Of a stretch of DNA of 64,000 nucleotides, positions 1-64,000 are shown in pieces. The notes beneath the pieces were generated by a model, which saw only the letters and a list, made by a program, of their open reading frames with translations, did not search any database and was not told the origin of the DNA. The DNA is taken from the sequence record OP123707.1. One strand, 5' to 3'. Within the stretch, counting starts at the first letter, position 1, and each line of letters opens with the position of its first letter. A program made the position numbers and the translations under genes.

Positions 1-3000
1 GAGCCGTAGTTTGACGTTCGAAATCTGGATCACGAAGCTTCGCTTCATTCGCCTTTCCTTCTAACGCAATCAACATGCGTTTAATGCGAGTATTCGCACC
101 AGTGGACAATTCACCTTCAAACGGCGCTTCATCCACGTTGAAGACCGAACGGACTTTCTCATCGATCAACACACTCAGCTCATTCACGCGTTGAGAGAAA
201 CGCATTTGTGCAGTTGCTGATAATGTACGCCACACTTTCGATGGATCACCACCACGTTGCTCACGACACGTTTCAAACCATACAGTGTAAACCGGTAGGA
301 AACGGTAGTTAAACCAACGTAACGCTAACTCACGACCTTTCTTCGATGTAATGCGGAACGTCATTGCGAACGCTTTCCAGAACGCTTCATCGGTGTCGTT
401 GTACTCGGCTTTACCGGAGGCGTAGGTCATACGTTTCTCCATCCAGCGTTCAAGCTTCAACACCGCTTCCACACGCCATGGCATGTTCTCATCGTTACCA
501 TACGCTGCCAAGCGATAGGCGGTGATGAGGGCCACAGGTTTATCTCCTGGAAGCATGTCGGACACGTCAATGCCTTTAATCACTTCCGGTTGTTTAAACC
601 ACGTATCCAGTTTGTCTTGTTTCTCTTGATCAACGTAGTTACCTGTGAGTTTGTCCCACGCGGTTTCCAACATGCCTTTCTTTTCGTTCTCTTTAATCTG
701 GGTCTTCGTATCACGAATCATCAGATCGTCAGGGAGCTTAGTAAAGACGTTGGTTTTGTCGGTGGTCTTTTTCAATTCTTCAAAGTAACGGTTAATCTGA
801 GCTAACGTGTCGGAATAATCCAACGCATACACATCTGCGTTAATCCAGACTTGAATACGGTACGGTGGTGGGTTCAGTGCTATAACGTCATTGTGCACGT
901 CTTTCGCCACCACAGCCAGATTCAACGTGTCTGCTGTATCGTACTGTTCAAAGTTACGACAATGCAGAGTTTTCATGGCCGCTTGGTACATCAAGAAGAT
1001 CGGCTTGAAACGTTTGCCAAACCACGTTACGCCATCTTGCAATCCTTGTTCAGTCTTACGAGACGCAAAGAACGGAGACAAGATTTTGTTGAATGGAGTG
1101 GAGTCAGCAAAGCTCGCTTCTTTCTCTTTAAGGAGCACGTAGTTCTCTAACTGCTTTTCCAGTTTAAGGACGTCGTTAATGAGTTCTTCGTGTTGAGCGT
1201 CAATACCGTACTGTGCCATACGAAGTTTCTGTTGAACAGACAAATCGCTGGAGCTGAAGTATTTGTACGCCGCGTAACCCGCTAGCCCTACTCCTGCAAT
1301 ACCTAACGTAACCGGATTCAACAAGAATGGAGCAGCAGCGGCTGCAATCCCGCCTAATGACGTTCCCGCCATCCCAGCGACTGCTGAAGCTGTCATCCCC
1401 ATCCCAGCCACGTCTAAGCCTACCGAACCGTAATCCAGTAGTTTATCTGTCACTGATCCTTCTTCTGGGTCTAGAGAGTCTCTGACGGCTCCTAACGCCA
1501 TATCCCCACCGATCATTAGACCAGCACCCAAACCAAGTTTGGTCATGCCACTCATCTTACCCAGTTTAGGGAAACGTCCACGTTTACCGCCTTTCTTATT
1601 ACGACGATTACCAGACCCGTCCATGCCATCAGCCATGTCTCCGAGTGCATCAGTAGTCTTCCGACCCAACAACGCACTACCCAAGACTTTACCCAATGAG
1701 ACCAAACCTTTAGTGATAGTCCCACCCAGACCTACCATGGTTTTGAAACCCGTTACACCGATGCTCAAGAACTTCTGAAGTAACGTCGCCAAACCACCGC
1801 CAGCTAAACCTAAGAGACTGCCTAAGATGCCGCCGTCTTTCTTTGGTTTACCATTTTTGTCATTTGGTTGTAAGCTTTCTGCGATATCGATCACCGAGTC
1901 TTGGAACTTAGCTTTCTTCGCTTCTTTCTTACGACGGATTTTGTCCGCTAATGAGTTCAAACGGAAACCTGATTTCTCTGGCTGGACGTCCGCGTCTTCA
2001 TCTGCACTGCTGGCTACTGAGTCCATGTAAGCTTTCACCTTAGGTGAGGCTTTTTCTGACAACGGCATGTTTGGATCGGCGTTCCACTGTTTCGCCATCA
2101 ACGCATAAATGGAATCCAAGCGTTCAGTGATTGGTTCGTACTTATCCACCCCTACTTTCGTTATGGTGGAGTCTTTCCCCAGTATCGCGCTCCCTAAGCG
2201 TTCACGACCGTTAGTTTGCAACCAACCGGCACCTTTGCTTACGAACTTGCCAAACGCTTTACCAGCGCCTTCCAGTTGGGTTAACGCCACTCCACCAATC
2301 GTGGTCAGTCCATTGTTCAAGTCTTCTGTCGAGATTAACTCTTCACCGTCTTGATCGTACACTGGACCTTTGATGTCACGCCAACCTTTGATCTCGTTAC
2401 CTTCCGCATCAAAGTACCAACCGTTCTTAAACCCACGACGAGTTAAGACAGGATCCGATTCCCCTTTCAGGTAAACGTTCAGTTGATCGGCTTCGGTCTT
2501 CACCGAGTCCATCAGTTTCTTAGCGTGGTTCAGTGGGTCGATCTTCTGATAGATCTTCGAGGCAAACGCTTGCAGTTGATGAAGTCCATCCAGCATTACC
2601 TCACGGCCATCTGGACCAAATAACTTCCCACCTAAACGTTTAGCGGATGCTGCAATGGAAGATCCACCTTGAGACAAATCAATGATCGTCCCTTTGATGT
2701 CTTTCCAAGATTTGATCACCTTCTTCGAAGCTTGGTCATAGTAGTTGCCCGCATTCTTCTTAGCAGCGTACAGGACTTCATTCCCTTCTTCATCGTAGAT
2801 GTCTTCGTCTTCCCCAGGGGTATTACCGGCATTACTCATTTTGTTGAGTTTACCGTATAACGTCGCGACCGCTGCACCACCGGCTAACAGGGCTGCTGCT
2901 TTTGGATTCGACATGGCTGTGACACCAAGTCCACCAATCAAACCGCCCAACACCATAGGTTTATTTGCGATTAACGATTCCACTCCCTTATTGAAAACGT

Positions 3001-5638
3001 CCACAGGCGCGATTGATCGTAAGCGCTCTAACAACGATTGCTTGTCTTTCTCTTCCTGTTGTTTCTCTTGGGTGAGTTCTTCACCCTCTAAGTCAGTGGT
3101 CCCTACCGTCGAAACGGATTTCAGTTTCTTTAGGACCGTCAGTTGTTGCAACTGAGTGTCATTGATCGTAGCGAGTGAGGTATTGGTTGCGGTTAACAAC
3201 TCTAATACGGGATCGAGTTTAATCTCTCCTTTCTCACGGGTATCCAACACACTGAGGTTTTCGGTGTTGGTTTGAATTTTAACTAGCGTATTAATGATAT
3301 TGCTGAGAGCATCACTAACTTCTTCCTGAACAGGAAGGGGGGAGGAAAGAAGACTGGAAACCTCGTCGGAAAAGGATAGGGGAGTTTGACTATTAACAAG
3401 TGGAGTAGGAGTGAAACGACTACGACCTCCTAATATGTCTTTACTATCAGTAAGATAGTCAGGCATGGCATTAGGTAAAGGTTGTTTAACATTCTTACCT
3501 GCTAATTGGTCACTGAGTTGTTTCCAAATAAGTTCTTGGTTAACGTACTCTTTATTGGTTTTCTCATCGACTTTAATATAACCCGATGATTTCAATCCTT
3601 CATCCAATCCTAAACTACGAACCAGGTCGATCTTCTTAGAAACGTCTGGGGTGTAGTTCTTTAACGATTCCGTACGTTCAGATAAACGATGCAGTAACTC
3701 TTTCCCTTCTGCCGTAGGCACCACTAGACGAGCCATCAGGCCATCGAGTGAGTTGTCCTGCGTGCGTTCCAAATCCGCTTGGGTAAGTTGGAAACGAGAA
3801 CGAATCAATTCATCGATTTCTTTTGCGTGATCTTCATTGAGGTACTCATCGGTACTCATAGAGAGATAGTCGTAAGGGTTAAAGATATTCCCTTTGTCTG
3901 ACTCACGAGCTAAGCGGAGCGCTAACGCTTCCAGAGCTGAATCGGATAGGGTGCCATCTTTATCTAACTCTTTCGCAATAGACTTCGCACTATCGGCGTA
4001 AGAACTGAGTTCCCACGTCGGCGTCACGATGTTTTCGATCTGCTTGTTAAGGTGGTCTTGTGTCGTCACTCTTGACGTACGGTAATCGTAACGCAGCTTC
4101 GCCGCATCATCTTCTCCGGTACGCATTTTCTCGATGGAGTGATGAATCTCACTTAGTAACGTAGGGATCTCTTCCGTTAACGATCGTGAATCATGAACTG
4201 ACCATACTGAGTTGTCTTTCAGTCCTGCTAAAGACTTCTCTTTGATCTCGTAGAAACTACCTTGAGACTCTTGGTAGTTTTCACCGATTAAGTTAAACGC
4301 ACCGCCGGCGGCTTGGGTTGCTTTACGGATGGTCGTCCATAAAACTTTCGGCATCGGTTTAGCATTTGGATCCAGTTCCTCCAAGTACTCTTCGTACGTT
4401 TGGTCTGGTAGGTCCATCATCCCCGTTTCTTGGTAATGTCGTCCCATAACCGAACCCAGAGCACGCGTTGAATAAGACAACGTATCCCCGAATTCCGTAA
4501 CGGTCTTCTTCACCTCATCGAATTTCTTCGCTTCCTCCGGGAACTTCAAACGCAGTTTGTTCAGCATTTTCTTACCGGCTTTCGTGTCTAGGAACTGTGG
4601 TCCTTTTTCTACCACGTATTGCCCTAGCATGCTGCCGATCATTTCACCAGTGTTGATTCCCACGCCATCCGTCATTTCTCTCGCAAAGCGCAAATCCCCA
4701 ACTAATGACCCCAACATCCCAATGCCGTCATTCACCCCATCTTTAGAAATGATCTGACCTAATGCATCACCGAACCCGCCAGTACGAGACATGGTCGTTG
4801 CCAGAATGTTATCACGCATCCGTCCTTTCGTGGCTTGCAGCAACGAGGTCTTCTCGTAGTCGCTGAGTCCGGTGTTTGCCGTGATCGCTTTCATCTCTCG
4901 AATCATGCGGTGTTGTGAGGCTTCCATGAATTTGAAATACTTAGCGCTGGTCAAGTATTGACGAGTCATTAAGTTCAGTTTCATGGCTTCACGTTGACCT
5001 TGAATCTTCATCTGATAATCATACAGACGTTTCAGATTCGCATTCACTTCAAAGAGTTGTTCGTTGTTCTGTAACCCAGCGGACAATTGCTTAGAACCAA
5101 TGCTGTTCATGACACGAGTCATAGTGTCCGTGGACTCTACGGTAACAAAGCTTTGTTGTTCCAGAGCGTCCAGCATTTGTTTTTCCATATCTTCCGTAAC
5201 GGCTTCCATGGAAAGTTCTTCTTCTCTTACCTCACCTTGTTTTTCCCAATCGCTGAAATCCTTCTTACTGAATTCTTCCATGCCGTCGACGATTTTATTG
5301 GGTAATCGGTCTCGAAGGGACTCACTGAGTGAACCTGACAGAAATGCCAAATCGCCCATCAACTCGGTACTGTTCTCTTTGAACTCTTTAAACGCTTCTT
5401 TTTTACGACGATCTAGGTCTCGGTAGAAGTTGAAGGTTGTACCGAATGAACTAGGTAATATTCGTCGTAATGTTTTAATCTTGGCGTCGGTATCGCCGAC
5501 GGTATTAGATTTTAAGGAAGAGAAGAAACCTTTAGAGACGGATTTCAAGAAACCTTGATCTTTGTTTCCATCAAAGTCATAGTCAAAATCGAAATCGCCA
5601 TCTAAGAAATCATCTCCCCAATCATTATCATTAGCCAT
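1..5638 (-). CDS. Giant virion protein, tape-measure / phiKZ gp181-like (at least 1879 codons, 3' end outside window; absent from ORF track)
   Basis: ATG at 5638-5636 with GAGG 8 nt upstream on the minus strand. Translates MANDNDWGDDFLDGDFDFDYDF... The frame was stop-free in every stretch I translated (2-60, about 360-540, 1260-1545, 2330-2810, 3180-3680, 5240-5638). It contains Gly/Ala-rich hydrophobic segments and lies divergent from vRNAP beta', as gp181 lies next to gp180 in phiKZ. The lytic domain expected at the C-terminus would be outside the window. Confidence 0.75.
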   Translation of the reverse strand, partial: MANDNDWGDDFLDGDFDFDYDFDGNKDQGFLKSVSKGFFSSLKSNTVGDTDAKIKTLRRILPSSFGTTFNFYRDLDRRKKEAFKEFKENSTELMGDLAFLSGSLSESLRDRLPNKIVDGMEEFSKKDFSDWEKQGEVREEELSMEAVTEDMEKQMLDALEQQSFVTVESTDTMTRVMNSIGSKQLSAGLQNNEQLFEVNANLKRLYDYQMKIQGQREAMKLNLMTRQYLTSAKYFKFMEASQHRMIREMKAITANTGLSDYEKTSLLQATKGRMRDNILATTMSRTGGFGDALGQIISKDGVNDGIGMLGSLVGDLRFAREMTDGVGINTGEMIGSMLGQYVVEKGPQFLDTKAGKKMLNKLRLKFPEEAKKFDEVKKTVTEFGDTLSYSTRALGSVMGRHYQETGMMDLPDQTYEEYLEELDPNAKPMPKVLWTTIRKATQAAGGAFNLIGENYQESQGSFYEIKEKSLAGLKDNSVWSVHDSRSLTEEIPTLLSEIHHSIEKMRTGEDDAAKLRYDYRTSRVTTQDHLNKQIENIVTPTWELSSYADSAKSIAKELDKDGTLSDSALEALALRLARESDKGNIFNPYDYLSMSTDEYLNEDHAKEIDELIRSRFQLTQADLERTQDNSLDGLMARLVVPTAEGKELLHRLSERTESLKNYTPDVSKKIDLVRSLGLDEGLKSSGYIKVDEKTNKEYVNQELIWKQLSDQLAGKNVKQPLPNAMPDYLTDSKDILGGRSRFTPTPLVNSQTPLSFSDEVSSLLSSPLPVQEEVSDALSNIINTLVKIQTNTENLSVLDTREKGEIKLDPVLELLTATNTSLATINDTQLQQLTVLKKLKSVSTVGTTDLEGEELTQEKQQEEKDKQSLLERLRSIAPVDVFNKGVESLIANKPMVLGGLIGGLGVTAMSNPKAAALLAGGAAVATLYGKLNKMSNAGNTPGEDEDIYDEEGNEVLYAAKKNAGNYYDQASKKVIKSWKDIKGTIIDLSQGGSSIAASAKRLGGKLFGPDGREVMLDGLHQLQAFASKIYQKIDPLNHAKKLMDSVKTEADQLNVYLKGESDPVLTRRGFKNGWYFDAEGNEIKGWRDIKGPVYDQDGEELISTEDLNNGLTTIGGVALTQLEGAGKAFGKFVSKGAGWLQTNGRERLGSAILGKDSTITKVGVDKYEPITERLDSIYALMAKQWNADPNMPLSEKASPKVKAYMDSVASSADEDADVQPEKSGFRLNSLADKIRRKKEAKKAKFQDSVIDIAESLQPNDKNGKPKKDGGILGSLLGLAGGGLATLLQKFLSIGVTGFKTMVGLGGTITKGLVSLGKVLGSALLGRKTTDALGDMADGMDGSGNRRNKKGGKRGRFPKLGKMSGMTKLGLGAGLMIGGDMALGAVRDSLDPEEGSVTDKLLDYGSVGLDVAGMGMTASAVAGMAGTSLGGIAAAAAPFLLNPVTLGIAGVGLAGYAAYKYFSSSDLSVQQKLRMAQYGIDAQHEELINDVLKLEKQLENYVLLKEKEASFADSTPFNKILSPFFASRKTEQGLQDGVTWFGKRFKPIFLMYQAAMKTLHCRNFEQYDTADTLNLAVVAKDVHNDVIALNPPPYRIQVWINADVYALDYSDTLAQINRYFEELKKTTDKTNVFTKLPDDLMIRDTKTQIKENEKKGMLETAWDKLTGNYVDQEKQDKLDTWFKQPEVIKGIDVSDMLPGDKPVALITAYRLAAYGNDENMPWRVEAVLKLERWMEKRMTYASGKAEYNDTDEAFWKAFAMTFRITSKKGRELALRWFNYRFLPVYTVWFETCREQRGGDPSKVWRTLSATAQMRFSQRVNELSVLIDEKVRSVFNVDEAPFEGELSTGANTRIKRMLIALEGKANEAKLRDPDFERQTTA

Positions 5639-5659
5639 TATGAAACCTCATGGTGATTT

Positions 5660-7267
5660 ATGAAACCTACTAACGTTTCTTTATTAAACCCAAGTAAAGT
5701 TGCTTGGTCGCTGATGCGTCCTGTATCATCAGCTGATGTAAACGAGGGTTCCTCTACCAGCTTGCACCCAGACGGGTTGTATTCAGTAGAAACCTTCGGA
5801 CGAGTGGGTAGTGATGAACGTGATCGTAAGTTCTCTTACATCGACGTTAAGCTCCCCGTTTTTAACCCTACGTATTTCAAAGCGATGATTACCCTCAAAA
5901 GTTTGTATGCGGGTATAATCAAAGGGACGGAATACGCCGTCTGGGATAGTGAAAGCAAAGACTTCATAAAATCCAATCTGCTGGACGGGGAAACCGGCTT
6001 CAGTTTCTTTATGTCCCATTTTAATGATTTGGAACCGAAGTTGACCGAGTCGTTTCGTCGTAAGAAAAAGATTGAATTGTTCCACCGATTCCAGCCCCAA
6101 GCACTCACCAGTAAGATCTTGGTGATTCCGGCGGGTCTTCGTGATGTTCAGTTCTCCCCAGATGAACGCACCATCGAACCGGAGATCAATGACTACTACC
6201 GTAAGTTACTGTTCCGGACGAAAGCGGTTGTTGTGGGTGAGGGAGAAGAGAACTCCCCAGTATACGATAACTTGCGTTGGGGTGCTCAGTCTAACTTCAA
6301 TGACATCGACACTTACATTCAAGGGTTGATGCGTGGTAAGACCGGTTTCTGGCAAAAGCGTGTCGCGACACGTGGTGTGGTTGGTGGTACGCGTAACGTC
6401 ATCTCCGCCCGACATGTTTCCATTGCTGACGCAGATGCCGTCAGTGGAGTGGACGTTAACACTACCGACATCGGCATGTATCAAGCGTTATTGGAATACC
6501 AGTACACTTGCCGTCACGGTATGTTGAACGGTTGGTTACAGAACGTCTTCACGATCGGCAGTCCGATGGCGAAACTGGTTAACCCAAAAACGTTCGAATA
6601 CGAATACAAAGAAGTGGACATTAAAGTTGTTGACAAATGGATGACACCAGAAGGGTTGACTCGTCTATTCAACGGTTTTAAAGACACCCACTTACGTAAC
6701 AAACCAATCATGATCTCGGGTTCCCTTATGGGTCTGGTGTATGATGATGGTGAGTATGTTCGTATTGTCGGGGATAAATCCGAAATCGGTGACCGAGATG
6801 TTAAACACTTACGCCCATTGACCTATATGGAATTGTTCTACATCAGTTGTGGTAACTTGATTGAAACTCGTATGAGTCAGATCACCCGTTATCCTATCAC
6901 TGGTGTGGGTTCCATCTACCCAACAAAGATTAACCTTCGCACCACCATTGAATCCAAACCTCGAGTGTTGCTGGACGATTTCTGGGATGAAGGAGAACGC
7001 CTCAACAACTATCCAAAACTGACCGGGAAGCCAAGTTACTTTGACGCCATGTCAGTCGATGGATCTCGATTGGATCGTTTGGGCGGTGACTTTGACGGTG
7101 ACCAATTGAACAGTAATGGTATTGAGGCAGAGGACTCGATCAAACAGGCACTTAAACGTATGGGTGAACGCAGCTTCTATATTACCGGTTCCGGTGATTT
7201 CCTATACGAGCCAGTGGTGGAACCTCACGAATTCTTATTACGCGCTCTTACGAGTGGCTTGGAGTAA
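5660..7267 (+). CDS. Virion RNA polymerase beta' subunit, N-terminal/catalytic fragment (phiKZ gp180-like)
   Basis: 535 aa. Carries the catalytic DFDGD motif (RLGGDFDGDQLN), LHPDGLYSVETFG near the N-terminus and ITRYP. Adjacent to a beta-like gene. Confidence 0.92.
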   Translation: MKPTNVSLLNPSKVAWSLMRPVSSADVNEGSSTSLHPDGLYSVETFGRVGSDERDRKFSYIDVKLPVFNPTYFKAMITLKSLYAGIIKGTEYAVWDSESKDFIKSNLLDGETGFSFFMSHFNDLEPKLTESFRRKKKIELFHRFQPQALTSKILVIPAGLRDVQFSPDERTIEPEINDYYRKLLFRTKAVVVGEGEENSPVYDNLRWGAQSNFNDIDTYIQGLMRGKTGFWQKRVATRGVVGGTRNVISARHVSIADADAVSGVDVNTTDIGMYQALLEYQYTCRHGMLNGWLQNVFTIGSPMAKLVNPKTFEYEYKEVDIKVVDKWMTPEGLTRLFNGFKDTHLRNKPIMISGSLMGLVYDDGEYVRIVGDKSEIGDRDVKHLRPLTYMELFYISCGNLIETRMSQITRYPITGVGSIYPTKINLRTTIESKPRVLLDDFWDEGERLNNYPKLTGKPSYFDAMSVDGSRLDRLGGDFDGDQLNSNGIEAEDSIKQALKRMGERSFYITGSGDFLYEPVVEPHEFLLRALTSGLE

Positions 7268-7269
7268 AC

Positions 7270-10200
7270 ATGCAACTGAAAGAAACCCTAGGGATTAACG
7301 CATTGTCGGTAGACGGCTTAGAAGCTTTGTATCCTTTGTTTTTCAAAGAGTACGTCCTTCGTCGTAAAAACGATTTAACCAATCCTAAGTTTCATAACCT
7401 GAGTGACGTCGAGTTACCTCGCGATGCCGCTTTCTTCTATTACCCAAAACACGCTCAAGATTTGGGTCCGAGTAACCAAGAACCATTGATCACCAATTAC
7501 CCGGATGTGATCAACGTGGGCTTTGACAGCCGTTACACGATTTACGCGGGTAAAGCTCGACCGGCTCCGTTGGATGAACGCAAACAGATTCAGCGTTACC
7601 GCAATGGTCACTTCAAATACAAATACGCTCGCAACCTAGCACAGCCTATGACGCGTTCTAAAGAACTGGTGGTGATTAACAACGCCCTAGGTCAACTTAA
7701 ATGGAACTACGTCCCTACGCGTTTCCTAGCGTTCGATAAGAGCTATAACCAGCTGGCTAACTTGTTCGACATCATGAACGAGTACACGACCGGCAACAAA
7801 CGTCAGTTCTTCATGCGCATTGAGTTACCAAACCAAATTCCATTGCATCAGAAGTTCGTTGAGTATTTCCGTCACTATGAGAAATTCTTCGATCGTAATG
7901 AGAACGGGGAGTTGGTGATGGGTGAACACAATGACCAAGCATTGCGTGATTTAAAACGCACCGGTGCATTTTGGTTGTTGGATTGGTTTGCTTGGTTAAG
8001 TGGTAAGTATGAGTACTCTCTATTTAACCGTCTGAATGACGCATCTCTCGAACGTCTGAACTTGGTCTTTACTAAGAACGGTAAAGCGGTCATCCTGAAA
8101 CCCGGGTTACTGCGTGATTGGTTGAATGAACTGAACAAAGTGAAAGTAGTTGACGGCGAAGAAGAAATCGACTACAATACTTCACAACGTCAAAATGCGG
8201 TTAAACGTACCTTAATGGTCTTCATGCGTTTGATCGCTCAATCCAATCAAGGTGAAGAAGATGCTAGCGAGTCTGAAGAAGCTGGTTCAGTCAAGGACGG
8301 GCGTGGAGAGGAACGGGGTACTGCAACCTCGGAAGAAGAACTCAGTGAGACGGATTCCGACTTGGCTCCTGGTGATGATCCTGATTTGTTCGATGATTTT
8401 CTCAATGGACGTCAAATACACGATGAAGGAGTGGTTGGACAGTCCGGAGAAGAACCAAGCGGACGTAGTCCAGGAGGAGATTCAGGGGTTGATGAAACGG
8501 AACACGTGGAAACTTGGACTGACGAATTAGACGATTCTGAATTCCAGGTTGCTGAAGCGGACGTGGTGGTCGGTCACTCTCGTATGATGGATGAAGATCT
8601 GTCGGCGGGCGTCAAACGTGCCATCGCTAAGAAGGCAAAAGACGGTCAGATGACGAAGTCTCAACAAGATTTCTTCTTACGTCAATCAGAGCGTTACAAA
8701 GACCTCACCATGCCTAATGGCCAAACGTTGGAGGAATTCATCAACCTAGATGAAGAAGCTCTGCGTAAACTCCCAAGTCGTGTCGCTCCTAAGATGGTTG
8801 GGGTGCAAGATGAGTCTTACTTAGATTCCACTGTCGCTAACCTTAAGAACGGTTACGTTGAACAATTCATGTTACAAGACATGGTGCGTGCGATTCTAGC
8901 GGTGCAACAAGCTGGTATTTGTGTTACCAACTTTGAGATGGAAACGGTACATAACGTTGACGGCACTTACGATGTCTTCAAAGTTCAATTCCATCCTGTT
9001 GGTGGTAAGCCGGTTACGCGTCCTTTCCGCATTGCTCGTGTGGGTAAAGACGGCACGTTCACCGTCGATGGTAAGAAACGCACCAAAGCACTCCAGCGCA
9101 TGGATTACCCAATTCGTAAACTGGATGACTACCGTGTGGGTTTGACGTCTTATTACGGCCGTAAACTGATCGTCAGTCGTTCTAAAGCCGTCGCGGACGA
9201 TTACGGAGTTTGGTTGTCCAAACAAGTCCGTCGTCTGGCGAAGCGTGGTGACATCGATTTGCATGTGGGTGGGGTTTACACGAACGAATACCAAGCACCT
9301 CGTCTGTTCACTTTAATGGCACGTCGTTTTACCACATTGAAAGTGAAAGACTTGGATCTGATGTTCGACGCAAAAGCCATCATTAAACGTGATGAGTCTT
9401 TAGCGAAGGCTTTCACTCCGAATTCTGCACCAATCGGTTTCCGTGGGAAGACCCCAGTGTTCTTAGATGAAACTGGTTCGTTGACGGCAGGGAAAGAAGA
9501 CTTAGGGACACTTGAGTCGGTGTTAGGTATTAACATCACAAAAGCACCAGTGGAATACGGTCAAATCAACATCAATGGTTACCGCTTCCCAATCGGTGTG
9601 GTGTTGTCTTACTACTTCGGTTTCGATGAACTGTTAAAGATTCTGAAGATTGAACCTAAGACTGTCCCAGGTGGTCAACGTGTTAAACTGGAACAAGATG
9701 AATTCGCAATTCGTTGTGCGGATGAAACCTTGATCTTCAGTCGTCGTGATCCAATGTCTGCATTGGTGTTCGGTGGTATGACAAAGTTGAACAACCTACA
9801 CACCTTTAACCGTTTCGATATGAACGACCCTGAAATCTGGGTAACAGCGATCGACAACACGAAAGTGAAACCTACTCACTTCCGTGAAATGACGAACTTG
9901 TTTAACATGTTCATCGACCCTATTACGTTAGGGGAGTTGAAACGTTTAGGTCACGCTACCAGTTTTGATCATTTGTTGATTGAAGCGACTGAGATGCTTC
10001 GCACTGAACAACACCGTCATGAAGTAGAAGTAGAAGAACAACGTTTCATTGGTTATGAATCGTTCGCAGGTGCCATCTACCATCAGATCACTTCGTCAGC
10101 TCGTCAGCTCGCAGGTAAAGGTATGGACGCTCGCGCGACCTTTGACCTGAATCCTGAAGCCGTGATGATGGAAGCGTGTATGAATGACACGTCTGTTGAC

Positions 10201-11622
10201 ATGGTTCAAGAAGTGAACCCGATCCACGAAATTAAAGAACAGGAAACGGTCACCTTTGGCGGTAACAACGGTCGTAGTGACGTCACCATGGTTCGTCGCA
10301 CACGTGGTCAGCTCCCAACTTACAAAGGGGTGATCTCTGAAGCGGGTAAGGACTCGGGCAAAGTAGGTTACGTTACGTACACCACCAGTAACCCGAAAAT
10401 CACCGACTACCGTGGCAACGTTGACACCAGTCGTGATGTGGGCAATGCCGGTTTGGGTTCGGTTACCATGAACCTAATGGCGGGTGCCAACAAAGACGAC
10501 CCGAAACGTACTCTGTTCTCTGGGGTGCAGCATTCTCAAGGTACGTCGGCAATTAACTACACACCAAACATCACACGCACACCGTATGACATGGTGGTCG
10601 CTCACCGTACGTCGGAATTGTACTCGAAACCTGCTAAGCAAGACGGTAAGGTAATCGAAGTAAGTAAGGAAGGCATTAAGGTTGAGTACGCGGATGGCAG
10701 TGTAGACGCTTATCCGTTAGGCATCAAGCTGGGCGATGTAGCGGGTGAAGTGCACCGTCACAATCGCATCACTGACTTGGTTGTAGGGGACACCTTTAAA
10801 GAAGGTGAGATCTTAGGTTGGGATGAAGTGTACTTCCAGCGTGATCTGGCGAACCCTCGTCAGGTAGTGTGGAAGTGCGGTGTTATGACACGTATCGCAT
10901 TGGTCGAAAACCAGTTCACCTTTGAGGACTCGATTGAAGTTTCCAAAGAGTTCGCAGAAGCGACCAAAACGTCGTACATCCTGGGGAACAAGTTCTACTG
11001 TGGCTTTGACCAAGGTTTGAAAATGCACGTGGATATTGGTAGTGAAGTAGACTACGAAACGATTTTATGTGATATCGAGGACGCGTCCTTAGTAGGCGTG
11101 GAAGAAGATGAGTCTGATTTCATGTCCGGTCTGGATCGTCTAGGCACGAAACAAATCCGCAGTAACCATCATGGTAAAGTAATCTCTATTGATGTTCGCT
11201 ATAATGGTGAACTCGAAGACATGTCAGCTCCTGTTCGTAAGTTCGTGGAGAAACACAACCGTCTTCGTAAACGTCAATCGGCGATCACGGGCGATGGTAT
11301 CGTGGATGGTAACGTTGCTGGTACTCGTGGTATGCGTGAGTCTTTAGAACCTGGGCAAGTCTCGATCGAAGTCTTTGTGGAAGATTTCACTGAAACAACG
11401 ACCGTGGATAAATTCGTTATCGGTAACCAGATGAAAGGTACAGTGGGTAACATTGCTCCACGTCAATACTACACGAAAGACGGTAGGAAAGTGGACGTCT
11501 TGTTCTCATTCAAGTCTCTGTTTAACCGAATGGTTCTGAGTCTCCGTGACAAATTGGTGAACAACGAACTGGTCATTCATACAACTCAACTAATGGTAGA
11601 TACCTACCGAGGAAGAAAATAA
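7270..11622 (+). CDS. Virion RNA polymerase beta subunit, large N-terminal fragment (phiKZ gp178-like)
   Basis: 1450 aa. Beta-type motifs QFTFEDSI, DKFVIGNQMKGTV (GDK...KG) and VDVLFSFKSLFNRM. The protein stops soon after this last motif, so the beta C-terminus is encoded elsewhere. Confidence 0.9.
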   Translation: MQLKETLGINALSVDGLEALYPLFFKEYVLRRKNDLTNPKFHNLSDVELPRDAAFFYYPKHAQDLGPSNQEPLITNYPDVINVGFDSRYTIYAGKARPAPLDERKQIQRYRNGHFKYKYARNLAQPMTRSKELVVINNALGQLKWNYVPTRFLAFDKSYNQLANLFDIMNEYTTGNKRQFFMRIELPNQIPLHQKFVEYFRHYEKFFDRNENGELVMGEHNDQALRDLKRTGAFWLLDWFAWLSGKYEYSLFNRLNDASLERLNLVFTKNGKAVILKPGLLRDWLNELNKVKVVDGEEEIDYNTSQRQNAVKRTLMVFMRLIAQSNQGEEDASESEEAGSVKDGRGEERGTATSEEELSETDSDLAPGDDPDLFDDFLNGRQIHDEGVVGQSGEEPSGRSPGGDSGVDETEHVETWTDELDDSEFQVAEADVVVGHSRMMDEDLSAGVKRAIAKKAKDGQMTKSQQDFFLRQSERYKDLTMPNGQTLEEFINLDEEALRKLPSRVAPKMVGVQDESYLDSTVANLKNGYVEQFMLQDMVRAILAVQQAGICVTNFEMETVHNVDGTYDVFKVQFHPVGGKPVTRPFRIARVGKDGTFTVDGKKRTKALQRMDYPIRKLDDYRVGLTSYYGRKLIVSRSKAVADDYGVWLSKQVRRLAKRGDIDLHVGGVYTNEYQAPRLFTLMARRFTTLKVKDLDLMFDAKAIIKRDESLAKAFTPNSAPIGFRGKTPVFLDETGSLTAGKEDLGTLESVLGINITKAPVEYGQININGYRFPIGVVLSYYFGFDELLKILKIEPKTVPGGQRVKLEQDEFAIRCADETLIFSRRDPMSALVFGGMTKLNNLHTFNRFDMNDPEIWVTAIDNTKVKPTHFREMTNLFNMFIDPITLGELKRLGHATSFDHLLIEATEMLRTEQHRHEVEVEEQRFIGYESFAGAIYHQITSSARQLAGKGMDARATFDLNPEAVMMEACMNDTSVDMVQEVNPIHEIKEQETVTFGGNNGRSDVTMVRRTRGQLPTYKGVISEAGKDSGKVGYVTYTTSNPKITDYRGNVDTSRDVGNAGLGSVTMNLMAGANKDDPKRTLFSGVQHSQGTSAINYTPNITRTPYDMVVAHRTSELYSKPAKQDGKVIEVSKEGIKVEYADGSVDAYPLGIKLGDVAGEVHRHNRITDLVVGDTFKEGEILGWDEVYFQRDLANPRQVVWKCGVMTRIALVENQFTFEDSIEVSKEFAEATKTSYILGNKFYCGFDQGLKMHVDIGSEVDYETILCDIEDASLVGVEEDESDFMSGLDRLGTKQIRSNHHGKVISIDVRYNGELEDMSAPVRKFVEKHNRLRKRQSAITGDGIVDGNVAGTRGMRESLEPGQVSIEVFVEDFTETTTVDKFVIGNQMKGTVGNIAPRQYYTKDGRKVDVLFSFKSLFNRMVLSLRDKLVNNELVIHTTQLMVDTYRGRK

Positions 11623-12477
11623 ATGTCATTTACGTTAATTTCGGCTGTAAAACGTATTCAGTTAGGTGCTATGATCTCCTCTTTATACAAGTCCAGAATT
11701 GACGGCATTTGGGGCGAGGGCAGCCGTAAGGGTGTCCTTAACCTTTTTAATGTCGTTTCAAATAGCGAAGAACTCGTGGACATCCCAGCGTGGTCTAAAG
11801 CTGAAGACATCATCAAAGGTTTCCAGACCAACTGTCGTGCGACGGGCCTCTATGCTGGTCAGATTGATGGCATCTGGGGTAAAGGCAGTCAAGCGGCATT
11901 AGAAAGTCTGGTACTGGCTAACCGTCGTTTCAATGGTCAACCAGATTTAGATCTGGCGTGGTCATCTTGGGTACCACCAGAGTTCACAGCAGTGGTGAAA
12001 GCGTGGGTTGCGGAACGTGGTCATGAACCATGTGTCGGTGATTACGTGATGTCCATCATGGCGTTCGAATCCGGTCGTACTTTTGATCCTGCTATTCAGA
12101 ATGCAGCGGGTAGTCAAGCTTATGGTTTGATTCAGTTCATGGGCGGTGCAGCGAGTGACTTAGGTTACACGTTGGATGAAATTCGTAGCATGGAACAAAT
12201 CGAACAGCTCGAGAAATGTGTGCTTCCTTACTTTGACATGCGTGCTCGTCGTAAACCGATGAAAAATCTTGAAGATTACTACCTCAGCGTGCTGTACCCA
12301 GCGTACGTAGGTAAAGGTCTGGATGAAGTACTCTTTGAAAAGGGTAGTGTGGGTTATCGTCAGAACAGTGGGCTGGACAAAAACAAGGACGGCAATATTG
12401 TAGTGGGCGAGATCGCTGAAACTATCTACCAAATGTATTACGAAGGCATGAAGCCTAAGAACCGGAGTATTGTCTAA
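11623..12477 (+). CDS. Lytic transglycosylase (SLT fold) with N-terminal peptidoglycan-binding repeats; endolysin-like
   Basis: Two DGIWG-x-GS peptidoglycan-binding-type motifs. Catalytic Glu in MAFESG, followed by AYGLIQFM and YRQNSGLDKNKDG. No signal peptide seen. Confidence 0.85.
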   Translation: MSFTLISAVKRIQLGAMISSLYKSRIDGIWGEGSRKGVLNLFNVVSNSEELVDIPAWSKAEDIIKGFQTNCRATGLYAGQIDGIWGKGSQAALESLVLANRRFNGQPDLDLAWSSWVPPEFTAVVKAWVAERGHEPCVGDYVMSIMAFESGRTFDPAIQNAAGSQAYGLIQFMGGAASDLGYTLDEIRSMEQIEQLEKCVLPYFDMRARRKPMKNLEDYYLSVLYPAYVGKGLDEVLFEKGSVGYRQNSGLDKNKDGNIVVGEIAETIYQMYYEGMKPKNRSIV

Positions 12478-12639
12478 ATGAAGAAACCTGAACAGTACGT
12501 ACAGGATGTGGTGACCATCGCCAACATCCAAGAAATCACTCGTGGTGTACTGACGAGTGTAGGTCTGGAAGTATTACCTCCAGTGGAAGACGCGAAGATC
12601 ACTGAGATCGTGTCTAAAGTTATTACAGAGGAAGCGTAA
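12478..12639 (+). CDS. Small 53-aa protein (absent from ORF track)
   Basis: ATG directly follows the lysin stop (TAA ATG), and its own stop is 1 nt before the next ATG, so it fills the gap exactly. Sequence: MKKPEQYVQDVVTIANIQEITRGVLTSVGLEVLPPVEDAKITEIVSKVITEEA. Codon style matches the core genes. Confidence 0.7.
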   Translation: MKKPEQYVQDVVTIANIQEITRGVLTSVGLEVLPPVEDAKITEIVSKVITEEA

Positions 12640-12640
12640 G

Positions 12641-14128
12641 ATGATTACTTTGAACTCTATCTTGGTCGCGTCCCCTATTGCTCTTGCATTGCAACACCGC
12701 GATAATCCGTTATCAGAAAAAACCGCTGACTTCGTTCAAGCACTGAACCGAGTGTCAACTGGTGCGACACCACTGTCTCCAGACAACCTATCTGTAGAAG
12801 TTCCAGCAGGCACAGTAGCGGGCAGTGATCACTCAGCGCTTCAGCAAGAAATCGTGGCTCACATCGAAACGGGTGTTCGTAACTCGTTCAAACAGATTCG
12901 TCAATACCTTCGTCCTCTGGACTTAGAAATCCGCGAAGCGTTGTCGTCAATCTACACACCGACCAGCGCTCTGACGTGTATCCATAATAACTTCTACATC
13001 CGTTATGTGGAACTGAATCACCCGTTCTTTGATTCTCCGTTATTCCCTACTGCAACACCGTCGACCGTTTGGGATTACCAACAATTCGAAAGTCGCTATC
13101 TAACGGAATACGGCAGTAAGTTCCCTGAAATGGACATGTCAAAAATTGAAGCTCTGCTGAACTCTACGAGTGAAGAACTGGCATCAATGATTGACTACGA
13201 CGTAGCAGCGCGTGTTTACAACGAATACTTTGCTCGTGGTAATTGGTCTGGGTTGTTCATCACCGAAGGTAACCGTTTCGTACTGGATCGCGATGTGGAC
13301 TTGGCATCACTCATTCAACTGTACATCATTGCATCTCGTTTAGATGTCGAAGAAACGGTACTGGAAGGTGTTGAAGGCTTGACGTTAGATCAATACCGTT
13401 CTTACATTAAGACTGTGTTGAACGTCACTATCTACTCACTACAACGTACTCGCAATCGCATGGCTGGCTTGGCTCAACAAAACATGCCAGTGATGAAAGA
13501 AAACATCGGTAAACACCGTGCGGAATACGGCAGCATCACTGGTGATATGACCATTGGTATGACGGACCGTGCGATTGAACTGATCGAAGCGCAAGATACT
13601 TCAATCACCGAAGTGTTGATGGGTTACGTTGCAGCTCGTGCCGAGAAACCTGATGCGAATCACGTGGCTCCGCTGGATGCGATTCCTGAGTACTTAGAAA
13701 AGTACCAAACTTACGTTAACCATGTTCAATCAGAAATCCTGAAACAGAGTGTGTCTGCTGTGCGTCGCATTGTGGAAACCAAAGTTAACGATTTCCAAAA
13801 ACAACACGAAGAGTTCCACGGCGTCATTGAAAAGTTCAATGAAGATCTGCCGTACCGTCGTCTCCTTAAATCAATTGAAGATACAGTTGATAAGTGGGTT
13901 CATCAATACCGTGATCGTGTGATCAATGGTGAGATGGACGTAGAAGTGTTCTTGTCGACACCGGTGATCTCAATTGCGGTTGCGAAACAACTGGGCATGA
14001 CGTTCTCAGCAGAAGTGTTGACTCGCTCTGTAGTGACCAGCGATATGTCACTAGAACAACAACGTGCAAAATTGGCGGAAGCCGTAACTGAATGTGTAGT
14101 AGGTTTGTGTTTGGGTAAGAACCTGTAA
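12641..14128 (+). CDS. Virion structural / inner head protein (by synteny)
   Basis: 495-aa helical-looking ORF in the coupled late block between vRNAP and the prohead protease. No motif recognised. Confidence 0.55.
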   Translation: MITLNSILVASPIALALQHRDNPLSEKTADFVQALNRVSTGATPLSPDNLSVEVPAGTVAGSDHSALQQEIVAHIETGVRNSFKQIRQYLRPLDLEIREALSSIYTPTSALTCIHNNFYIRYVELNHPFFDSPLFPTATPSTVWDYQQFESRYLTEYGSKFPEMDMSKIEALLNSTSEELASMIDYDVAARVYNEYFARGNWSGLFITEGNRFVLDRDVDLASLIQLYIIASRLDVEETVLEGVEGLTLDQYRSYIKTVLNVTIYSLQRTRNRMAGLAQQNMPVMKENIGKHRAEYGSITGDMTIGMTDRAIELIEAQDTSITEVLMGYVAARAEKPDANHVAPLDAIPEYLEKYQTYVNHVQSEILKQSVSAVRRIVETKVNDFQKQHEEFHGVIEKFNEDLPYRRLLKSIEDTVDKWVHQYRDRVINGEMDVEVFLSTPVISIAVAKQLGMTFSAEVLTRSVVTSDMSLEQQRAKLAEAVTECVVGLCLGKNL

Positions 14129-14143
14129 TAAGGGGGAAACCTA

Positions 14144-14878
14144 ATGGAACCTAAGAACCTCGTTCGTAATCAGTTATTAAACCGAAAGGCCTTGAAGCAA
14201 CTCGAGGATGGTTCTGTGGTAGCTACCCGACACTTAGTCGGGTACATCCCTAACCGTTTCATCGAAAACTCAATGGCTACCGTAACCGATGTAGTGACGA
14301 CCGTGGGTGTGATCGGGTTTGTGGATCCGAAAAGCGACGCGTTCTTCAGTACATACGTTCAAACAGAATTCACGTTGTGTCCTAGTAACATGGGAGAAGA
14401 GAACGTTAATGGTGAACGTTACCTGACCATGGATTTCGAAGAAGGCGATATCGTTTTCCGAAGCCTGAGCAGTATTCAAAACGCGAACCTTAACTTTACG
14501 TTCTACCGTGAGTTTTGTTGGTTGAACAAACTCCCGTGGTACACCGACCACACTAAAGTTCGCTCTACGTTCGATCGTGCTAAAATGATCACTGGACGTG
14601 GTGTGGGTAGCTCTCCTACGGTATATCGTGTGATGACGTCTTTGACCGAACGGGACCCTGACGACCCTAGTCAACCGTATCGTTACTCCAAAGCAATCAA
14701 AGAAGGGCGTCCTCCTTTAACGGTAGGCTTGAACAACGGTAGTTTATTAATCGATGGTACCTTTAACCGTTTGATCGGTGGTTACGACCAAGACAACCTC
14801 ATCATGGCGGTCTTGGAGAAAGACGATAAAGTAACAACAGAAGAATTAATCATTAAAGGTGGCTTCGGAGATGAGTAA
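14144..14878 (+). CDS. Probable virion RNA polymerase beta' C-terminal fragment (phiKZ gp176 / SPN3US gp244-like)
   Basis: 244 aa, immediately upstream of the protease. The C-terminus GGYDQDNLIMAVLEKDDKVTTEELIIKG resembles the beta' end (SF..T..L..AA..G..D.L...ENII.G). RBS AGGGGG. Confidence 0.6.
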   Translation: MEPKNLVRNQLLNRKALKQLEDGSVVATRHLVGYIPNRFIENSMATVTDVVTTVGVIGFVDPKSDAFFSTYVQTEFTLCPSNMGEENVNGERYLTMDFEEGDIVFRSLSSIQNANLNFTFYREFCWLNKLPWYTDHTKVRSTFDRAKMITGRGVGSSPTVYRVMTSLTERDPDDPSQPYRYSKAIKEGRPPLTVGLNNGSLLIDGTFNRLIGGYDQDNLIMAVLEKDDKVTTEELIIKGGFGDE

Positions 14879-15764
14879 CAAATTTACTTACGGCAACATC
14901 GAACTAGCGATGTCCGAGAACAAAGGAATCATTAAACCCAACGCCAGTGGTTATTACCGCATTGCGGGTGGTGGTTTTAACATGCCTAACCGCATGGGGA
15001 TTACTTACCGCATGAACCAGTACTTACTGGAGTGTTTGGAAGAAGGTGAGCGTGTGGGTTCTGGTAGCGACTTACGTCGTCGTTTGGACCGTGGTGAAGT
15101 GTACATGGAGATGAATCATCCTGTGCAGTGGTTCTACGAAAAGATCGATGGTAAAGTTGTTCGTACTCAAATTACGGATGTCATGACTTGGATCAACCGT
15201 TTGAAGACGATTGATATGGATCGTATGTGCGCGGCTATTAGTGAGATCACTCCTGATTTTTCTAAGTTTGATCGTCGCACCATGGGCGGTCCGGTGACGT
15301 TCGAAATCGACACGAAACCATTCGGTCCGTTCGGTCATCTCTTTAAAGAGAACCTAGACACACCAGAAATGGGAACAGCGGTTTCCATCCGTACAGTAAC
15401 CACCCCTCAACAGTTCGGCGCTACTTCACGTAATGTGGAATACTGGACCGGCTTGGATTGGGTTCCTGAACCGGGTTTTGCAGAAGCAACCAAATACCGC
15501 ACTGGTTTAGAAAACGTGGGTGGTATGGAATCGCTGATGCTAGACTTAACGGGTGGCACCGATACTGGAATGACGGTCAGTGCTACTGAATCCATTGAAA
15601 TGATGGAAGCAGCGCTAGGCAATAAAAACCAGATCGTTACTTGTGAAGGGATGGAATCGTTCAACCAGTTGAATGACATGCTGACTACGTTAAAACGTAA
15701 TCACCATATCGTTGGCGGTAAACGTGAAATCATCACTAACGTGAACCCTTTGGACTTGTTCTAA
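14871..15764 (+). CDS. Prohead (head maturation) serine protease, phiKZ gp175-like
   Basis: Motifs YMEMNHP (His), AVSIRT (Ser) and GLDWVPEPG (Asp) match the T4 gp21/gp175 family. Start placed at ATG 14871 (AAAGGTGG upstream) rather than GTG 14859. Confidence 0.85.
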   Translation: MSNKFTYGNIELAMSENKGIIKPNASGYYRIAGGGFNMPNRMGITYRMNQYLLECLEEGERVGSGSDLRRRLDRGEVYMEMNHPVQWFYEKIDGKVVRTQITDVMTWINRLKTIDMDRMCAAISEITPDFSKFDRRTMGGPVTFEIDTKPFGPFGHLFKENLDTPEMGTAVSIRTVTTPQQFGATSRNVEYWTGLDWVPEPGFAEATKYRTGLENVGGMESLMLDLTGGTDTGMTVSATESIEMMEAALGNKNQIVTCEGMESFNQLNDMLTTLKRNHHIVGGKREIITNVNPLDLF

Positions 15765-15779
15765 GTTCATTAATTAAGT

Positions 15780-15811
15780 GGGCAGGGTTTCCTGTCCTCT
15801 TTGTTGCTTTT
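15780..15811 (+). terminator. Rho-independent terminator ending the late block
   Basis: GGGCAGG-gttt-CCTGTCC followed by a T-rich tract. Confidence 0.6.
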
Positions 15812-15877
15812 AGTAAATTTTTACTCCACACATCTATTTATTAGTCATAACTAAAAACCCATCAAAAAGGAAATAAC

Positions 15878-16540
15878 ATGCACATCCCTTACATTCAAAA
15901 ACTAGCAATCATTTCTGCCATGGCTTCTGTTCGTGGTGAAGTGATGGTCATCAAAGCGATCCATGAAGGCGCGAAAGATGTCTGGGAACATTACCGTGAA
16001 AAATCAAGTGGTAGTCACCTTATCGAAGGCGTGGCGTTTTCTAACCTGAAAACCGAGTCTTTGAAATCATTTGGTGCGGCGGTATTGAAATTAGCACTGA
16101 ATGCAAAAGGCAAAACTCTTAATGGTTTCAGCGATGAAATGATTGTGGAAGAGTCAGAACGTTTTACTTCTACGTTATCTCGTTTAGCGGCGGTGAAAGA
16201 ACTGAACTTTAACTTTGCGTTTGAAGTGATCATGTCGGCGGTAGTGGGTTACGACCAGTGGTTAATTCGTTCTATCAACCAGATGGAAGAGACACCAGAA
16301 GCGATTGCGCATCTGACGCTGGCTTACGGTGTTCGTAAATTTGAAATGGCAGACATGGACTACGCAGAAACCATGTTGTTGTCTAACCTTGATGAAGCCT
16401 TCATCGTAGCGATGCACAACAACCGTGATACGTTCTGGTGCTTAGCGTTCAACCTGGTGGCGGATAAAGATTACTTGGATGCTTTCGAAATGCTGAAAGA
16501 CATCGTAGCCATGGATTGTGAAATCAAAGCAGCTTCTTAA
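15878..16540 (+). CDS. Hypothetical protein (220 aa)
   Basis: Long ORF with AAGGA RBS. No motif recognised. Confidence 0.8.
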   Translation: MHIPYIQKLAIISAMASVRGEVMVIKAIHEGAKDVWEHYREKSSGSHLIEGVAFSNLKTESLKSFGAAVLKLALNAKGKTLNGFSDEMIVEESERFTSTLSRLAAVKELNFNFAFEVIMSAVVGYDQWLIRSINQMEETPEAIAHLTLAYGVRKFEMADMDYAETMLLSNLDEAFIVAMHNNRDTFWCLAFNLVADKDYLDAFEMLKDIVAMDCEIKAAS

Positions 16541-16552
16541 AATATTTGAGAC

Positions 16553-16568
16553 CTATATAACTTAGGTG
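16553..16568 (+). promoter_or_regulatory. Phage early-type promoter motif, copy 1
   Basis: CTATATAACTTAGGTG. The same motif recurs intergenically at 17177, 20622 and 27501 and resembles the phiKZ early consensus TATATTAC. Confidence 0.65.
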
Positions 16569-16650
16569 AACAAAGACCACAGCGTCTAGGGGCGAGCTAC
16601 ATGCAGATCCCTTTCTTTTATTTTAATAAACTTATATCGAGGTAAAACCC

Positions 16651-17097
16651 ATGTCTGACAAGAAAACACCAAACTACGCGGATATCCAAAAAGCACTTGT
16701 TAAGTCTATGACTGAAAATGGCGAATACAACAAGGGCACTAACGTGGTCGTGTTTGATGCTGATAAACTGGAGATGCCAAAGGGCATTACTAGCGAATCA
16801 ATTGAGTCGCACGTGAATTACTTAAATCAAGTGAGTGGTGCTGTCGAAGTAGCAACGGCGAACATGGCACGCGACTTACACAAAGACAATGAAGAGTTGA
16901 ACAACCTAGAAGGTACGTTGAGCATTCCAGGTGTGACGTTTAATTCAGAACACACACTACGCACCGAGATCGGTGAAGAGACTCTATACGGTGGCAGCAC
17001 TACCATTACGGACTTCGTTCATACTGAAGAAGCAGCCGATTGGTTAGCAGAGCAACGCGCATCTAACGAGACTCTAGCTCGCAAACTATTTAGCTAA
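16651..17097 (+). CDS. Hypothetical protein (148 aa, acidic)
   Basis: GAGG RBS, highly biased codon usage, own promoter motif and terminator. Confidence 0.85.
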   Translation: MSDKKTPNYADIQKALVKSMTENGEYNKGTNVVVFDADKLEMPKGITSESIESHVNYLNQVSGAVEVATANMARDLHKDNEELNNLEGTLSIPGVTFNSEHTLRTEIGEETLYGGSTTITDFVHTEEAADWLAEQRASNETLARKLFS

Positions 17098-17101
17098 TCA
17101 C

Positions 17102-17133
17102 TAACTCTCATCTCTTAACGGAGATGAGAGTTA
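17102..17133 (+). terminator. Terminator hairpin
   Basis: 13-bp stem TAACTCTCATCTC / GAGATGAGAGTTA with loop TTAACG, followed by T-rich sequence. Confidence 0.8.
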
Positions 17134-17141
17134 TCTTTGCA

Positions 17142-17192
17142 TTCTTTATTTTTTTGACATACAGTTTCTTTCAAATCTATATCACTTGGGTG
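17142..17192 (+). promoter_or_regulatory. Phage early-type promoter, copy 2, with 23-bp upstream element
   Basis: TTCTTTATTTTTTTGACATACAG + 12 nt + CTATATCACTTGGGTG. The upstream 23-mer is identical at 27466-27488. Confidence 0.7.
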
Positions 17193-17237
17193 AACAATAA
17201 TACCATTGTTCTTTTAAACCTTATTAAGGAAACTATT

Positions 17238-17753
17238 ATGCTAAGTAATATCTTTTACGCAATCCTAGTGATTGTACTTGTGCTTGTAGCTATCGCTGCA
17301 TTTCGTTACGTTATGGTTCGTCTGAGCATTGACCCAAGAGAATACGGGTACACGCGTTCTAATGGTTTAAACGCGAAACCAGAATTCCAATTTTACGTGA
17401 AATACGATAATGGTAAGTCACATAAAGTTAAGGTCATTCTGGCCAGCTCATATAAAGGTGAATACGATAACTATGAGATCAGCGAGGATGGGGAATTGAT
17501 CATCACCATGCTGCCTTGCTCTAGAAACCGCATCGGAATTCACTTTTGCAATACCGCTGTTCGTGAGCTCGGTGAAGCCGGTAAGTTTTTCCACGATGCG
17601 TTCGACAAAGACATCACCAACTTACCATTCATATTAACATGTGGTGGCGTTCGTAATTACCTTATTGATGCAGTAGAGACTGAGTTCTTACGCATGCAAT
17701 ATGGTCGTCTAGAATACCTAGAGGCTAAGTTAGATCGTAACTTAACTCGTTAA
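17238..17753 (+). CDS. Membrane-anchored hypothetical protein
   Basis: Start moved to ATG 17238 (AAGGAA RBS) because the track start at 17124 lies inside the terminator. N-terminal hydrophobic helix IFYAILVIVLVLVAIAAF. Confidence 0.75.
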   Translation: MLSNIFYAILVIVLVLVAIAAFRYVMVRLSIDPREYGYTRSNGLNAKPEFQFYVKYDNGKSHKVKVILASSYKGEYDNYEISEDGELIITMLPCSRNRIGIHFCNTAVRELGEAGKFFHDAFDKDITNLPFILTCGGVRNYLIDAVETEFLRMQYGRLEYLEAKLDRNLTR

Positions 17754-17759
17754 TTTAAT

Positions 17760-17787
17760 AAGGGCTCATTACCGTGAGCCCTTTTCA
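17760..17787 (+). terminator. Terminator hairpin
   Basis: AGGGCTCA-ttaccg-TGAGCCCT followed by TTT. Confidence 0.7.
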
Positions 17788-17823
17788 TAATAAAAATGTC
17801 ATTGGCTAGAAAAGGAAATCGTC

Positions 17824-17940
17824 ATGGAAAATCTCATTCTTATCTTCGTATCTATTTTGGTTCTTGCAGGTATCTGGGATCAAGTAACTTCTTTAACTAA
17901 CACCATCATTACTGCAATCAGTTCGATTGGTGTGATGTAA
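17824..17940 (+). CDS. 38-aa hydrophobic micro-protein (absent from ORF track)
   Basis: AAGGAA RBS. Sequence: MENLILIFVSILVLAGIWDQVTSLTNTIITAISSIGVM. Confidence 0.6.
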   Translation: MENLILIFVSILVLAGIWDQVTSLTNTIITAISSIGVM

Positions 17941-17985
17941 CATTAACTTCAGTTGACCACCCCTTGGCTTATTAGGAGAAGCATT

Positions 17986-18456
17986 ATGTACGCGCTATCA
18001 GGTCTGCTCATTATTATCTTCGCACTGGCTTTACTTTGGGCATTGTTTCACCAAATGGATCAAGACGGTGTGGAGCAACTTGGTGTTCGTTGTTTGTCGA
18101 ACACCCAACAGCACATGATCATGGCTACCCATGAATCTGGTTTAACCACCTTCCTTACTACACGCTACAGTAAAGACATAGTGGAGTCCCAATTAACTTG
18201 GGACGAACAACTAAGTTCTTACATGTTGACGATTCCTTCACATTGCAAAGGAACCTTCAGTGCGCGTGTGGAAGCACTAAAAGCACTAGGCAACAACACC
18301 ATCAGTCGTCCGGGTCATGAACACAAACTGACTCACGACATGATGATTGTCAAAGCTTTCATTACCGGAACACTCGGTGAGATTTACACTGAGCATTCCA
18401 AAGATCAAATTGATCAAGCTCATCAAAACCTATTAACTCATTTCGACCTTATCTAA
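17986..18456 (+). CDS. Membrane-anchored hypothetical protein
   Basis: ATG 17986 follows AGGAG. N-terminal helix YALSGLLIIIFALALLWALF. Confidence 0.75.
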   Translation: MYALSGLLIIIFALALLWALFHQMDQDGVEQLGVRCLSNTQQHMIMATHESGLTTFLTTRYSKDIVESQLTWDEQLSSYMLTIPSHCKGTFSARVEALKALGNNTISRPGHEHKLTHDMMIVKAFITGTLGEIYTEHSKDQIDQAHQNLLTHFDLI

Positions 18457-18481
18457 CCTTCTATATAAAGAGGACAACAAC

Positions 18482-19069
18482 ATGGAATTCACGGCTTTCA
18501 ATGTCTCTATCACCATCCTGACCATCCTAGCAGTGCTGGCTTTTGCGGTCTTTACTTTCAACCGCAAGTTGGACAAAAACAAAGCGTTTAAGTTCAAAGT
18601 GGTCACCGAACGTGGGATGATCAAAATCCTAGCAACCAATGAGATCAATCCTAGTTTGGGTTTTGAAGCTCACTTCTACCCGTCTGGGAAGAACCGTCGT
18701 GCGGAAGCTGAACCTCGTATGCAACAGTACTTTGGTAATCGTGTCTACACGTTTATTGGAAGTGGTACTGAATCCCATCACCTTAATGTAAACAAATTAA
18801 GTGAGCAGTTCATTAACATGGGGTTACAGGACCGTTTAACGGCATCCGATGATCGTGTGGATTTTGACATGTCTTTGCTGAAAGACTTGCTGTTCGGGTT
18901 CTACTACGAAGAACTGGAAGAAGCAACCAACGTCTATTCTCCTGAAATGTACAACTCTATAGTAGAAGCTAATCGTGAATTCGCTCGAGTGAATGCGGGT
19001 AGCTTCAATCTTCGTGGTGATGAAAAACCACGTGTTGTTAACTTCAAATGGATAGCACAGGCAGCATGA
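18482..19069 (+). CDS. Membrane-anchored hypothetical protein (195 aa)
   Basis: GAGGA RBS. Helix VSITILTILAVLAFAVFTF followed by basic residues. Confidence 0.8.
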   Translation: MEFTAFNVSITILTILAVLAFAVFTFNRKLDKNKAFKFKVVTERGMIKILATNEINPSLGFEAHFYPSGKNRRAEAEPRMQQYFGNRVYTFIGSGTESHHLNVNKLSEQFINMGLQDRLTASDDRVDFDMSLLKDLLFGFYYEELEEATNVYSPEMYNSIVEANREFARVNAGSFNLRGDEKPRVVNFKWIAQAA

Positions 19070-19545
19070 CATTAATGTGGATGGGACTGCTGGTCATCAT
19101 TTTAATTGGAGCGCTACACAATGCGCTCCAACTGAGATATGACGGCGTGGGTGACTTTTATTCAGTCACCCTAAAGAAACTGAGTGCTGGAAGGATAACC
19201 TTCCAGTTCTCTTGTTCAAACGACAATAAAAATTTTTTGTTAAGTCTGGTATTAAACAACTTAGAACAGTCTTCTGAGATCGAAGTCGAATACCTGGCGG
19301 TCCCTAACACAGTGATGTTGGGGGTTTATCCCGGCAAAGATTTTCATCTGGAGACGGTAATGCAACTGAATGCTGCCATTGATCTCCACGGTGAGAATAG
19401 AGAAATGGAAGAACGGTTGTTGATCGTTCACGATCTGTTGCAGTTAGTTTATGAACCAAGCTCAATGAGAATCACTGAACGTGATAATTTCCATGTGGAC
19501 TACAACGTGGAATTAAAACTGCAACTATTAGGGAAGACGTTATGA
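19066..19545 (+). CDS. Membrane-anchored hypothetical protein
   Basis: ATGA overlap with the previous stop. Helix LMWMGLLVIILIGAL. Confidence 0.7.
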   Translation: MTLMWMGLLVIILIGALHNALQLRYDGVGDFYSVTLKKLSAGRITFQFSCSNDNKNFLLSLVLNNLEQSSEIEVEYLAVPNTVMLGVYPGKDFHLETVMQLNAAIDLHGENREMEERLLIVHDLLQLVYEPSSMRITERDNFHVDYNVELKLQLLGKTL

Positions 19546-20060
19546 TCGTGGTATTTGTTTTTATGTTATTAACTGGATACGTGATGGTTGAGACCCCATT
19601 CGAACACAACTGGTTTTACACTATGATGTTGAGTGTAGGAACGTTAGGTTCATTGACGATCTCTTTACACGACCTTAAGTTTGGACGACGTTACCACGTG
19701 ACGGCGAGTTACCCAGATGAAGGGATGTGTTTCCGTATCCGTGACCGTGAGTTGAAAACCACACATGAACTCTTGGTCATGGTGTGTGAACAGCGTGGGG
19801 CGGAAGTCATTCGAGATTACGAAAACTTGAATCGTATTGTATTCCGAGCTTCTTTAGAGTTTTGTGACTTTAATAACTTAGAAATGTGTTTAGGAAGATT
19901 GGTGGAAGTCGACAGGTGTACCACCAGTGATAATGTGTTTAACTTAGTTAAGCTCATTAAACACCAATCACCTGTTATCCACAACACCCATTTAGCGGAC
20001 TACATGTTTAGTAGCCGCGCTCGCGATCAGTTCGTTAAAGTGCTTCGTCGCGCTGTTTAA
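19542..20060 (+). CDS. Membrane hypothetical protein (172 aa, one or two TM helices)
   Basis: ATGA overlap. Hydrophobic stretches MIVVFVFMLLTGYVMV and WFYTMMLSVGTLGSLTISL. Confidence 0.75.
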   Translation: MIVVFVFMLLTGYVMVETPFEHNWFYTMMLSVGTLGSLTISLHDLKFGRRYHVTASYPDEGMCFRIRDRELKTTHELLVMVCEQRGAEVIRDYENLNRIVFRASLEFCDFNNLEMCLGRLVEVDRCTTSDNVFNLVKLIKHQSPVIHNTHLADYMFSSRARDQFVKVLRRAV

Positions 20061-20079
20061 TTTACCAAGGAGATGTAAA

Positions 20080-20544
20080 ATGAAAAAGTTCATGACATTA
20101 ATCATGGCATGTATGGTTACTATGTTGGCGTATGCTGACTACGTAAGTTTAGATGACAGCTCCACCCACAAGTGGGAGTACAATCCTACCAGTGAACCTT
20201 ATACGTTCATTTTCAATTATCAAGTGAATGATAACGTATCTATGAACTTGGTATGTAAACCATTAAGCGAAAGTGCTGAGTTTATCTTGATGGTCAATGG
20301 AGAGAACCGTCCAGTTAAAGCCATCTATGGATACGATGCTCAACATGATTTAGCTCAACATGTGGAGATGAATCTAGAGGGGTTTGTGTACAGTGATTTT
20401 GCCCACCTCTTTGCTCAGTACGAAACCATATGGTTTTTGGATGAGCTAGGAAGAGAGATTGTCACCTTTGATAATAAATCAAGGATGAGTGCGAATGAAT
20501 TATTCTCATTTCGCAAACAATGTCGATTGGTGGTATTGAACTAA
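20080..20544 (+). CDS. Exported hypothetical protein with Sec signal peptide
   Basis: AAGGAG RBS. MKK-FMTLIMACMVTML-AYA|D has the classic signal peptidase I layout. Confidence 0.75.
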   Translation: MKKFMTLIMACMVTMLAYADYVSLDDSSTHKWEYNPTSEPYTFIFNYQVNDNVSMNLVCKPLSESAEFILMVNGENRPVKAIYGYDAQHDLAQHVEMNLEGFVYSDFAHLFAQYETIWFLDELGREIVTFDNKSRMSANELFSFRKQCRLVVLN

Positions 20545-20553
20545 GTTGTAATA

Positions 20554-20587
20554 TTATTAGGTAGGTGGGAAACCACCTACCTAATAA
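20554..20587 (+). terminator. Terminator hairpin
   Basis: 15-bp stem TTATTAGGTAGGTGG / CCACCTACCTAATAA with GAAA loop and a downstream T-tract. Confidence 0.85.
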
Positions 20588-20621
20588 CTATAATTATTTT
20601 TTTTTGTAAAAAATGTCAGTT

Positions 20622-20637
20622 CTATATTATCAAGGTA
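20622..20637 (+). promoter_or_regulatory. Phage early-type promoter motif, copy 3
   Basis: CTATATTATCAAGGTA, upstream of DHFR. Confidence 0.55.
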
Positions 20638-20665
20638 CTTAACCAAGTATAATTAGGAGATTTAA

Positions 20666-21193
20666 ATGAAGTACAACATCTCTATGATTGTGGCGATGTC
20701 CAGCAATCGTTGTATAGGTAAAGATAACCAGTTATTGTGGAACTTACCTGAAGATATGAAATGGTTTAAAAACCAGACCACAGGAAAGACAGTGGTTATG
20801 GGTCATGAAACCTTCAACTCTATTGGTCGTCTATTACCCGGTCGAAGTAATGTGATACTCAGTCGAAATAAAGAGTTGGTCATTCCCGGAGCGCTGGTAC
20901 TCAACACTGTGGAACAAGCGTTGGCGTTATCCAAAGAAGTGGGAGACATGATGATTATCGGTGGGGGTGAGATTTATCGTTTGTTCTTGCCATACACTAA
21001 CGTGTTAATGATCACGGAAGTCGATGCTGAAATAGATGGCGATACGTATTTCCCAGAATTAGAAGAAGGTGAATTCGACACCTTCGCCGTTTCGAAATAT
21101 GAGAAAGATGAAAAGCATTTCGCTGATATGACCTTCAACATCTTACTAAGGAATAAAGGTAAGGAACACGATTATGAAACAACGATTGAATAA
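20666..21193 (+). CDS. dfr: Dihydrofolate reductase
   Basis: IVAMSSNRCIGKDNQLLWNLPEDMKWFK, VVMGHETF, LPGRSNVILS, IIGGGEIY and GDTYFP are all DHFR motifs. Confidence 0.97.
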   Translation: MKYNISMIVAMSSNRCIGKDNQLLWNLPEDMKWFKNQTTGKTVVMGHETFNSIGRLLPGRSNVILSRNKELVIPGALVLNTVEQALALSKEVGDMMIIGGGEIYRLFLPYTNVLMITEVDAEIDGDTYFPELEEGEFDTFAVSKYEKDEKHFADMTFNILLRNKGKEHDYETTIE

Positions 21194-21968
21194 GTTTAAT
21201 CTGAAGTTCAAAGAACTGGCACAAAAAGCGGGCATCACCGTGGACCCAGAAATTCTGGAGTTCTGTGTATCGAGCAACAACAAGAATGACCATGCGCATA
21301 ATTTAGAACACGTGTATGGCGTTGTAAAGCTCGGTGTGGAGCTTGGTATTATGAATGGGTACTATGGCACCAAAGAGATGTTAATCATCTACTACGGCTG
21401 TCTGATGCACGATTTGGGTTGTCGTTGGGACCGAGAAGCACATCATGTGGAATCCGCTATTTTAGCTGAAGAGTTATTGAGTATCTTCGGTAAGGATTCG
21501 TTAACGGATGATGACATTCAGCAAGTGAAGATCGCGTGTCTAGAACACCGTAGTAGTTATGCCGGTGGACCTACTACACCATTGTCTACTATCGTGGCAT
21601 TGGCGGACCGAGGTCGTCCTAACTTTCCACTGTATGTGATGCGCGCGTTTATCTTCCGTGAAGAAGACGGATTAACTCAAGCGCAAATGGTGAATGAAGT
21701 TCACGCGCATCTGCTGGATAAGTTCTCCCGTTCAACAGGTTATAACTGGAAGTCCTATCCTAAAGAAGGATTAGAGTTTTTCAAAGAAGAGTGGGCAGAG
21801 TTCGATCGCTTGTTGTTGCGTAAGAATGTGCGTTCTTTGGTGAACACGTATGCGGACCAATACATCTCCACGGGTAAAGTACGACCGGTTGATGAAATTG
21901 ACACGTTGTATACTGGTTCATTTGGACGCGTTAACGATCGTCGTAAGATTGTCTACGTTCCGAAATAA
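21174..21968 (+). CDS. HD-domain metal-dependent phosphohydrolase
   Basis: HAHNLEH...CLMHDLG...EH...ALADRG gives the H..HD..D signature. Confidence 0.85.
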   Translation: MKQRLNKFNLKFKELAQKAGITVDPEILEFCVSSNNKNDHAHNLEHVYGVVKLGVELGIMNGYYGTKEMLIIYYGCLMHDLGCRWDREAHHVESAILAEELLSIFGKDSLTDDDIQQVKIACLEHRSSYAGGPTTPLSTIVALADRGRPNFPLYVMRAFIFREEDGLTQAQMVNEVHAHLLDKFSRSTGYNWKSYPKEGLEFFKEEWAEFDRLLLRKNVRSLVNTYADQYISTGKVRPVDEIDTLYTGSFGRVNDRRKIVYVPK

Positions 21969-21976
21969 TCCTGAGT

Positions 21977-21997
21977 GTGGTCGGGTAACCCGACCAC
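21977..21997 (+). terminator. Hairpin between HD gene and thyA (probable terminator or processing site)
   Basis: GTGGTCGG-GTAA-CCGACCAC-type stem with only a weak T-tract. Confidence 0.55.
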
Positions 21998-22027
21998 GTT
22001 ATTTCCACTTTTAAAAAATTCGAGCTT

Positions 22028-22627
22028 ATGATTTATACTAACTTTAAAGATTTGGGTCTGCGTGTTCTTAATGAAGGTAAGATGGTTAAGAACAAACGCA
22101 CGGGTGCTAATTGCTTAACGGTCATCAATGCGGACATGACTTACCGTAATGATTTGGGTGCGGTGCCGATGAACACCTTACGTCAATCACCGTTTTACTT
22201 AGGTGTGGGTGAGTTACTGGGTTACTGGAAAGGACTGATGAATGCAGCGGATTTCCGTGCGCTGATGACGAAGTCCTGGGATGCCAATGCGAACGATAAC
22301 CAAGCGTGGCTAAATAACCCGAACCGTTTGGGTGAAGATGACATGGGTGTGGTGTATGGTGCAGTTGGTAACCACTGGCCTATCATGGAGTTTGCAAATC
22401 GTTCTGCTCGCATTAAAGACGACGGTACGTTGGACTTACGTCATTCAGGTGAGATTGACTTGCTGCACAAAATCTACACCGACCTCAGTAATGGAGACGA
22501 TGATCGCGGAGAAATCCTGAACTTCTGGAATCCAGGTATGTTCCACTTAGGTTGTCTGCGTCCATGCATGTACTCCCACCACTGGTCATTAGTGAACGAT
22601 GAGATGTATCTGAACTCAACGCAGCGT
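22028..22627 (+). CDS. thyA: Thymidylate synthase exon 1 (200 codons)
   Basis: GELLGYW, WDANAN, DMGVVYG, catalytic LRPCMYSH and NSTQR, then an in-frame TAG two codons into the intron. Confidence 0.92.
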
Positions 22628-22741
22628 TCGTAGCTGAGCGCCTTCTAGGGGTGACCCTAGTCGAATAACTATTCCTAAAACGGGAACTCTCATCAAACTA
22701 ATCCCTTGGTGAGACAATCCGTTGCTAAATTAATACTGCCG

Positions 22742-22760
22742 TTCTCCTAGATAAGGAGAA
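22742..22760 (+). promoter_or_regulatory. Hairpin sequestering the endonuclease RBS
   Basis: TTCTCCT-agata-AGGAGAA, 2 nt before ATG 22763. Confidence 0.7.
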
Positions 22761-22762
22761 AT

Positions 22763-23620
22763 ATGAGTTACGTTTATATTTTACTTGAACCTCAGAGTAA
22801 GAAATTTTACATAGGAAGTTGTGAAAATGTTAACGAACGATTTCAGCGTCACATTGACGAACTCAATCGAGACGCACATCACAATCAGAATATGCAAGAG
22901 CTTCACAATGATGGAAAGGAATTCTATCTCTTTTATGGTGAACATGAAACACGTGAAGAAGCTTACCAAGAGGAAGAAAAGTTAATAAAAGAAAACAAAG
23001 ACAATCCGTTAATGCTAAATATCTCTTTAGGTGCTAGGGGAGGTGATAACCTAACTCTTAATCCTAACCGAGAAGCAATAATTCAAAAGATGACTGATCA
23101 CTTGAAAGTCCGTTATTCTCAGTTAAGTGAGGAAGAACGGAAAGCCAAGTATGGCAGATCTGGTGAAGCTAACGGAATGTACGGCAAAAACCATTCTGAA
23201 GAATCCAAACAGAAAATGAGCGATACAGCCAAAGGAAGACCTACTTGGAATAAAGGCATTCCTATGACTGAAGAACATAAGCAGAAGTTCATGACTTATA
23301 TAGAAAATCGCGATACCTCAGGAGAAGCAAATCCTTTCTTTGGTAAATCCCATAGTGAAGAAACTAAAGAAAAGATAAGCGAGACTAAAAGAAGGAACCT
23401 CATTGATAAATTCAATCGTGGGGAAGATCTTGGTAGAGTTACTCCTGTCATTATTCACGGTAAGGTATTCATCACTGTAGCTGACGCTGCGAAAGAATAT
23501 GGAATCGGCGTAACAACCGTAACTTATCGTGTTAAATCAACATTAGATACTTGGAAAGAATGGCAGTATTATAAACGCCCAGAGAGCATCGAAAACGTAC
23601 CAATGGAAGAAACGGTATAG
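22763..23620 (+). CDS. Intron-encoded GIY-YIG homing endonuclease (I-TevI/I-BmoI-like)
   Basis: SYVYILL...KFYIGSCENVNERFQRH, conserved EE and N. Two NUMOD3-like repeats (GEANGMYGKNHSEESKQKMS; GEANPFFGKSHSEETKEKIS) and a C-terminal HTH-like region. Confidence 0.92.
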   Translation: MSYVYILLEPQSKKFYIGSCENVNERFQRHIDELNRDAHHNQNMQELHNDGKEFYLFYGEHETREEAYQEEEKLIKENKDNPLMLNISLGARGGDNLTLNPNREAIIQKMTDHLKVRYSQLSEEERKAKYGRSGEANGMYGKNHSEESKQKMSDTAKGRPTWNKGIPMTEEHKQKFMTYIENRDTSGEANPFFGKSHSEETKEKISETKRRNLIDKFNRGEDLGRVTPVIIHGKVFITVADAAKEYGIGVTTVTYRVKSTLDTWKEWQYYKRPESIENVPMEETV

Positions 23621-23760
23621 TAAGTAGAGTATTCCACAAGTGTGGAAGAAAAGGAATAGGGTCTCCAAGGATGGAGATCGTGATGTGCTCCGATTCTCAC
23701 TGTGAAGTGAGCTGGTATTAAATTACCGCTATAAAGGTAACGCTTTATAGGAAGATATTG

Positions 23761-24069
23761 TCAGCGGATTTAGGTTTGGGCGTAAGCTCCAACATGATTC
23801 AAGTTTATCTGAGTCTACAACTGATGGCACAGATTACAGGTCACCGTGCAATCGAGTCTTACCATAAGCTGGTGAACGTTCATTTGTACGAAAACCAAAT
23901 CGATTTGTTCCGTGGTGAAATGGAGCGCGAACCTTTGGAAGCACCGAAGCTATGGATTAACCCAGACATTAAAACACTGGAAGACGTTCGTACTTGGGTA
24001 ACACCAAAAGACTTCGCTTTGATCGATTACCAACATCACGACAAAATCGTGTATCCGTTCACGGTTTAA
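23761..24069 (+). CDS. thyA: Thymidylate synthase exon 2 (102 codons + stop)
   Basis: SADLGLGVSSNMIQVY...MAQITG...VHLYENQ...DFALIDYQHHDKIVYPFTV. The spliced product would be 302 aa. Confidence 0.92.
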   Translation, partial: SADLGLGVSSNMIQVYLSLQLMAQITGHRAIESYHKLVNVHLYENQIDLFRGEMEREPLEAPKLWINPDIKTLEDVRTWVTPKDFALIDYQHHDKIVYPFTV

Positions 24070-24134
24070 TAGATATGGGTAGGGCTGAGGCTCTACCTGT
24101 GCTTTTTTCTTTTTCAATATTTGAGGACAGAATT

Positions 24135-24779
24135 ATGCCTTTAATGGTTTTAGGTAAGACCGGCTGCATGTTCGAAGCTGTGGCAGATTTAGGTGGTGGG
24201 TATTGGGTAACCAACCTAATGTACGGCTCCCCTGTATGGAAAGATCGATTACCACTCATCTTCACTAATGAAGAGGGAAAGGAAGAACAAACCAAAGTGG
24301 TTTGGGGTGGGATAGTAACTGAGGACACCGGAGCAAACTGGAACACCACAGAACTTGATGACATACTCTGGACCGTCGGTGTTAAAGAGTTGCGGGTTGG
24401 GGTTTACAAAACCAGGTATGGTTTGAAAGTGGTTTGTAAATTACCCATCATCAGTTATTACGGAATGTGTGAGAATGGACGCATCATGTTCATTTCCACC
24501 AACAAGGACAGTGTTGAAATTGGGATGTTGGAAGGAGGAAGTTGGTCTGTCGATCCCGACACTACCCTTTCCGATGCAGCTTCAATCGTCGGTATTGATT
24601 GCCCCGTGGAAACGTTCAGTTGGGGAATGTTACAAAAACACAAACCTAACACACCTAAAATAGTGTCGGTCTACAAATCGGAGACTGGTAAGTCGTTGTT
24701 GACTTCTATGGACTACAAACAAAAAGACATCGATAATTGGATGGCGTTGTTCGATAAAGCATTGGAGAAACACCTATGA
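24135..24779 (+). CDS. Hypothetical protein, possibly a degenerate Ntn-hydrolase fold
   Basis: ATG 24135 follows GAGGA; the track start at 23994 lies inside thyA. The fold suggestion is by eye only. Confidence 0.65.
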   Translation: MPLMVLGKTGCMFEAVADLGGGYWVTNLMYGSPVWKDRLPLIFTNEEGKEEQTKVVWGGIVTEDTGANWNTTELDDILWTVGVKELRVGVYKTRYGLKVVCKLPIISYYGMCENGRIMFISTNKDSVEIGMLEGGSWSVDPDTTLSDAASIVGIDCPVETFSWGMLQKHKPNTPKIVSVYKSETGKSLLTSMDYKQKDIDNWMALFDKALEKHL

Positions 24780-25522
24780 CAGTAATAATTGGCTTCCGTG
24801 GGAATTTCATGACGGATTCAAAAGAGACAGTAGAAGACGGTGGTGACTACTTTGGGGATCGAGTAAAAATCATTCGTGCTCCCGACATCACCCCACATTA
24901 TGTTAAGCCTGATGGTGAAAAAGTGAAACCAGACATGATGGCAGTGTGTGGGTCGACCGCGATGATTTATCGACATAGCTTGGACCCTAAAGACTGGTTA
25001 GACATATTTGAATTGAAAGAATTCAAACCCGGGCGATGGAAGCGAGACCTCATTCAAATCTCTATGGTTAAGGGTCGGAGCGCGAGGATTTTCTATCGCA
25101 TCGGAGAAGAGTTCTTTGAAGTAGATTTTCGAGGCAATGAATTGATCATTACCGAACCATTGAAGTACGCCTCGGCGGGTTCAGGAGCAGCTATCTTTGA
25201 AAGTCTTTCAAAAGCCATACTCGGTAATGTTGGGGTTAACGCTTATGACACTTTACTCGTGTTAAAGTTGTTACTGACTTCTAACATTAATCCCACCATC
25301 GGTGGGAATATTCGCGTGTTGTTCTCCGAGGACCAAGTCGTTCAAGAAGAGAGCGCAAAGTTAACCCCTGAAGGACGTCAACGTCTTCGTGTTCGCTATC
25401 AGGAGAACTTACATCGTTTAACCGGTATTCCTCTTCCTGAAGCGGAATCTGAAAAGCCCGATTCGAAGGCTAAGAAGTCTAAGAAAAAGCCTAAGAAGAA
25501 AGAACCATCTAAAACCAAATGA
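24776..25522 (+). CDS. HslV / proteasome-beta-like N-terminal threonine hydrolase
   Basis: M-T-V-I-I-G (Thr at the N-terminus after Met removal), TDS, RVKII, YASAGSG and NPTIGGNI, plus a Lys-rich C-terminal tail. Confidence 0.65.
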   Translation: MTVIIGFRGNFMTDSKETVEDGGDYFGDRVKIIRAPDITPHYVKPDGEKVKPDMMAVCGSTAMIYRHSLDPKDWLDIFELKEFKPGRWKRDLIQISMVKGRSARIFYRIGEEFFEVDFRGNELIITEPLKYASAGSGAAIFESLSKAILGNVGVNAYDTLLVLKLLLTSNINPTIGGNIRVLFSEDQVVQEESAKLTPEGRQRLRVRYQENLHRLTGIPLPEAESEKPDSKAKKSKKKPKKKEPSKTK

Positions 25523-25571
25523 GTCTGTTTATTAACGGACTTTCATTTTCTAATCTTAAAGAGAGTTAATT

Positions 25572-26435
25572 ATGAACAAACACATTGTCGAAGTTATGCA
25601 TGAATTGGTGGACGCATATGTAAAGGTCACTGGGAAGAAACCTCACCAAGCAGTTCAAGAACTCAATAGCGGTTACTGTTATATGGTAGCGACGTTCGCC
25701 CAATACATCTTAAAAGAAGTTCATGAGATCGAAGTTAAATTGCTGGCGCACTGTCATCATTCTTTTATTGAATATGAAGGTAAATGGTACGACACTATTT
25801 ACCCAGTAGGTTATCCTTACCATCCCTCTAAAGTTTGGCGTTTAAAAGAAGCGCATTGCACGGAAGGAGTAATGGAGATGGAATATGGGGAATGTCGTTG
25901 TGTAAATCCATCTGCCGAGATGATTGTTTGGATGGAACACCTGTGTCGTTATCATGGGGTGGTAACTCCCCCTCTTTATGAGAAAGTCGTTGGACGTTTT
26001 TCAGGAGATGTTTGGGGTCCTGGATACACTAAGACCAAACACCGTCGCATACTGAACCGACTCCGCAGTCGTAGTTTGAAGTTTAAAGACACCGAACTGG
26101 AAGTCGTGGTGGTGGGATGGGTAGCGAACTTTCATGTCTATCCGGAAGATTTGTGGGTGGAATTAGAAGTCGTGGATTACAACACTTGGATGAGAAGTAT
26201 TATTAAAACCCGTTATCCTGATTACGAGGAAACAATGGAGAAGTGTTTTGGGAAAGAGATCTTTAGTCCAGATAAGAAATCTAATGATCGTACTGTGATG
26301 GTACAGAGTCCATACCTCAAAACCCCTGTCTCTGCTCCTCAAGCCATCACAGTAGTTGGGTGTGGAAAAACCTTTGCAGAGATCCAGCGTTCACCTCAAC
26401 AAAACGGACCGATTTGGTTTAAAGAAGAGAAATAA
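25572..26435 (+). CDS. Hypothetical protein with possible Cys-His-Asp triad
   Basis: 287 aa. LNSGYCYMVA...HSFIEYEGKWYD. Confidence 0.7.
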   Translation: MNKHIVEVMHELVDAYVKVTGKKPHQAVQELNSGYCYMVATFAQYILKEVHEIEVKLLAHCHHSFIEYEGKWYDTIYPVGYPYHPSKVWRLKEAHCTEGVMEMEYGECRCVNPSAEMIVWMEHLCRYHGVVTPPLYEKVVGRFSGDVWGPGYTKTKHRRILNRLRSRSLKFKDTELEVVVVGWVANFHVYPEDLWVELEVVDYNTWMRSIIKTRYPDYEETMEKCFGKEIFSPDKKSNDRTVMVQSPYLKTPVSAPQAITVVGCGKTFAEIQRSPQQNGPIWFKEEK

Positions 26436-26470
26436 CACGGGACATCGTATGTAAGTAAAGGAGAGTACGT

Positions 26471-26692
26471 ATGTCTAAGTTGGCTTTGGCTTTAAGTGTC
26501 ACAGCGGTGTTGTCAGGAACTTTAAGGACGACTGCCATTGATGACCTGGTTCAATGTATCCCGGTGGTCCCAGCGACCACCCTATTCACCAATCGCAAAC
26601 CCCCGTTCATAAAAACCTTACACACAACCGTAACGGGGAAAGGTAAGCGGGGGGTTGATCAATATTACTATTATGTCAGAAGGACGGTGTAA
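26471..26692 (+). CDS. Small hypothetical protein (73 aa)
   Basis: AAGGAG RBS. Its stop is 2 nt before the next ATG. Confidence 0.6.
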   Translation: MSKLALALSVTAVLSGTLRTTAIDDLVQCIPVVPATTLFTNRKPPFIKTLHTTVTGKGKRGVDQYYYYVRRTV

Positions 26693-26694
26693 TC

Positions 26695-27066
26695 ATGTTT
26701 AAAAATCAAAAATCAAAAATTTGGATCACTGGCTTAATCATCGTTTGTCTGTTTCAGTTCGCGTTGTTTCTTTTACCGAGCGAGCACAGTGCAGAAGGCG
26801 AAATCATTAACATCGTGGAATACAACCACAAGACCACCAAAATCAGTTTCCCTACCGTAGGGGAACCTGAGTTCATCACCCCTGAGGAACGTACATTTAT
26901 TCGTTACCGGCTAGACGTATTAATAGGGAACGTTGTTGTTGAGTGTATTCTTCGTACTGATGAATACGGATTACTCGGGACAAGCAACTACGTAACCATG
27001 ACGTATGAATTTATGGACAATGGTGAATACCGTTGTGTGAATTTAAAACCGGTGATGGAGGACTAA
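26695..27066 (+). CDS. Membrane-anchored beta-rich protein, paralogue 1
   Basis: Helix IWITGLIIVCLFQFALFLL followed by a beta-strand pattern with two Cys. Confidence 0.75.
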   Translation: MFKNQKSKIWITGLIIVCLFQFALFLLPSEHSAEGEIINIVEYNHKTTKISFPTVGEPEFITPEERTFIRYRLDVLIGNVVVECILRTDEYGLLGTSNYVTMTYEFMDNGEYRCVNLKPVMED

Positions 27067-27425
27067 TGAGAAAAGGTGTGGACTGGATTCCCTATGTCGT
27101 TGGGGTGGTGATTACTGTTGTGATGATTTCATTGACTGTTTGGTACGCCATCAGTTATCAGGTGTACATGACCCAAGGTCGTGTCACTCATGTATCAGAA
27201 AGAATCACAGGAGGGAGCAAGCTCTTATTCAACGGTAAAGCGATGTCTTCAGTCATCCAAAACAAACACCTCGTTTATGATTACTATATTCAGACGGAAG
27301 TTAAGATGTTTAAGTGTCGGGTCTCTGAAGAAGAACATTTAGAGATAGGGGACATGAAAGACCTCAGTGTGATTTACGGTCAATATCCGAGTGGGGAACA
27401 AAACTGCCTTTATGTGGGTATTTAA
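27066..27425 (+). CDS. Membrane-anchored beta-rich protein, paralogue 2
   Basis: TAATG overlap gives a start at 27066. Helix WIPYVVGVVITVVMISLTVWYAI and the same two-Cys pattern. Confidence 0.75.
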   Translation: MRKGVDWIPYVVGVVITVVMISLTVWYAISYQVYMTQGRVTHVSERITGGSKLLFNGKAMSSVIQNKHLVYDYYIQTEVKMFKCRVSEEEHLEIGDMKDLSVIYGQYPSGEQNCLYVGI

Positions 27426-27429
27426 ATTT

Positions 27430-27455
27430 AGTGGCGTTCCTACGGGAGCGTCACT
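27430..27455 (+). terminator. Terminator hairpin
   Basis: AGTGGCGTTCC-tacg-GGAGCGTCACT followed by T-rich sequence. Confidence 0.7.
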
Positions 27456-27465
27456 TATTCCCGCT

Positions 27466-27516
27466 TTCTTTATTTTTTTGACATACAGATATTTTTAAAC
27501 CTATATAACCAAGGTG
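27466..27516 (+). promoter_or_regulatory. Phage early-type promoter, copy 4, with 23-bp upstream element
   Basis: TTCTTTATTTTTTTGACATACAG + 12 nt + CTATATAACCAAGGTG. Confidence 0.7.
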
Positions 27517-27554
27517 TATAAACAACAATTTATTTAATCTCTTGGAGAATCATT

Positions 27555-27806
27555 ATGTCTAATACAACAACTGTAAACGAACTACGCATCGTTAAACTTG
27601 TCACTGGTATTGCACTAGCAGGCATCGCTTCTGTACAGGGTGAAGACTCTACTAAATCTGTAGTCTACATTGCAGCGGGTACTGCGGTATCTATCGTTCG
27701 TACTGATGAGTCTGACACTCGTTGGTCTAACGCTAAAAGTTCAGCTGCTTGGAATACCATTTGGAACATCTTTTTCGTAAGCATCATCGGCAACATTTTC
27801 GCTTAA
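27555..27806 (+). CDS. Small hypothetical protein (83 aa, hydrophobic segments)
   Basis: GGAG RBS. First gene after promoter copy 4. Confidence 0.75.
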   Translation: MSNTTTVNELRIVKLVTGIALAGIASVQGEDSTKSVVYIAAGTAVSIVRTDESDTRWSNAKSSAAWNTIWNIFFVSIIGNIFA

Positions 27807-27844
27807 TCTAATTTTTGTATTTAACCTTTATTGAGGAATTTATT

Positions 27845-28174
27845 ATGAAAGCACAATCTGCAATCATCAAAGAAGTCATGCCAATCAACTGGAAAGCATG
27901 CAAAGACGGGTCCCTAAAAGAGTTCGGTATTTTTAACAAAACGGATCCAGTATCTGGGAAACTTATCCTCCTAATGGTCGGTGATGAAAGAACTGATTCA
28001 GCTTTCACATTGGCAATCGGTGGGATGAAAAACGGTTGGGTAATCCGTGACCTAGCTCAACACGAAGCCTTGGGTGGGAGTTATAAAGATGGCCTGTTGG
28101 AAGAACTTGATGGATGTGACGCTACAACAGCGGTAACTAAATTCATCGAAATCTTAGAATCTAACAACCTTTAA
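27845..28174 (+). CDS. Hypothetical protein
   Basis: ATG 27845 follows GAGGAA, preferred over the TTG at 27815. Confidence 0.75.
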   Translation: MKAQSAIIKEVMPINWKACKDGSLKEFGIFNKTDPVSGKLILLMVGDERTDSAFTLAIGGMKNGWVIRDLAQHEALGGSYKDGLLEELDGCDATTAVTKFIEILESNNL

Positions 28175-28184
28175 GGAGTACGTC

Positions 28185-28586
28185 ATGGAAAACTTTATTT
28201 ACGATGGTATTAACTACATGGACGTGGTTAAAGCGACTTTTGGTGAACACACTTTTTATGTTAGTAAATGGGAAGTGGAAACCAAACAACTCGGTGAAGT
28301 AATCCAACTTACCGAAGAACGTCCGGTGGAGTTCAACACAGAACTTCATATTGAAATCAGAGCGACTGCGTACACAACTGTGTCTATTTACGTCACTGAT
28401 TCATTACAAGCTTTGGAGATTGCAAAAGAGCTCTCATCAGAACTTGATAAGGAAGTGGGTATTTATTCACACGCTCGTTACTTGGCATGGTTCGATAAAG
28501 GCGAACAAGTTGGTGAACTCCGTACGTTGGATGATTTCTATACGAACATCACCGATGAAGAACGTGCTTTGACTCGCTTAAAATAA
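28185..28586 (+). CDS. Hypothetical protein (133 aa)
   Basis: AAGGAG RBS. Acidic protein. Confidence 0.8.
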   Translation: MENFIYDGINYMDVVKATFGEHTFYVSKWEVETKQLGEVIQLTEERPVEFNTELHIEIRATAYTTVSIYVTDSLQALEIAKELSSELDKEVGIYSHARYLAWFDKGEQVGELRTLDDFYTNITDEERALTRLK

Positions 28587-28601
28587 ACAGAACGCAAAAA
28601 A

Positions 28602-28631
28602 CCTCCTACTACCCCTTGGGGTAGTAGGAGG
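28602..28631. terminator. Terminator between convergent early and tail genes
   Basis: 14-bp inverted repeat CCTCCTACTACCCC / GGGGTAGTAGGAGG, with an A-tract on the left (T-tract for the minus strand) and a T-tract further right. Confidence 0.85.
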
Positions 28632-28664
28632 ATAACTTTGCAGTTTATTTTTTTTTTCTATGGA

Positions 28665-29561
28665 TTAAACCATAGTGTTTTTGTTCTTAACAGTCTTCGC
28701 ACGGCTTTCCATTTGTTCCATGATACCAGTATCACGAAGTGAGTTCAGAACCGCCGTGCGATCTTTGAAGCCATCCGGGATGCTAGAACCGATGTTGTTG
28801 TACAGCGGCAATTTCTTCAGGAACGTACGTGCCACTTCACGTACCGCCAGAGTATCGAACTCAGTTAGGCCAGTGTATTCCATGTTGATCTCACGGATTT
28901 GACCAGCTTCTTCTTTGTTACGACGGATACCCACTTCCACAGTAGAACGTGGCATTACTGCCATCGTGATTGCCGCATGAGCGATATCACGCATGTTCTC
29001 AGTGGTGTTGAACATCAGTAGTGTAGCTGAACGTTCGTCGATCAATAGATCGCCTGGTTGACTCAGTACCACAGCACGAGGTGCTGCTAGATCCACATCG
29101 TGACCCAACCATTTAACCCAGATAGAGTGTAAGTTAGTGAACGGTTCGCCAACTACATCATTACCTTGGAATGAGATCGGACCTAGGGTACGAGTACCGC
29201 CAGTCGGAACGCTTAACGTACGACCAGACCAACGAACGTCACCGAACTCAAGTTCTGTACGATCAGTTGGACCTTGCCATGTACGTGCACGGGTTTCAAA
29301 CCATGCTTTCGCTAGAGCGTGCAGGTAGTTACCCGCAGGCAGACGACTGAAGAGTGAAGGAGTGGACATCACGAAACACCAACCTTGTTGGTCGATGTGT
29401 GGATGTTCGTTTACGTAAAGGTAAGAGTCCGGTGCGAAACCGTACTGACCACCTTGCGTGCCGTCTAACGTCGGACGTACGCCTTTATCAGTGTTAGTGA
29501 AGAAGGCTGAAGAGTTAGACAGTAACGTCTTATTACCGCGGTGCGGTTGGTTAGAAGACAT
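28665..29561 (-). CDS. Tail tube protein (phiKZ gp30-like)
   Basis: 298 aa, immediately downstream of the sheath gene. Size and position match the family; no diagnostic motif is claimed. Confidence 0.7.
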   Translation of the reverse strand: MSSNQPHRGNKTLLSNSSAFFTNTDKGVRPTLDGTQGGQYGFAPDSYLYVNEHPHIDQQGWCFVMSTPSLFSRLPAGNYLHALAKAWFETRARTWQGPTDRTELEFGDVRWSGRTLSVPTGGTRTLGPISFQGNDVVGEPFTNLHSIWVKWLGHDVDLAAPRAVVLSQPGDLLIDERSATLLMFNTTENMRDIAHAAITMAVMPRSTVEVGIRRNKEEAGQIREINMEYTGLTEFDTLAVREVARTFLKKLPLYNNIGSSIPDGFKDRTAVLNSLRDTGIMEQMESRAKTVKNKNTMV

Positions 29562-29566
29562 CTAAA

Positions 29567-31699
29567 TTACCCCTCTGCGTTAACGTCTTGCTCGTTGCGG
29601 GCAACAAGAGACATATCCATCATGTACTTACCTTTACGGAAAGCTACATAGCCTGTTACGTACAACACTGAACGAGAGTCCGCAGCACCTTCGTTGTAAA
29701 CTGGTTCTACAACCAAGTCTTCGAACATGGTACCTAGACGCTCACGACATTGTGTTTCAGCACGGTCTTTCACGATAGCTGCGTATTCATCAGCTGTGAT
29801 CGTCGTGTCACCTGAAACCAGTGTCCATGTGTCTTGGATGATTTTCTCTACGTTCACAGAAGTAAACACAGTCACCCAGTCTTTAAGAACAGAGTCAGAA
29901 TGCACGTACACCGTTGGTAGAGCTGGACGGTATAGCTGTTCTTGGTTGTACGGACGAAGTGTTGCCGCACCGTTGTCGAAGTTACCGGCCGCAGCTGGGT
30001 CTGCTTCGATATCAACAGTAGGGTTGAACATCGTACGTAGGATGCGGTTGTCCGCGTGATCTGGAGAGTTTGCTTTCAGTAGCTGACCTTGAGCGTTACC
30101 GCCAAACAATGCCATGCCGTAAGCCAAATCCAGAACGTGAGAGAATGCTTCGCCAGACTCTTCGTTGATCTTCGACGCTTCCCACATCGCGATCATGCCA
30201 CGACATGCAGGCGTACCGTATTTCTCTGATTCAGGGATCAGACGAAGACGGTTCGTGATGTACGTTTGACGAGAGTACTGTTCTTGAATCGTTGAGTTCT
30301 TCAACCACTCTGCTGACGCAAATACCGCTACGTGGTCTTTACGTGTTGCCAGTAGTTGAATTAGCTCATCTACGATCTCTGAGTTGAAACCAACATCAAA
30401 GATGATAGATTGGCGGTTACGAGTCCAGTCGGTGATCTCTAGAGACTTACGGTATTCCATGATGTCCGCTAGAAGCAACGCTTGTGTTACCGCCCATGCG
30501 TCTTGACGGTTCAGTTCTTCAACTGGACCATTAGCTGGGTTAAGGTTGTATTCACGAGAAAGCGTTACACCAGCAGGAGCCGCGTAGTCTTTAGTTAGGA
30601 ACGGAGAAACACCGCCCTTCGCATCCAGTTGAGCACCCATGTTGAACAAACGAGTTTCAGCATCGATCTCGATCGCGTAGTAAGGGATACCTTCGTGCGT
30701 AACCGCCGTTAACGGGTTGATCTGTTTGTAAGGTTTCACGCCTTCCAGATAAACTAGGTTATCTGGCATCGCCGCTTCTTCTGCTTCAAACAACAGTTTA
30801 GACAACGTTTCGATTGAGTCGTTGTACACGTAAGCTTCGTAGAAAGGAGCAGCACGAGGAACCATCGGACGGTTCGCCGTCGCACCAGTGTACGCGCCAA
30901 TCGCTTCTTTCATTGAGTAACGAACGCCGTTCGCTTTCATGTCAAACAACGTGAAAGTCGACTCTTCCGTATTGATCAATGTTTTCGCGATCACTGGAGT
31001 ACCGAAAATCGTTTTCTCGTAAAGCTTGATGCCGAATGGGTAAACACCAAATTCATTTACGAAGTTTGCGATTTGTTGGAAATCTGCTGAACCAGCTACA
31101 CCCGCAAAGTGACCCATGCGGTTGTACACGTCACCAATACCAGCTGGTAGTTCGTACAGTGGGTAGATTGTGAAATCACCTTCTCCGCCAGTACCTGTTA
31201 CTGGCTGAAGACCCTTGTACTCAATACCAGTCGTATCCATCAACATCGGAGTGATGCTGAAACCAGCGTAAGTTTCTGTACCACCAGTAACTGGAATGCG
31301 AGCACCAGTTTCATCTAGGATGAATTGTTGGTCAGCACCACGTTGGTATTGTTGGATGTCACCAGCCACAACTTTAAGACCTACCGCAACGCGAGCGATC
31401 TCTTTGTTAGCTGTCAAACGACGCATGCCAAGAGCTGCCTGACCACCACTCGCAAGAGATTGGATCAACGCCGCAATTGGGTTGTAGTACGGACCATCAG
31501 TATCTTGGACGTCACCGTAGATGTCGCCTAAGTCACCCATGTTAATGTACTTCTGACCGAGAGGTCCTTTTGGTGTAACCATTCCTAGAACTGGGAAGTT
31601 ACAAGGATAGGTAGCCAACTGAGGAACCACGACTGGGCGTGAATCATCACCGATACCTTGGTTACGGACTTGTCCCGGAACTATACTAGTAATGGACAT
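29567..31699 (-). CDS. Tail sheath protein (phiKZ gp29-like)
   Basis: 710 aa with strongly biased codons. N-terminal PKGP...YGD and MRRL pattern. Divergent from the gp28/27/26/25-like cluster, as in phiKZ. Confidence 0.8.
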   Translation of the reverse strand: MSITSIVPGQVRNQGIGDDSRPVVVPQLATYPCNFPVLGMVTPKGPLGQKYINMGDLGDIYGDVQDTDGPYYNPIAALIQSLASGGQAALGMRRLTANKEIARVAVGLKVVAGDIQQYQRGADQQFILDETGARIPVTGGTETYAGFSITPMLMDTTGIEYKGLQPVTGTGGEGDFTIYPLYELPAGIGDVYNRMGHFAGVAGSADFQQIANFVNEFGVYPFGIKLYEKTIFGTPVIAKTLINTEESTFTLFDMKANGVRYSMKEAIGAYTGATANRPMVPRAAPFYEAYVYNDSIETLSKLLFEAEEAAMPDNLVYLEGVKPYKQINPLTAVTHEGIPYYAIEIDAETRLFNMGAQLDAKGGVSPFLTKDYAAPAGVTLSREYNLNPANGPVEELNRQDAWAVTQALLLADIMEYRKSLEITDWTRNRQSIIFDVGFNSEIVDELIQLLATRKDHVAVFASAEWLKNSTIQEQYSRQTYITNRLRLIPESEKYGTPACRGMIAMWEASKINEESGEAFSHVLDLAYGMALFGGNAQGQLLKANSPDHADNRILRTMFNPTVDIEADPAAAGNFDNGAATLRPYNQEQLYRPALPTVYVHSDSVLKDWVTVFTSVNVEKIIQDTWTLVSGDTTITADEYAAIVKDRAETQCRERLGTMFEDLVVEPVYNEGAADSRSVLYVTGYVAFRKGKYMMDMSLVARNEQDVNAEG

Positions 31700-31732
31700 A
31701 AATAACTCCGTTGGTTATTGTTATTAACTCTA

Positions 31733-31752
31733 AGTTTTTTGATCAAAAAACT
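31733..31752. repeat. Perfect 20-bp palindrome in a divergent promoter region
   Basis: AGTTTTTTGATCAAAAAACT equals its own reverse complement. Confidence 0.9.
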
Positions 31753-31843
31753 CACTTCCCATCAATCGTATGACAGGAAATACTGTCTTATAACTGAAAC
31801 GTAGAAAGTAAGTTTCTACATAGGATTCAATACGGAGCTTATC

Positions 31844-32722
31844 ATGTTTTCTAATGCTTACGACACTTACGTCGGTAAACCATTAGCGCACCTAGATCAC
31901 GTCCCATCTACTCTTAAACGTTTATCTGTGACAAAAGACCTAAGTGAACTTGGTGATGGCGTACTGCGCTTGGACCACGCTAGCGGTCAAGGTATCCCTT
32001 TCCTTAATTTCCCTCTGTCCATGATTGGTTACAACCGCAAGCCGATCACCGTAATGGACGACCGCCCTTACACCAATAAGTCCGGTGTTATCACGAACGC
32101 TGCTGAACGCATTGCCTTATTGGTTACGTCTTTTGTACAACAAGATGTGATCGATGGTAACATGGCAGTCATCCGTAGTACCACGGCAACCGTTGCACGT
32201 GCTCTAGCCCGTTCTTGGGGTTCTCAAATCATTCGCCAGTCTGGTTTGGAAGAAGAGAAAGCGTTGACGGTTTACATCACGCTGATTCACTACTACAACT
32301 GTTTGGTGAACGATAACGTCGGTGACATGGTTTTCACTTCTCAAAACTTATGCCAACAAGTGATGGGAATCGATCGCAAACGTAGCTTAGAAGTCTTAGA
32401 ACAACTGGGTTACATCAATACTCTTCCTAAACTACACGAAGCCCTAGTGAACTACCCAGGCATGTACAAACTGAAAAACATGCAAGTGAAAGACCTGATT
32501 GCTTTGGGTCAACGCATTTGGTATTCCGCAACCGGTAAACAAATCGTGGGTGCGGGGTTAGAACACGCTCCTTTATTAGTGGGTATGTGTGCGGCGACGA
32601 TTGCTAATAAAAACGCTTACGGCAAAACTCCACTCGGGATGCAACTGGATCCTAAGTATAACGAGAAAAACAACCGAGCGTTGGTGATGACCATCACGAA
32701 CTCCTACCCTATCATTCTTTAA
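31844..32722 (+). CDS. Conserved virion structural protein (phiKZ gp28-like by synteny)
   Basis: 292 aa, GGAG RBS, first gene divergent from the sheath. Confidence 0.6.
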   Translation: MFSNAYDTYVGKPLAHLDHVPSTLKRLSVTKDLSELGDGVLRLDHASGQGIPFLNFPLSMIGYNRKPITVMDDRPYTNKSGVITNAAERIALLVTSFVQQDVIDGNMAVIRSTTATVARALARSWGSQIIRQSGLEEEKALTVYITLIHYYNCLVNDNVGDMVFTSQNLCQQVMGIDRKRSLEVLEQLGYINTLPKLHEALVNYPGMYKLKNMQVKDLIALGQRIWYSATGKQIVGAGLEHAPLLVGMCAATIANKNAYGKTPLGMQLDPKYNEKNNRALVMTITNSYPIIL

Positions 32723-32753
32723 TTCCTTAATACTTTCCTTATGAGGGGAACAT

Positions 32754-35333
32754 ATGTTAGTCGATAATTATCGCACCCCTTTAGCGCGTTACGCCATTAA
32801 GGACATGTATTCCAACCCGGGGACCAGTCGTCAGTTTCAATTGCAGCTGACACAGGTCTCCCCGGACGTGGGGTACATCAACACGTTCCAGTTCATGGGA
32901 CGCTACCGCAAAACTCCGCTTGAACAAGATTACTTTATGATTTACAACATGTCTGGCTTTGATGGCTCGACATGGAACTTTCATGAATTGTTCACTCGCA
33001 TGGATCCGGTAGACCAATGGATTAACGTTGCGAAGATTTGTAAACAACGAGGCATGATCATCGACATCTACGGAGACGATGGTCGTCTGTACCCTCGAGA
33101 CAAATGTTGGGTCATGTCTACTTATGACGGTCAACAGTTACTGTCTGTACAAAAGCTGCGAGCATTCAAACAAACCTGGAAGGAAGCACGTTACCTTCAC
33201 TGCTACACAATCCAGACGCAAGTCTACGACCCTAACAACAACACACAAATAGACTGGCCTCGTTTCAGTTCCAACAACGGCACCAGTGCGGAAGAAAAAG
33301 ACCGCATGAAAATTACGTACGCCGATTACCTGAAACTCCCGGGATTAACCTCGGTGTATTTGAACGGGTATTTGTGGGATGGGTTTCCTAGCGATGACTT
33401 GTTGCTCGGCACAGAGGTGATCGAAATCACTAACGACCCGAGCGTATGGAAAGTGGAAACTTATGATGTGGGTTCTTTGCCAAACTTCCAATCGGAGCGA
33501 GACCAAACCCGTAAGTTAATCATCCACCCTCCTAAAGGTGATTCGGATTTCAAATACCATTATGTTTCGGATGTCTCATTCTACGTGGTAAACAGTCAAG
33601 GACGTGGGTCGTATCTCAACCGTAACGATCCCGCACACTTCCGTCAATTAACTCATCGCGATTACGCAGTGAGCGCAGGACTGGTCGATGATAAAGGCAA
33701 CATGAACGATCTGTTGCAAAACGACCGTCATCATTTGCGTCTGGTGTACCGTAAGAACGATTACGCTCAAGAGATTCCTTACGAGTCCAATGGTGTACGT
33801 TGGTTGTACCGCATGACAGATGAAAACATCGTCGGGGCTTTGATAGGCATTAACTCCACCATGAAAGAATGGTTAGCCATCAATCTAGAACAATCCCCAA
33901 CCAACGAGTTCTTGACCATCGATTACAAAGACATCACTCACAACCTAGCGGTAGAAGCCGTGGGGTATAATGCAGCAACGCAGGTGTTGTGTGGTTCTCC
34001 GTTTACGTACGATCCAAGTACTGGGATGGAATTAGAAGTTCCTCCAGCGTGCCGTAATGATCTGACAATGATGGAGTACGATGCCGATGGTTTATTCCTT
34101 CGGATGCGTTATTTGAGTCGTGTCAACTTTGTTAAACCTACTAATGATTGTGGATTGGTGGAGTTCTTCCCAGGTCGTCCGGGATCTCGAATTCATTCTG
34201 AAGCGAGTCGTGGGTTAATGTACGTGGATAAAAACGTCACCCCGAGACTGTATGTTCAAACGGTCAGCACTGAAGGAGAATTTGTTGGGGAACGCCGTGT
34301 CGCGGTAGAAGGGACGGATTATCTCTTTGATCGTGAGAAAGGGGAAATCCAGTGGACGCTGCAATCGAAGATGTTCGTTGGGTTAGCGCTGTTTAATGAC
34401 CGTACGTTGTACAAAGAGTTCACGTTAGACCACATCGATAATTCATTGAGTTTCAGTGTGACTCATGAATGGGCGAAAGGGGGATTGTTAACCGATGTCG
34501 CTCCGGCGAACATCATGGTCATCATGAACCGTCACTCTTTGATTGAGAACGTGGATTACGTGGTAGACTTCCCAGACATTCACATTCTGAACCACCAGTA
34601 TTTAAAATCCGGCGGGAATGATTTTGTCCTTTATTGCAGTGAATGGTCACCGATCGACGATAACACGCCTCTAGAGCAATCTGAGCTGGGTTACGTGAAC
34701 GGTGGGGTGATTGGTCATAACACGAAGTACAACCTCCGAGAAGACCGTGTGACGCGCACTACACTAGGTGGTCGAGTTTGGGATCCAGCTCAAGTTCCGG
34801 TGGCGGAGTTACATCCACCAAGTGAAGTGCTGAACCCATACAACGGTCAACCTTATGGTGTAAAACACTGGTACATTCCAATTCGAGATTGGGTACCTTA
34901 CGACATGACCCACGGTTGGGAAGCGGCTCGAGATCGAGATCGTCGCATGAGTCAATATCTGACGTTGTTTGCGAAGAAACCGACTCCGGAAGTCATTCCA
35001 TCTTTGATGGACAAATACCGTGTCTTCAGTCCGTTCATGAATGCTGTGGTCAACCAAATCTTACTAGGGTTATTGGAGCTGGATGATTTACCCGAAGGGG
35101 AATCTTACTCCAAAGACTATGTATTGCGTAAAACAGCAGATTACCAATGGATGTTGAAATTCGATCCAGTGTTACTGGGTTATGACATTCGTTACTTTGC
35201 CGTGTTCCCATACGTTCAACAAACCATGGTGGTGGTTGAACCGAAGGAGCTCACTTTCATAAGACGTGTTAATGCTGTGCTTTTAGAAAACCGCATTAAC
35301 GTCAATGGACACTTTGAGGTTAAAAATGTTTGA
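32754..35333 (+). CDS. Conserved virion structural protein (phiKZ gp27-like by synteny; probable baseplate)
   Basis: 859 aa, GAGGGG RBS. Begins with the WC/YSNP.QD.Q-like segment YSNPGTSRQF. Confidence 0.6.
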   Translation: MLVDNYRTPLARYAIKDMYSNPGTSRQFQLQLTQVSPDVGYINTFQFMGRYRKTPLEQDYFMIYNMSGFDGSTWNFHELFTRMDPVDQWINVAKICKQRGMIIDIYGDDGRLYPRDKCWVMSTYDGQQLLSVQKLRAFKQTWKEARYLHCYTIQTQVYDPNNNTQIDWPRFSSNNGTSAEEKDRMKITYADYLKLPGLTSVYLNGYLWDGFPSDDLLLGTEVIEITNDPSVWKVETYDVGSLPNFQSERDQTRKLIIHPPKGDSDFKYHYVSDVSFYVVNSQGRGSYLNRNDPAHFRQLTHRDYAVSAGLVDDKGNMNDLLQNDRHHLRLVYRKNDYAQEIPYESNGVRWLYRMTDENIVGALIGINSTMKEWLAINLEQSPTNEFLTIDYKDITHNLAVEAVGYNAATQVLCGSPFTYDPSTGMELEVPPACRNDLTMMEYDADGLFLRMRYLSRVNFVKPTNDCGLVEFFPGRPGSRIHSEASRGLMYVDKNVTPRLYVQTVSTEGEFVGERRVAVEGTDYLFDREKGEIQWTLQSKMFVGLALFNDRTLYKEFTLDHIDNSLSFSVTHEWAKGGLLTDVAPANIMVIMNRHSLIENVDYVVDFPDIHILNHQYLKSGGNDFVLYCSEWSPIDDNTPLEQSELGYVNGGVIGHNTKYNLREDRVTRTTLGGRVWDPAQVPVAELHPPSEVLNPYNGQPYGVKHWYIPIRDWVPYDMTHGWEAARDRDRRMSQYLTLFAKKPTPEVIPSLMDKYRVFSPFMNAVVNQILLGLLELDDLPEGESYSKDYVLRKTADYQWMLKFDPVLLGYDIRYFAVFPYVQQTMVVVEPKELTFIRRVNAVLLENRINVNGHFEVKNV

Positions 35334-38300
35334 GAAAACTTTAACTAGTCCGGAGACTCAAGCCGTTATTCCGGGAGCTGGTCCTCAGCTCCCTAATGAT
35401 AATGAGGCGAGTCGCATTCACTATATCTGGGACATCTACAACCCAGATACAGTTAAGTCGGGCGAAGAAAGTCGTTATCGTGTACCAAAAGAGAAAGAAG
35501 TGGTCGTTGACCCTGTTGCTCAACAATGGTACATCGTAACGCACGTTAACTGGGAAGGGGACTTACGTTCAACGTTAGAACCTATCTTTGTTACCGGTGG
35601 CGAAGGGGACGTGGATCCACTGAACTCCATCTTTGGCTTGCCTGCGGGTTACCAAGGGGAAGCGATCGTGGGTATCGATTACTCGGTTCGTCCTAACCGC
35701 GCGGTCATTGACGGTCAAGTAATGGCTCCGGGTGCCGCTTACGGCTTGCTGTATGAAGGTAATACCGTTGGTGAGAACGGCAAAGTGATTTCGGTTCTTT
35801 ACGGTAGTAACGGTGAGATGATCTCTAACCGCATTCCTACGGAACTGGCTGCGCACCACGATTTGACCAACAAAGAGATCATGGTTACTCAACCATTCTC
35901 GGTTAACCGTAATGCGGAAGAGTTGCCTGATGGTAGTCGTTGTACGTTGGTGTGGTTTGACCATACTGGAAACATGATACCAAAAGCGCGTTCACTATCG
36001 GTTCAACACACGTCGTTGTTGCGTGACCACCAAGTGGGTAAACGCTACATCCGTAAAGTGGAATTGATCGCGCCATGGTTCTTGTCGTCTGCGGATCCTA
36101 AGACCCTGCACATCCCAGTTAACACTGTGTTGCAGAACTTGTCGTTCCGTGCGGTGGTTCACTACAGTGATGGTTCAAAATCGGAAGAGTTACCGATTGA
36201 TGGTCAGAAGGTTATTTTGTACGGCCTGAATGAGCACAAACCGTCGACTCCAAGTCAACGTGGTACTTTGACTCTGGTTTACAACCTTGACCGCGATGAA
36301 CACATCTACGAAGCACAAGCAGGTAACCCGAACCAATACCGTGATTCATACTCGCTGTTAGCGGTTGAGTTCGATGGTGCTTACTCACCGAAGCTTTACT
36401 CGTACCCAACTTGGGTCAATGGTCAGTACTTGTTGAAACACTACCTGACCGACTTAGATCGTTCGTTCATTATTGATGCAACCGATCACGTTCGTATTAA
36501 CGAGTTGTCTCCAGCCTTCCGTCCTACGACATACGGCGTGGAACAAACGTTAGAACTGAACCTGCGTTTAAGTGACGTGGTTCCTACGTTCGAACCAATG
36601 ATCATGCGTCAGTCCACCACGTTTATTTTGAAAACCCCAGGTACTGAAGATGGTAGTAAGTTTGATGTTCGTTATTCTTACGATCAGCGCGCTTACAATG
36701 ATCCTACTTTCCGTGCGGTCAACCAAGCGGACGGTCGTCAACAGATTGAATTTGGTGGGGGTTTCGAAACCCAAGAAGAATGGTTGGATGAACTGTATCA
36801 TGCAGTGGAGCCTGCCTACAACACCCGACGTGAACGCGGGCCGATGGCACCGACTCACTTTGAAGTTGAAGCAAGTTCTGGTAAGGTCTACAGTTTTGAA
36901 CTGTCTCAGTGGGATGAGAAAATCTACTTGGATACGCAAGAGCCTCAAGCCCGTACGATCTTCGTACGCTGGGTGCACGAAACGATCCAAGGCGAGAAAC
37001 TGCTGCTGGCCACCACAGGTATCTCCATCGACGTGGTTGAAGGTCCGAGCACAGAAACACCAGAACCTACTTCTATCGAATTTGACTCTTCAATGGTCAC
37101 TGAAATAGGCGAAGGTGAAGTGTTTGAGGTTTCCGGTGTGGTTTATGACCAAAACGGTAAACCAATGAAGGATGGTTTAACAACCCTTCTTGTACGTGGT
37201 GGCGTGTTCCACGCTGTAGCTCCACGTAAGATCGAAGTGAAGATCGACGGTTCATTCCGCTTCTACACTTGGTCTGAGAAAGCAGTGGGTGAAACACAAA
37301 CCCTTGAATTTGCTTTCGAAACCGGTAAAGCCCCTGTTTACTTTACCACAAGAGACATTGACATCGTCGAGAACGATTTCGAAGTCGTTAACGAGTTTTA
37401 CCCTTACTCTCCTACAAAAGTGAGTGTCAACAAACCAGCGCGTGCGTTCGGTTACATGACGGATGGAGATGGCAACCGTTTGACGGATTACCAATTCTAC
37501 TCATTGGTGGGTGATGACCTTGACTCCATTAAAGTCGAATCAACTGACGATAACGGTGACTTCCTATTAAGCCGTTTCCACGGTGGAAGTGAATCGCTTG
37601 CAATCATTAACGTGAAAGCAGGTGGTACTGATGACGTTCGTACGTTGAGTTGGATTGAAGGGGAATCTTACGGTGACCGTATCACGATTGACCAACTAGA
37701 TTGGACTTACGTGGGCACAGAACAAATGGCATTGACCGGTCGCGTCTACGATCAGTTTGGTGACTTGGTTTCTGACGTGTCAACTACTGTAGGTTTCGGT
37801 CCTCAATGGAATCCGGCGAGCGTAACTAAGACGGGTCTTCAAGGTTCGTACGTGTTGAACCACGCTTACATGGAACCGGGTGATGCTTATGACATCGTTG
37901 TGTGGACAGACAATGATTTCGTCTTCGCTACTGTAACGTGGGAAGAAGAAGTAGTAGTTGCCGACCGCATCGTGATGGACAGCACTAACCCAGATGAAGC
38001 GCCGGCAGGCACTACGGTTCGTATCACTGGTAAGTTGGTGGATCTTGACGGTAACGACTTTGTAAGCGACAGTCAAACTCCAATTACGGTTACTCGTTTG
38101 GGTAGCGGTGAGAACAACCTGATTTACGCAGGTTTGGATGGTAAGTTTGAATACGAAGTGGGTCCGTTCAATGACTGGGAAGTTACAACGTTCTTGTTCG
38201 AATTGGCGGGCAAACCTCCGGTTACGCACACTGTCACCTGGATGGGTGAACCAGCGAAGCTGAATACCTTGAAGTTTGATACTGGTCTGGCAACAGAAAC

Positions 38301-41300
38301 CAAAGTGGGTCTACCAATCACTCTAATGGGTGATGCGATTGACCAACACGGTAAGTTGTTTGCCCCGGGTGTACCGTTTGAATTTGAAGTGGAGTATGCT
38401 GGTAAGACTGGCATGGCGTCATCACCGGGTGATGGTCGCTGGAGTTACTCAGCGAATAATGACACTGAAGGCGATGTACTGTTTACCTTCAAGTCAGACA
38501 CTCGTGTAGTGGGTACTTACACCATCAAGTTCGCAGGTGAGATCTTCATTCGCCCTCTACCAAACGTAGACATGGAGTACCGTATTCCAACGGGTGAGTC
38601 AATGACGGTTGGTTGGTACGTTGTGGATGAAAACAACGACATTGTTGTAGGTCAACGAGTTGACATCAAACAAACGCTGCCGATTGAAAACAACTTGGGT
38701 TACGGTATCACCGACAAGTATGGTAAGTTTGAATACACGGTTCCTTATTACCCAGCGGGCTTCGGAGAAATCTACGGTTACGCGGGTGTGAAAGAAGCAC
38801 CAATCACATTGGCTTGGAGAGATGAAGAAGACATTGGTTTCACTATCTCGTCATTCAGTGCTCCACAATACGTTTACAATGGCGTGACTGCGTTAGTGCG
38901 TGCGATCGTTCGTAACGAAAATGGGGAGGCGCTTGACACTGGTCGATTGATGTGTTACAGCCGTGACACGTACACCTTAGTGGATCTGATTCCTTACGAC
39001 GCAAACAACATGCCGGAAGGTAACGTTGAGTTGAACGGATGGAACGGTAACCTACTGGATGGTGAACAAGCATACTGGGTTGGCCCATTACCGGAAGGCA
39101 AGCACGACTTGGTGTTCTTCACTGAGAGTGAGACCAAGCTATGGCCGATGACATGGCGTGTGTACGATAAAGAGCTGTCTCGTATCGAACTAGCGGAAGA
39201 CACAGCAACAAAAGCACTGACCCCAACTGATGCGCCTACGGTTTACATCAGAGGTACAGGTATCGCAGGAGATGAGTCGGTCTTCCTACCATCAACTCCG
39301 AAACCAGTAACATGGGAAGGCAGTGACGGCACTAGTGGTAATACGGTAGTGAACGTAGACGGTAGTGTGGGTTACTACATTACTAATGTTGCAGGCCCAG
39401 GTACAGTGGTGTACACCATTAAAGATGGTGCGCGTATTCTGGCAACGTTCGAAATCGAATACATCAATGGTACTCTAACGGAACTACCTTACTCTCAAAC
39501 CATGCGTTTGACGGGTGAATCGGCTATCGTAGCTTGGGGTGTCCGTGATGAGAATGATCAAGCCGTAGAAGGTCTGACCTTGCTGAAAGCAATTAACCCA
39601 GTGGAAAATGAAATCTACACGAACGGTATTACCGATGAGTGGGGTATCATGGAGCTGGTGTTGGATAGCACAGACGCAATCCCAGGTTCAACTAAGGTAA
39701 CGGTCAACTTTGATCCAGAAAACCCAACAGTAGCACTGATCAACACAACCACAACACTAGGCGGCGACGCTGATATTGTTGAAATGACGGCAGGTACGGC
39801 TTACGTTCGTGCGGAAGCTGAACCAAGAAGTCAAACTGTGTCTTGGTTCGAACCAGGTACAACGGATCCATTGATGGCTAACGTCACCGATGTAACGTTT
39901 GCATCTGAACCAGGTTATGGCCTAGGTGAAGTGAAACTCTTCACTGGTGTTGAAGGGGTAAGTGGTGTAACACAACCAACAGCGAACTTTGTGATCTTCG
40001 ATAAAGGTTCGTTCGATTACGTGGATTGTGGTACAACATCTGAAGAAGGTGAACGTCCTCCTTACTACGATTTCCAAGGCGATGGTTCTTTGGAAGCGGA
40101 TATTCGCGGCGGTGCATCGTGGGATGGTACTCGTCATCTGTTGTTCGCAACGGGTTACGACATCCACGAAGAAACTGTTGAGTGGGTAGGGGAAGAGAAA
40201 CCAGTAGCAGGTCTAGCAGTACTGCCTTACTCTAACGTTGCACAGGTTACACAAAACGAGGGCTTCGTTGCCATCGGTGCAATGACAGAAGAAGGTGAAG
40301 GTGTTCCAAACATTCCAGTGACTATGAGTCTAGGTGCCCAAGGTGCTCAAACTCAAACGGTGTTGACGGATGAATTTGGTATCGCTGAGTTCACATTACC
40401 AAGCAATGACGGACAAGGTACAGATTGGACTGGTCCAACTGACATCTTTGTGTCGTACGCTCACCACACTACGGACTGGAACATCGCTTGGGGTGCTTCG
40501 GCAGCTATGGCGACAACGCAAGTTCGTTGGTCAGATCACACCGAAACAGTAGGTGCTGGCTCTGAGGGTGTTATTGCAGCGGTAATGATGGGTGTGAACA
40601 ACACAGTTATCAATGCTCCTCAGTTGATGGCGTTCAACAAGACCACCATGAATCTTGTTCCTGTAACACCGCATAATAACCTTCAGAACATGTTCTACGG
40701 TCACATCGAAGCGCAGCCTGAAGGGGTTAATGCATTCGTGTTCTCTACACCATACACGCACTTCGAAAGAACTCTGACGTGGGTTGCGGAACCAGCGAAA
40801 GATTGGGATGGCATCGATTGGGTAATTGCGAACGACTCTCCTGAGGTTGTATCAACGTTTGCAACAAACTTCATTGATGGTAAACTGTTGTCTTGGACTG
40901 CGGAAACTGGTGAACAACCAATGCGCATCATGGGTCCTGTAACGGTGGATTACCGTCGTTCAGATGGTTCTGGTGCAGGTACGGCTTACGCTCTACCTGA
41001 TGGTACTGTGTCTATCCCTGTGGGTAGTCCGACAGAACTCGAAGAGATCTGGAGCTTCACAGATAACGACCGTGAGGTCGCAAGTAAGACTGTTAAGTTT
41101 ATTGACGGCGCAACCGTTGACTTTACAGGCTACAGCCATAGCGATGCGGTAACAGGCACAAGTGCGCATGTATCGGCGTTTGTGAAAGATGCAGAGGGTA
41201 ACGGTGTTCCTAACGCAACCATCGTGTTCGCACTAAGCAACTTCAGTAACGTACCATTCGCGAAAGTTAAGACCGACCAGTTCGGTATTGCGGAAGCGGC

Positions 41301-42771
41301 ATTGGCATGGGACGAGTTGTTGTACGGCGGCAACCCAGTGGTGACGTTCGGTCCAAGTACAGAAACGAAAGTGGTCACTTGGTCTGATGTGAACGACATC
41401 GTACAGTTCCCAGCGAACTTCGGTCTACTGAACTTTGCTACTCAAGCGGAACTTCCTAACCAGCTAACTGTGAACGGTACTATCCTGACGCAGAACGGCA
41501 ACCAAGGTGGAGATTACGGTTACGTTAAAGTGTTCTCGAAAGAGACCTTAACCACCGTTGATCTAAGCGCGGGCATGACAACTGATGGTTCATTCAACAG
41601 CAGTTACGGTCCTTTCTTGGAAGGCGGTAACACCGTCGTGTTCGCTGTGAACGGTTACCACCAAGTTGAAGAAGTGGTTTGGAACGAGAAGCCTATGGAA
41701 CTGGCTGAACTACGAGTGACTCCGTTCATCTCTAGTTTCGCTAAGACCGGTAGCACAATGACTGTGACAGGTAACGCATTCCAGGCGAGTGGTGAAGCCT
41801 TCACTCCAGACTCTGCGGTAACGTTTGATGCAATCAACGTCGCTACGGATGAAGTGGTGAAAGGTACGATCAACCCAGATGGTACTTGGACCGTTGATGT
41901 GGGTAGCGCAGTAGAAGGTGAAGTAACATACACGTTCACGGAAGAGAACGATGAATGGACAACCTTCGGTGACTTCGTAATGACTTGGTACGCAAATGCG
42001 ACCTTCCGTCCTGCGGCGTACACGACTGAACGCACCCACCTAGGAAGTACGGCTTACGTAGCGTATGTATTCCAAGACCAGAATGGTAACCCTATAGTAG
42101 GAGAAACATTTGCAGCGGCAGTTGACAACCAAGTTGACGAAGAAGTAGCCAATGCAGTGGCGGTAACCAACGAGTTTGGTATTGCTACGTTTGACGTTCC
42201 TTACGTACAGGGTCGTAACCAAATCGAAGTCTACGGTGAGTTCGGTGGTATCGGTCACTTTGATTCCATCGATTGGGTTAGCGAAAGCATCCATGTGGGT
42301 ACTGAGTTTACTCAAGTGGTTCACCCAGAAGTCATTGGAGTTGGTGATACGTTCCGCATTACTGGTTCGGTGTTGGATACCCAAGGTAACCCAACAACAG
42401 TCAGCGATGTTGGTATCTTTGACCTACAATCTCTAGATTGGGTGGAAGCGCAAGCAACCACTGGTGGTAATTTCGTGGTTGAGTACACTCCTCAGGGTGA
42501 AGGTCCGCAGTACATCGCACTTTACACTGAAGCGTACTTCCAGATGTTCGAGTACACCACTGATGGCGAGTTCGTGAAGATCGACCAAGTGAACGTGTTG
42601 GATGGTTCTAACAAATATATCCTAATCGACGGTGCCGCGGTTCTACCGAAGCCTGAAGAGTTGGTTATTGAGTTGAGTCCAGACAACCCTCAGTATGTAT
42701 TGGTTGAAGCCCCAGTCGTGATCACTACTTCAACAGACCCGGATAGCCCAGATACCATTCTGGTAGAATAA
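35326..42771 (+). CDS. phiKZ gp26-like virion protein (first ~570 aa) fused to a long chain of Ig-like (Big-type) repeats
   Basis: ATG 35326 follows GAGG. Linker GPSTETPEP at about 37041-37070. After it, ~90-100-aa acidic beta-rich units recur with motifs D..G.P, TD..G.A/F, DG.W/F and a terminal V.W. Confidence 0.75.
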   Translation: MFEKTLTSPETQAVIPGAGPQLPNDNEASRIHYIWDIYNPDTVKSGEESRYRVPKEKEVVVDPVAQQWYIVTHVNWEGDLRSTLEPIFVTGGEGDVDPLNSIFGLPAGYQGEAIVGIDYSVRPNRAVIDGQVMAPGAAYGLLYEGNTVGENGKVISVLYGSNGEMISNRIPTELAAHHDLTNKEIMVTQPFSVNRNAEELPDGSRCTLVWFDHTGNMIPKARSLSVQHTSLLRDHQVGKRYIRKVELIAPWFLSSADPKTLHIPVNTVLQNLSFRAVVHYSDGSKSEELPIDGQKVILYGLNEHKPSTPSQRGTLTLVYNLDRDEHIYEAQAGNPNQYRDSYSLLAVEFDGAYSPKLYSYPTWVNGQYLLKHYLTDLDRSFIIDATDHVRINELSPAFRPTTYGVEQTLELNLRLSDVVPTFEPMIMRQSTTFILKTPGTEDGSKFDVRYSYDQRAYNDPTFRAVNQADGRQQIEFGGGFETQEEWLDELYHAVEPAYNTRRERGPMAPTHFEVEASSGKVYSFELSQWDEKIYLDTQEPQARTIFVRWVHETIQGEKLLLATTGISIDVVEGPSTETPEPTSIEFDSSMVTEIGEGEVFEVSGVVYDQNGKPMKDGLTTLLVRGGVFHAVAPRKIEVKIDGSFRFYTWSEKAVGETQTLEFAFETGKAPVYFTTRDIDIVENDFEVVNEFYPYSPTKVSVNKPARAFGYMTDGDGNRLTDYQFYSLVGDDLDSIKVESTDDNGDFLLSRFHGGSESLAIINVKAGGTDDVRTLSWIEGESYGDRITIDQLDWTYVGTEQMALTGRVYDQFGDLVSDVSTTVGFGPQWNPASVTKTGLQGSYVLNHAYMEPGDAYDIVVWTDNDFVFATVTWEEEVVVADRIVMDSTNPDEAPAGTTVRITGKLVDLDGNDFVSDSQTPITVTRLGSGENNLIYAGLDGKFEYEVGPFNDWEVTTFLFELAGKPPVTHTVTWMGEPAKLNTLKFDTGLATETKVGLPITLMGDAIDQHGKLFAPGVPFEFEVEYAGKTGMASSPGDGRWSYSANNDTEGDVLFTFKSDTRVVGTYTIKFAGEIFIRPLPNVDMEYRIPTGESMTVGWYVVDENNDIVVGQRVDIKQTLPIENNLGYGITDKYGKFEYTVPYYPAGFGEIYGYAGVKEAPITLAWRDEEDIGFTISSFSAPQYVYNGVTALVRAIVRNENGEALDTGRLMCYSRDTYTLVDLIPYDANNMPEGNVELNGWNGNLLDGEQAYWVGPLPEGKHDLVFFTESETKLWPMTWRVYDKELSRIELAEDTATKALTPTDAPTVYIRGTGIAGDESVFLPSTPKPVTWEGSDGTSGNTVVNVDGSVGYYITNVAGPGTVVYTIKDGARILATFEIEYINGTLTELPYSQTMRLTGESAIVAWGVRDENDQAVEGLTLLKAINPVENEIYTNGITDEWGIMELVLDSTDAIPGSTKVTVNFDPENPTVALINTTTTLGGDADIVEMTAGTAYVRAEAEPRSQTVSWFEPGTTDPLMANVTDVTFASEPGYGLGEVKLFTGVEGVSGVTQPTANFVIFDKGSFDYVDCGTTSEEGERPPYYDFQGDGSLEADIRGGASWDGTRHLLFATGYDIHEETVEWVGEEKPVAGLAVLPYSNVAQVTQNEGFVAIGAMTEEGEGVPNIPVTMSLGAQGAQTQTVLTDEFGIAEFTLPSNDGQGTDWTGPTDIFVSYAHHTTDWNIAWGASAAMATTQVRWSDHTETVGAGSEGVIAAVMMGVNNTVINAPQLMAFNKTTMNLVPVTPHNNLQNMFYGHIEAQPEGVNAFVFSTPYTHFERTLTWVAEPAKDWDGIDWVIANDSPEVVSTFATNFIDGKLLSWTAETGEQPMRIMGPVTVDYRRSDGSGAGTAYALPDGTVSIPVGSPTELEEIWSFTDNDREVASKTVKFIDGATVDFTGYSHSDAVTGTSAHVSAFVKDAEGNGVPNATIVFALSNFSNVPFAKVKTDQFGIAEAALAWDELLYGGNPVVTFGPSTETKVVTWSDVNDIVQFPANFGLLNFATQAELPNQLTVNGTILTQNGNQGGDYGYVKVFSKETLTTVDLSAGMTTDGSFNSSYGPFLEGGNTVVFAVNGYHQVEEVVWNEKPMELAELRVTPFISSFAKTGSTMTVTGNAFQASGEAFTPDSAVTFDAINVATDEVVKGTINPDGTWTVDVGSAVEGEVTYTFTEENDEWTTFGDFVMTWYANATFRPAAYTTERTHLGSTAYVAYVFQDQNGNPIVGETFAAAVDNQVDEEVANAVAVTNEFGIATFDVPYVQGRNQIEVYGEFGGIGHFDSIDWVSESIHVGTEFTQVVHPEVIGVGDTFRITGSVLDTQGNPTTVSDVGIFDLQSLDWVEAQATTGGNFVVEYTPQGEGPQYIALYTEAYFQMFEYTTDGEFVKIDQVNVLDGSNKYILIDGAAVLPKPEELVIELSPDNPQYVLVEAPVVITTSTDPDSPDTILVE

Positions 42772-42811
42772 CCGGTAAGGATCAAGTAACAAACACTTAG
42801 GTGTTAACAGA

Positions 42812-42837
42812 ATGAAGGGGAGGCAACTCCCCTTCAT
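42812..42837 (+). terminator. Terminator
   Basis: ATGAAGGGGAG-gcaa-CTCCCCTTCAT followed by a T-tract. Confidence 0.85.
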
Positions 42838-42896
42838 CCTTTTTCTTTCAATAAAGTAAACAGCAAATTTAATTAACCTAATTAATGGAGTTAACA

Positions 42897-45800
42897 ATGA
42901 TTGGGATTATTAAGGGTAATATACTGGATGCCGATGGTGTACCCATCAATCCCGGCAAACCAGTAACCATCACAGGTAAACGTAGTGACGGTGGCGATGA
43001 CATCACACTCGTAACCGAGAATGATGGTACGTGGACCTTTGACATCTCCTCCACTGAAATTGGTGAATGTATGATTACGTTCATGTACGGTGGTTTGCAA
43101 GTCGGTCAATACGGCGTCTGGTTCGTGGACGATGTCAATCTGCAAGTCCTTCCTTATTCTAGCAAAACAACCCATCAAGGTCGTGGTGCACTAGTTGCGT
43201 GGGCGGTTACCGATGTTGAAGGTAACGGCATCCCGAATGCTCCACTCACTATTTACGATAACGGCACGGACCCGGCTCCGATTGCAGTTGTCACCACTGA
43301 TGAATTTGGTATCGCTGAATTATCGGTTCCGGCAACCAATGGCCAAGGTGAAGAAACAGTTGGGTTCCGTCGCTTCCACGGTACTATCGGGAAACAAATG
43401 TCCAGCCACGCAGTGGAATGGATTACGACTGACGATCAAATCGCGTATGTCTTTGATGACGTTAAATACACCGCAGAAGTTGAAGCAGGTGGTAGTGCGG
43501 TTATTTCAGCTCGTCTATTAGACCAAAACAATGTGATGGTCGACGCCCCTACGTTTGGTGTGTTTAACAAAAACACTTTAGAAGTTACCACAGGTGGTGC
43601 TTACATGACGGCTGATGGTTTAATCGTCAGCACACCAGCAGATCAGGGTCAGGGCGTAAGTACACTTTACCTTTACTCTGAGAACGCTCGTCATGAGATG
43701 ACCGTGGAATGGCAAGATCAGTTATCTGAAGCAGTTGCGAGCATTGAACTTGTTGCACCAGATGCAGTTGTGTTCCCAACGGGTGATGACGGCACGGTAA
43801 TGCACGGTACTGCGCTCAACGCAGCGGGTGACCCAGTAACGATTCGTAACGAAGTGAAATTCGACACGAAGTCTGATGGAGTGAATGACGGTTTTGGTTT
43901 AGTACTGGCTGATGCCTCCTTTGCTATTTTGATGCAAGCCTTTACAGCCACAACTAAAACTCGTGAGATCGCTCTTAATGGCACCACACTCTTTAATAAA
44001 GAGTATGAGTATCGTAATGGTTTAACCATTGCTAAATGTGAGTACGGCAATGACGAAATCCCAACTGGAGCTGATGGTTTCGTTGCTTTCGCTATCACTG
44101 ACGGTGATGGTGAGATCGTACATGGTGCTGCGGTCACTTACACAAAGAGTAACGGGCAGCGTTATTACACAAACAGTCCTTTGGATGGCAATGGTCTTCT
44201 TGAAATCCCAGTGTCTCAAGATGGCAACGAAGGTCGTACGTACGAAGAAGTGCGCGCAACGATTGGTGACGTAACCGCGGTCTCCGGTGCCTACTGGCGT
44301 CCATCGAACATTTCAGTCGGTACCACACTTCAGGACATCGTGTTCCCAACATCGTCTAAGGATGATGAAGTTATCCGTATCATGGGTACACTGAATGACC
44401 AGAATGGCGTAGGTGTATCTAACGTTAAGTTGGGTATGTTCAACGTTTCTACGTTGGGTTACGAAGAGTTTGGCCTAGATGGTGCTATTCAGCTAGACGG
44501 TAGTTTCGAGTTTGACTACGGTCCATTAGGGGTCGGTGAACACGAATTGATTCTGGCTACTAACGCCGCAGTAGAACGTCGTGACACGGTATGGACGTCA
44601 AGTATCCCTGCGTTCGATACATTGGTGGCGGAAAGCTACGGTACCGACATTAGTGAACCAGGCGCTACTGATATGCTTCCGGTAGCCGCTATTGACGTCG
44701 ATGGTAAGGGTGTTCCAGGCGTTCCGGTGACGCTCTACAAGTCTGATGTGAACAGCACTCAAGGTGAAGAGATCACTACGGTTACTACTGATGAGTTCGG
44801 TGTTGCTGAATTCATTTTGACTCCACCGATTACAGATTCGACAGTAGACGGTACAGAATACTACTTGGCGAAAGTGCGCGATAAAACAGTTCGCACCCAG
44901 ATCTATCGTCATCCAACTCGACCAGCCGCTGGTGGGTTTGTTAATGTGGCGTTCCCTTCAGTTGCCCCAGTGGGCAGCCGTCTCTTAGTATCTGCTGATT
45001 TAGTGGGCACCGATGGCGAACCAGCACTAGTCGGTGGGACATTTACTGTTTGGAGTAAGACTTCACGTCAACATATTCATGCCTGGAACAATACCTACGG
45101 AAACACTGTGACATTGAGTATCGCTCCATTGCCGGAAGGTTCTCACACATTGGTACTTGGTCTTGGGGGCAGCACAGCTTGGCACGAATTTGAAGTTAAC
45201 GTTTCTAGTGCCGTTAGCGAAACACTTCCAGCAAGCATTGTTATTGATCCGTTATCACCAACAATTGGTGGTGTGGGGCAAGACGTACCTATCATTGGTC
45301 GCGCTCTGGATGGAGCAGGTGATCCTTACATCCCTAACTCAGCTATTCAGATTCAAGCGAGAGATGAAGCTAAGTCGTATTACGGTTATGCACACATCGA
45401 AGCGGACGGTACCTTCACCATTCTTTACGAATTGCAAGCGCTGGGCGATACATCATTGTTCATCGAAGAATCGAATGTTGAAACCTCATTGGGTAACTGG
45501 GCATTAACAGCCCGCGATGACCTAACACTATCGGTATCGGAATCGACTACAGAGCGTCCAGCTCACGGTGATCCAGCAACGATCATTGGTCGTGTTGTAG
45601 ATTCAACAGGTGATCCGGTAGAAGGTGCTTGGTTGGAATACACAGATTCTTACGATGTCCTGGGCTCTGGTGCCACTGATGTGAATGGTTACTTGGTTTC
45701 TGAAGTTCCTTTCCGTCACAAGTACGCAAGCTTCGACTTCCAAGCGAAGATGGGCGACTTAACATCAGGTGTAGACGTTAGTCTTGCTTGGGCTCCAGAA

Positions 45801-47807
45801 GACGAATTCTCGGCCAGTCAGTTTGTTGGTGTTCTGATTCCTGAGAATGCAGACGTAGCGAAACCGTTCTCGGTTCGTGGTCAGGTATTGGATTCAGAAG
45901 GCAACCCGTACGTTGGTTCAACTGTGTACCTGACTGATAAGTTGAGTGGTCGTGACATTGACATCTTTGTAGGTACCGATGGTAACTTCTCCGCAGACAT
46001 CATTCTATTCGAAGAAGGCGTCCACGAGTTGATTCTAGGTACTAACGGTGCCATCCATGAAGGTCAAATCGAGTGTACACTTACCATCCCTGATGTAGAT
46101 GCAGCGACGTTCTTACCTTACACCACAACTGAAGCCGCGACAGGTTCTAACACTTACATCGCAGTACAAGTAACCAACCTAGGTGTTGAAGTTGCGGATG
46201 CTCCGGTAACCGTGTACGTTCAAGGTGAAGAAGACTCCATGGCTATCGGTTACACCGATGCACGTGGTTACATCAGCTTCGACTTGGATACATCTGCGAT
46301 GACTGGTACGGTTACGTTTGATGTTAACGTGGGTACTACTGTGCTTGGCTCTACTGTGGTTACTTACACAGACAACAAACTGGCAAGCTCGTTTGACTCA
46401 TTGATGTCTATGTCACCAACTGACTTCGAATCCCCAGCGGTAATTGAAGCGGTGGTGGTTGACCAAGATGGCTTGGAAATCATTCAACCTGAGGTGAGCG
46501 TTTACGATCTAACCAACTTACAACCAGTAGTGGTGACCAACACGTCTCACCGTGGCGACCGTACCATGTTCACTGTTCCAGCCGGTACAGAAGAACAGGT
46601 GATCGACTTGATGGTTTACACCGATAACGCGCGCAGTGTGGTTACTGTCGACTGGAACTTAGTGGAAGAGAGACTACCTAAGGGAGTAACTCTAAGCGAA
46701 ATCCCAGCGAACACTGACCTAGACGTTCCAGTAATGGTAACGTGCGATCTGTTGGATGATGGTGAGATTCAGTACGTACCTAACCGTCCAATGGTCATCA
46801 AGTTGGTGGACGAAGTGGGTACTGAGCACTTCAGTGATGTGGGACCTAACGGCGAGTTCTACTTCAGCCTGTTAGAAAACAGTTACGCGAACCGTACTTA
46901 CGAAATGTTCTACCAAGACATTAGCTTGTCTACGTTCAGCATTGAGTGGGGTGTTCGTCAGCCTTCGACTTACCTTGACGTAATGGTCAATGAAGATCAA
47001 CCTACCATCGGTATCATAGGTTCACCAATCACGATAACAGGTAAAACTCTGGATCAATACGGTGACCCAATGGGTGATCAACCTGTTCGTTGTTATGTGG
47101 ATGGTGCAGTTCATGGTGATGATGTTACTTCGGATGCAGAAGGTAACTGGAGCATGGAATTCAGTGAACCTACCGAAGGGGATATTACGTACACCTTCCG
47201 TTGGCTTGCAGGACGAGTGGATCCTACCCACACCGTAACTTGGACGGTGAACCCACCAGTCTATAGTGGAGTGCGTGTAGTCTCAGGAGCAGTGGGTGCT
47301 ACTGTAAACGAGACTGTACAAATTGAGATCGAAACTATCGACCAATACGACAACGTAATTGGTGCTCAAGAATTCACTTGGGATGATGGTTCTGGTCCAG
47401 TCACTGTGACTTCGGATGCAAATGGTCTCTACACCTTAGATGTCACCGCAACAGAGGAAGGCCCAGTCACTTACACCTTCATTGGTGTGGGCGACACGGC
47501 CACTCACCTGATTACGTGGGAAGCAGTAGGTCCTATACTCACTACCATTGAAGTAGTGTCTGGTGCAGCGGTTGGGACCGTAGGTGAAAACGTTGACGTT
47601 AAGATCGTAACGAAAGATCAGTTCGGTGATCCAATTGCCAACCAATCGATCGTTTGGGATGACGGTGGTATTCCTAACCCAGCGACTAACTCAAACGAAC
47701 TGGGTGAGATCACGTACCAGTTCACACGTGGTGCGCCAGAAGTGGTTACCTACACCTTCAGTGGCGCTGGTGATGTTTCAGCACAACATGTGATCACTTG
47801 GTCATAA
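42897..47807 (+). CDS. Ig-like repeat fibre/adhesin protein 1
   Basis: Start ATG 42897 (GGAG 6 nt upstream) preferred over 42885. Repeats as above; the last two domains are close paralogues (VVSGA.G.V.E.V.I.I.T.DQ...W). Confidence 0.75.
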   Translation: MIGIIKGNILDADGVPINPGKPVTITGKRSDGGDDITLVTENDGTWTFDISSTEIGECMITFMYGGLQVGQYGVWFVDDVNLQVLPYSSKTTHQGRGALVAWAVTDVEGNGIPNAPLTIYDNGTDPAPIAVVTTDEFGIAELSVPATNGQGEETVGFRRFHGTIGKQMSSHAVEWITTDDQIAYVFDDVKYTAEVEAGGSAVISARLLDQNNVMVDAPTFGVFNKNTLEVTTGGAYMTADGLIVSTPADQGQGVSTLYLYSENARHEMTVEWQDQLSEAVASIELVAPDAVVFPTGDDGTVMHGTALNAAGDPVTIRNEVKFDTKSDGVNDGFGLVLADASFAILMQAFTATTKTREIALNGTTLFNKEYEYRNGLTIAKCEYGNDEIPTGADGFVAFAITDGDGEIVHGAAVTYTKSNGQRYYTNSPLDGNGLLEIPVSQDGNEGRTYEEVRATIGDVTAVSGAYWRPSNISVGTTLQDIVFPTSSKDDEVIRIMGTLNDQNGVGVSNVKLGMFNVSTLGYEEFGLDGAIQLDGSFEFDYGPLGVGEHELILATNAAVERRDTVWTSSIPAFDTLVAESYGTDISEPGATDMLPVAAIDVDGKGVPGVPVTLYKSDVNSTQGEEITTVTTDEFGVAEFILTPPITDSTVDGTEYYLAKVRDKTVRTQIYRHPTRPAAGGFVNVAFPSVAPVGSRLLVSADLVGTDGEPALVGGTFTVWSKTSRQHIHAWNNTYGNTVTLSIAPLPEGSHTLVLGLGGSTAWHEFEVNVSSAVSETLPASIVIDPLSPTIGGVGQDVPIIGRALDGAGDPYIPNSAIQIQARDEAKSYYGYAHIEADGTFTILYELQALGDTSLFIEESNVETSLGNWALTARDDLTLSVSESTTERPAHGDPATIIGRVVDSTGDPVEGAWLEYTDSYDVLGSGATDVNGYLVSEVPFRHKYASFDFQAKMGDLTSGVDVSLAWAPEDEFSASQFVGVLIPENADVAKPFSVRGQVLDSEGNPYVGSTVYLTDKLSGRDIDIFVGTDGNFSADIILFEEGVHELILGTNGAIHEGQIECTLTIPDVDAATFLPYTTTEAATGSNTYIAVQVTNLGVEVADAPVTVYVQGEEDSMAIGYTDARGYISFDLDTSAMTGTVTFDVNVGTTVLGSTVVTYTDNKLASSFDSLMSMSPTDFESPAVIEAVVVDQDGLEIIQPEVSVYDLTNLQPVVVTNTSHRGDRTMFTVPAGTEEQVIDLMVYTDNARSVVTVDWNLVEERLPKGVTLSEIPANTDLDVPVMVTCDLLDDGEIQYVPNRPMVIKLVDEVGTEHFSDVGPNGEFYFSLLENSYANRTYEMFYQDISLSTFSIEWGVRQPSTYLDVMVNEDQPTIGIIGSPITITGKTLDQYGDPMGDQPVRCYVDGAVHGDDVTSDAEGNWSMEFSEPTEGDITYTFRWLAGRVDPTHTVTWTVNPPVYSGVRVVSGAVGATVNETVQIEIETIDQYDNVIGAQEFTWDDGSGPVTVTSDANGLYTLDVTATEEGPVTYTFIGVGDTATHLITWEAVGPILTTIEVVSGAAVGTVGENVDVKIVTKDQFGDPIANQSIVWDDGGIPNPATNSNELGEITYQFTRGAPEVVTYTFSGAGDVSAQHVITWS

Positions 47808-47845
47808 GACATTCATAATTTGATCCAATTCTAATTGGACTACTT

Positions 47846-47879
47846 ATCATAACTCGGAGGATTAGCTCCGAGTTATGAT
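47846..47879 (+). terminator. Terminator
   Basis: 14-bp stem ATCATAACTCGGAG / CTCCGAGTTATGAT. Confidence 0.8.
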
Positions 47880-47957
47880 TATTCTGAAATCGTATAGAAG
47901 TAACTAAACATGAGTTCTATTTTAGGACAAGACGTAAATTAGACTATTGGAGTAGAT

Positions 47958-50900
47958 ATGGTCGACACAATCAAAGGTAGTTTGGCTGGTGGCGGATCTC
48001 ACACTTTCACGATGAAACGCGATGACGGCGGTGAGGACGTCCAAATTACTAGTAATGAAAACGGTGAATGGTCCGTTGAAATTCAATCAGATGGGAAACG
48101 TAAGGTTAACTTCTCGTTTTATGATAAAGAGTTGTTTTTAGCAAAGCATCCAATTAACTTCATGAAACGTTTGGAAGTGATTCCAACGGGAACGAAGTTT
48201 GCATCGGAAGGTCAGAATAACATTTTTTGGGGACGTTTATTAGACGAAAATAAGAAACCTCTTCAAGGTGCGACTGTTGAGTGTTACATTAAAGCTGGTA
48301 ACAAACCAGAGATAAAGGATGAATACGTGGGTGAAACTGATGAGGACGGCCTGGTGGGTTGTAACGTCGGTTTGAGTTACACCACCGGTGAGGAAACTCT
48401 CACTATCCGCATGGTTTACGGAGAGTTTGAAGATAGCTTGACATTCTACGCCACCCCTAACCTTTTGATCGAGGGATTGGATGATCCCCTTATCCCGAAG
48501 GAAGTAATGCCTGGGGAACCTATTCGCATCATTGGGAGTGGTCGAATTGGGTCGGGATATATGAACGAGACAATTGATGAAGAAGAGGCTTATCTCGCTT
48601 ACTTCACTGATCGTCCGTATCACATCACAGAAATAAAAGGTGGGATAAGTTCGAATTCTAAAGTGGATTTCACGTTGGACGTTCATGACGCGGTGGTGAT
48701 ATCGAATAATTTCACATTTGGCGTGAAGCCAAATATCATCGAAGAGTTTCTCCCCCCTAAATATTTCAGACTTGCTCCAAGGTCTATGATGTACAACAAC
48801 CCTAACCATACCACTATAGGTGGTTCATGGGAAATGTGGGGTGCGATCCTTAACGAAAATTATGAGACCCCTAATTACAATCTTGGGTCAAACACTGATA
48901 AGGGCCTGACTATGGCCGATTATGACCTTAATCGACTTTATAGAAACATCAGTGTCAGTAGGGACGATTGGAAGTTTTACGCTTTTGTAAACGAAATCTA
49001 TGACTTCAACCTCGATAAACCGGTAGGTGACTTCCTTACTTTATCCAGTCGTGGTCGAATTATCAATGAGCGCATGCGATGGATCAGTACTGATAAAGAA
49101 ACCTTAAATCTAGGCGTCGGTACGAATAACTTTGTTCATGTCGGAAACCCAGCAAAAATTGTCACATTTCTTTGTAATGTTGATGGATCGGTAATGCCCA
49201 ACGAACCTATTTCGTTCTATAATGACGGAACGGGTGAATTCTTAGGTACAGTGAGTACCGACCGATATGGTCGAGCGTCAATGGACTTCCCGGCGCGTGA
49301 TGAAGTAGGTCGAATGATTGCACGTGCTGAATGGGGTGAACTAATCATCACTGCTAATATCGATTGGATTCCTCTAAAAACAAAGCTAGCTAAGACCGTC
49401 ACTGCACCTTTCCTTAACCCTATCAATAAGCGTGGGTTCCACACATGGTTTCTAAATGGAGTTGATCAATACGGCGGGGAACTTCTTCCAATGATGGAAG
49501 GGTCTTGTTATGAAGGAATTTTTGCCCAGTGTTTCGATGTTCCTTCCAAACGCCCTTACACTGACACAAATGATGAAATCAGTGATTACAAACTTAACTT
49601 CACTGAGGATGCAAAGCTTCCAGCAAGAACTCGATTTGGTTTAGCGTGTGATGAATTCTACACTGAGACAGAAGTTATTTCAGATCAAGCAGAGGGCATC
49701 AACCCACTACTTTATGCTCCGGGTGCTACGGCAGCTCATTTTGATCTGAAAACTGGTTGTCGTGTAATTGATAACGCTTTAACTCCTATGGTGGGTGTGG
49801 AAGTAAAAGTTTGGTTGGATGTAAAAGAAGGTGATGCTTGGGGTACATTTACAACCGATAAATACGGGATTGTACATTTCACTGTACCTTATTCATATGA
49901 CTCAATGACCCGTTCAGCTTTCATCGAATCTTCGGGTTATAGTTATGAGTTGAAAATGGTGTGGACCAAATCACCTACCGCGTCTAATGTCGACATCACG
50001 TTACCAGAAACTGCGACGCCGGGTGCAGAACTTCGATGGGATCTAATTTCAAGAAGTCAAAATGGTCAGATTTTAAAATCAGAACGTCCTTCACTTTTCA
50101 CCATTTATGCTGAGTATTACGCCGCGATGTACCGTAAACACGATCACGAAGAAATCGATTACTACATGACTCGCACTACTGACAGTATGATGACCGCGGA
50201 TTCAGAGATCGAAGAAATTGATTACGTGATATACACGGAAGCGGGTTACAAGGAGTTTACAGTAAACACCGCTGGTGTGATCACTCGTCAACCAAATGGT
50301 GTGGTCGGAAGTTTAACTGCCCTACCTTGGTCACAACAAAAGTTCCACCCTAGTGCTCCATTTACTATTGGGGTGGTGGCGAAAGATGCTGACGGCAACC
50401 CGGTAACAGATGCCAAAGTAGAACTTCGTAAAGGTGGTGTGACGGGTGAGATTCTTCAAACTCGCTATACCAATGAACTGGGTCAGATTGAATTTGGTCT
50501 TCAAGATTACACATCCCAACCTAATGGTCCTGTGACGTATTACTTCACTCACGGTGGCTTATCAGCTACTTGGGAAATTTACCAAACTACGGATGATGAA
50601 CCGCGTGTTACTAAGTTTGAAGACGTGGATTACATGGATTTGGTGGTGACGGGCGACCGTTCGGTATTTACAGCTAAAGTGAAGGACCAGGCTGACAGAG
50701 ATAAAGCCCCAGGGTTTGATCGCAAGTTCTATGACCGGAATACATTAGAAGAAATCACTGATATCCGTACCATTGATATAAACGTTGGTTACATCGCCGT
50801 TTCTTTATCAGGAAGTGGTGTGCGTGATATCGTTTATTCTGATGAAACATTGGTTTACTCTTTCCGAGTCAAATGGGATGATGTCCCAGTAAGAGCTCCA

Positions 50901-52931
50901 GCTGATTTCGTTTTGGATGAGATGAACTCAGAAGTGTTCTTGTTGGATCAAGACATGGTGATGACGGGCCATCTAGTGGATGATCAAGGCGAGCGCATTC
51001 GCCCTAACAGTAACCTAGATGTTGAAGTAATGAATGTGGAAGATGGATCGGATTCAGATTATCTTCAGATCATGCCAGATGGTTCATTCTCTTTCACTCT
51101 GACTCCAAGTCAAATCGGACAGATTACTTGTCACTGGATGTATTTAGAAAATAATCTAAAGACCACGGTTTACCCGGTTATCGAGAATGCGGCAATTCGT
51201 GTGTTACCATTGACAACGTTCTATCCACGTTATAACCGACCGGCAAATGTTTGTGCTTATGTGGTTGACCAAGATGGTAATCCAGTGAAAGGCGCACTCA
51301 TTACGGTCGAGAGTTTCACTGCTGATATCATGAAGGGTAAAACGGATGAACGCGGTTTAGTGTTCGTCGATACACCGTTTGTTACTCATGGGGATGATTC
51401 ACCGGTAACTCATTCGGTGATGTTCTGCGATACCCGTGTTTACACCGACATTAACTGGTTACCTAACGGTACTCGTGAAGCGAAAGAAGTTGTTGGTTTA
51501 CACCGTGTTTATCCACAAGTAACCAAAGACGCTAAAGTAGCGGTCGTAGTTACGGGTTATGATGAAACCGATCGATCTGCGGCAACACCGGTGCTTACGG
51601 TGTTTGATATGAATACCATGGAAACGGTTGCAGAGTTTGGCGCGGGTGACGGAAGTAAACAGCGCTGGATAGATCTAGGTCCTTATCCAGTCGGTAAAAA
51701 GGAACTTTATGTTTGTATGGGTGCAGGTTACGGCAAGTTCACTACTGAGTGGATTGATGGCATCTATGACCCAGTAACTGAAGAAACTTACCTTTACGAA
51801 AGCGGTGTTGCTCTCTTATCATCTGGCTGGGAAGACGGTGGTCGACTAAGAGCTGGTGATTTGGCATTCACTCCGGTGGATGGCGACATGATCTATGTAA
51901 GGGAACAGGGGACGGATAATGTTTTCTCATTCCCTATCAATAAAGATAGTAATGCGTCTTTTGACATACTCCTTACTGAAACTGTACCAGGAACTAAAGT
52001 CTATGACGTTTACCGCCAACCGGACCGAGTCCTCAAAACAATCACATTGAAGTGGATTGAGTCAATCGAGCTTTCGATGTCTCCTGATACTTACCAACTG
52101 GCGTTAGCAGATGATTATCCATACATCGGTGTTTACGTAAAAGACCCAGATGGGGAATTGATTGGTAACATCAGGGTTGACATGTATGATGCAGATGACA
52201 TGGAAAATTCCCTTCAGTATTCTACTAGTGAAGCGGGCGGTCCTTGTGAATTCTGGCCGGACCCTATTGAAGGCAAGCCGTCGGTTACGTACGTGTTTAA
52301 AGTTGGTGACACTACTTTGAATCACGTTATGACCTGGTCCGATAGTTGGGATAGTCCATTGGTTGGTTACAACTTCGACTATTACGCGGGTGGTGACGAC
52401 GTACCAGTAAATAAACCAATCCGTATCTACGGTACTTTGGAAGATCAGAACGGAGGAATATTCCAAGGTGATGGTTCATTGTCTATTATGAATCAAGCCA
52501 CCGGGATAGCCCAGCGTTTTGAAGGTGTTATAGACGAGAATGGTAAGTTTGACTTTGGCATGCCTGGACTTCCACAAGGTAAGTATAACTTCTCAATGTT
52601 CTCCGGTCACATGGTGGATTGGTTCCGAGTCACTACAGGAGACTTCCCGGATGTTTATGCCGCAACATTTATTGAAACACCACCAACAACGGGTAACATT
52701 AATTTCTACATGGAAGTTAAATGTCAATTGGTTGATTCAAACGGAGACCCTATTCAGGCGAATGGTATTCAAATTCGTCCTAGGTTATCGGGCGTGTATG
52801 TTCCTACAGTGTACTCTGACAATCTTGGTCAGTTTACCCTACGTTGGAAGAACACGAAATCAGGTGAACAAACACTGGACATCTGTACTTACTCATTGCG
52901 TCTCCTAGTGGACCATACATTCACAGTATAA
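47958..52931 (+). CDS. Ig-like repeat fibre/adhesin protein 2 (1657 aa)
   Basis: GGAG RBS. Shared N-terminal KRDDG module and repeated TD..G motifs; more divergent than its neighbours. Confidence 0.7.
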   Translation: MVDTIKGSLAGGGSHTFTMKRDDGGEDVQITSNENGEWSVEIQSDGKRKVNFSFYDKELFLAKHPINFMKRLEVIPTGTKFASEGQNNIFWGRLLDENKKPLQGATVECYIKAGNKPEIKDEYVGETDEDGLVGCNVGLSYTTGEETLTIRMVYGEFEDSLTFYATPNLLIEGLDDPLIPKEVMPGEPIRIIGSGRIGSGYMNETIDEEEAYLAYFTDRPYHITEIKGGISSNSKVDFTLDVHDAVVISNNFTFGVKPNIIEEFLPPKYFRLAPRSMMYNNPNHTTIGGSWEMWGAILNENYETPNYNLGSNTDKGLTMADYDLNRLYRNISVSRDDWKFYAFVNEIYDFNLDKPVGDFLTLSSRGRIINERMRWISTDKETLNLGVGTNNFVHVGNPAKIVTFLCNVDGSVMPNEPISFYNDGTGEFLGTVSTDRYGRASMDFPARDEVGRMIARAEWGELIITANIDWIPLKTKLAKTVTAPFLNPINKRGFHTWFLNGVDQYGGELLPMMEGSCYEGIFAQCFDVPSKRPYTDTNDEISDYKLNFTEDAKLPARTRFGLACDEFYTETEVISDQAEGINPLLYAPGATAAHFDLKTGCRVIDNALTPMVGVEVKVWLDVKEGDAWGTFTTDKYGIVHFTVPYSYDSMTRSAFIESSGYSYELKMVWTKSPTASNVDITLPETATPGAELRWDLISRSQNGQILKSERPSLFTIYAEYYAAMYRKHDHEEIDYYMTRTTDSMMTADSEIEEIDYVIYTEAGYKEFTVNTAGVITRQPNGVVGSLTALPWSQQKFHPSAPFTIGVVAKDADGNPVTDAKVELRKGGVTGEILQTRYTNELGQIEFGLQDYTSQPNGPVTYYFTHGGLSATWEIYQTTDDEPRVTKFEDVDYMDLVVTGDRSVFTAKVKDQADRDKAPGFDRKFYDRNTLEEITDIRTIDINVGYIAVSLSGSGVRDIVYSDETLVYSFRVKWDDVPVRAPADFVLDEMNSEVFLLDQDMVMTGHLVDDQGERIRPNSNLDVEVMNVEDGSDSDYLQIMPDGSFSFTLTPSQIGQITCHWMYLENNLKTTVYPVIENAAIRVLPLTTFYPRYNRPANVCAYVVDQDGNPVKGALITVESFTADIMKGKTDERGLVFVDTPFVTHGDDSPVTHSVMFCDTRVYTDINWLPNGTREAKEVVGLHRVYPQVTKDAKVAVVVTGYDETDRSAATPVLTVFDMNTMETVAEFGAGDGSKQRWIDLGPYPVGKKELYVCMGAGYGKFTTEWIDGIYDPVTEETYLYESGVALLSSGWEDGGRLRAGDLAFTPVDGDMIYVREQGTDNVFSFPINKDSNASFDILLTETVPGTKVYDVYRQPDRVLKTITLKWIESIELSMSPDTYQLALADDYPYIGVYVKDPDGELIGNIRVDMYDADDMENSLQYSTSEAGGPCEFWPDPIEGKPSVTYVFKVGDTTLNHVMTWSDSWDSPLVGYNFDYYAGGDDVPVNKPIRIYGTLEDQNGGIFQGDGSLSIMNQATGIAQRFEGVIDENGKFDFGMPGLPQGKYNFSMFSGHMVDWFRVTTGDFPDVYAATFIETPPTTGNINFYMEVKCQLVDSNGDPIQANGIQIRPRLSGVYVPTVYSDNLGQFTLRWKNTKSGEQTLDICTYSLRLLVDHTFTV

Positions 52932-52942
52932 TAAAAAGAAAG

Positions 52943-52968
52943 TTACTCGGTGGGCATCCACCGAGTAA
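52943..52968 (+). terminator. Terminator
   Basis: TTACTCGGTGG-gcat-CCACCGAGTAA. Confidence 0.8.
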
Positions 52969-53082
52969 ACTTTACATAAAAAATAACTTTAATACATTTT
53001 ATTTCGCTCAAACTTAGTCTTGACATTAAGACTTGTATTAGGGGTAAATTGTTGTATTTTAATCATGGTTAAGTAGGAAAAT

Positions 53083-55362
53083 ATGACTACTACAATTGAA
53101 AGTAATTTAAATCACCCTATCGAACTCACTATTAAACGTGACGATGATCAACCGGATAGTACAGTTGTCACAAATCCTGATGGTAGTTGGGAAATGGACA
53201 TTGGTCCCGTGGCGACATCCAGAAAAGTAAAATTCAGCTTTTATCATGGTGAGCAAAAAGCGGGCGAGCATTCGATTAGCTTCATCAATGCTCCCGTAAG
53301 CGCGGAAATATTGTCTGGGGCTTACCCAGTCATGGCCTTTGACCAAGAAGCCACCATCACTTACCAATTAAAAGATGCAGACGGTAACAACTACGTCGGT
53401 AGTGAAGGTGAATTTATTAAGATCGAATCTGTTGAGTCGGGTTACGTCCATCTTGATATTCCAATTCCAACAAATGGCATCATCGAGATACCGTGGAGTA
53501 AAACAAGTGTGGGCAGCGAAACTCACGTTTTAAAGAACGGTCAAGATGGGACTTTAAACGAATACACTAACGAGTACGTCGTGGTGGGTGACTTGGGTTT
53601 CATGTATCATGACGAAGATCCTAAGTTAGGTGAACCCTGGACACTTTTTGGTTATGCGATGGACCGCAATGATGTTCCAATCGCTGGACTACCTATTCAT
53701 GTGTACTCTTTAACCGAAGAATACCCGTATGACGAAACACTGACCACCGATGAGAGAGGATTAATTTCGATACTCCTGGATCCTCCGGAATCGTCAGAAG
53801 AGTTTGATGTTGAGTTAGAAATGTCAGCGGCTGGACAAACTGATGATGTTTATTTAACGTGGGCGGATTATAATGACGGCGCACGTGGCTTCGTTGAACT
53901 GGACCCAACTCCTTCTGAAGTTGCTGAAGCTGATGGCATCACTTTAACAGGCGTGGTTAAAGATGAAGGTGGTAACCCAATTCCTAATGGGAGGGTGCAT
54001 TTTTATCGACTTGACCCAGGAAATAGTATTTATCACAATGATACTTACACCACGGACGGGGATGGTCGATTTTCATTCGACACTTGGATCGATATGGGTA
54101 AGCAAACGTTTTTTATGGCAACGGATGAACATTTTGTTGCCAGAGACATTGCTGGGTTTGTTTCCCCTGAAATGGACATGCTTCAGTTGGGTGGGATTAC
54201 TTTACCTTACCTTAAAGACTCTAAGGTCTCTGTTATTTACCGAGATAAATTTGGTAACCTGGAAGCTGGGAAAACCATTACTTTTAGATACGACAGCGAC
54301 ACAGGACCCATCGCAGGAACGGTAGTTACTGACGAAAATGGGTTGGCAGAATATCCGCTGGTGTGGGACGAAGTCCAAGACCACACGAAAATCTATGCCA
54401 TCAGTGATGCGGATACTGGTGTTTCGATTATTGAAAAGGCTTCGATTAATGAAGTGGTTCCTGAGAACTTAAAAATAATCAATGCACCAGCTCGTTTACA
54501 CCCTTATCAGAAAGCCTTCGTTTCAGGGTTTCTTATGGGGTCGGATGGGAAGCCATATAAAGTCCCCACTCAAATTAAAAATCATTGGGATGATTTTAAT
54601 TGGACTGGGAGCACGGAAAGTGACGCGGACGGTTACTTTGAAATTAGCTTTAATCCGATGGAGTCCACGTCAGAAGACGGGAGTGAATACTTCTTAGGTA
54701 TTAATCAGGGCATGTCACGCATTAAAATCGCGTGGGATGACGGTAAAGCAGGCAGTTACCAAAGATTCAGATTCGACGCTCCTGATTTTCCAAATGGTAT
54801 TGGACCATCACAAACGATCACACTGAATGGTAAAATGCGAGATGATATGTGGAACGTCCCACCGTTCTATGAAAGTGGGGCGTTGAAACTGATCGCTAAA
54901 GTTTACGTGGATGGCGATGAGTTATCAAGTCACAATGGTACTGTGAGGTCGGATGGAACCTTCATCATGGATATCACCACCCCGGCAACTATGGGGATGT
55001 TCGAGGTCTGGCTGACTACCGAAGACGGTAACCATGCCGACCGCATACCTTTATGGGTAGGTGGGCCAATGACGAAATCTTTGACCTTTACTAGACCGAC
55101 TCCAGAGACCCTTCCACCTAATACCACTTACATTGATGTGGCGGGATATTTCAGAGATGAAAATAATCAACCTATTGTTAACCAATTTGTGACGATCTAT
55201 GTGGAAGACCCACGATTCCCATACCCATCAGTAAGGGGGTCTGGTATCACGGATGAAGATGGTTTCTTTAGTACACAAATCTTTAATGGGGTTCCGGGTG
55301 ACGTTAAAATTACAATCACTGCCGAACGTTATGAGGCATCACACCTGATTACCGTCGTATAA
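53083..55362 (+). CDS. Ig-like repeat fibre/adhesin protein 3 (759 aa)
   Basis: AGGA RBS. KRDDDQPD...PDGSW N-terminal module and repeated units. Confidence 0.7.
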   Translation: MTTTIESNLNHPIELTIKRDDDQPDSTVVTNPDGSWEMDIGPVATSRKVKFSFYHGEQKAGEHSISFINAPVSAEILSGAYPVMAFDQEATITYQLKDADGNNYVGSEGEFIKIESVESGYVHLDIPIPTNGIIEIPWSKTSVGSETHVLKNGQDGTLNEYTNEYVVVGDLGFMYHDEDPKLGEPWTLFGYAMDRNDVPIAGLPIHVYSLTEEYPYDETLTTDERGLISILLDPPESSEEFDVELEMSAAGQTDDVYLTWADYNDGARGFVELDPTPSEVAEADGITLTGVVKDEGGNPIPNGRVHFYRLDPGNSIYHNDTYTTDGDGRFSFDTWIDMGKQTFFMATDEHFVARDIAGFVSPEMDMLQLGGITLPYLKDSKVSVIYRDKFGNLEAGKTITFRYDSDTGPIAGTVVTDENGLAEYPLVWDEVQDHTKIYAISDADTGVSIIEKASINEVVPENLKIINAPARLHPYQKAFVSGFLMGSDGKPYKVPTQIKNHWDDFNWTGSTESDADGYFEISFNPMESTSEDGSEYFLGINQGMSRIKIAWDDGKAGSYQRFRFDAPDFPNGIGPSQTITLNGKMRDDMWNVPPFYESGALKLIAKVYVDGDELSSHNGTVRSDGTFIMDITTPATMGMFEVWLTTEDGNHADRIPLWVGGPMTKSLTFTRPTPETLPPNTTYIDVAGYFRDENNQPIVNQFVTIYVEDPRFPYPSVRGSGITDEDGFFSTQIFNGVPGDVKITITAERYEASHLITVV

Positions 55363-55378
55363 CACAAAAAACTCAATT

Positions 55379-55401
55379 TGATGAGGGAACCCCCCTCATC
55401 A
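55379..55401 (+). terminator. Terminator
   Basis: TGATGAGGG / CCCTCATCA followed by TTTTT. Confidence 0.7.
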
Positions 55402-55503
55402 TTTTTCAATAACATGAGTATAGTCTCAGGTAATCGATGGGACTGCTGTTGCTTAGAGGGTACACAATGAAGTAGTAGTAATATAACACAAAAGGAAACA
55501 GAC

Positions 55504-58065
55504 ATGGCAGGATTAGTAAAAGGGGCCTTATTAGAAGGCAGTGTTAAATACATCCCTGACGAGCCTTTAACGTTGGTGTTGAAACGAGATGACGGTGAAC
55601 CTGATGTCAACGTGGTCACTGATGACCAAGGTGCTTGGAAAGTGTTGGTCGGATCGTTAAACCCAGGCGTGGTAAACTTTACGTTTTACCTAGATGGTGT
55701 GTCGTTGGGCTCCAATGCAATTAACTTTGTTACTTGTACTGGGATTCAATACTTACCATTCTCGGATGACCGTTTGCCACAAGGTCACGACGCTCACGTT
55801 TATGTTGTGGTGTTGGATGGTGCGGGTGAACGTCTTGCTGGCGCTGGTGTTGAGTTTAAGAACGAAGACACTGGTGAGTCGCTGGGTACGGGTGTAACCG
55901 ATCACTTGGGGATTGCTGATGTAGTCATTCCAGGTTTGGAAGCACCGGGTTCACTCAATGTGAAGACCAGTAGCGGGGCATTCTCTGCGTCAGGCACAAT
56001 CACATGGCATGACGGAACTGAAGCCACTCCAATGGACGTGAAGGAATTCGCGTACACCACGGAAGTGAACTCTGCGTTAGCGGGTACGATTGTAGGTCGT
56101 GTGGTGGATCAAAATGATCAACCGGTAGAAAACGCAACATTCGAACTTTATGACTTGGATGACTTAGCGGCAAATACCATCGACCTTTACACTCATCCAG
56201 GGGATTGGGTGCAACACACCGTACCGGTTGAAACCGAAGGCACTCACGAGTACATGGCTTACGTTGGCGGTGTTAAACGTCGCGTTACTATGGACTGGGG
56301 TGCTGGTTATGAAAACGTGGTTCCTGTAACAGCTGAGTTGTTATCAGACATCGACTGTATCTTCCCTTACGACGCTGCACCGGTTCTTAAGTATGCGCTT
56401 AAAGATGGTGACGGTAATAGTATCGGTAGTGCTGGCTTCGAGTTTTGTCGTATCGGTGAAACGTGGGATGGTTGGTCGCGTAACACCATGAGTGGCCCAG
56501 ACGGTATCGTTACCGCACCGTTGAGCTGGCGTGTGATCACAAGCCGTACGTTTAACCTCAGAAGTAATGTGGGGAACACTACGTTGTGGTCTTCTCAGAT
56601 CTTCTTTGATGCGGTGAAGGGTCCAGTGGAAGCGTGGAAGACTCAAAACCCTAAAGTCAATGAAGCGGGTAAACTTGGGTTTGTTATCCGAGACATGAAC
56701 GACCGTCCAATTGACGGTAAGATGTATGTCAAGCTTTTGGAAACAACCCCAGGGAACATCAACTCTGTTGAAGCTAAGAGTAATGAGTTTGGCGTGGTGG
56801 AATTCACAGTTCCTTATGTCGATGGGTTCGATAATCGTACATTCAAGGCAATCATCCCGGGTGCAGCTGAAGCCGATGCTTCACTTACTTGGGTAAATGA
56901 TGCGAGCTTAGTTCCTACCACGATCAACGTAGATCCACTGGGTGCGGAGTTCGACCAAACAGTGGGTGTGACGATTACTGGTACGTTGTTGGATCAAAAC
57001 GGTGACCCGATTGCGGGAGCGATCACGGTTTACGATTCGGTGCGAAAAGGTAGCGTTGTAGAAAACACTAACCCTGACGGAACGTTCAGTTTCGTTTACA
57101 ATGGGGAACGTGGACAACACCACTTATTCATCCAGTCTGGTAATGCAGTTGTTGAGCACCGATTCCTTGGTAAGGGTGTGCGTACTTTGGAATTCATTCC
57201 AGGCACAACCGAAGTCATTCCTTACAACTCATTCGCGTACTTCGCAACACGAGTTCGTGATGAGTATGGTAATGACATTCCTAGCTCCAACATCCAGTAC
57301 TTCTGGGATGCGGAGTTAACGGAAGCCGCTGGTTCGGTGGGCACGTTCAGTAAACGCGTTTCTAAACTCAACGTATCTTGGTCTAACTCGAATGGACGTT
57401 CTGAGATCTATGCGGTGTTTGAAGATCTTGTAGCTTCTCATTCGTTCACTCGTACTGCTGCGCTGGAAGACTTGAACTACAAAGTTTTGGTCTCTAAGAA
57501 CTCGTCTTACTTACCTCCTCGTAACATGGGTCATATCGGCGGGATCATTTCGAATAATGCTGGTGTTCCTATTTCAGATCCATTCACCATCAGAATCTAC
57601 GATCCAGTCGCGGATACTTTGGATGTATACGACAATGTCCTGGATGCGAATGGTCGCTTTAAGGTTCCTATTCTTCCTAAGAAACACGACAGCAACCGTA
57701 AGTTGTATGTTTCGTTTGGTGGGATCTTATGGGAAATGAGTATGGAATACGACCACACCAACTGGATGGAACCTTACGGGGAAGCGGTCTTAGATCCTAT
57801 TCCGGACATCACAGCCAACGTTGCGTTTGACATCACCGGTACGATGAAGAACCAAGATGGTAGTGCGTGGACAGGATCCGGCGGGAACCTATTGATGCGA
57901 GTTGAAATTTATCAAGGTGGTTCTTACTTAGGTAATAAGTCTGGGTACGTCGGGGAAGATGGTCGATTCACTATCAGTCCAACAATTACTGCCGCTGGTA
58001 ACTACCAGCTATGGTTAATGACTTCCGACAGTGATTTCTTTGAAATTATTGACGTGACAGTTTAA
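55504..58065 (+). CDS. Ig-like repeat fibre/adhesin protein 4 (853 aa)
   Basis: AAGGA RBS. KRDDGEPD...DQGAW N-terminal module. Confidence 0.7.
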   Translation: MAGLVKGALLEGSVKYIPDEPLTLVLKRDDGEPDVNVVTDDQGAWKVLVGSLNPGVVNFTFYLDGVSLGSNAINFVTCTGIQYLPFSDDRLPQGHDAHVYVVVLDGAGERLAGAGVEFKNEDTGESLGTGVTDHLGIADVVIPGLEAPGSLNVKTSSGAFSASGTITWHDGTEATPMDVKEFAYTTEVNSALAGTIVGRVVDQNDQPVENATFELYDLDDLAANTIDLYTHPGDWVQHTVPVETEGTHEYMAYVGGVKRRVTMDWGAGYENVVPVTAELLSDIDCIFPYDAAPVLKYALKDGDGNSIGSAGFEFCRIGETWDGWSRNTMSGPDGIVTAPLSWRVITSRTFNLRSNVGNTTLWSSQIFFDAVKGPVEAWKTQNPKVNEAGKLGFVIRDMNDRPIDGKMYVKLLETTPGNINSVEAKSNEFGVVEFTVPYVDGFDNRTFKAIIPGAAEADASLTWVNDASLVPTTINVDPLGAEFDQTVGVTITGTLLDQNGDPIAGAITVYDSVRKGSVVENTNPDGTFSFVYNGERGQHHLFIQSGNAVVEHRFLGKGVRTLEFIPGTTEVIPYNSFAYFATRVRDEYGNDIPSSNIQYFWDAELTEAAGSVGTFSKRVSKLNVSWSNSNGRSEIYAVFEDLVASHSFTRTAALEDLNYKVLVSKNSSYLPPRNMGHIGGIISNNAGVPISDPFTIRIYDPVADTLDVYDNVLDANGRFKVPILPKKHDSNRKLYVSFGGILWEMSMEYDHTNWMEPYGEAVLDPIPDITANVAFDITGTMKNQDGSAWTGSGGNLLMRVEIYQGGSYLGNKSGYVGEDGRFTISPTITAAGNYQLWLMTSDSDFFEIIDVTV

Positions 58066-58084
58066 ACCATGATTTAACTGAAGT

Positions 58085-58119
58085 ATAAATAATCAGGGAC
58101 TTAGTCCCTGATTATTTAT
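58085..58119 (+). terminator. Terminator
   Basis: 16-bp stem ATAAATAATCAGGGAC / GTCCCTGATTATTTAT. Confidence 0.8.
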
Positions 58120-58226
58120 TTTCACTCATTTATTAAAATTAATTGTAAAGGGGACGTTCATGAATTCGTAGAAGTCTAGTTGTAACGAACAATGGACACA
58201 CCCTTAGGGTAAAGAAGGAATTTATT

Positions 58227-61200
58227 ATGGCAACTATTGTCATTAACAGTATTTTAGACGCTGACGGCAATCCAGTAACTCTGGCTGGGTCCGGGATCAT
58301 CACCGGGGTACGAAGTGATGGTGAACCTGATATTACAGTAACGCCCAATCCTGATGGTACGTGGTCTTTTGACTTCACGGCTACTCAACCGGGTAACTGT
58401 GTTATTTCTTTTATGTATGGTGACGTTAAGATCACCGAATACGTTATGAAGTTTGTCGATGATGTTACGGTCATCATTCTTCCTAGAACGACCGCTGAGG
58501 TACTTCAAGGTACTAATGGGTTAATTGCATGTCAAATCACTGACGACGAAGGTACGGTCATTCCTAACGTCCCTGTGCAGTTCTTTGAACCAGTGCAAGG
58601 TAGTGAACCTCTAGAAACACTCACTACCAACTCACTCGGGGAAGTTGAGTGGACCGTCTCCTCCATCAATGGGGTTGGAGAAGAAAGTTTAGGTGCTCGT
58701 AATTTTGAAATTGTGGCGGCGCAACAAACGGTCGTGCAGTCAATCACGTGGATTGTGACAATACCCGAATTCGCTAAATTGAATGTGCTTTGGCACAGTA
58801 GCACCAGTGTTAACCCTGGTCAATTAACGTCTTTAGCTTCTGGAGCTTACACCAGTGGTTGGGATGGTGTCGGGGGTGTTCCTATTGAACTCTGGGACGA
58901 CAACAACAATGTTAAGGTTTCAGAAGGGACAACCGATGTAGGTGGTGAGTTTTATTACGAGCGTTTTGAAGGGCAGTCTATTAATGACCCAAATCTAGCG
59001 CCTGATAAATACTCAGTGAAGGTAGGGGATGAATACAACACCCATTGGGTTTATCGTAACATCGAATACCCTATTGCTGATACGTGGGTGGACGTAGTAG
59101 CTCCTGATGTAATACCAGCGGGCAAGACCGCTTACTTGACAGCCAAGGCACTAGAGCGCAATGGGAACCCATCTGTTGAAGATTCAATGATGGCATGGAT
59201 TGCGGGAGAGGCTACCACCGACGGTTGGTCGACTGCCTTTTATAAAGGGGAAGCGGGACTCAGACTTCCAGTACTTCCAGTGGGAACCCATAAGTTGGTT
59301 ATCCATGAGTACACTTACGGCGGGGCATTCCTACCTATCGAAGTTACGGTGTCTGATCAAGTAACACCAAGTGTTGCATCCGGTATTGTGATCGACGAAA
59401 ACCACAGCACACGTTTTGCTGCGGCATCTCATAGCGTTCCTATTATTGGACACTTATTGGACGAGAACGGAGACGTCTTAAAACCGAACTGGATGTTGAA
59501 CCTTAAAGCTAAAAACTTAGCTACCGGCAGCTCTTACGCGTTCAAAGTCAAACCTGATGGTACATTTGAAGTTAACGTCAGAGGAACGAACGAAGGTGCT
59601 AACAACATTGAGTTCTATGACGCAGACACAAACGTGGTCTTGGGTGAAGTTTACGCTTTTGAGGTGAAGTCGAATATGGTGGCGGAACTTTCAGCTTGCG
59701 CGACTATCCGTCCTGTTTCCGGTGAACCGGCAACACTTATTGCTCGTGCAGTAGACTCAGGTGGCAATCCAGTTAAAGGGGCTTATGTCCAGATTAAAAA
59801 TGTGGGCAACAAGTATGACGTGTACGATGAAGGGATTACTGATGAGAATGGGTACATTGAAGTTAAGTTGTACGATTACAAACTTTATCCTTCGATGACG
59901 TTCCAAACTCGATTTAAATCCACTTATGGTGCGGTTCAAATCCCAGTTGGGTGGGCGCAGGAAGGTGAATTGACAGCTTCACAATTCACTAATCTTTCAA
60001 TTCCAGAAGGTGTTCCGCCTGGAACAGAGTTTACGTTCACTGGTAAAATAGCCGATCAAAATGGAGACCCATATCCAGGAAGTCAGGTTATTGTTCTGGA
60101 TAAGAAAGAAGGTGTTGAGGTAAGTGCAACGGTTCAAGCCGATGGTACTTTCTCGGCGACACTTACCCCCACAGTAGAAGGTCCACATCCACTGGTGATT
60201 GCGGGCAATGGTGTAATTGCTCGTCATGAACTTAATGTCAGTAATCCTAAATTAGATGTACTTGATAATTCACCTACTTGGGTTGGTGCCGGGATAGATG
60301 GTAACATATACGCGGCAGTGGTTGAGAGTGATGGAACCCCAGTTCCAAATACCACCATTGACTTTTACGCCTCAACATATGACTCTTCTCCAACGCAAAC
60401 TATCGTAACGGATGAGACGGGTATTGCACACTTTGTTATTCCAGCGGAAGATCCTGTTTGGGGCGGAATCAACTTAGGGGAATATACGTATAAATTAGGG
60501 TGGGGTTCGGAAACGAAATTGTGGAGAATCACATGGCATGAGGTGGAAGGTCCGTTGTATCAAATCTGGGAAGCACCGTACAGCACTAAACGTGGTTCGT
60601 ATGGCGCAACCAGTGAGATAATTGCAGCGAGTGCGCGCTCAGCCAGTGGTTTCCCAATGCCAGGTGAAACCTTAACGTTGCACGAAAGGGATACTGATGC
60701 TTTATTGGGAACCGCAGTAACTGACCAATATGGTTATGCGGAATTCACCATCAGTTCACCGACTAGTGATCCAGAAGATCAAACTGTGAGTACTTATGAA
60801 TACTACGTGTTCAAGTCAGGAGATGAAAGTATAAGTCTCGAGGTTGATTTACGCCGTGACAAATGGCTCACTACAGTTCCTGGTGGAATAGAGAATATTC
60901 AGGTCCCTACAGAGATCCCAGTAGGTAAGAAGGTTATGATTGGTGCGGATTTACTTGATGTCTATGGTAAACCATTGCCGAATCCTGTTGGGTTCTCCAC
61001 TTGGTCTAAGGAACAAGATGAGTCATTATTTGGTTTAGGAAGCGGTACCAGTGGTCTTTACAATCATGCTTTGACTTTGGTTAACACCAACAACTTACCG
61101 GTTGGGACTCACAGTCTTATTCTTTATGGTGGGTTGAGCAATGGTCCACTCGCAGAGATTGAACTAAACATCTCTGATACTGTGGTAGCTTCGGAAATGG

Positions 61201-61793
61201 GTAATATCGTATTTGACGGTAACAACCCGACTGTCGCCCGGAAAAATCAAAAGTTCACGATCTGGGGTAGGGCTTTAGATGTGAATGGCGACCCGATAGA
61301 AATCAACCATTATTCACGTGTTAGTGGAAAACATACCGTAGAAGGCAGAGGTAGTTACGGAAGAGTTAATCCAGATGGCACCTTTACAATGCAATTAGAT
61401 ACTTATACTCTTGGAACAGCCGTGTACGAGTTCCATGATTACGTCCATGAAGACGGGTGGGTTTTCCCACAAACTTTTAGTATCGAGATCCGTGATGATA
61501 TTTTGGCGGACATGACGGACGGACCTGCTCTTAACCCAGCTTATGGGGAAACGGTCACGCTTACCGCTCGCGTTCTGGATGATTTAGGAAACCCAGTCGC
61601 AGGCGTGATGGTACCTTTCATTGATTGGGCAACAGGCAAACAATGGGGACATGGCATATCTGATGCCGACGGTTATGCAAGTTTTGATTTAATTCATCGT
61701 GAACAATACACGTCGATTGAGTTTTACACCAAACTTAGTAGCACCACCGCTTCAGTAAACAGAACCACTGTTACTTGGGCTGATCCTGTCTAA
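58227..61793 (+). CDS. Ig-like repeat fibre/adhesin protein 5 (1188 aa)
   Basis: AAGGA RBS. N-terminus closely paralogous to protein 1 (ILDADG.P...ITG.RSDG..DIT....DGTW.FD...I.FMYG). Confidence 0.75.
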   Translation: MATIVINSILDADGNPVTLAGSGIITGVRSDGEPDITVTPNPDGTWSFDFTATQPGNCVISFMYGDVKITEYVMKFVDDVTVIILPRTTAEVLQGTNGLIACQITDDEGTVIPNVPVQFFEPVQGSEPLETLTTNSLGEVEWTVSSINGVGEESLGARNFEIVAAQQTVVQSITWIVTIPEFAKLNVLWHSSTSVNPGQLTSLASGAYTSGWDGVGGVPIELWDDNNNVKVSEGTTDVGGEFYYERFEGQSINDPNLAPDKYSVKVGDEYNTHWVYRNIEYPIADTWVDVVAPDVIPAGKTAYLTAKALERNGNPSVEDSMMAWIAGEATTDGWSTAFYKGEAGLRLPVLPVGTHKLVIHEYTYGGAFLPIEVTVSDQVTPSVASGIVIDENHSTRFAAASHSVPIIGHLLDENGDVLKPNWMLNLKAKNLATGSSYAFKVKPDGTFEVNVRGTNEGANNIEFYDADTNVVLGEVYAFEVKSNMVAELSACATIRPVSGEPATLIARAVDSGGNPVKGAYVQIKNVGNKYDVYDEGITDENGYIEVKLYDYKLYPSMTFQTRFKSTYGAVQIPVGWAQEGELTASQFTNLSIPEGVPPGTEFTFTGKIADQNGDPYPGSQVIVLDKKEGVEVSATVQADGTFSATLTPTVEGPHPLVIAGNGVIARHELNVSNPKLDVLDNSPTWVGAGIDGNIYAAVVESDGTPVPNTTIDFYASTYDSSPTQTIVTDETGIAHFVIPAEDPVWGGINLGEYTYKLGWGSETKLWRITWHEVEGPLYQIWEAPYSTKRGSYGATSEIIAASARSASGFPMPGETLTLHERDTDALLGTAVTDQYGYAEFTISSPTSDPEDQTVSTYEYYVFKSGDESISLEVDLRRDKWLTTVPGGIENIQVPTEIPVGKKVMIGADLLDVYGKPLPNPVGFSTWSKEQDESLFGLGSGTSGLYNHALTLVNTNNLPVGTHSLILYGGLSNGPLAEIELNISDTVVASEMGNIVFDGNNPTVARKNQKFTIWGRALDVNGDPIEINHYSRVSGKHTVEGRGSYGRVNPDGTFTMQLDTYTLGTAVYEFHDYVHEDGWVFPQTFSIEIRDDILADMTDGPALNPAYGETVTLTARVLDDLGNPVAGVMVPFIDWATGKQWGHGISDADGYASFDLIHREQYTSIEFYTKLSSTTASVNRTTVTWADPV

Positions 61794-61804
61794 CTAAAAA
61801 AAAC

Positions 61805-61838
61805 ATAACCGAGTGGAGTGAAAGCTCCACTCGGTTAT
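61805..61838 (+). terminator. Terminator
   Basis: 14-bp stem ATAACCGAGTGGAG / CTCCACTCGGTTAT followed by TT. Confidence 0.8.
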
Positions 61839-61881
61839 TTATGCATCGTATAGAGCCCTAGCCATTAAGCAAGGAGTTATC

Positions 61882-64000
61882 ATGGGTGCCCCATTAGAAT
61901 TCAATTTAGAGCAACAAGAACAAGTTTTAAAGTACTTAAAGATACAATCTGAGATCTTACCTAAGCAAATGGTCGACGACCCGTCTGACGACGTTCCAGA
62001 GCGTTCTTGGGAAGAACTGTTACAAAGTCACTGGGAAGAAGATTCCTTAAAGTCCATTAAGACGGTTCGTTTCTTAAAAGACTTCCAACGTTATAAAGCA
62101 CGACCAGATCTTAAGACTTCTAATAAGTCGTTCATTCGTACCATGGAAGTGTTCCGTAAGATGGGAATTAAGAACTGTGCTTTCCACTTACAACTGAACA
62201 ACCCGGCTTTAGTAGGTGTGGATCCACGGGATCCAAATCTGACCGATGATCAACGTTTGATGATCATGAAGGAGATGAAAGAGAACTTCTGGTATTTCTT
62301 ACGAGAAGTCTGTCATTTGAATGGTGGTATTCGTTTCCGTGCCAACCGTGCGAACATCAGTTTTGCTTGGTGTTGGTTGAACCACTTAACTACCATGTTG
62401 ATCCTCCCTCGCCAGCAAGGTAAAGAACTCTCCGTAGATGCGAAAGTGAAAACCCCAGAAGGTTGGAAGCGTAATGGGGATTTGGTTAAAGGTGATTTAC
62501 TCACCATGCCGGATGGCACCCACCGTCGAGTAAAGGGTGTGTATCATCAAGGAGTGAAACACCTTTATGAAGTGACCTTTGAAGATGACCGTAGTGTTAA
62601 AGCCGGTGCGGAACACTTGTGGAAAGTCTTTAATGAAAAGACCCGTAGTTGGCATGTGATGTCCACTCACGAAATGGTAGATGAGTTATGTCGTGATGTC
62701 CAGTTAAGCATTCCTTTGGTTGCACCTGATCAAGGTCCTGAAATCGATCTTCCGGTAAACCCTTGGTTGATGGGTGTAATCCACAGTGAAGGTGGAATGA
62801 CTGCTAGTTTGTTGAAACTACGTGGTGAAGATCATTACGTAGAATACAAAGCCAAGCGTTTGATTGAAAAGCATGAAGGGAGTTTGGTTGCAGGGAAAAC
62901 CATTCCCGAGATTTACTTCCGGGCATCTTACCGTCAACGCCTTCAGGTCGTTCAGGGGTTGATGGACGTAAATGGCTCTGCAAGCCCCGCTGGGACCATT
63001 GTTTGGAAAGGTCATAACCAAGCCTTGATGGAACAGATGAAGATGCTCCTGAGAAGCGTAGGGGCGGTATGTGAGGTAATAGATGAGAAGCGTTTCTGTC
63101 TTCGTATCAAGTTCCACGCACCAACTACGTTATTCAGCTCTCCATCCAAGCAGTCTCGCATCCCAGAAGGGTTTGTAAACACACGTTTGGGACTGAAGGA
63201 CATCGAACCAGTAGGAAAAGAAGAAGCGGTCTGTATTGAAGTCGATCATCCTGATCACCTTTACATCACCAACGACTTTATCGTCACCCACAACACGGTA
63301 ACTGCTCAGTGTATCTTCTTTTGGTTAACGTACATCAGTGGTCGGGCTTATGAATCTCACTTGATCACACTGAAAGATGATAACCGTCAACAATTCGTTG
63401 ACGCGATCAAAGGCATCCGTAACAACATCCCAGCGTGGATGACTAACGTGACCTACCGAGATAAAGATGCGGGTAACTCCTTAACTTACTCCGCCTTTGG
63501 TGATGAGGTTAAGAACAAACTCACGATCTCGGTCCCTCAGATCGGTCAAGAGGCTGCACGGAACGTGGGTCGTGGTTTGACCATCAAGTCTCGTTTCATA
63601 GATGAGCCTGCGTACATCAAGTGGATGGAAGAGATCCTCAACGGTGCAGGTCCTTCGACACTAACAGCTCGTGAGAATGCTCGACGTCTGGACGAACCAT
63701 ATGCGACAGGCTTCATCACAACCCCTGCCAGTATCCTAACGGAATCTGGGGCGTACATGTACAACATCCTGATGGAGTCAACGGAATGGCGTGAAAACTA
63801 TTTCGACACCTACAGTGAATCGCACTTGTACGACGTGTTGTTGAAGAATGCACCTAAGGCTACGACCAGTCCTTCAGTAGGTATGGTGTTCAACTACCTA
63901 CAGCTTGGTAAGAACCGAGATTGGGTGAAGAAGACCATCGATGAACTGAAGCTCTCGCTCAGTGAGGCTAAGATCGACTTGCTGTTGATGTGGGACGACA
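61882..64000 (+). CDS. terL: Terminase large subunit (phiKZ gp25-like), intein-interrupted, 3' end outside window; absent from ORF track
   Basis: AAGGAG RBS. NFWYFLRE, FRANR, Walker A LPRQQGK|T, GRGLT, Walker B RFIDE and ITTP coupling motif, all in one frame. Confidence 0.92.
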   Translation, partial: MGAPLEFNLEQQEQVLKYLKIQSEILPKQMVDDPSDDVPERSWEELLQSHWEEDSLKSIKTVRFLKDFQRYKARPDLKTSNKSFIRTMEVFRKMGIKNCAFHLQLNNPALVGVDPRDPNLTDDQRLMIMKEMKENFWYFLREVCHLNGGIRFRANRANISFAWCWLNHLTTMLILPRQQGKELSVDAKVKTPEGWKRNGDLVKGDLLTMPDGTHRRVKGVYHQGVKHLYEVTFEDDRSVKAGAEHLWKVFNEKTRSWHVMSTHEMVDELCRDVQLSIPLVAPDQGPEIDLPVNPWLMGVIHSEGGMTASLLKLRGEDHYVEYKAKRLIEKHEGSLVAGKTIPEIYFRASYRQRLQVVQGLMDVNGSASPAGTIVWKGHNQALMEQMKMLLRSVGAVCEVIDEKRFCLRIKFHAPTTLFSSPSKQSRIPEGFVNTRLGLKDIEPVGKEEAVCIEVDHPDHLYITNDFIVTHNTVTAQCIFFWLTYISGRAYESHLITLKDDNRQQFVDAIKGIRNNIPAWMTNVTYRDKDAGNSLTYSAFGDEVKNKLTISVPQIGQEAARNVGRGLTIKSRFIDEPAYIKWMEEILNGAGPSTLTARENARRLDEPYATGFITTPASILTESGAYMYNILMESTEWRENYFDTYSESHLYDVLLKNAPKATTSPSVGMVFNYLQLGKNRDWVKKTIDELKLSLSEAKIDLLLMWDD
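62425..63294 (+). mobile_element. Intein (290 aa) in the terminase Walker A motif; class 3 signature
   Basis: Block A ELSVDAKVKTPEGW..NGDL..GD; block B AGAEHLW; block F AVCIEV; block G YITNDFIVTHN followed by +1 Thr. Removal restores GK-T. Confidence 0.9.

Follow-up and report, generated by a model that had tools for sequence, protein, structure and literature searches.

Ig-like domains of the Big_1, Big_2 and I-set types, appended to phage structural proteins, were reportedly described by Fraser et al. in 2006 and Barr et al. in 2013, who are said to have tied Ig-like phage decorations to weak glycan binding. T4 Hoc, the C-terminal domain of lambda gpV and T5 pb6 are examples of such appended domains. 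In these cases one to four domains are added, mostly to proteins of the capsid or the tail tube.

In phiKZ, gp26 was placed by cryo-EM in 2026 in the outer peripheral baseplate, as a cross-linker that was described as flexible (PMC13250141). There are five copies of phiKZ gp26 per star lobe, which gives 30 per virion, and their C-termini lie at the periphery, where several of them are inserted in the gp157 ring, in another gp26 or in the gp130/gp139 interface (PMC13250141). The star lobe of phiKZ has gp27 as its framework, and it is to this protein that gp26 is bound by its N-termini (PMC13250141). Also in 2026, the chimallivirus Goslar was proposed to have a cloud of baseplate filaments, and chimalliviruses to bear such a cloud, anchored in the peripheral baseplate, as a means of recognising the host (PMC13742148).

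The window analysed here, 64,000 nucleotides of sequence record OP123707.1, belongs to Vibrio phage phiKT1028 (Tidunavirus), a phiKZ-like, nucleus-forming giant phage (identity over the window 100%). One of its genes, the product of which is annotated as 'hypothetical' or 'virion structural' and nothing more, encodes a gp26-like protein that continues into a long chain of Ig-like domains. As in T4 Hoc, lambda gpV and T5 pb6, accessory beta-sandwich domains are attached here to a core virion protein at its C-terminus, and their presumed role is weak adhesion. Unlike those proteins, this one has 18 domains on a predicted baseplate-rim protein, and five genes encoding the same type of domain follow it. 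Ig-like additions to phage structural proteins are a known theme, but an 18-domain chain on a core baseplate-rim protein is not known to have been described. No description of these proteins was found in the literature, including that on Aphrodite1, Gorgonvirinae, pVa-21, pVa-22 and BONAISHI, and the literature on the clade yielded no virion proteomics, imaging, binding or adsorption work on this protein. We consider it rather likely that the gp26 orthologue with its Ig chain forms accessory adhesin filaments anchored in the baseplate.

The gp26-like N-terminal part and its gene context

The gene and its anchor part are located as follows.
32754..35333, plus strand: upstream gp27-like gene (DUF7193; Pfam PF23823, E 0)
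35326..42771, plus strand: whole gene, gp26-like anchor plus Ig-like chain, 2,481 aa (GenBank UVD32227.1, 'hypothetical protein')
35326..37038, plus strand: anchor, full-length phiKZ gp26 homologue, aa 8-578 (PHROG 3430, PDB 9xqd)

The gene was 100% identical to positions 159326-166771 of OP123707.1. It lies in a single open frame (35305-42771) with an upstream ATG at 35305, from which, and not from 35326, all residue numbers given here are counted. The true start is 35326, as orthologues share the first residues, a GAGG motif lies 7 nt upstream, and the overlap with the upstream stop is 8 nt.

A preliminary description of this DNA had assigned the N-terminal ~570 aa to the position of the conserved gp26-like gene, and both homology searches and gene order bear this out. 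Residues 26-575 matched PHROG 3430 on profile positions 7-550 of 554 (E 7e-143). PHIKZ026 (PDB 9xqd, chain residues 21-538 of 552) was matched over 519 aa (E 8e-58), spanning residues 38-556 of the cut-out query, or approximately 45-563 in the numbering of the open reading frame. The tube and sheath genes are on one strand, with the gp28-like, gp27-like (DUF7193) and gp26-like genes on the other, and the same order was found in Miami, PS1, FishSpeaker and one metagenomic contig. On the basis of these profile matches and of synteny, the N-terminal part is a gp26 orthologue.

The likeness to phiKZ thus covers the full ~570 aa of gp26 and a gene order shared for the gp27-like, gp28-like, sheath and tube genes. 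It extends to the partners of gp26 in the star lobe, all of which are present in the phiKT1028 genome: gp157 (E 7e-33), gp139 (E 4e-25), gp130 (E 2e-8) and gp27, the last as the DUF7193 gene (E 0). Fibre genes with the gp131 N-terminal domain are also present (E 8e-9). As homologues of gp157, gp139, gp130 and the gp131-type fibres are all retained, the rim architecture and the canonical fibres have been kept, and the Ig chain is an extra. Replacement of the canonical fibres by the Ig chain was ruled out by the presence of the gp131-type fibre genes.

The position and copy number of gp26 are known, from cryo-EM, for phiKZ only; for phiKT1028 they are predicted. The earlier suggestion of a multi-copy tail or baseplate component agrees with the five copies per star lobe seen in phiKZ by cryo-EM (PMC13250141). 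The main difference is in length: phiKZ gp26 has 552 aa and ends where the linker begins here, and the phiKT1028 protein adds 1,900 residues.

Architecture and fold of the Ig-like chain

The extension begins exactly at the natural C-terminus of the gp26 family, as short orthologues end 0-8 aa past the last conserved strand, at approximately aa 578. It consists of a Pro/Thr/Glu linker, 18 beta-sandwich domains, one fragment of 34-44 aa and a 68-aa tail; its parts up to the last folded domain are listed below.
37039..37074, plus strand: Pro/Thr/Glu linker, aa 579-590, read in the translation; 93% identity with the closest relatives
37075..37941, plus strand: D1-D3, aa 591-879; D1 and D3 class-a-like, D2 class-c-like
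37942..38817, plus strand: module 1, D4 (a), D5 (b) and D6 (c), aa 880-1171, classes from hhalign
38818..39744, plus strand: module 2, D7 (a), D8 (b) and D9 (c), aa 1172-1480, from hhalign
39745..39846, plus strand: aa 1481-1514, a 34-aa fragment that separates D9 from D11 and is less than a full domain
39847..40494, plus strand: irregular module 3, D11 (a) and D12 (c), aa 1515-1730, without a class-b domain
40495..41382, plus strand: module 4, D13 (a), D14 (b) and D15 (c), aa 1731-2026, from hhalign
41383..42276, plus strand: module 5, D16 (a), D17 (b) and D18 (c), aa 2027-2324, from AF2 and Foldseek
42277..42564, plus strand: D19 (class a), last folded domain, aa 2325-2420, from AF2 and hhalign (D1-D19 90%, D4-D19 78%)

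This agrees with the preliminary description on most points. The linker that it reported was found (GPSTETPEPTS, aa 580-590), its 18-20 units correspond to the 18 full domains and one 34-44-aa fragment, and the acidic character that it noted is strong (the extension has a pI of 4.1 and a net charge of -184). Its three cycling types correspond to three domain classes, a, b and c, which recurred with a period of three in all-against-all hhalign comparisons; the third module is irregular, with the order fragment, class a, class c. The sequence motifs proposed for the three types held in part. A motif like TD..G.A was present at 7 sites in class c when the pattern was loosened, and DG.W/F at 6 sites in classes a and b, but D..G..G.H.L had no match.

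No repeats were found by self-BLASTP of the protein, and they are detectable by HMM and profile methods only. Within D4-D19, all 14 of the 14 domain pairs with a probability above 50% in hhalign were spaced by multiples of three, against 29% expected. Single pairs gave the following hhalign probabilities: D1-D19 90%, D1-D3 77%, D7-D13 93%, D5-D8 69% and D12-D15 95%. D2 matched the class-c HMM with E 1.7e-15, D9 the class-c profile at 99.9%, and D11 the class-a profile at 84.5% (E 7e-6); the 34-aa fragment had no significant match to any of the three class profiles. The period of three in these profile comparisons points to a chain that grew as an a-b-c module was duplicated in tandem.

The Ig-like nature of the repeats, also claimed before, was supported by a Pfam Big_1 match for D15, by VIA Z scores of 9-10.5 and by a Foldseek match with E 4e-13. 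D15 was the sole unit above the Pfam Big_1 cut-off (42.3 versus 34.9 bits), the rest scoring lower or giving no match, and nothing significant was obtained with Pfam for the pieces D1-D3, D7-D8, D9 insert to D11, D13-D14 and D19 plus tail. The domain-wise AlphaFold and Foldseek check proposed in the preliminary description was run on D16-D19. The AF2 model (m05e8c9d62e7f) had a mean pLDDT of 76, with 80-92 over the domains, and Foldseek matched it to macroglobulin-domain arrays; titin and an RTX adhesin were also matched. An AF2 model of aa 576-1530 from four sequences had a mean pLDDT of 46, and only D4 and D6 were usable. These two gave VIA Z scores of 10.2-10.5 against macroglobulin domains (rmsd 2.1-2.6 A), and D4 of 9.1-9.2 against intimin. 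Overall, macroglobulin, intimin, invasin, SbsC and filamin domains were matched over ~90 residues with an rmsd of 2.1-2.9 A.

An Ig/macroglobulin/Big_1-like sandwich fold, with seven to eight strands in ~95-100 aa, was therefore seen in six domains (D4, D6 and D16-D19). For D1-D3, D5 and D7-D15, the Ig-like assignment draws on predicted strands and on profile comparisons, which tie most of them to these six, and not on confident models. The junctions between domains are short along the chain. With bacterial invasin and intimin and with macroglobulin arrays, the chain shares the single-domain fold, the arrangement as a tandem rod and one Pfam Big_1 match. The identity to them is ~10-18%, and most units here are below the Pfam thresholds. 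Unlike these proteins, the chain has no beta-barrel anchor, C-type-lectin tip or thioester domain. At its tip, neither a carbohydrate-binding nor a catalytic domain could be detected.

The C-terminal tail and the downstream Ig-chain genes

The end of the gene is followed by a terminator-like hairpin and by further genes encoding Ig-like chains.
42565..42768, plus strand: C-terminal tail, aa 2421-2488, predicted disordered (pLDDT ~30, without secondary structure)
42812..42847, plus strand: terminator-like hairpin (stem of 11 bp, plus T run), directly after the stop codon
42897..61793, plus strand: five paralogous Ig-chain genes, starting at 42897, 47958, 53083, 55504 and 58227

The 18-domain chain and the five Ig-chain genes cover ~24.7 kb, approximately 10% of the 239-kb genome. 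The five downstream genes had Pfam matches to Big_1, Invasin_D3, MG4 and CarboxypepD_reg. A split of the gp26-like gene from the next one by sequencing error was ruled out, as the split is conserved in pTD1, VP4B, phiKT1019 and Aphrodite1.

The arrangement of these genes might indicate that the chain is the trunk of a composite fibre and serves mainly to carry the five downstream Ig-chain proteins, an explanation that we regard as possible but unlikely. The a-b-c cycle predicts a class-b domain after D19, and the predicted-disordered 68-aa tail stands in its place. In all five downstream proteins, the first domain is of class b and is short of its initial ~27 positions (hhalign of the five N-termini against class b: 97.4%, E 1e-11, covering positions 28-102 of the 102-position profile). 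It is equally doubtful, but conceivable, that the tail gives the missing first strands of this domain, as a split Ig with donor-strand docking. Also in favour of a trunk, the next open reading frame is colinear with the stretch from the second half of D14 to D19 (E 1e-25), and its N-terminal domain is its best conserved part (72% versus 40% overall for pTD1, and 45% against ~25% overall for Aphrodite1). The tail itself holds a conserved hairpin-like motif (aa 2428-2447), present in one copy in the genome. Identity was 62% over the stretch with the motif and 15-45% over the remaining 20-aa windows in the final ~350 aa. This best conserved stretch also closes the shorter Aphroditevirus-type proteins, and the tail is absent from the gp26 plus Big_1 proteins of lineages without downstream Ig genes. 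A disordered segment that docks head-to-tail on a globular domain has been proposed for the DUF7941 filaments of Goslar (PMC13742148).

Against a trunk, the match of the tail to the first 35 class-b positions was not significant (hhalign, E 0.12), and its conserved motif fitted none of the three class profiles in hhalign. In addition, there is one tail for five candidate acceptors, and a gene split in the past might by itself have left behind both the truncated first domain and the surplus tail. The conserved tail may dock the five downstream Ig-chain proteins. Each anchored trunk would then be capped by one of the five distal chains, which is compatible with the adhesin filaments proposed above and extends them. 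The resulting picture of ~30 covalent trunks per virion with interchangeable tips of differing specificity is put forward with considerable reserve; if true, it would be a new way to build mixed long fibres from one anchor, and it could explain the reported broad host range of phiKT1028.

Distribution among relatives and proposed function of the chain

The lengths of gp26 orthologues were compared, as the preliminary description had suggested, and they are not all long. Most have 552-601 aa, and 22 of the 26 short-range clusters have 565-601 aa, in word searches that left out ~1,000-1,370 aa. A few unrelated chimalliviruses add ~100-300 aa to gp26, which in two of them are 2-3 Big_1 domains. 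Aphroditevirus-like phages add ~10 domains and Tidunavirus ~18; colinearity with the Aphroditevirus-type orthologue extends through D9, where that protein ends. The long forms are limited to Vibrio/Photobacterium chimalliviruses. In two other lineages, small Big_1 additions have arisen independently at this C-terminus, which suggests that it tolerates added domains. Identity to the closest relatives was 88% for the anchor, 62-79% for D1-D11 and 30-59% for D13-D19, dropping to 30-40% at the tip of the chain, as in tail fibres.

This pattern is relevant to a structural role, in which the Ig chain, instead of being free, would be a strut, serving as a spacer or for reinforcement, that runs along the tail or lies within or around the large baseplate. 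In favour of this, gp26 of phiKZ has a cross-linking function and has been described as flexible (PMC13250141), the short domain junctions suggest a fairly stiff rod, and macroglobulin-like arrays often pack against one another. A strut should be conserved, yet the number of domains varies from 0 to 18 among related phages with the same baseplate parts, the distal half diverges to 30-40% identity, and a charge of -184 speaks against compact packing; we judge this role to be very improbable. Adherence to the environment and not to the host, along the lines proposed for T4 Hoc, appears at least as remote; the phage would be retained on the mucus, chitin or marine particles that vibrios inhabit. 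Phage Ig-like decorations have reportedly been linked to weak glycan binding, the hosts inhabit animal surfaces and particles, and the tip yielded no specific receptor-binding domain. However, contact with the host is better served by the baseplate rim, beside the fibres, than by a place on the capsid, and the tail-fibre-like gradient of conservation points to selection by variable host surfaces.

For the accessory adhesin, the 18-domain chain is grafted on the natural C-terminus of gp26 through the short Pro/Thr/Glu linker. The anchor would sit in the baseplate rim as in phiKZ, in ~30 copies per virion, and each copy would extend outwards as a strongly acidic filament; at ~4 nm for each of the 18 domains, its length would be roughly 70-80 nm. 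The chain is probably present in virions and displayed as ~30 long, sticky free filaments that help the phage to find its host. The filaments might make weak, reversible and multivalent contacts with surface polysaccharide of the host or other polymers around it, and so widen the capture radius ahead of the step at which the retained phiKZ-type fibres, together with the baseplate, commit to infection. What is bound would be determined by the distal domains, which evolve fast. Against an adhesin, several C-termini of phiKZ gp26 are inserted in neighbouring proteins, so that the exit of a 1,900-aa chain is presumed, as is the long form in all five gp26 positions per lobe; in addition, the chain ends in a predicted-disordered tail, without a detected binding domain at the tip.

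Compared with the gp22/gp23 DUF7941 filaments of Goslar, the docking of a disordered segment on the domain of a neighbour is possibly shared (PMC13742148). The phiKT1028 chain is one covalent polypeptide, whereas the Goslar filament is a non-covalent polymer, and the anchor here is gp26 itself. The DUF7941 module was not found in a Pfam scan of the whole protein, which gave Big_1 only, with a Pfam copy that may omit DUF7941; the gp26 domain and the Ig-like units together cover the full protein. This clade of vibriophages appears to reach Goslar-like filaments by a second route, covalent fusion. As phiKT1028 and its relatives are in development against shrimp-pathogenic Vibrio, the determinants of their adsorption and host range are useful to know, and the orthologues with 0, 2-3, ~10 and 18 domains form a natural length series on the contribution of the filament.

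The gp26-like anchor and its extension

The gene at 35326-42771 (+ strand) almost certainly encodes a gp26 orthologue extended by 18 Ig-like domains, in a chain specific to its clade. Its 7.4-kb stretch was 100% identical to phiKT1028 (OP123707.1; Tidunavirus, Gorgonvirinae), a jumbo phage of the phiKZ-like, nucleus-forming type that infects Vibrio parahaemolyticus (PMC10587174). The product is labelled a hypothetical protein in GenBank. The single open frame runs from 35305 to 42771, and the start at 35326 chosen in the preliminary description is correct, because the orthologue starts agree, GAGG lies 7 nt upstream and there is an 8-nt overlap with the stop of the upstream gene. Residues are numbered from 35305; the protein proper comprises residues 8-2488.

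Residues 26-575 matched PHROG 3430 (554 positions; E 7e-143), and a cut-out query matched PHIKZ026 (PDB 9xqd, a solved chain of 552 aa; E 8e-58) over its residues 38-556, about 45-563 in the numbering of the open frame. The gene neighbourhood also has the conserved order, with tail tube and sheath genes on the - strand and three genes on the + strand:

gp28-like gene, + strand, Pfam PhiKZ_VTX
gp27-like gene, + strand, between the gp28-like gene and the 35326-42771 gene, DUF7193 (E 0)
gp26-like gene, 35326-42771, + strand

The proposal that the N-terminal part is the conserved gp26-like gene was thus upheld. The PhiKZ_VTX match (capsid vertex-binding protein gp28) lies at 31844-32722, beside the sheath gene, yet among tail and baseplate genes. 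Two very large ORFs lie upstream, at 2-5638 (- strand; >1,879 aa) and 7270-11622 (+ strand; 1,450 aa), neither matching a Pfam family at E 0.001.

The anchor domain was found in 289 phage records. The suggested length comparison of gp26 orthologues revealed that they are not all long:

Lengths of gp26 orthologues
phiKZ, Miami, PS1, FishSpeaker: 552, 571, 579, 577 aa
Short-range word search: 565-601 aa in 22 of 26 clusters
Three other lineages (37-45% anchor identity): 704 aa; 771 aa (two Big_1); 868 aa (three Big_1)
phiKT1019, Aphrodite1: 1,587 and 1,588 aa
pTD1, VP4B: 2,486 and 2,483 aa

Anchor-bearing proteins of 1,368-4,354 aa formed nine clusters, all from Vibrio or Photobacterium phages, in searches covering lengths below about 1,000 aa and above about 1,370 aa. 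The 130-aa extension of the 704-aa orthologue gave no Pfam hit. In the 868-aa protein, from an unrelated chimallivirus lineage, a linker rich in Ser, Asn and Asp joins gp26 to three canonical Big_1 domains. When 26 short orthologues were aligned, their C-termini fell 0-8 residues past the conserved last strand (around residue 578 here), and the Pro/Thr/Glu linker noted earlier, visible at aa 579-590, begins exactly at this natural end.

Domain composition of the chain

No repeats were detected by self-BLAST of the protein; those of the extension were revealed by fragment and iterated HMM searches. The strand marking each domain end is closed by W, F or Y, and the inter-domain junctions are short. 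The extension comprises 18 full domains (D1-D9 and D11-D19), a fragment of 34-44 aa after D9 and a 68-aa tail; the earlier estimate of roughly 18-20 units therefore holds for the full domains, the additional piece being a fragment. The units were expected to be acidic, and the extension carries a net charge of -184 (pI 4.1).

The AlphaFold and Foldseek check agreed with the Ig-like assignment. For aa 576-1530 the AF2 model was all-beta but of low overall quality (mean pLDDT 46); its D4 scored 70-80. With VIA-align, D4 and D6 matched macroglobulin domains, and D4 additionally matched intimin D00-D0, invasin InvE, SbsC and filamin domains (Z 9-10.5, rmsd 2.1-2.9 A over about 90 residues). In the model of aa 2027-2488 (mean pLDDT 76), four sandwiches had pLDDT values of 80-92, and the final 66 residues, at about 30, lacked secondary structure. 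In Foldseek this second model matched the macroglobulin-domain arrays of complement C3/C5, alpha-2-macroglobulin and TEP1 (from E 4e-13), as well as titin and an RTX adhesin; in a viral library, vibriophage orthologues and paralogues came first, followed by other phage Ig arrays. D15 alone exceeded the Pfam cut-off, as Big_1, the other pieces of the extension being below threshold.

All-against-all profile comparison, with three Tidunavirus-type sequences per domain, gave three classes:

Domain classes by profile comparison
Class a: D1, D4, D7, D13, D16, D19
Class b: D5, D8, D14, D17
Class c: D6, D9, D12, D15, D18

Among D4-D19, all 14 pairs with >50% probability were spaced by multiples of three domains (29% expected), which bears out the supposed cycle of three unit types. 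Pooled class profiles placed D11 in class a (84.5%) and showed D9 to be complete and of class c (99.9%), so that module three consists of the fragment, a class-a domain and a class-c domain. Of the motifs proposed for the three types, TD..G.A is indeed a mark of class c, DG.W/F is found in both class a and class b, and D..G..G.H.L is absent.

Probable growth of the chain, and the downstream Ig genes

Colinearity of the shorter vibriophage form extends over D1-D9, where that form stops, so the Tidunavirus form has about nine extra domains in the a-b-c pattern, which would most simply be explained by module duplication. Identity to the two closest relatives was 88% in the anchor, 62-79% in D1-D11, 56% in D12 and 30-59% in D13-D19, and DNA similarity detectable by megablast did not extend beyond the initial 58% of the gene. 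This conserved attachment end with a variable distal end is the pattern of a tail-fibre gene.

A strong terminator-like hairpin directly follows the stop codon. Five more genes with the same domain kinds (Pfam Big_1, Invasin_D3, MG4 and CarboxypepD_reg) occupy 42897-61793, the first being colinear with the second half of D14 through D19 (E 1e-25). All five proteins (starts 42897, 47958, 53083, 55504 and 58227) begin at position 28 of 102 of class b (97.4%, E 1e-11), and their first strands are therefore missing. This truncated domain (42897-43124 in the first gene) is the best-conserved part of that gene, and of the five proteins, across two phage genera. D19 is of class a, after which the cycle would give class b. 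The tail aligned to positions 2-35 of the class-b profile, not significantly (E 0.12). It is single-copy in the genome; its aa 2428-2447 (20 residues) were 62% identical, the highest conservation in the last ~350 residues, and Aphroditevirus-type proteins end in the same hairpin-like motif. No such tail was found in gp26+Big_1 proteins from lineages without downstream Ig genes. A split domain, with the tail docking the next proteins, would be compatible with these facts.

In pTD1 (24500-24787 of its stretch, L002) and at the equivalent place in VP4B (L005), the protein after gp26-Ig has its own tail of ~60 aa with two similar short strand-loop-strand motifs; its phiKT1028 counterpart ends flush at the last domain, so tails differ between close relatives. 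Aphroditevirus-type phages have a single Ig-chain gene of ~3,520 aa, 10 nt after a shorter gp26-Ig gene:

Aphrodite1 (L004), 18799-29388, Ig-chain gene
phiKT1019 (L003), 18796-29364, Ig-chain gene

The last ~70 residues of this protein resemble its own N-terminal domain.

The six consecutive genes in 37039-61793 encode almost only Ig-like, Big_1 or macroglobulin-like domains (~8,000 aa) and take up ~24.7 kb of the 239-kb genome, roughly 10%; they are bounded by the gp26 anchor and ORF 61882 (taken as terminase). This block looks like a clade-specific insertion, because on the metagenomic chimallivirus contig JACCDR010903929.1, which has the same synteny, the 868-aa gene (7310-9916 of stretch L011) is directly followed by a homologue of ORF 61882.

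Predicted position on the baseplate and proposed role

In the phiKZ cryo-EM atlas (2026), gp26 is located in the outer peripheral baseplate, where each star lobe (n=6) holds five gp26, two gp27, five gp139 dimers, gp127 and two gp130, and the lobes are braced by a gp157 ring (PMC13250141). The five copies per lobe agree with the multi-copy baseplate component envisaged in the preliminary description. Paired gp26 N-termini bind gp27, and the C-termini extend to the gp130/gp139 interface, to the gp157 ring and to a further gp26 (PMC13250141). In phiKT1028, gp157 (E 7e-33), gp139 (4e-25) and gp130 (2e-8) all have homologues, and there are fibre genes with a gp131-type N-terminal domain (E 8e-9). 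From these homologues, the baseplate rim and ordinary fibres are predicted to be retained, the Ig extension being an addition, whatever its role. The gp139 match (OP123707.1 57555-58397, outside the window) contains one TGA within its span, which may be just the ORF end.

It is probable, though by no means sure, that the Ig chain extends outward from the rim of the baseplate, where it would serve as an accessory adhesin filament. If copy numbers are as in phiKZ, a virion would bear about 30 of these chains, and if each Ig-like domain has an estimated span of ~4 nm, each chain would be about 70-80 nm long. No description of these gp26-Ig or Ig-chain proteins was found in the literature search. 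Less likely, the chains would act as structural struts or in adherence to environmental polymers; a role as the trunk of a composite fibre, also a rival, would be compatible with the main adhesin reading. The adhesin reading would agree with the proposal that chimalliviruses recognise their hosts by means of a cloud of filaments anchored at the baseplate (PMC13742148), but here the filaments would be made of another building block and joined covalently to the anchor.

What the first reader, a model, noticed from the sequence alone, without database searches (positions are those of the whole stretch)
42580..61793. Possible branched fibre system assembled by beta-strand complementation
Seen in sequence: (a) Five paralogous genes start at the same register (MIGIIKG, MVDTIKG, MTTTIES, MAGLVKG, MATIVIN) with a shared (K/V)R(S/D)D(G/D)..D...DG.W domain. 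(b) Internal copies of this domain have about 15-18 extra leading residues (RIVMDSTNPDEAPAG, SIVIDPLSPTIGGVG, VMVNEDQPTIGIIG) that all five N-termini lack. (c) The anchored 35326 protein is the only one that does not end on a complete domain; it ends in three tandem segments resembling that missing piece (VNVLDGSNKYILIDG, IELSPDNPQYVLVEA, TSTDPDSPDTILVE). Inference: the tail donates strands that complete the truncated first domains, so up to three of five interchangeable adhesin chains dock on each anchor. This would be a pilus-like donor-strand mechanism, and I know of no description of it for phage fibres.
Basis: partly seen in the sequence, partly recalled or inferred. Interest (0 to 1): 0.85.

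Follow-up and report, generated by a model that had tools for sequence, protein, structure and literature searches.

The report
Split Ig-domain junctions in phage fibres
A giant Vibrio phage has a baseplate-anchored arm ending in a floppy tail of strand-like units, next to five adhesin-like chains whose first domain lacks its opening strands. This suggests, but does not prove, that the chains plug onto the arm the way pilus subunits join.

Summary
The window is Vibrio phage phiKT1028, a phiKZ-like jumbo phage. The "anchor" (35326-42771) is a homologue of phiKZ gp26, a baseplate-periphery protein, extended by about 1,900 aa of invasin-type Ig domains. Five downstream genes encode Ig-array proteins with a shared 70-78 aa N-module.

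Points (a) and (b) of the finding hold. The N-modules form a tight family, found only at residue 1 of fibre proteins of this phage group. HMM register and an AlphaFold2 model agree that they start at strand B and lack strands A/A'.

Point (c) holds in part. Only the anchor carries a non-domain tail, about 60 aa and predicted disordered. Units 2 and 3 are a real tandem duplication; unit 1 is only weakly alike. The claimed likeness to the missing leader is not above chance.

Relatives add support. Similar orphan tails also end the first fibre gene in pTD1, VP4B and a metagenomic phage. In that phage the next protein lacks only strand A. Donor and acceptor counts match in several genomes.

Trans strand completion is the best-supported reading (about 0.45) but is untested.

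The parts
32754..35333 (+). gp27-like scaffold protein of the outer baseplate periphery (DUF7193)
   Evidence: Pfam DUF7193 at 1067 bits. PDB sequence hits to PHIKZ027 (9xqd_G) and 11pb_C. Its role in phiKZ is taken from PMC13250141.
35326..42771 (+). Anchor protein A (2481 aa). Residues 1-575 are gp26-like, followed by about 19 Ig-like domains and a C-terminal tail.
   Evidence: PHIKZ026 (9xqd_a) at E=8e-58 over residues 38-556. Big_1 and PHROG 27497 hits. Domain map. A short gp26 in Klebsiella phage Miami ends at the point equivalent to A residue ~575.
42571..42648 (+). Tail unit m1 with a Pro-rich linker. This is the only tail piece shared by all extended gp26 homologues.
   Evidence: S, N, L and I are invariant in 8 homologues. 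Aphrodite-type proteins stop right after it, 21 residues past the inferred end of the last domain (24 past its conserved Trp). pLDDT below 50.
42649..42711 (+). Tail unit u2
   Evidence: Tandem duplicate of u3. Aligns weakly to leader positions 7-23 of the domain HMM. pLDDT below 50.
42712..42768 (+). Tail unit u3, a duplicate specific to phiKT1028
   Evidence: pTD1 and VP4B have a shorter, different end at this position.
42812..42837 (+). Terminator-like hairpin between A and B. Similar hairpins follow C, D and F; B is followed by a palindrome seen only by eye.
42897..47807 (+). Fibre chain B (1636 aa). Long-type N-module at 42897-43130, then 15 Ig domains.
47958..52931 (+). Fibre chain C (1657 aa). 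Short-type N-module at 47958-48167.
53083..55362 (+). Fibre chain D (759 aa). Short-type N-module at 53083-53292.
55504..58065 (+). Fibre chain E (853 aa). Long-type N-module at 55504-55734.
58227..61793 (+). Fibre chain F (1188 aa). Long-type N-module at 58227-58460.

Best explanation
SHOWN. Protein A is a gp26-type protein of the outer baseplate periphery. In this vibriophage lineage it has acquired a long arm of invasin-type Ig domains that ends in an unfolded tail. Genes B-F are monomer-like strings of Ig domains, that is, adhesin-like chains. They share an N-terminal Ig module that lacks strands A/A'.

INFERRED. Chains are joined non-covalently at split Ig domains. A leader-like unit at the C-terminus of the upstream chain inserts as the missing A/A' strands between the open B and G edges of an N-module. 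This would hang one or more interchangeable adhesin chains on each arm. Unit m1 would serve the long-type modules (B, E, F), and the duplicated units u2 and u3 the short-type modules (C, D).

The likely origin is fission and cassette exchange of giant Ig-array genes that were inserted at the 3' end of gp26.
For: 1. Anchor identity and position.
2. Truncation: the N-module starts at strand B in all family members, and full-length matches among 1.84 billion representative proteins begin only at residue 1. The AlphaFold2 model has six strands against eight in domain 2, with the lowest confidence on the two edge strands.
3. Boundary fit: Aphrodite-type A ends 21 residues past the inferred end of its last domain (24 past the conserved Trp). 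The next gene starts 10 nt later at strand B.
4. The A tail has pLDDT below 50 and no secondary structure, while the two preceding domains are confident.
5. The pattern recurs. In a metagenomic relative (L015), P1 ends 21 aa past its last domain with an A-strand-like piece and a double stop. P2 starts 16 nt later at HMM position 7 (25 bits), so it lacks only strand A.
6. Tails are tandemly amplified twice independently: u2/u3 here, and two ~30-aa units on P1 of pTD1 and VP4B. The latter are related to the pTD1 A-tail unit (p=0.012).
7. Counts, sorted after the fact: u-type units against short-type modules are 2:2 (phiKT1028), 3:3 (pTD1, VP4B) and 0:0 (Aphrodite type). Total donors against acceptors are 4:4 (pTD1, VP4B) and 2:2 (L015).
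Against: - No complex prediction or binding data exist.
- Tail units are not more similar to canonical leaders than to other Ig segments. The HMM places them on the leader at only about 1 bit.
- Unit m1 is no better conserved than the neighbouring domains.
- The N-module is predicted to fold by itself at pLDDT 75-88, so it may be stable without a partner.
- Donors are fewer than acceptors in phiKT1028 (3:5) and in the Aphrodite type (1:2).
- Some tails (pTD1 A and P1; L015 P1) run into a B-like strand and so overlap the acceptor's own strand. This looks like a recombination scar.
- No fused tail-plus-N-module protein was found.
- The long/short sorting of modules was made after seeing the data, and only three independent states exist.
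Confidence: 0.45

Rival explanations
1. The shared N-module docks somewhere else on the baseplate periphery, for example on the gp26-like or gp27-like scaffold. phiKZ fibre paralogues dock through a shared N-terminal domain in this way. On this reading the C-terminal tails are tolerated scars of gene fission or cassette recombination inside Ig arrays and have no docking role.
For: - A shared N-terminus among fibre paralogues that docks on a baseplate platform is the phiKZ precedent.
- Tail units show no significant likeness to leaders, and m1 is not an island of conservation.
- Several junctions carry overlapping duplicated pieces.
- Donor and acceptor counts are unequal in two lineages.
- The N-module folds confidently by itself in the model.
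Against: - All remnants are limited to the leader (with or without strand B) part of a domain, never longer.
- They were tandemly amplified twice, which a neutral scar does not predict.
- The truncated head and the leader-length tail fit together within about 3 residues.
- A split placed after the leader, rather than between domains, is what keeps two chains physically linked.
Confidence: 0.33
2. The A tail is a cross-linking peptide in the manner of the gp26 C-terminus. It would insert into a neighbouring arm or another baseplate protein, tying the Ig arms into a net. B-F would attach independently.
For: - In phiKZ, the gp26 C-termini insert into the gp157 ring, into the gp130/gp139 interface and into another gp26.
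- The end of the short gp26 in Klebsiella phage Miami loosely resembles m1.
- The tail is disordered when alone.
Against: - The ancestral gp26 C-terminus is retained at about residue 575 of A, before the Ig arm. The distal tail is therefore a new element, about 1,900 aa away from the platform.
- This reading does not explain tails on P1 of relatives, or the strand-A-less P2 in L015.
Confidence: 0.1
3. B-F are not baseplate fibres. They would be Hoc-like decorations of the capsid or sheath, or non-virion adhesins, and their position next to A would be incidental.
For: - Ig-like decoration proteins are common in phages (general knowledge, and PMC10385173 listed).
- No virion proteome for this phage group was found.
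Against: - The genes always sit directly after the gp27/gp26 platform genes. They fill an insertion that is absent from Klebsiella phage Miami, where the same helicase gene follows directly.
- The first one is spaced 10 nt from A in three lineages.
Confidence: 0.07

Closest known systems
Type V pili (FimA/Mfa1 of Bacteroidota): protease-mediated strand exchange
   Same: The C-terminal donor strands of one subunit fill the place of a missing N-terminal strand in the beta-sandwich of the next. The link is non-covalent and needs no chaperone (PMC13655056).
   Different: In the pilus the acceptor's strand is removed by a protease and the subunits form a homopolymer. Here the strand is absent from the gene, the fold is Big_1-type Ig, the partners are different proteins, and one tail may carry several donors. 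No homology was found.
Chaperone-usher pilus donor-strand complementation
   Same: An incomplete Ig fold is completed in trans by a strand from the neighbouring subunit.
   Different: The polarity is opposite: pilins lack the C-terminal G strand and the donor is an N-terminal extension. They also need a periplasmic chaperone and an usher (general knowledge; contrast stated).
phiKZ outer baseplate periphery: gp26/gp27 platform with gp131/133/134/135 fibre paralogues
   Same: A and U are homologues of gp26 and gp27. In both systems, paralogous fibre proteins share an N-terminal docking domain.
   Different: phiKZ gp26 is 552 aa with no Ig arm. Its fibres dock through a different N-domain and a six-helix bundle under gp130. 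No Ig arrays or tails have been described there.
Goslar DUF7941 'fibre cloud'
   Same: [quoted passage not shown]
   Different: The domain family is different (DUF7941 was not hit here). No split Ig domain is involved.
Branched tailspike/fibre complexes of CBA120- and G7C-type phages
   Same: Several receptor-binding proteins hang on one anchor protein (general knowledge).
   Different: Those use T4 gp10-like adaptor domains and trimeric spikes. No such domains were found here.
SpyTag/SpyCatcher-type split Ig-like domains (engineered)
   Same: A peptide strand reconstitutes a truncated Ig-like domain (general knowledge).
   Different: That system is engineered and covalent, through an isopeptide bond. 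The candidate Lys in strand B is not conserved in D or F, so a covalent link is unlikely.

Membership tests
phiKZ gp26 family (outer baseplate periphery cross-linker) | Sequence homology over the whole ~550-aa gp26 body | tested here: met
   9xqd_a PHIKZ026 at E=8e-58, query residues 38-556 against chain residues 21-538. There are 290 phage records with homologues, most about 570 aa.
phiKZ gp26 family (outer baseplate periphery cross-linker) | Synteny with the gp27 homologue and the sheath and tube genes | tested here: met
   U is a DUF7193/PHIKZ027 homologue immediately upstream, with sheath and tube genes nearby.
Big_1 / invasin-type bacterial Ig-like domain | Pfam Big_1 above the gathering score, and an invasin-like fold | tested here: met
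   Big_1 at 40-96 bits against a cut-off of 34.9 in A-F. The top Foldseek hit is invasin 1cwv; InvE and InvD also match.
Chaperone-usher donor-strand complementation | Acceptor lacks the C-terminal G strand, and the donor is an N-terminal extension | tested here: not met
   The missing strands are the N-terminal A/A', and the candidate donor is a C-terminal tail.
Chaperone-usher donor-strand complementation | Dedicated chaperone and usher genes | not tested
   No dedicated search was made. Pfam and PHROG scans of the fibre genes and ten other window ORFs returned no such families.
Type V pilus strand exchange | C-terminal donor strand occupies the place of the acceptor's first strand | not testable with these tools
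   This needs a complex model or a solved structure. Only the two halves were shown separately.
Type V pilus strand exchange | Lipoprotein pilin with a transthyretin-like two-domain fold and a protease cleavage site | tested here: not met
   The proteins start directly at strand B with no signal or lipobox, and the fold is Big_1-type.
Branched RBP systems with T4 gp10-like adaptors | gp10-like attachment domains on the anchor | tested here: not met
   Pfam and PHROG scans of A-F returned no such family.
phiKZ gp131-type fibre paralogues | Homology of the shared N-terminal domain to the gp131/133-135 N-domain | tested here: inconclusive
   tblastn with gp133 hit 4 Vibrio phage records, which were not identified further. 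The N-module itself matches only Ig families.

The most novel reading that the evidence does not exclude
These vibriophages may use a natural tag-and-catcher system built from split Ig domains. Leader-like peptides at chain ends (two donor classes, amplified in tandem) would complete N-terminally truncated Ig modules (two acceptor classes). Separately encoded, exchangeable adhesin chains would then self-assemble into long, branched fibres on a gp26-type baseplate arm. This would be donor-strand assembly used by a virus.
Probability: 0.4. Interest if true: 0.8.

Novelty: new variant of a known kind. Interest (0 to 1): 0.65.

Why it matters
If the junctions are real, they would be the first case of pilus-style strand completion holding phage host-recognition fibres together. 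It would explain how jumbo phages mount many adhesin chains on one platform, and how whole chains can be swapped by moving a gene with a standard "plug".

It would also make sense of the very large "putative invasin" genes of Gorgonvirinae. And it would describe a small natural peptide/domain pair of a kind that protein engineers have so far had to build themselves.

Even without the mechanism, one result stands: a gp26 baseplate protein has been extended into an arm of about 19 Ig domains, followed by two to five N-module fibre genes. I found no description of this in the papers searched.

Tried and rejected
- **Leader likeness.** Smith-Waterman comparison of tail units with 196 canonical leaders and with other 20-aa classes showed no enrichment. 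Comparison with the leader of the one internal N-module-like domain of A was not significant. An HMM search of the tails gave about 0-1 bit.
- **Fused proteins.** I looked for a natural protein with tail and N-module in one chain (a Rosetta stone) among 1.84 billion representatives. None was found, and the internal hits are generic Big_1 adhesins.
- **Ancestral C-terminus.** I considered that the tail is the old gp26 C-terminus. This is rejected, because that end lies at about residue 575 of A.
- **Read-through or frameshift fusion of A and B.** This is unlikely. A terminator-like hairpin and 125 nt lie between them here. The next frame is +1 in Aphrodite types, and L015 has a double stop.
- **Covalent isopeptide link.** The candidate Lys is not conserved.
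- **Failed alignments.** Aligning C-terminal fragments with the pTD1-type full-length proteins misaligned on internal repeats, so those rows were dropped from the structure job.
- **P0068.** This distant N-terminal hit lies on a eukaryote-like or giant-virus-like contig and was set aside.
- **Literature.** Searches found no description of these genes, and none of strand completion in phage fibres.
Full report
**Source and context**

The window is identical to Vibrio phage phiKT1028 (OP123707.1, bases 124001-188000). This is a 239-kb phiKZ-like nucleus-forming phage of the genus Tidunavirus, subfamily Gorgonvirinae. All genes of the finding are annotated "hypothetical protein". The phage's own paper does not discuss them and only notes a broad host range.

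Upstream lie the tail tube and sheath genes, a PhiKZ_VTX-family gene, and U (32754-35333). U is a DUF7193 protein homologous to PHIKZ027.

**The anchor**

The first ~570 residues of protein A (35326-42771, 2481 aa) match PHIKZ026 of PDB entry 9xqd at E=8e-58. In the phiKZ virion atlas, gp27 is the scaffold and gp26 the cross-linker of the outer baseplate periphery, the platform that carries the fibres. There are five gp26 copies per star lobe, and gp26 C-termini insert into partner proteins (PMC13250141).

Most of the 290 phage records with a gp26 homologue have a protein of about 570 aa. In Klebsiella phage Miami the short gene is followed by a terminator and a DarB-like helicase gene, the same gene type that follows F here. 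The short protein ends at the point equivalent to A residue ~575. The Ig arm of A and the genes B-F are therefore an insertion at the 3' end of gp26.

Only nine protein clusters carry such an extension, and all are Gorgonvirinae-like. There are two types:
- Tiduna type, 2481-2486 aa.
- Aphrodite type, 1576-1587 aa.

**The fibre chains**

B-F are arrays of 7-16 invasin-type Ig domains (Big_1 and relatives). Foldseek's best hit is invasin 1cwv.

Their first 70-78 residues form a distinct family. They score 97-130 bits against their own HMM, while internal domains score 20 bits or less. tblastn finds the module only in 15 Vibrio and Photobacterium jumbo-phage records. A profile search of 1.84 billion representative proteins finds full-length matches only at residue 1 of such proteins. 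The remaining hits are generic multi-repeat adhesins.

**The truncation is real**

A domain HMM iterated over the locus proteins puts residue 1 of B, E and F at position 18 of 100, and of C and D at 25-27. Internal domains carry a 17-20 residue leader before that point.

The AlphaFold2 model of B 1-178 (pLDDT 82.5) has strands B-G only in the N-module. Domain 2 has the same six plus A (81-84) and A' (91-93). Within the N-module, confidence is lowest on its first strand and at the end of its last strand.

**The tail**

In this window only A continues beyond a complete domain, by 58 residues. AlphaFold2 models the two preceding Ig domains with confidence. It gives the last 62 residues pLDDT below 50 and no secondary structure. 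The alignment behind that model was shallow.

The tail has three parts:
- Unit m1 with a Pro-rich linker.
- Unit u2.
- Unit u3, a significant tandem copy of u2 (0 of 2000 shuffles). m1 is only marginally like u2.

m1 is also no better conserved than its neighbours, although its S, N, L and I residues are invariant.

**What relatives add**

Aphrodite-type A proteins stop right after m1. That is 24 residues after the conserved Trp of the last G strand, which is the length of a leader. The next gene starts 10 nt later at strand B. The two boundaries fit within about three residues.

Tails are not confined to A:
- The B orthologues of pTD1 and VP4B carry 63 extra residues made of two ~30-aa tandem units (72 against 24.9 +/- 5.1). 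These units are related to the unit in the pTD1 A tail (p=0.012).
- In a 244-kb metagenomic relative (L015), P1 ends 21 residues past its last domain with an A-strand-like piece and two stop codons. P2 begins 16 nt later at HMM position 7 (25 bits). It is an ordinary Ig domain that lacks only strand A.

Sorting N-modules by the position of the K-R-[SD]-D motif gives two groups: long (position 27-28) and short (16-20). This sorting was made after seeing the data. On that basis:

| Lineage | u-type units : short modules | All donors : all acceptors |
|---|---|---|
| phiKT1028 | 2:2 | 3:5 |
| pTD1, VP4B | 3:3 | 4:4 |
| Aphrodite type | 0:0 | 1:2 |
| L015 | not applicable | 2:2 |

**Interpretation**

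The best reading is that chains are joined at split Ig domains, with C-terminal leader-like units completing N-terminally truncated modules. The polarity matches type V pili, not chaperone-usher pili. Goslar's DUF7941 proteins offer a chimallivirus precedent for head-to-tail chaining through a disordered segment.

The case is circumstantial. No complex was modelled, the units are not recognisably leaders by sequence, some junctions carry overlapping B-like pieces that look like recombination scars, and only three independent count states exist. I put the mechanism at about 0.45.

The main rival, at about 0.33, is that the N-modules dock elsewhere on the platform and the tails are tolerated scars.

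**Other checks**

- Each of the gaps after A, C, D and F has a terminator-like hairpin, and every fibre gene has its own Shine-Dalgarno. Covalent fusion by read-through is therefore unlikely.
- Searches of the held literature found no description of these genes, and none of strand completion in phage fibres.

Noticed in passing
window 40876-41106 (A residues ~1851-1927): An internal domain of A carries the N-module hallmark (an R-R-S-D-G motif, then D-G-T and a later Trp). It is conserved in pTD1 and VP4B but absent from Aphrodite-type A. A second, weaker N-module-like domain lies near residue 1000-1080. The N-module may derive from such an arm domain.
   Followed up: partly
L002 (pTD1) gene at 20177-25357 (minus strand), and L006 (VP4B) gene at 10735-15894: The orthologues of B carry a 63-aa C-terminal tail made of two tandem ~30-aa leader-plus-B-like units. 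phiKT1028 B lacks this tail and ends exactly on a domain.
   Followed up: yes
L015 21060-21230 (metagenome scaffold, sample ERZ23499629): An Ig domain is split between two genes. P1 ends with an A-strand-like piece and a double stop. After 16 nt, P2 starts just after strand A and has no N-module.
   Followed up: yes
L014 (Klebsiella phage Miami) 4537-4716: The short gp26 homologue ends in a beta-strand-like stretch followed by P-S-N. This loosely resembles tail unit m1 (V-x-I-D-x-x-S-N). It may be chance, or a hint that m1 imitates the gp26 docking end.
   Followed up: no
L008 18247-18426, L009 18405-18584, and the C-terminus of KT1019 P1: The last domain of the 3,500-aa first fibre protein of Aphrodite-type phages looks like an N-module (an R-R-V-S-D or V-R-T-D motif, D-G-E-W, and a Y-x-L-M-Y-G strand).
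   Followed up: no
window 42885-42896: The mechanical ORF for B starts 12 nt upstream of the annotated ATG. Those bases contain the GGAG Shine-Dalgarno for 42897, so the shorter start, which is in register with C-F, is preferred.
   Followed up: yes
window 22763-23620: A 285-aa ORF matches a homing endonuclease family (phrog_314) among small genes of unknown function.
   Followed up: no
window 5660-11622 and 11623-12477: Two adjacent genes match RNA polymerase beta-subunit families (535 and 1450 aa). They are followed by a 284-aa protein with a baseplate-hub or peptidase-like C-terminal part (phrog_196, phrog_21656).
   Followed up: no
window 61805-61838: A strong 14-bp hairpin, scored as a terminator on the minus strand, lies just after F and before the helicase gene. 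Terminator-like hairpins also follow A, C and D; B is followed by a palindrome seen only by eye, and none was confirmed after E.
   Followed up: partly
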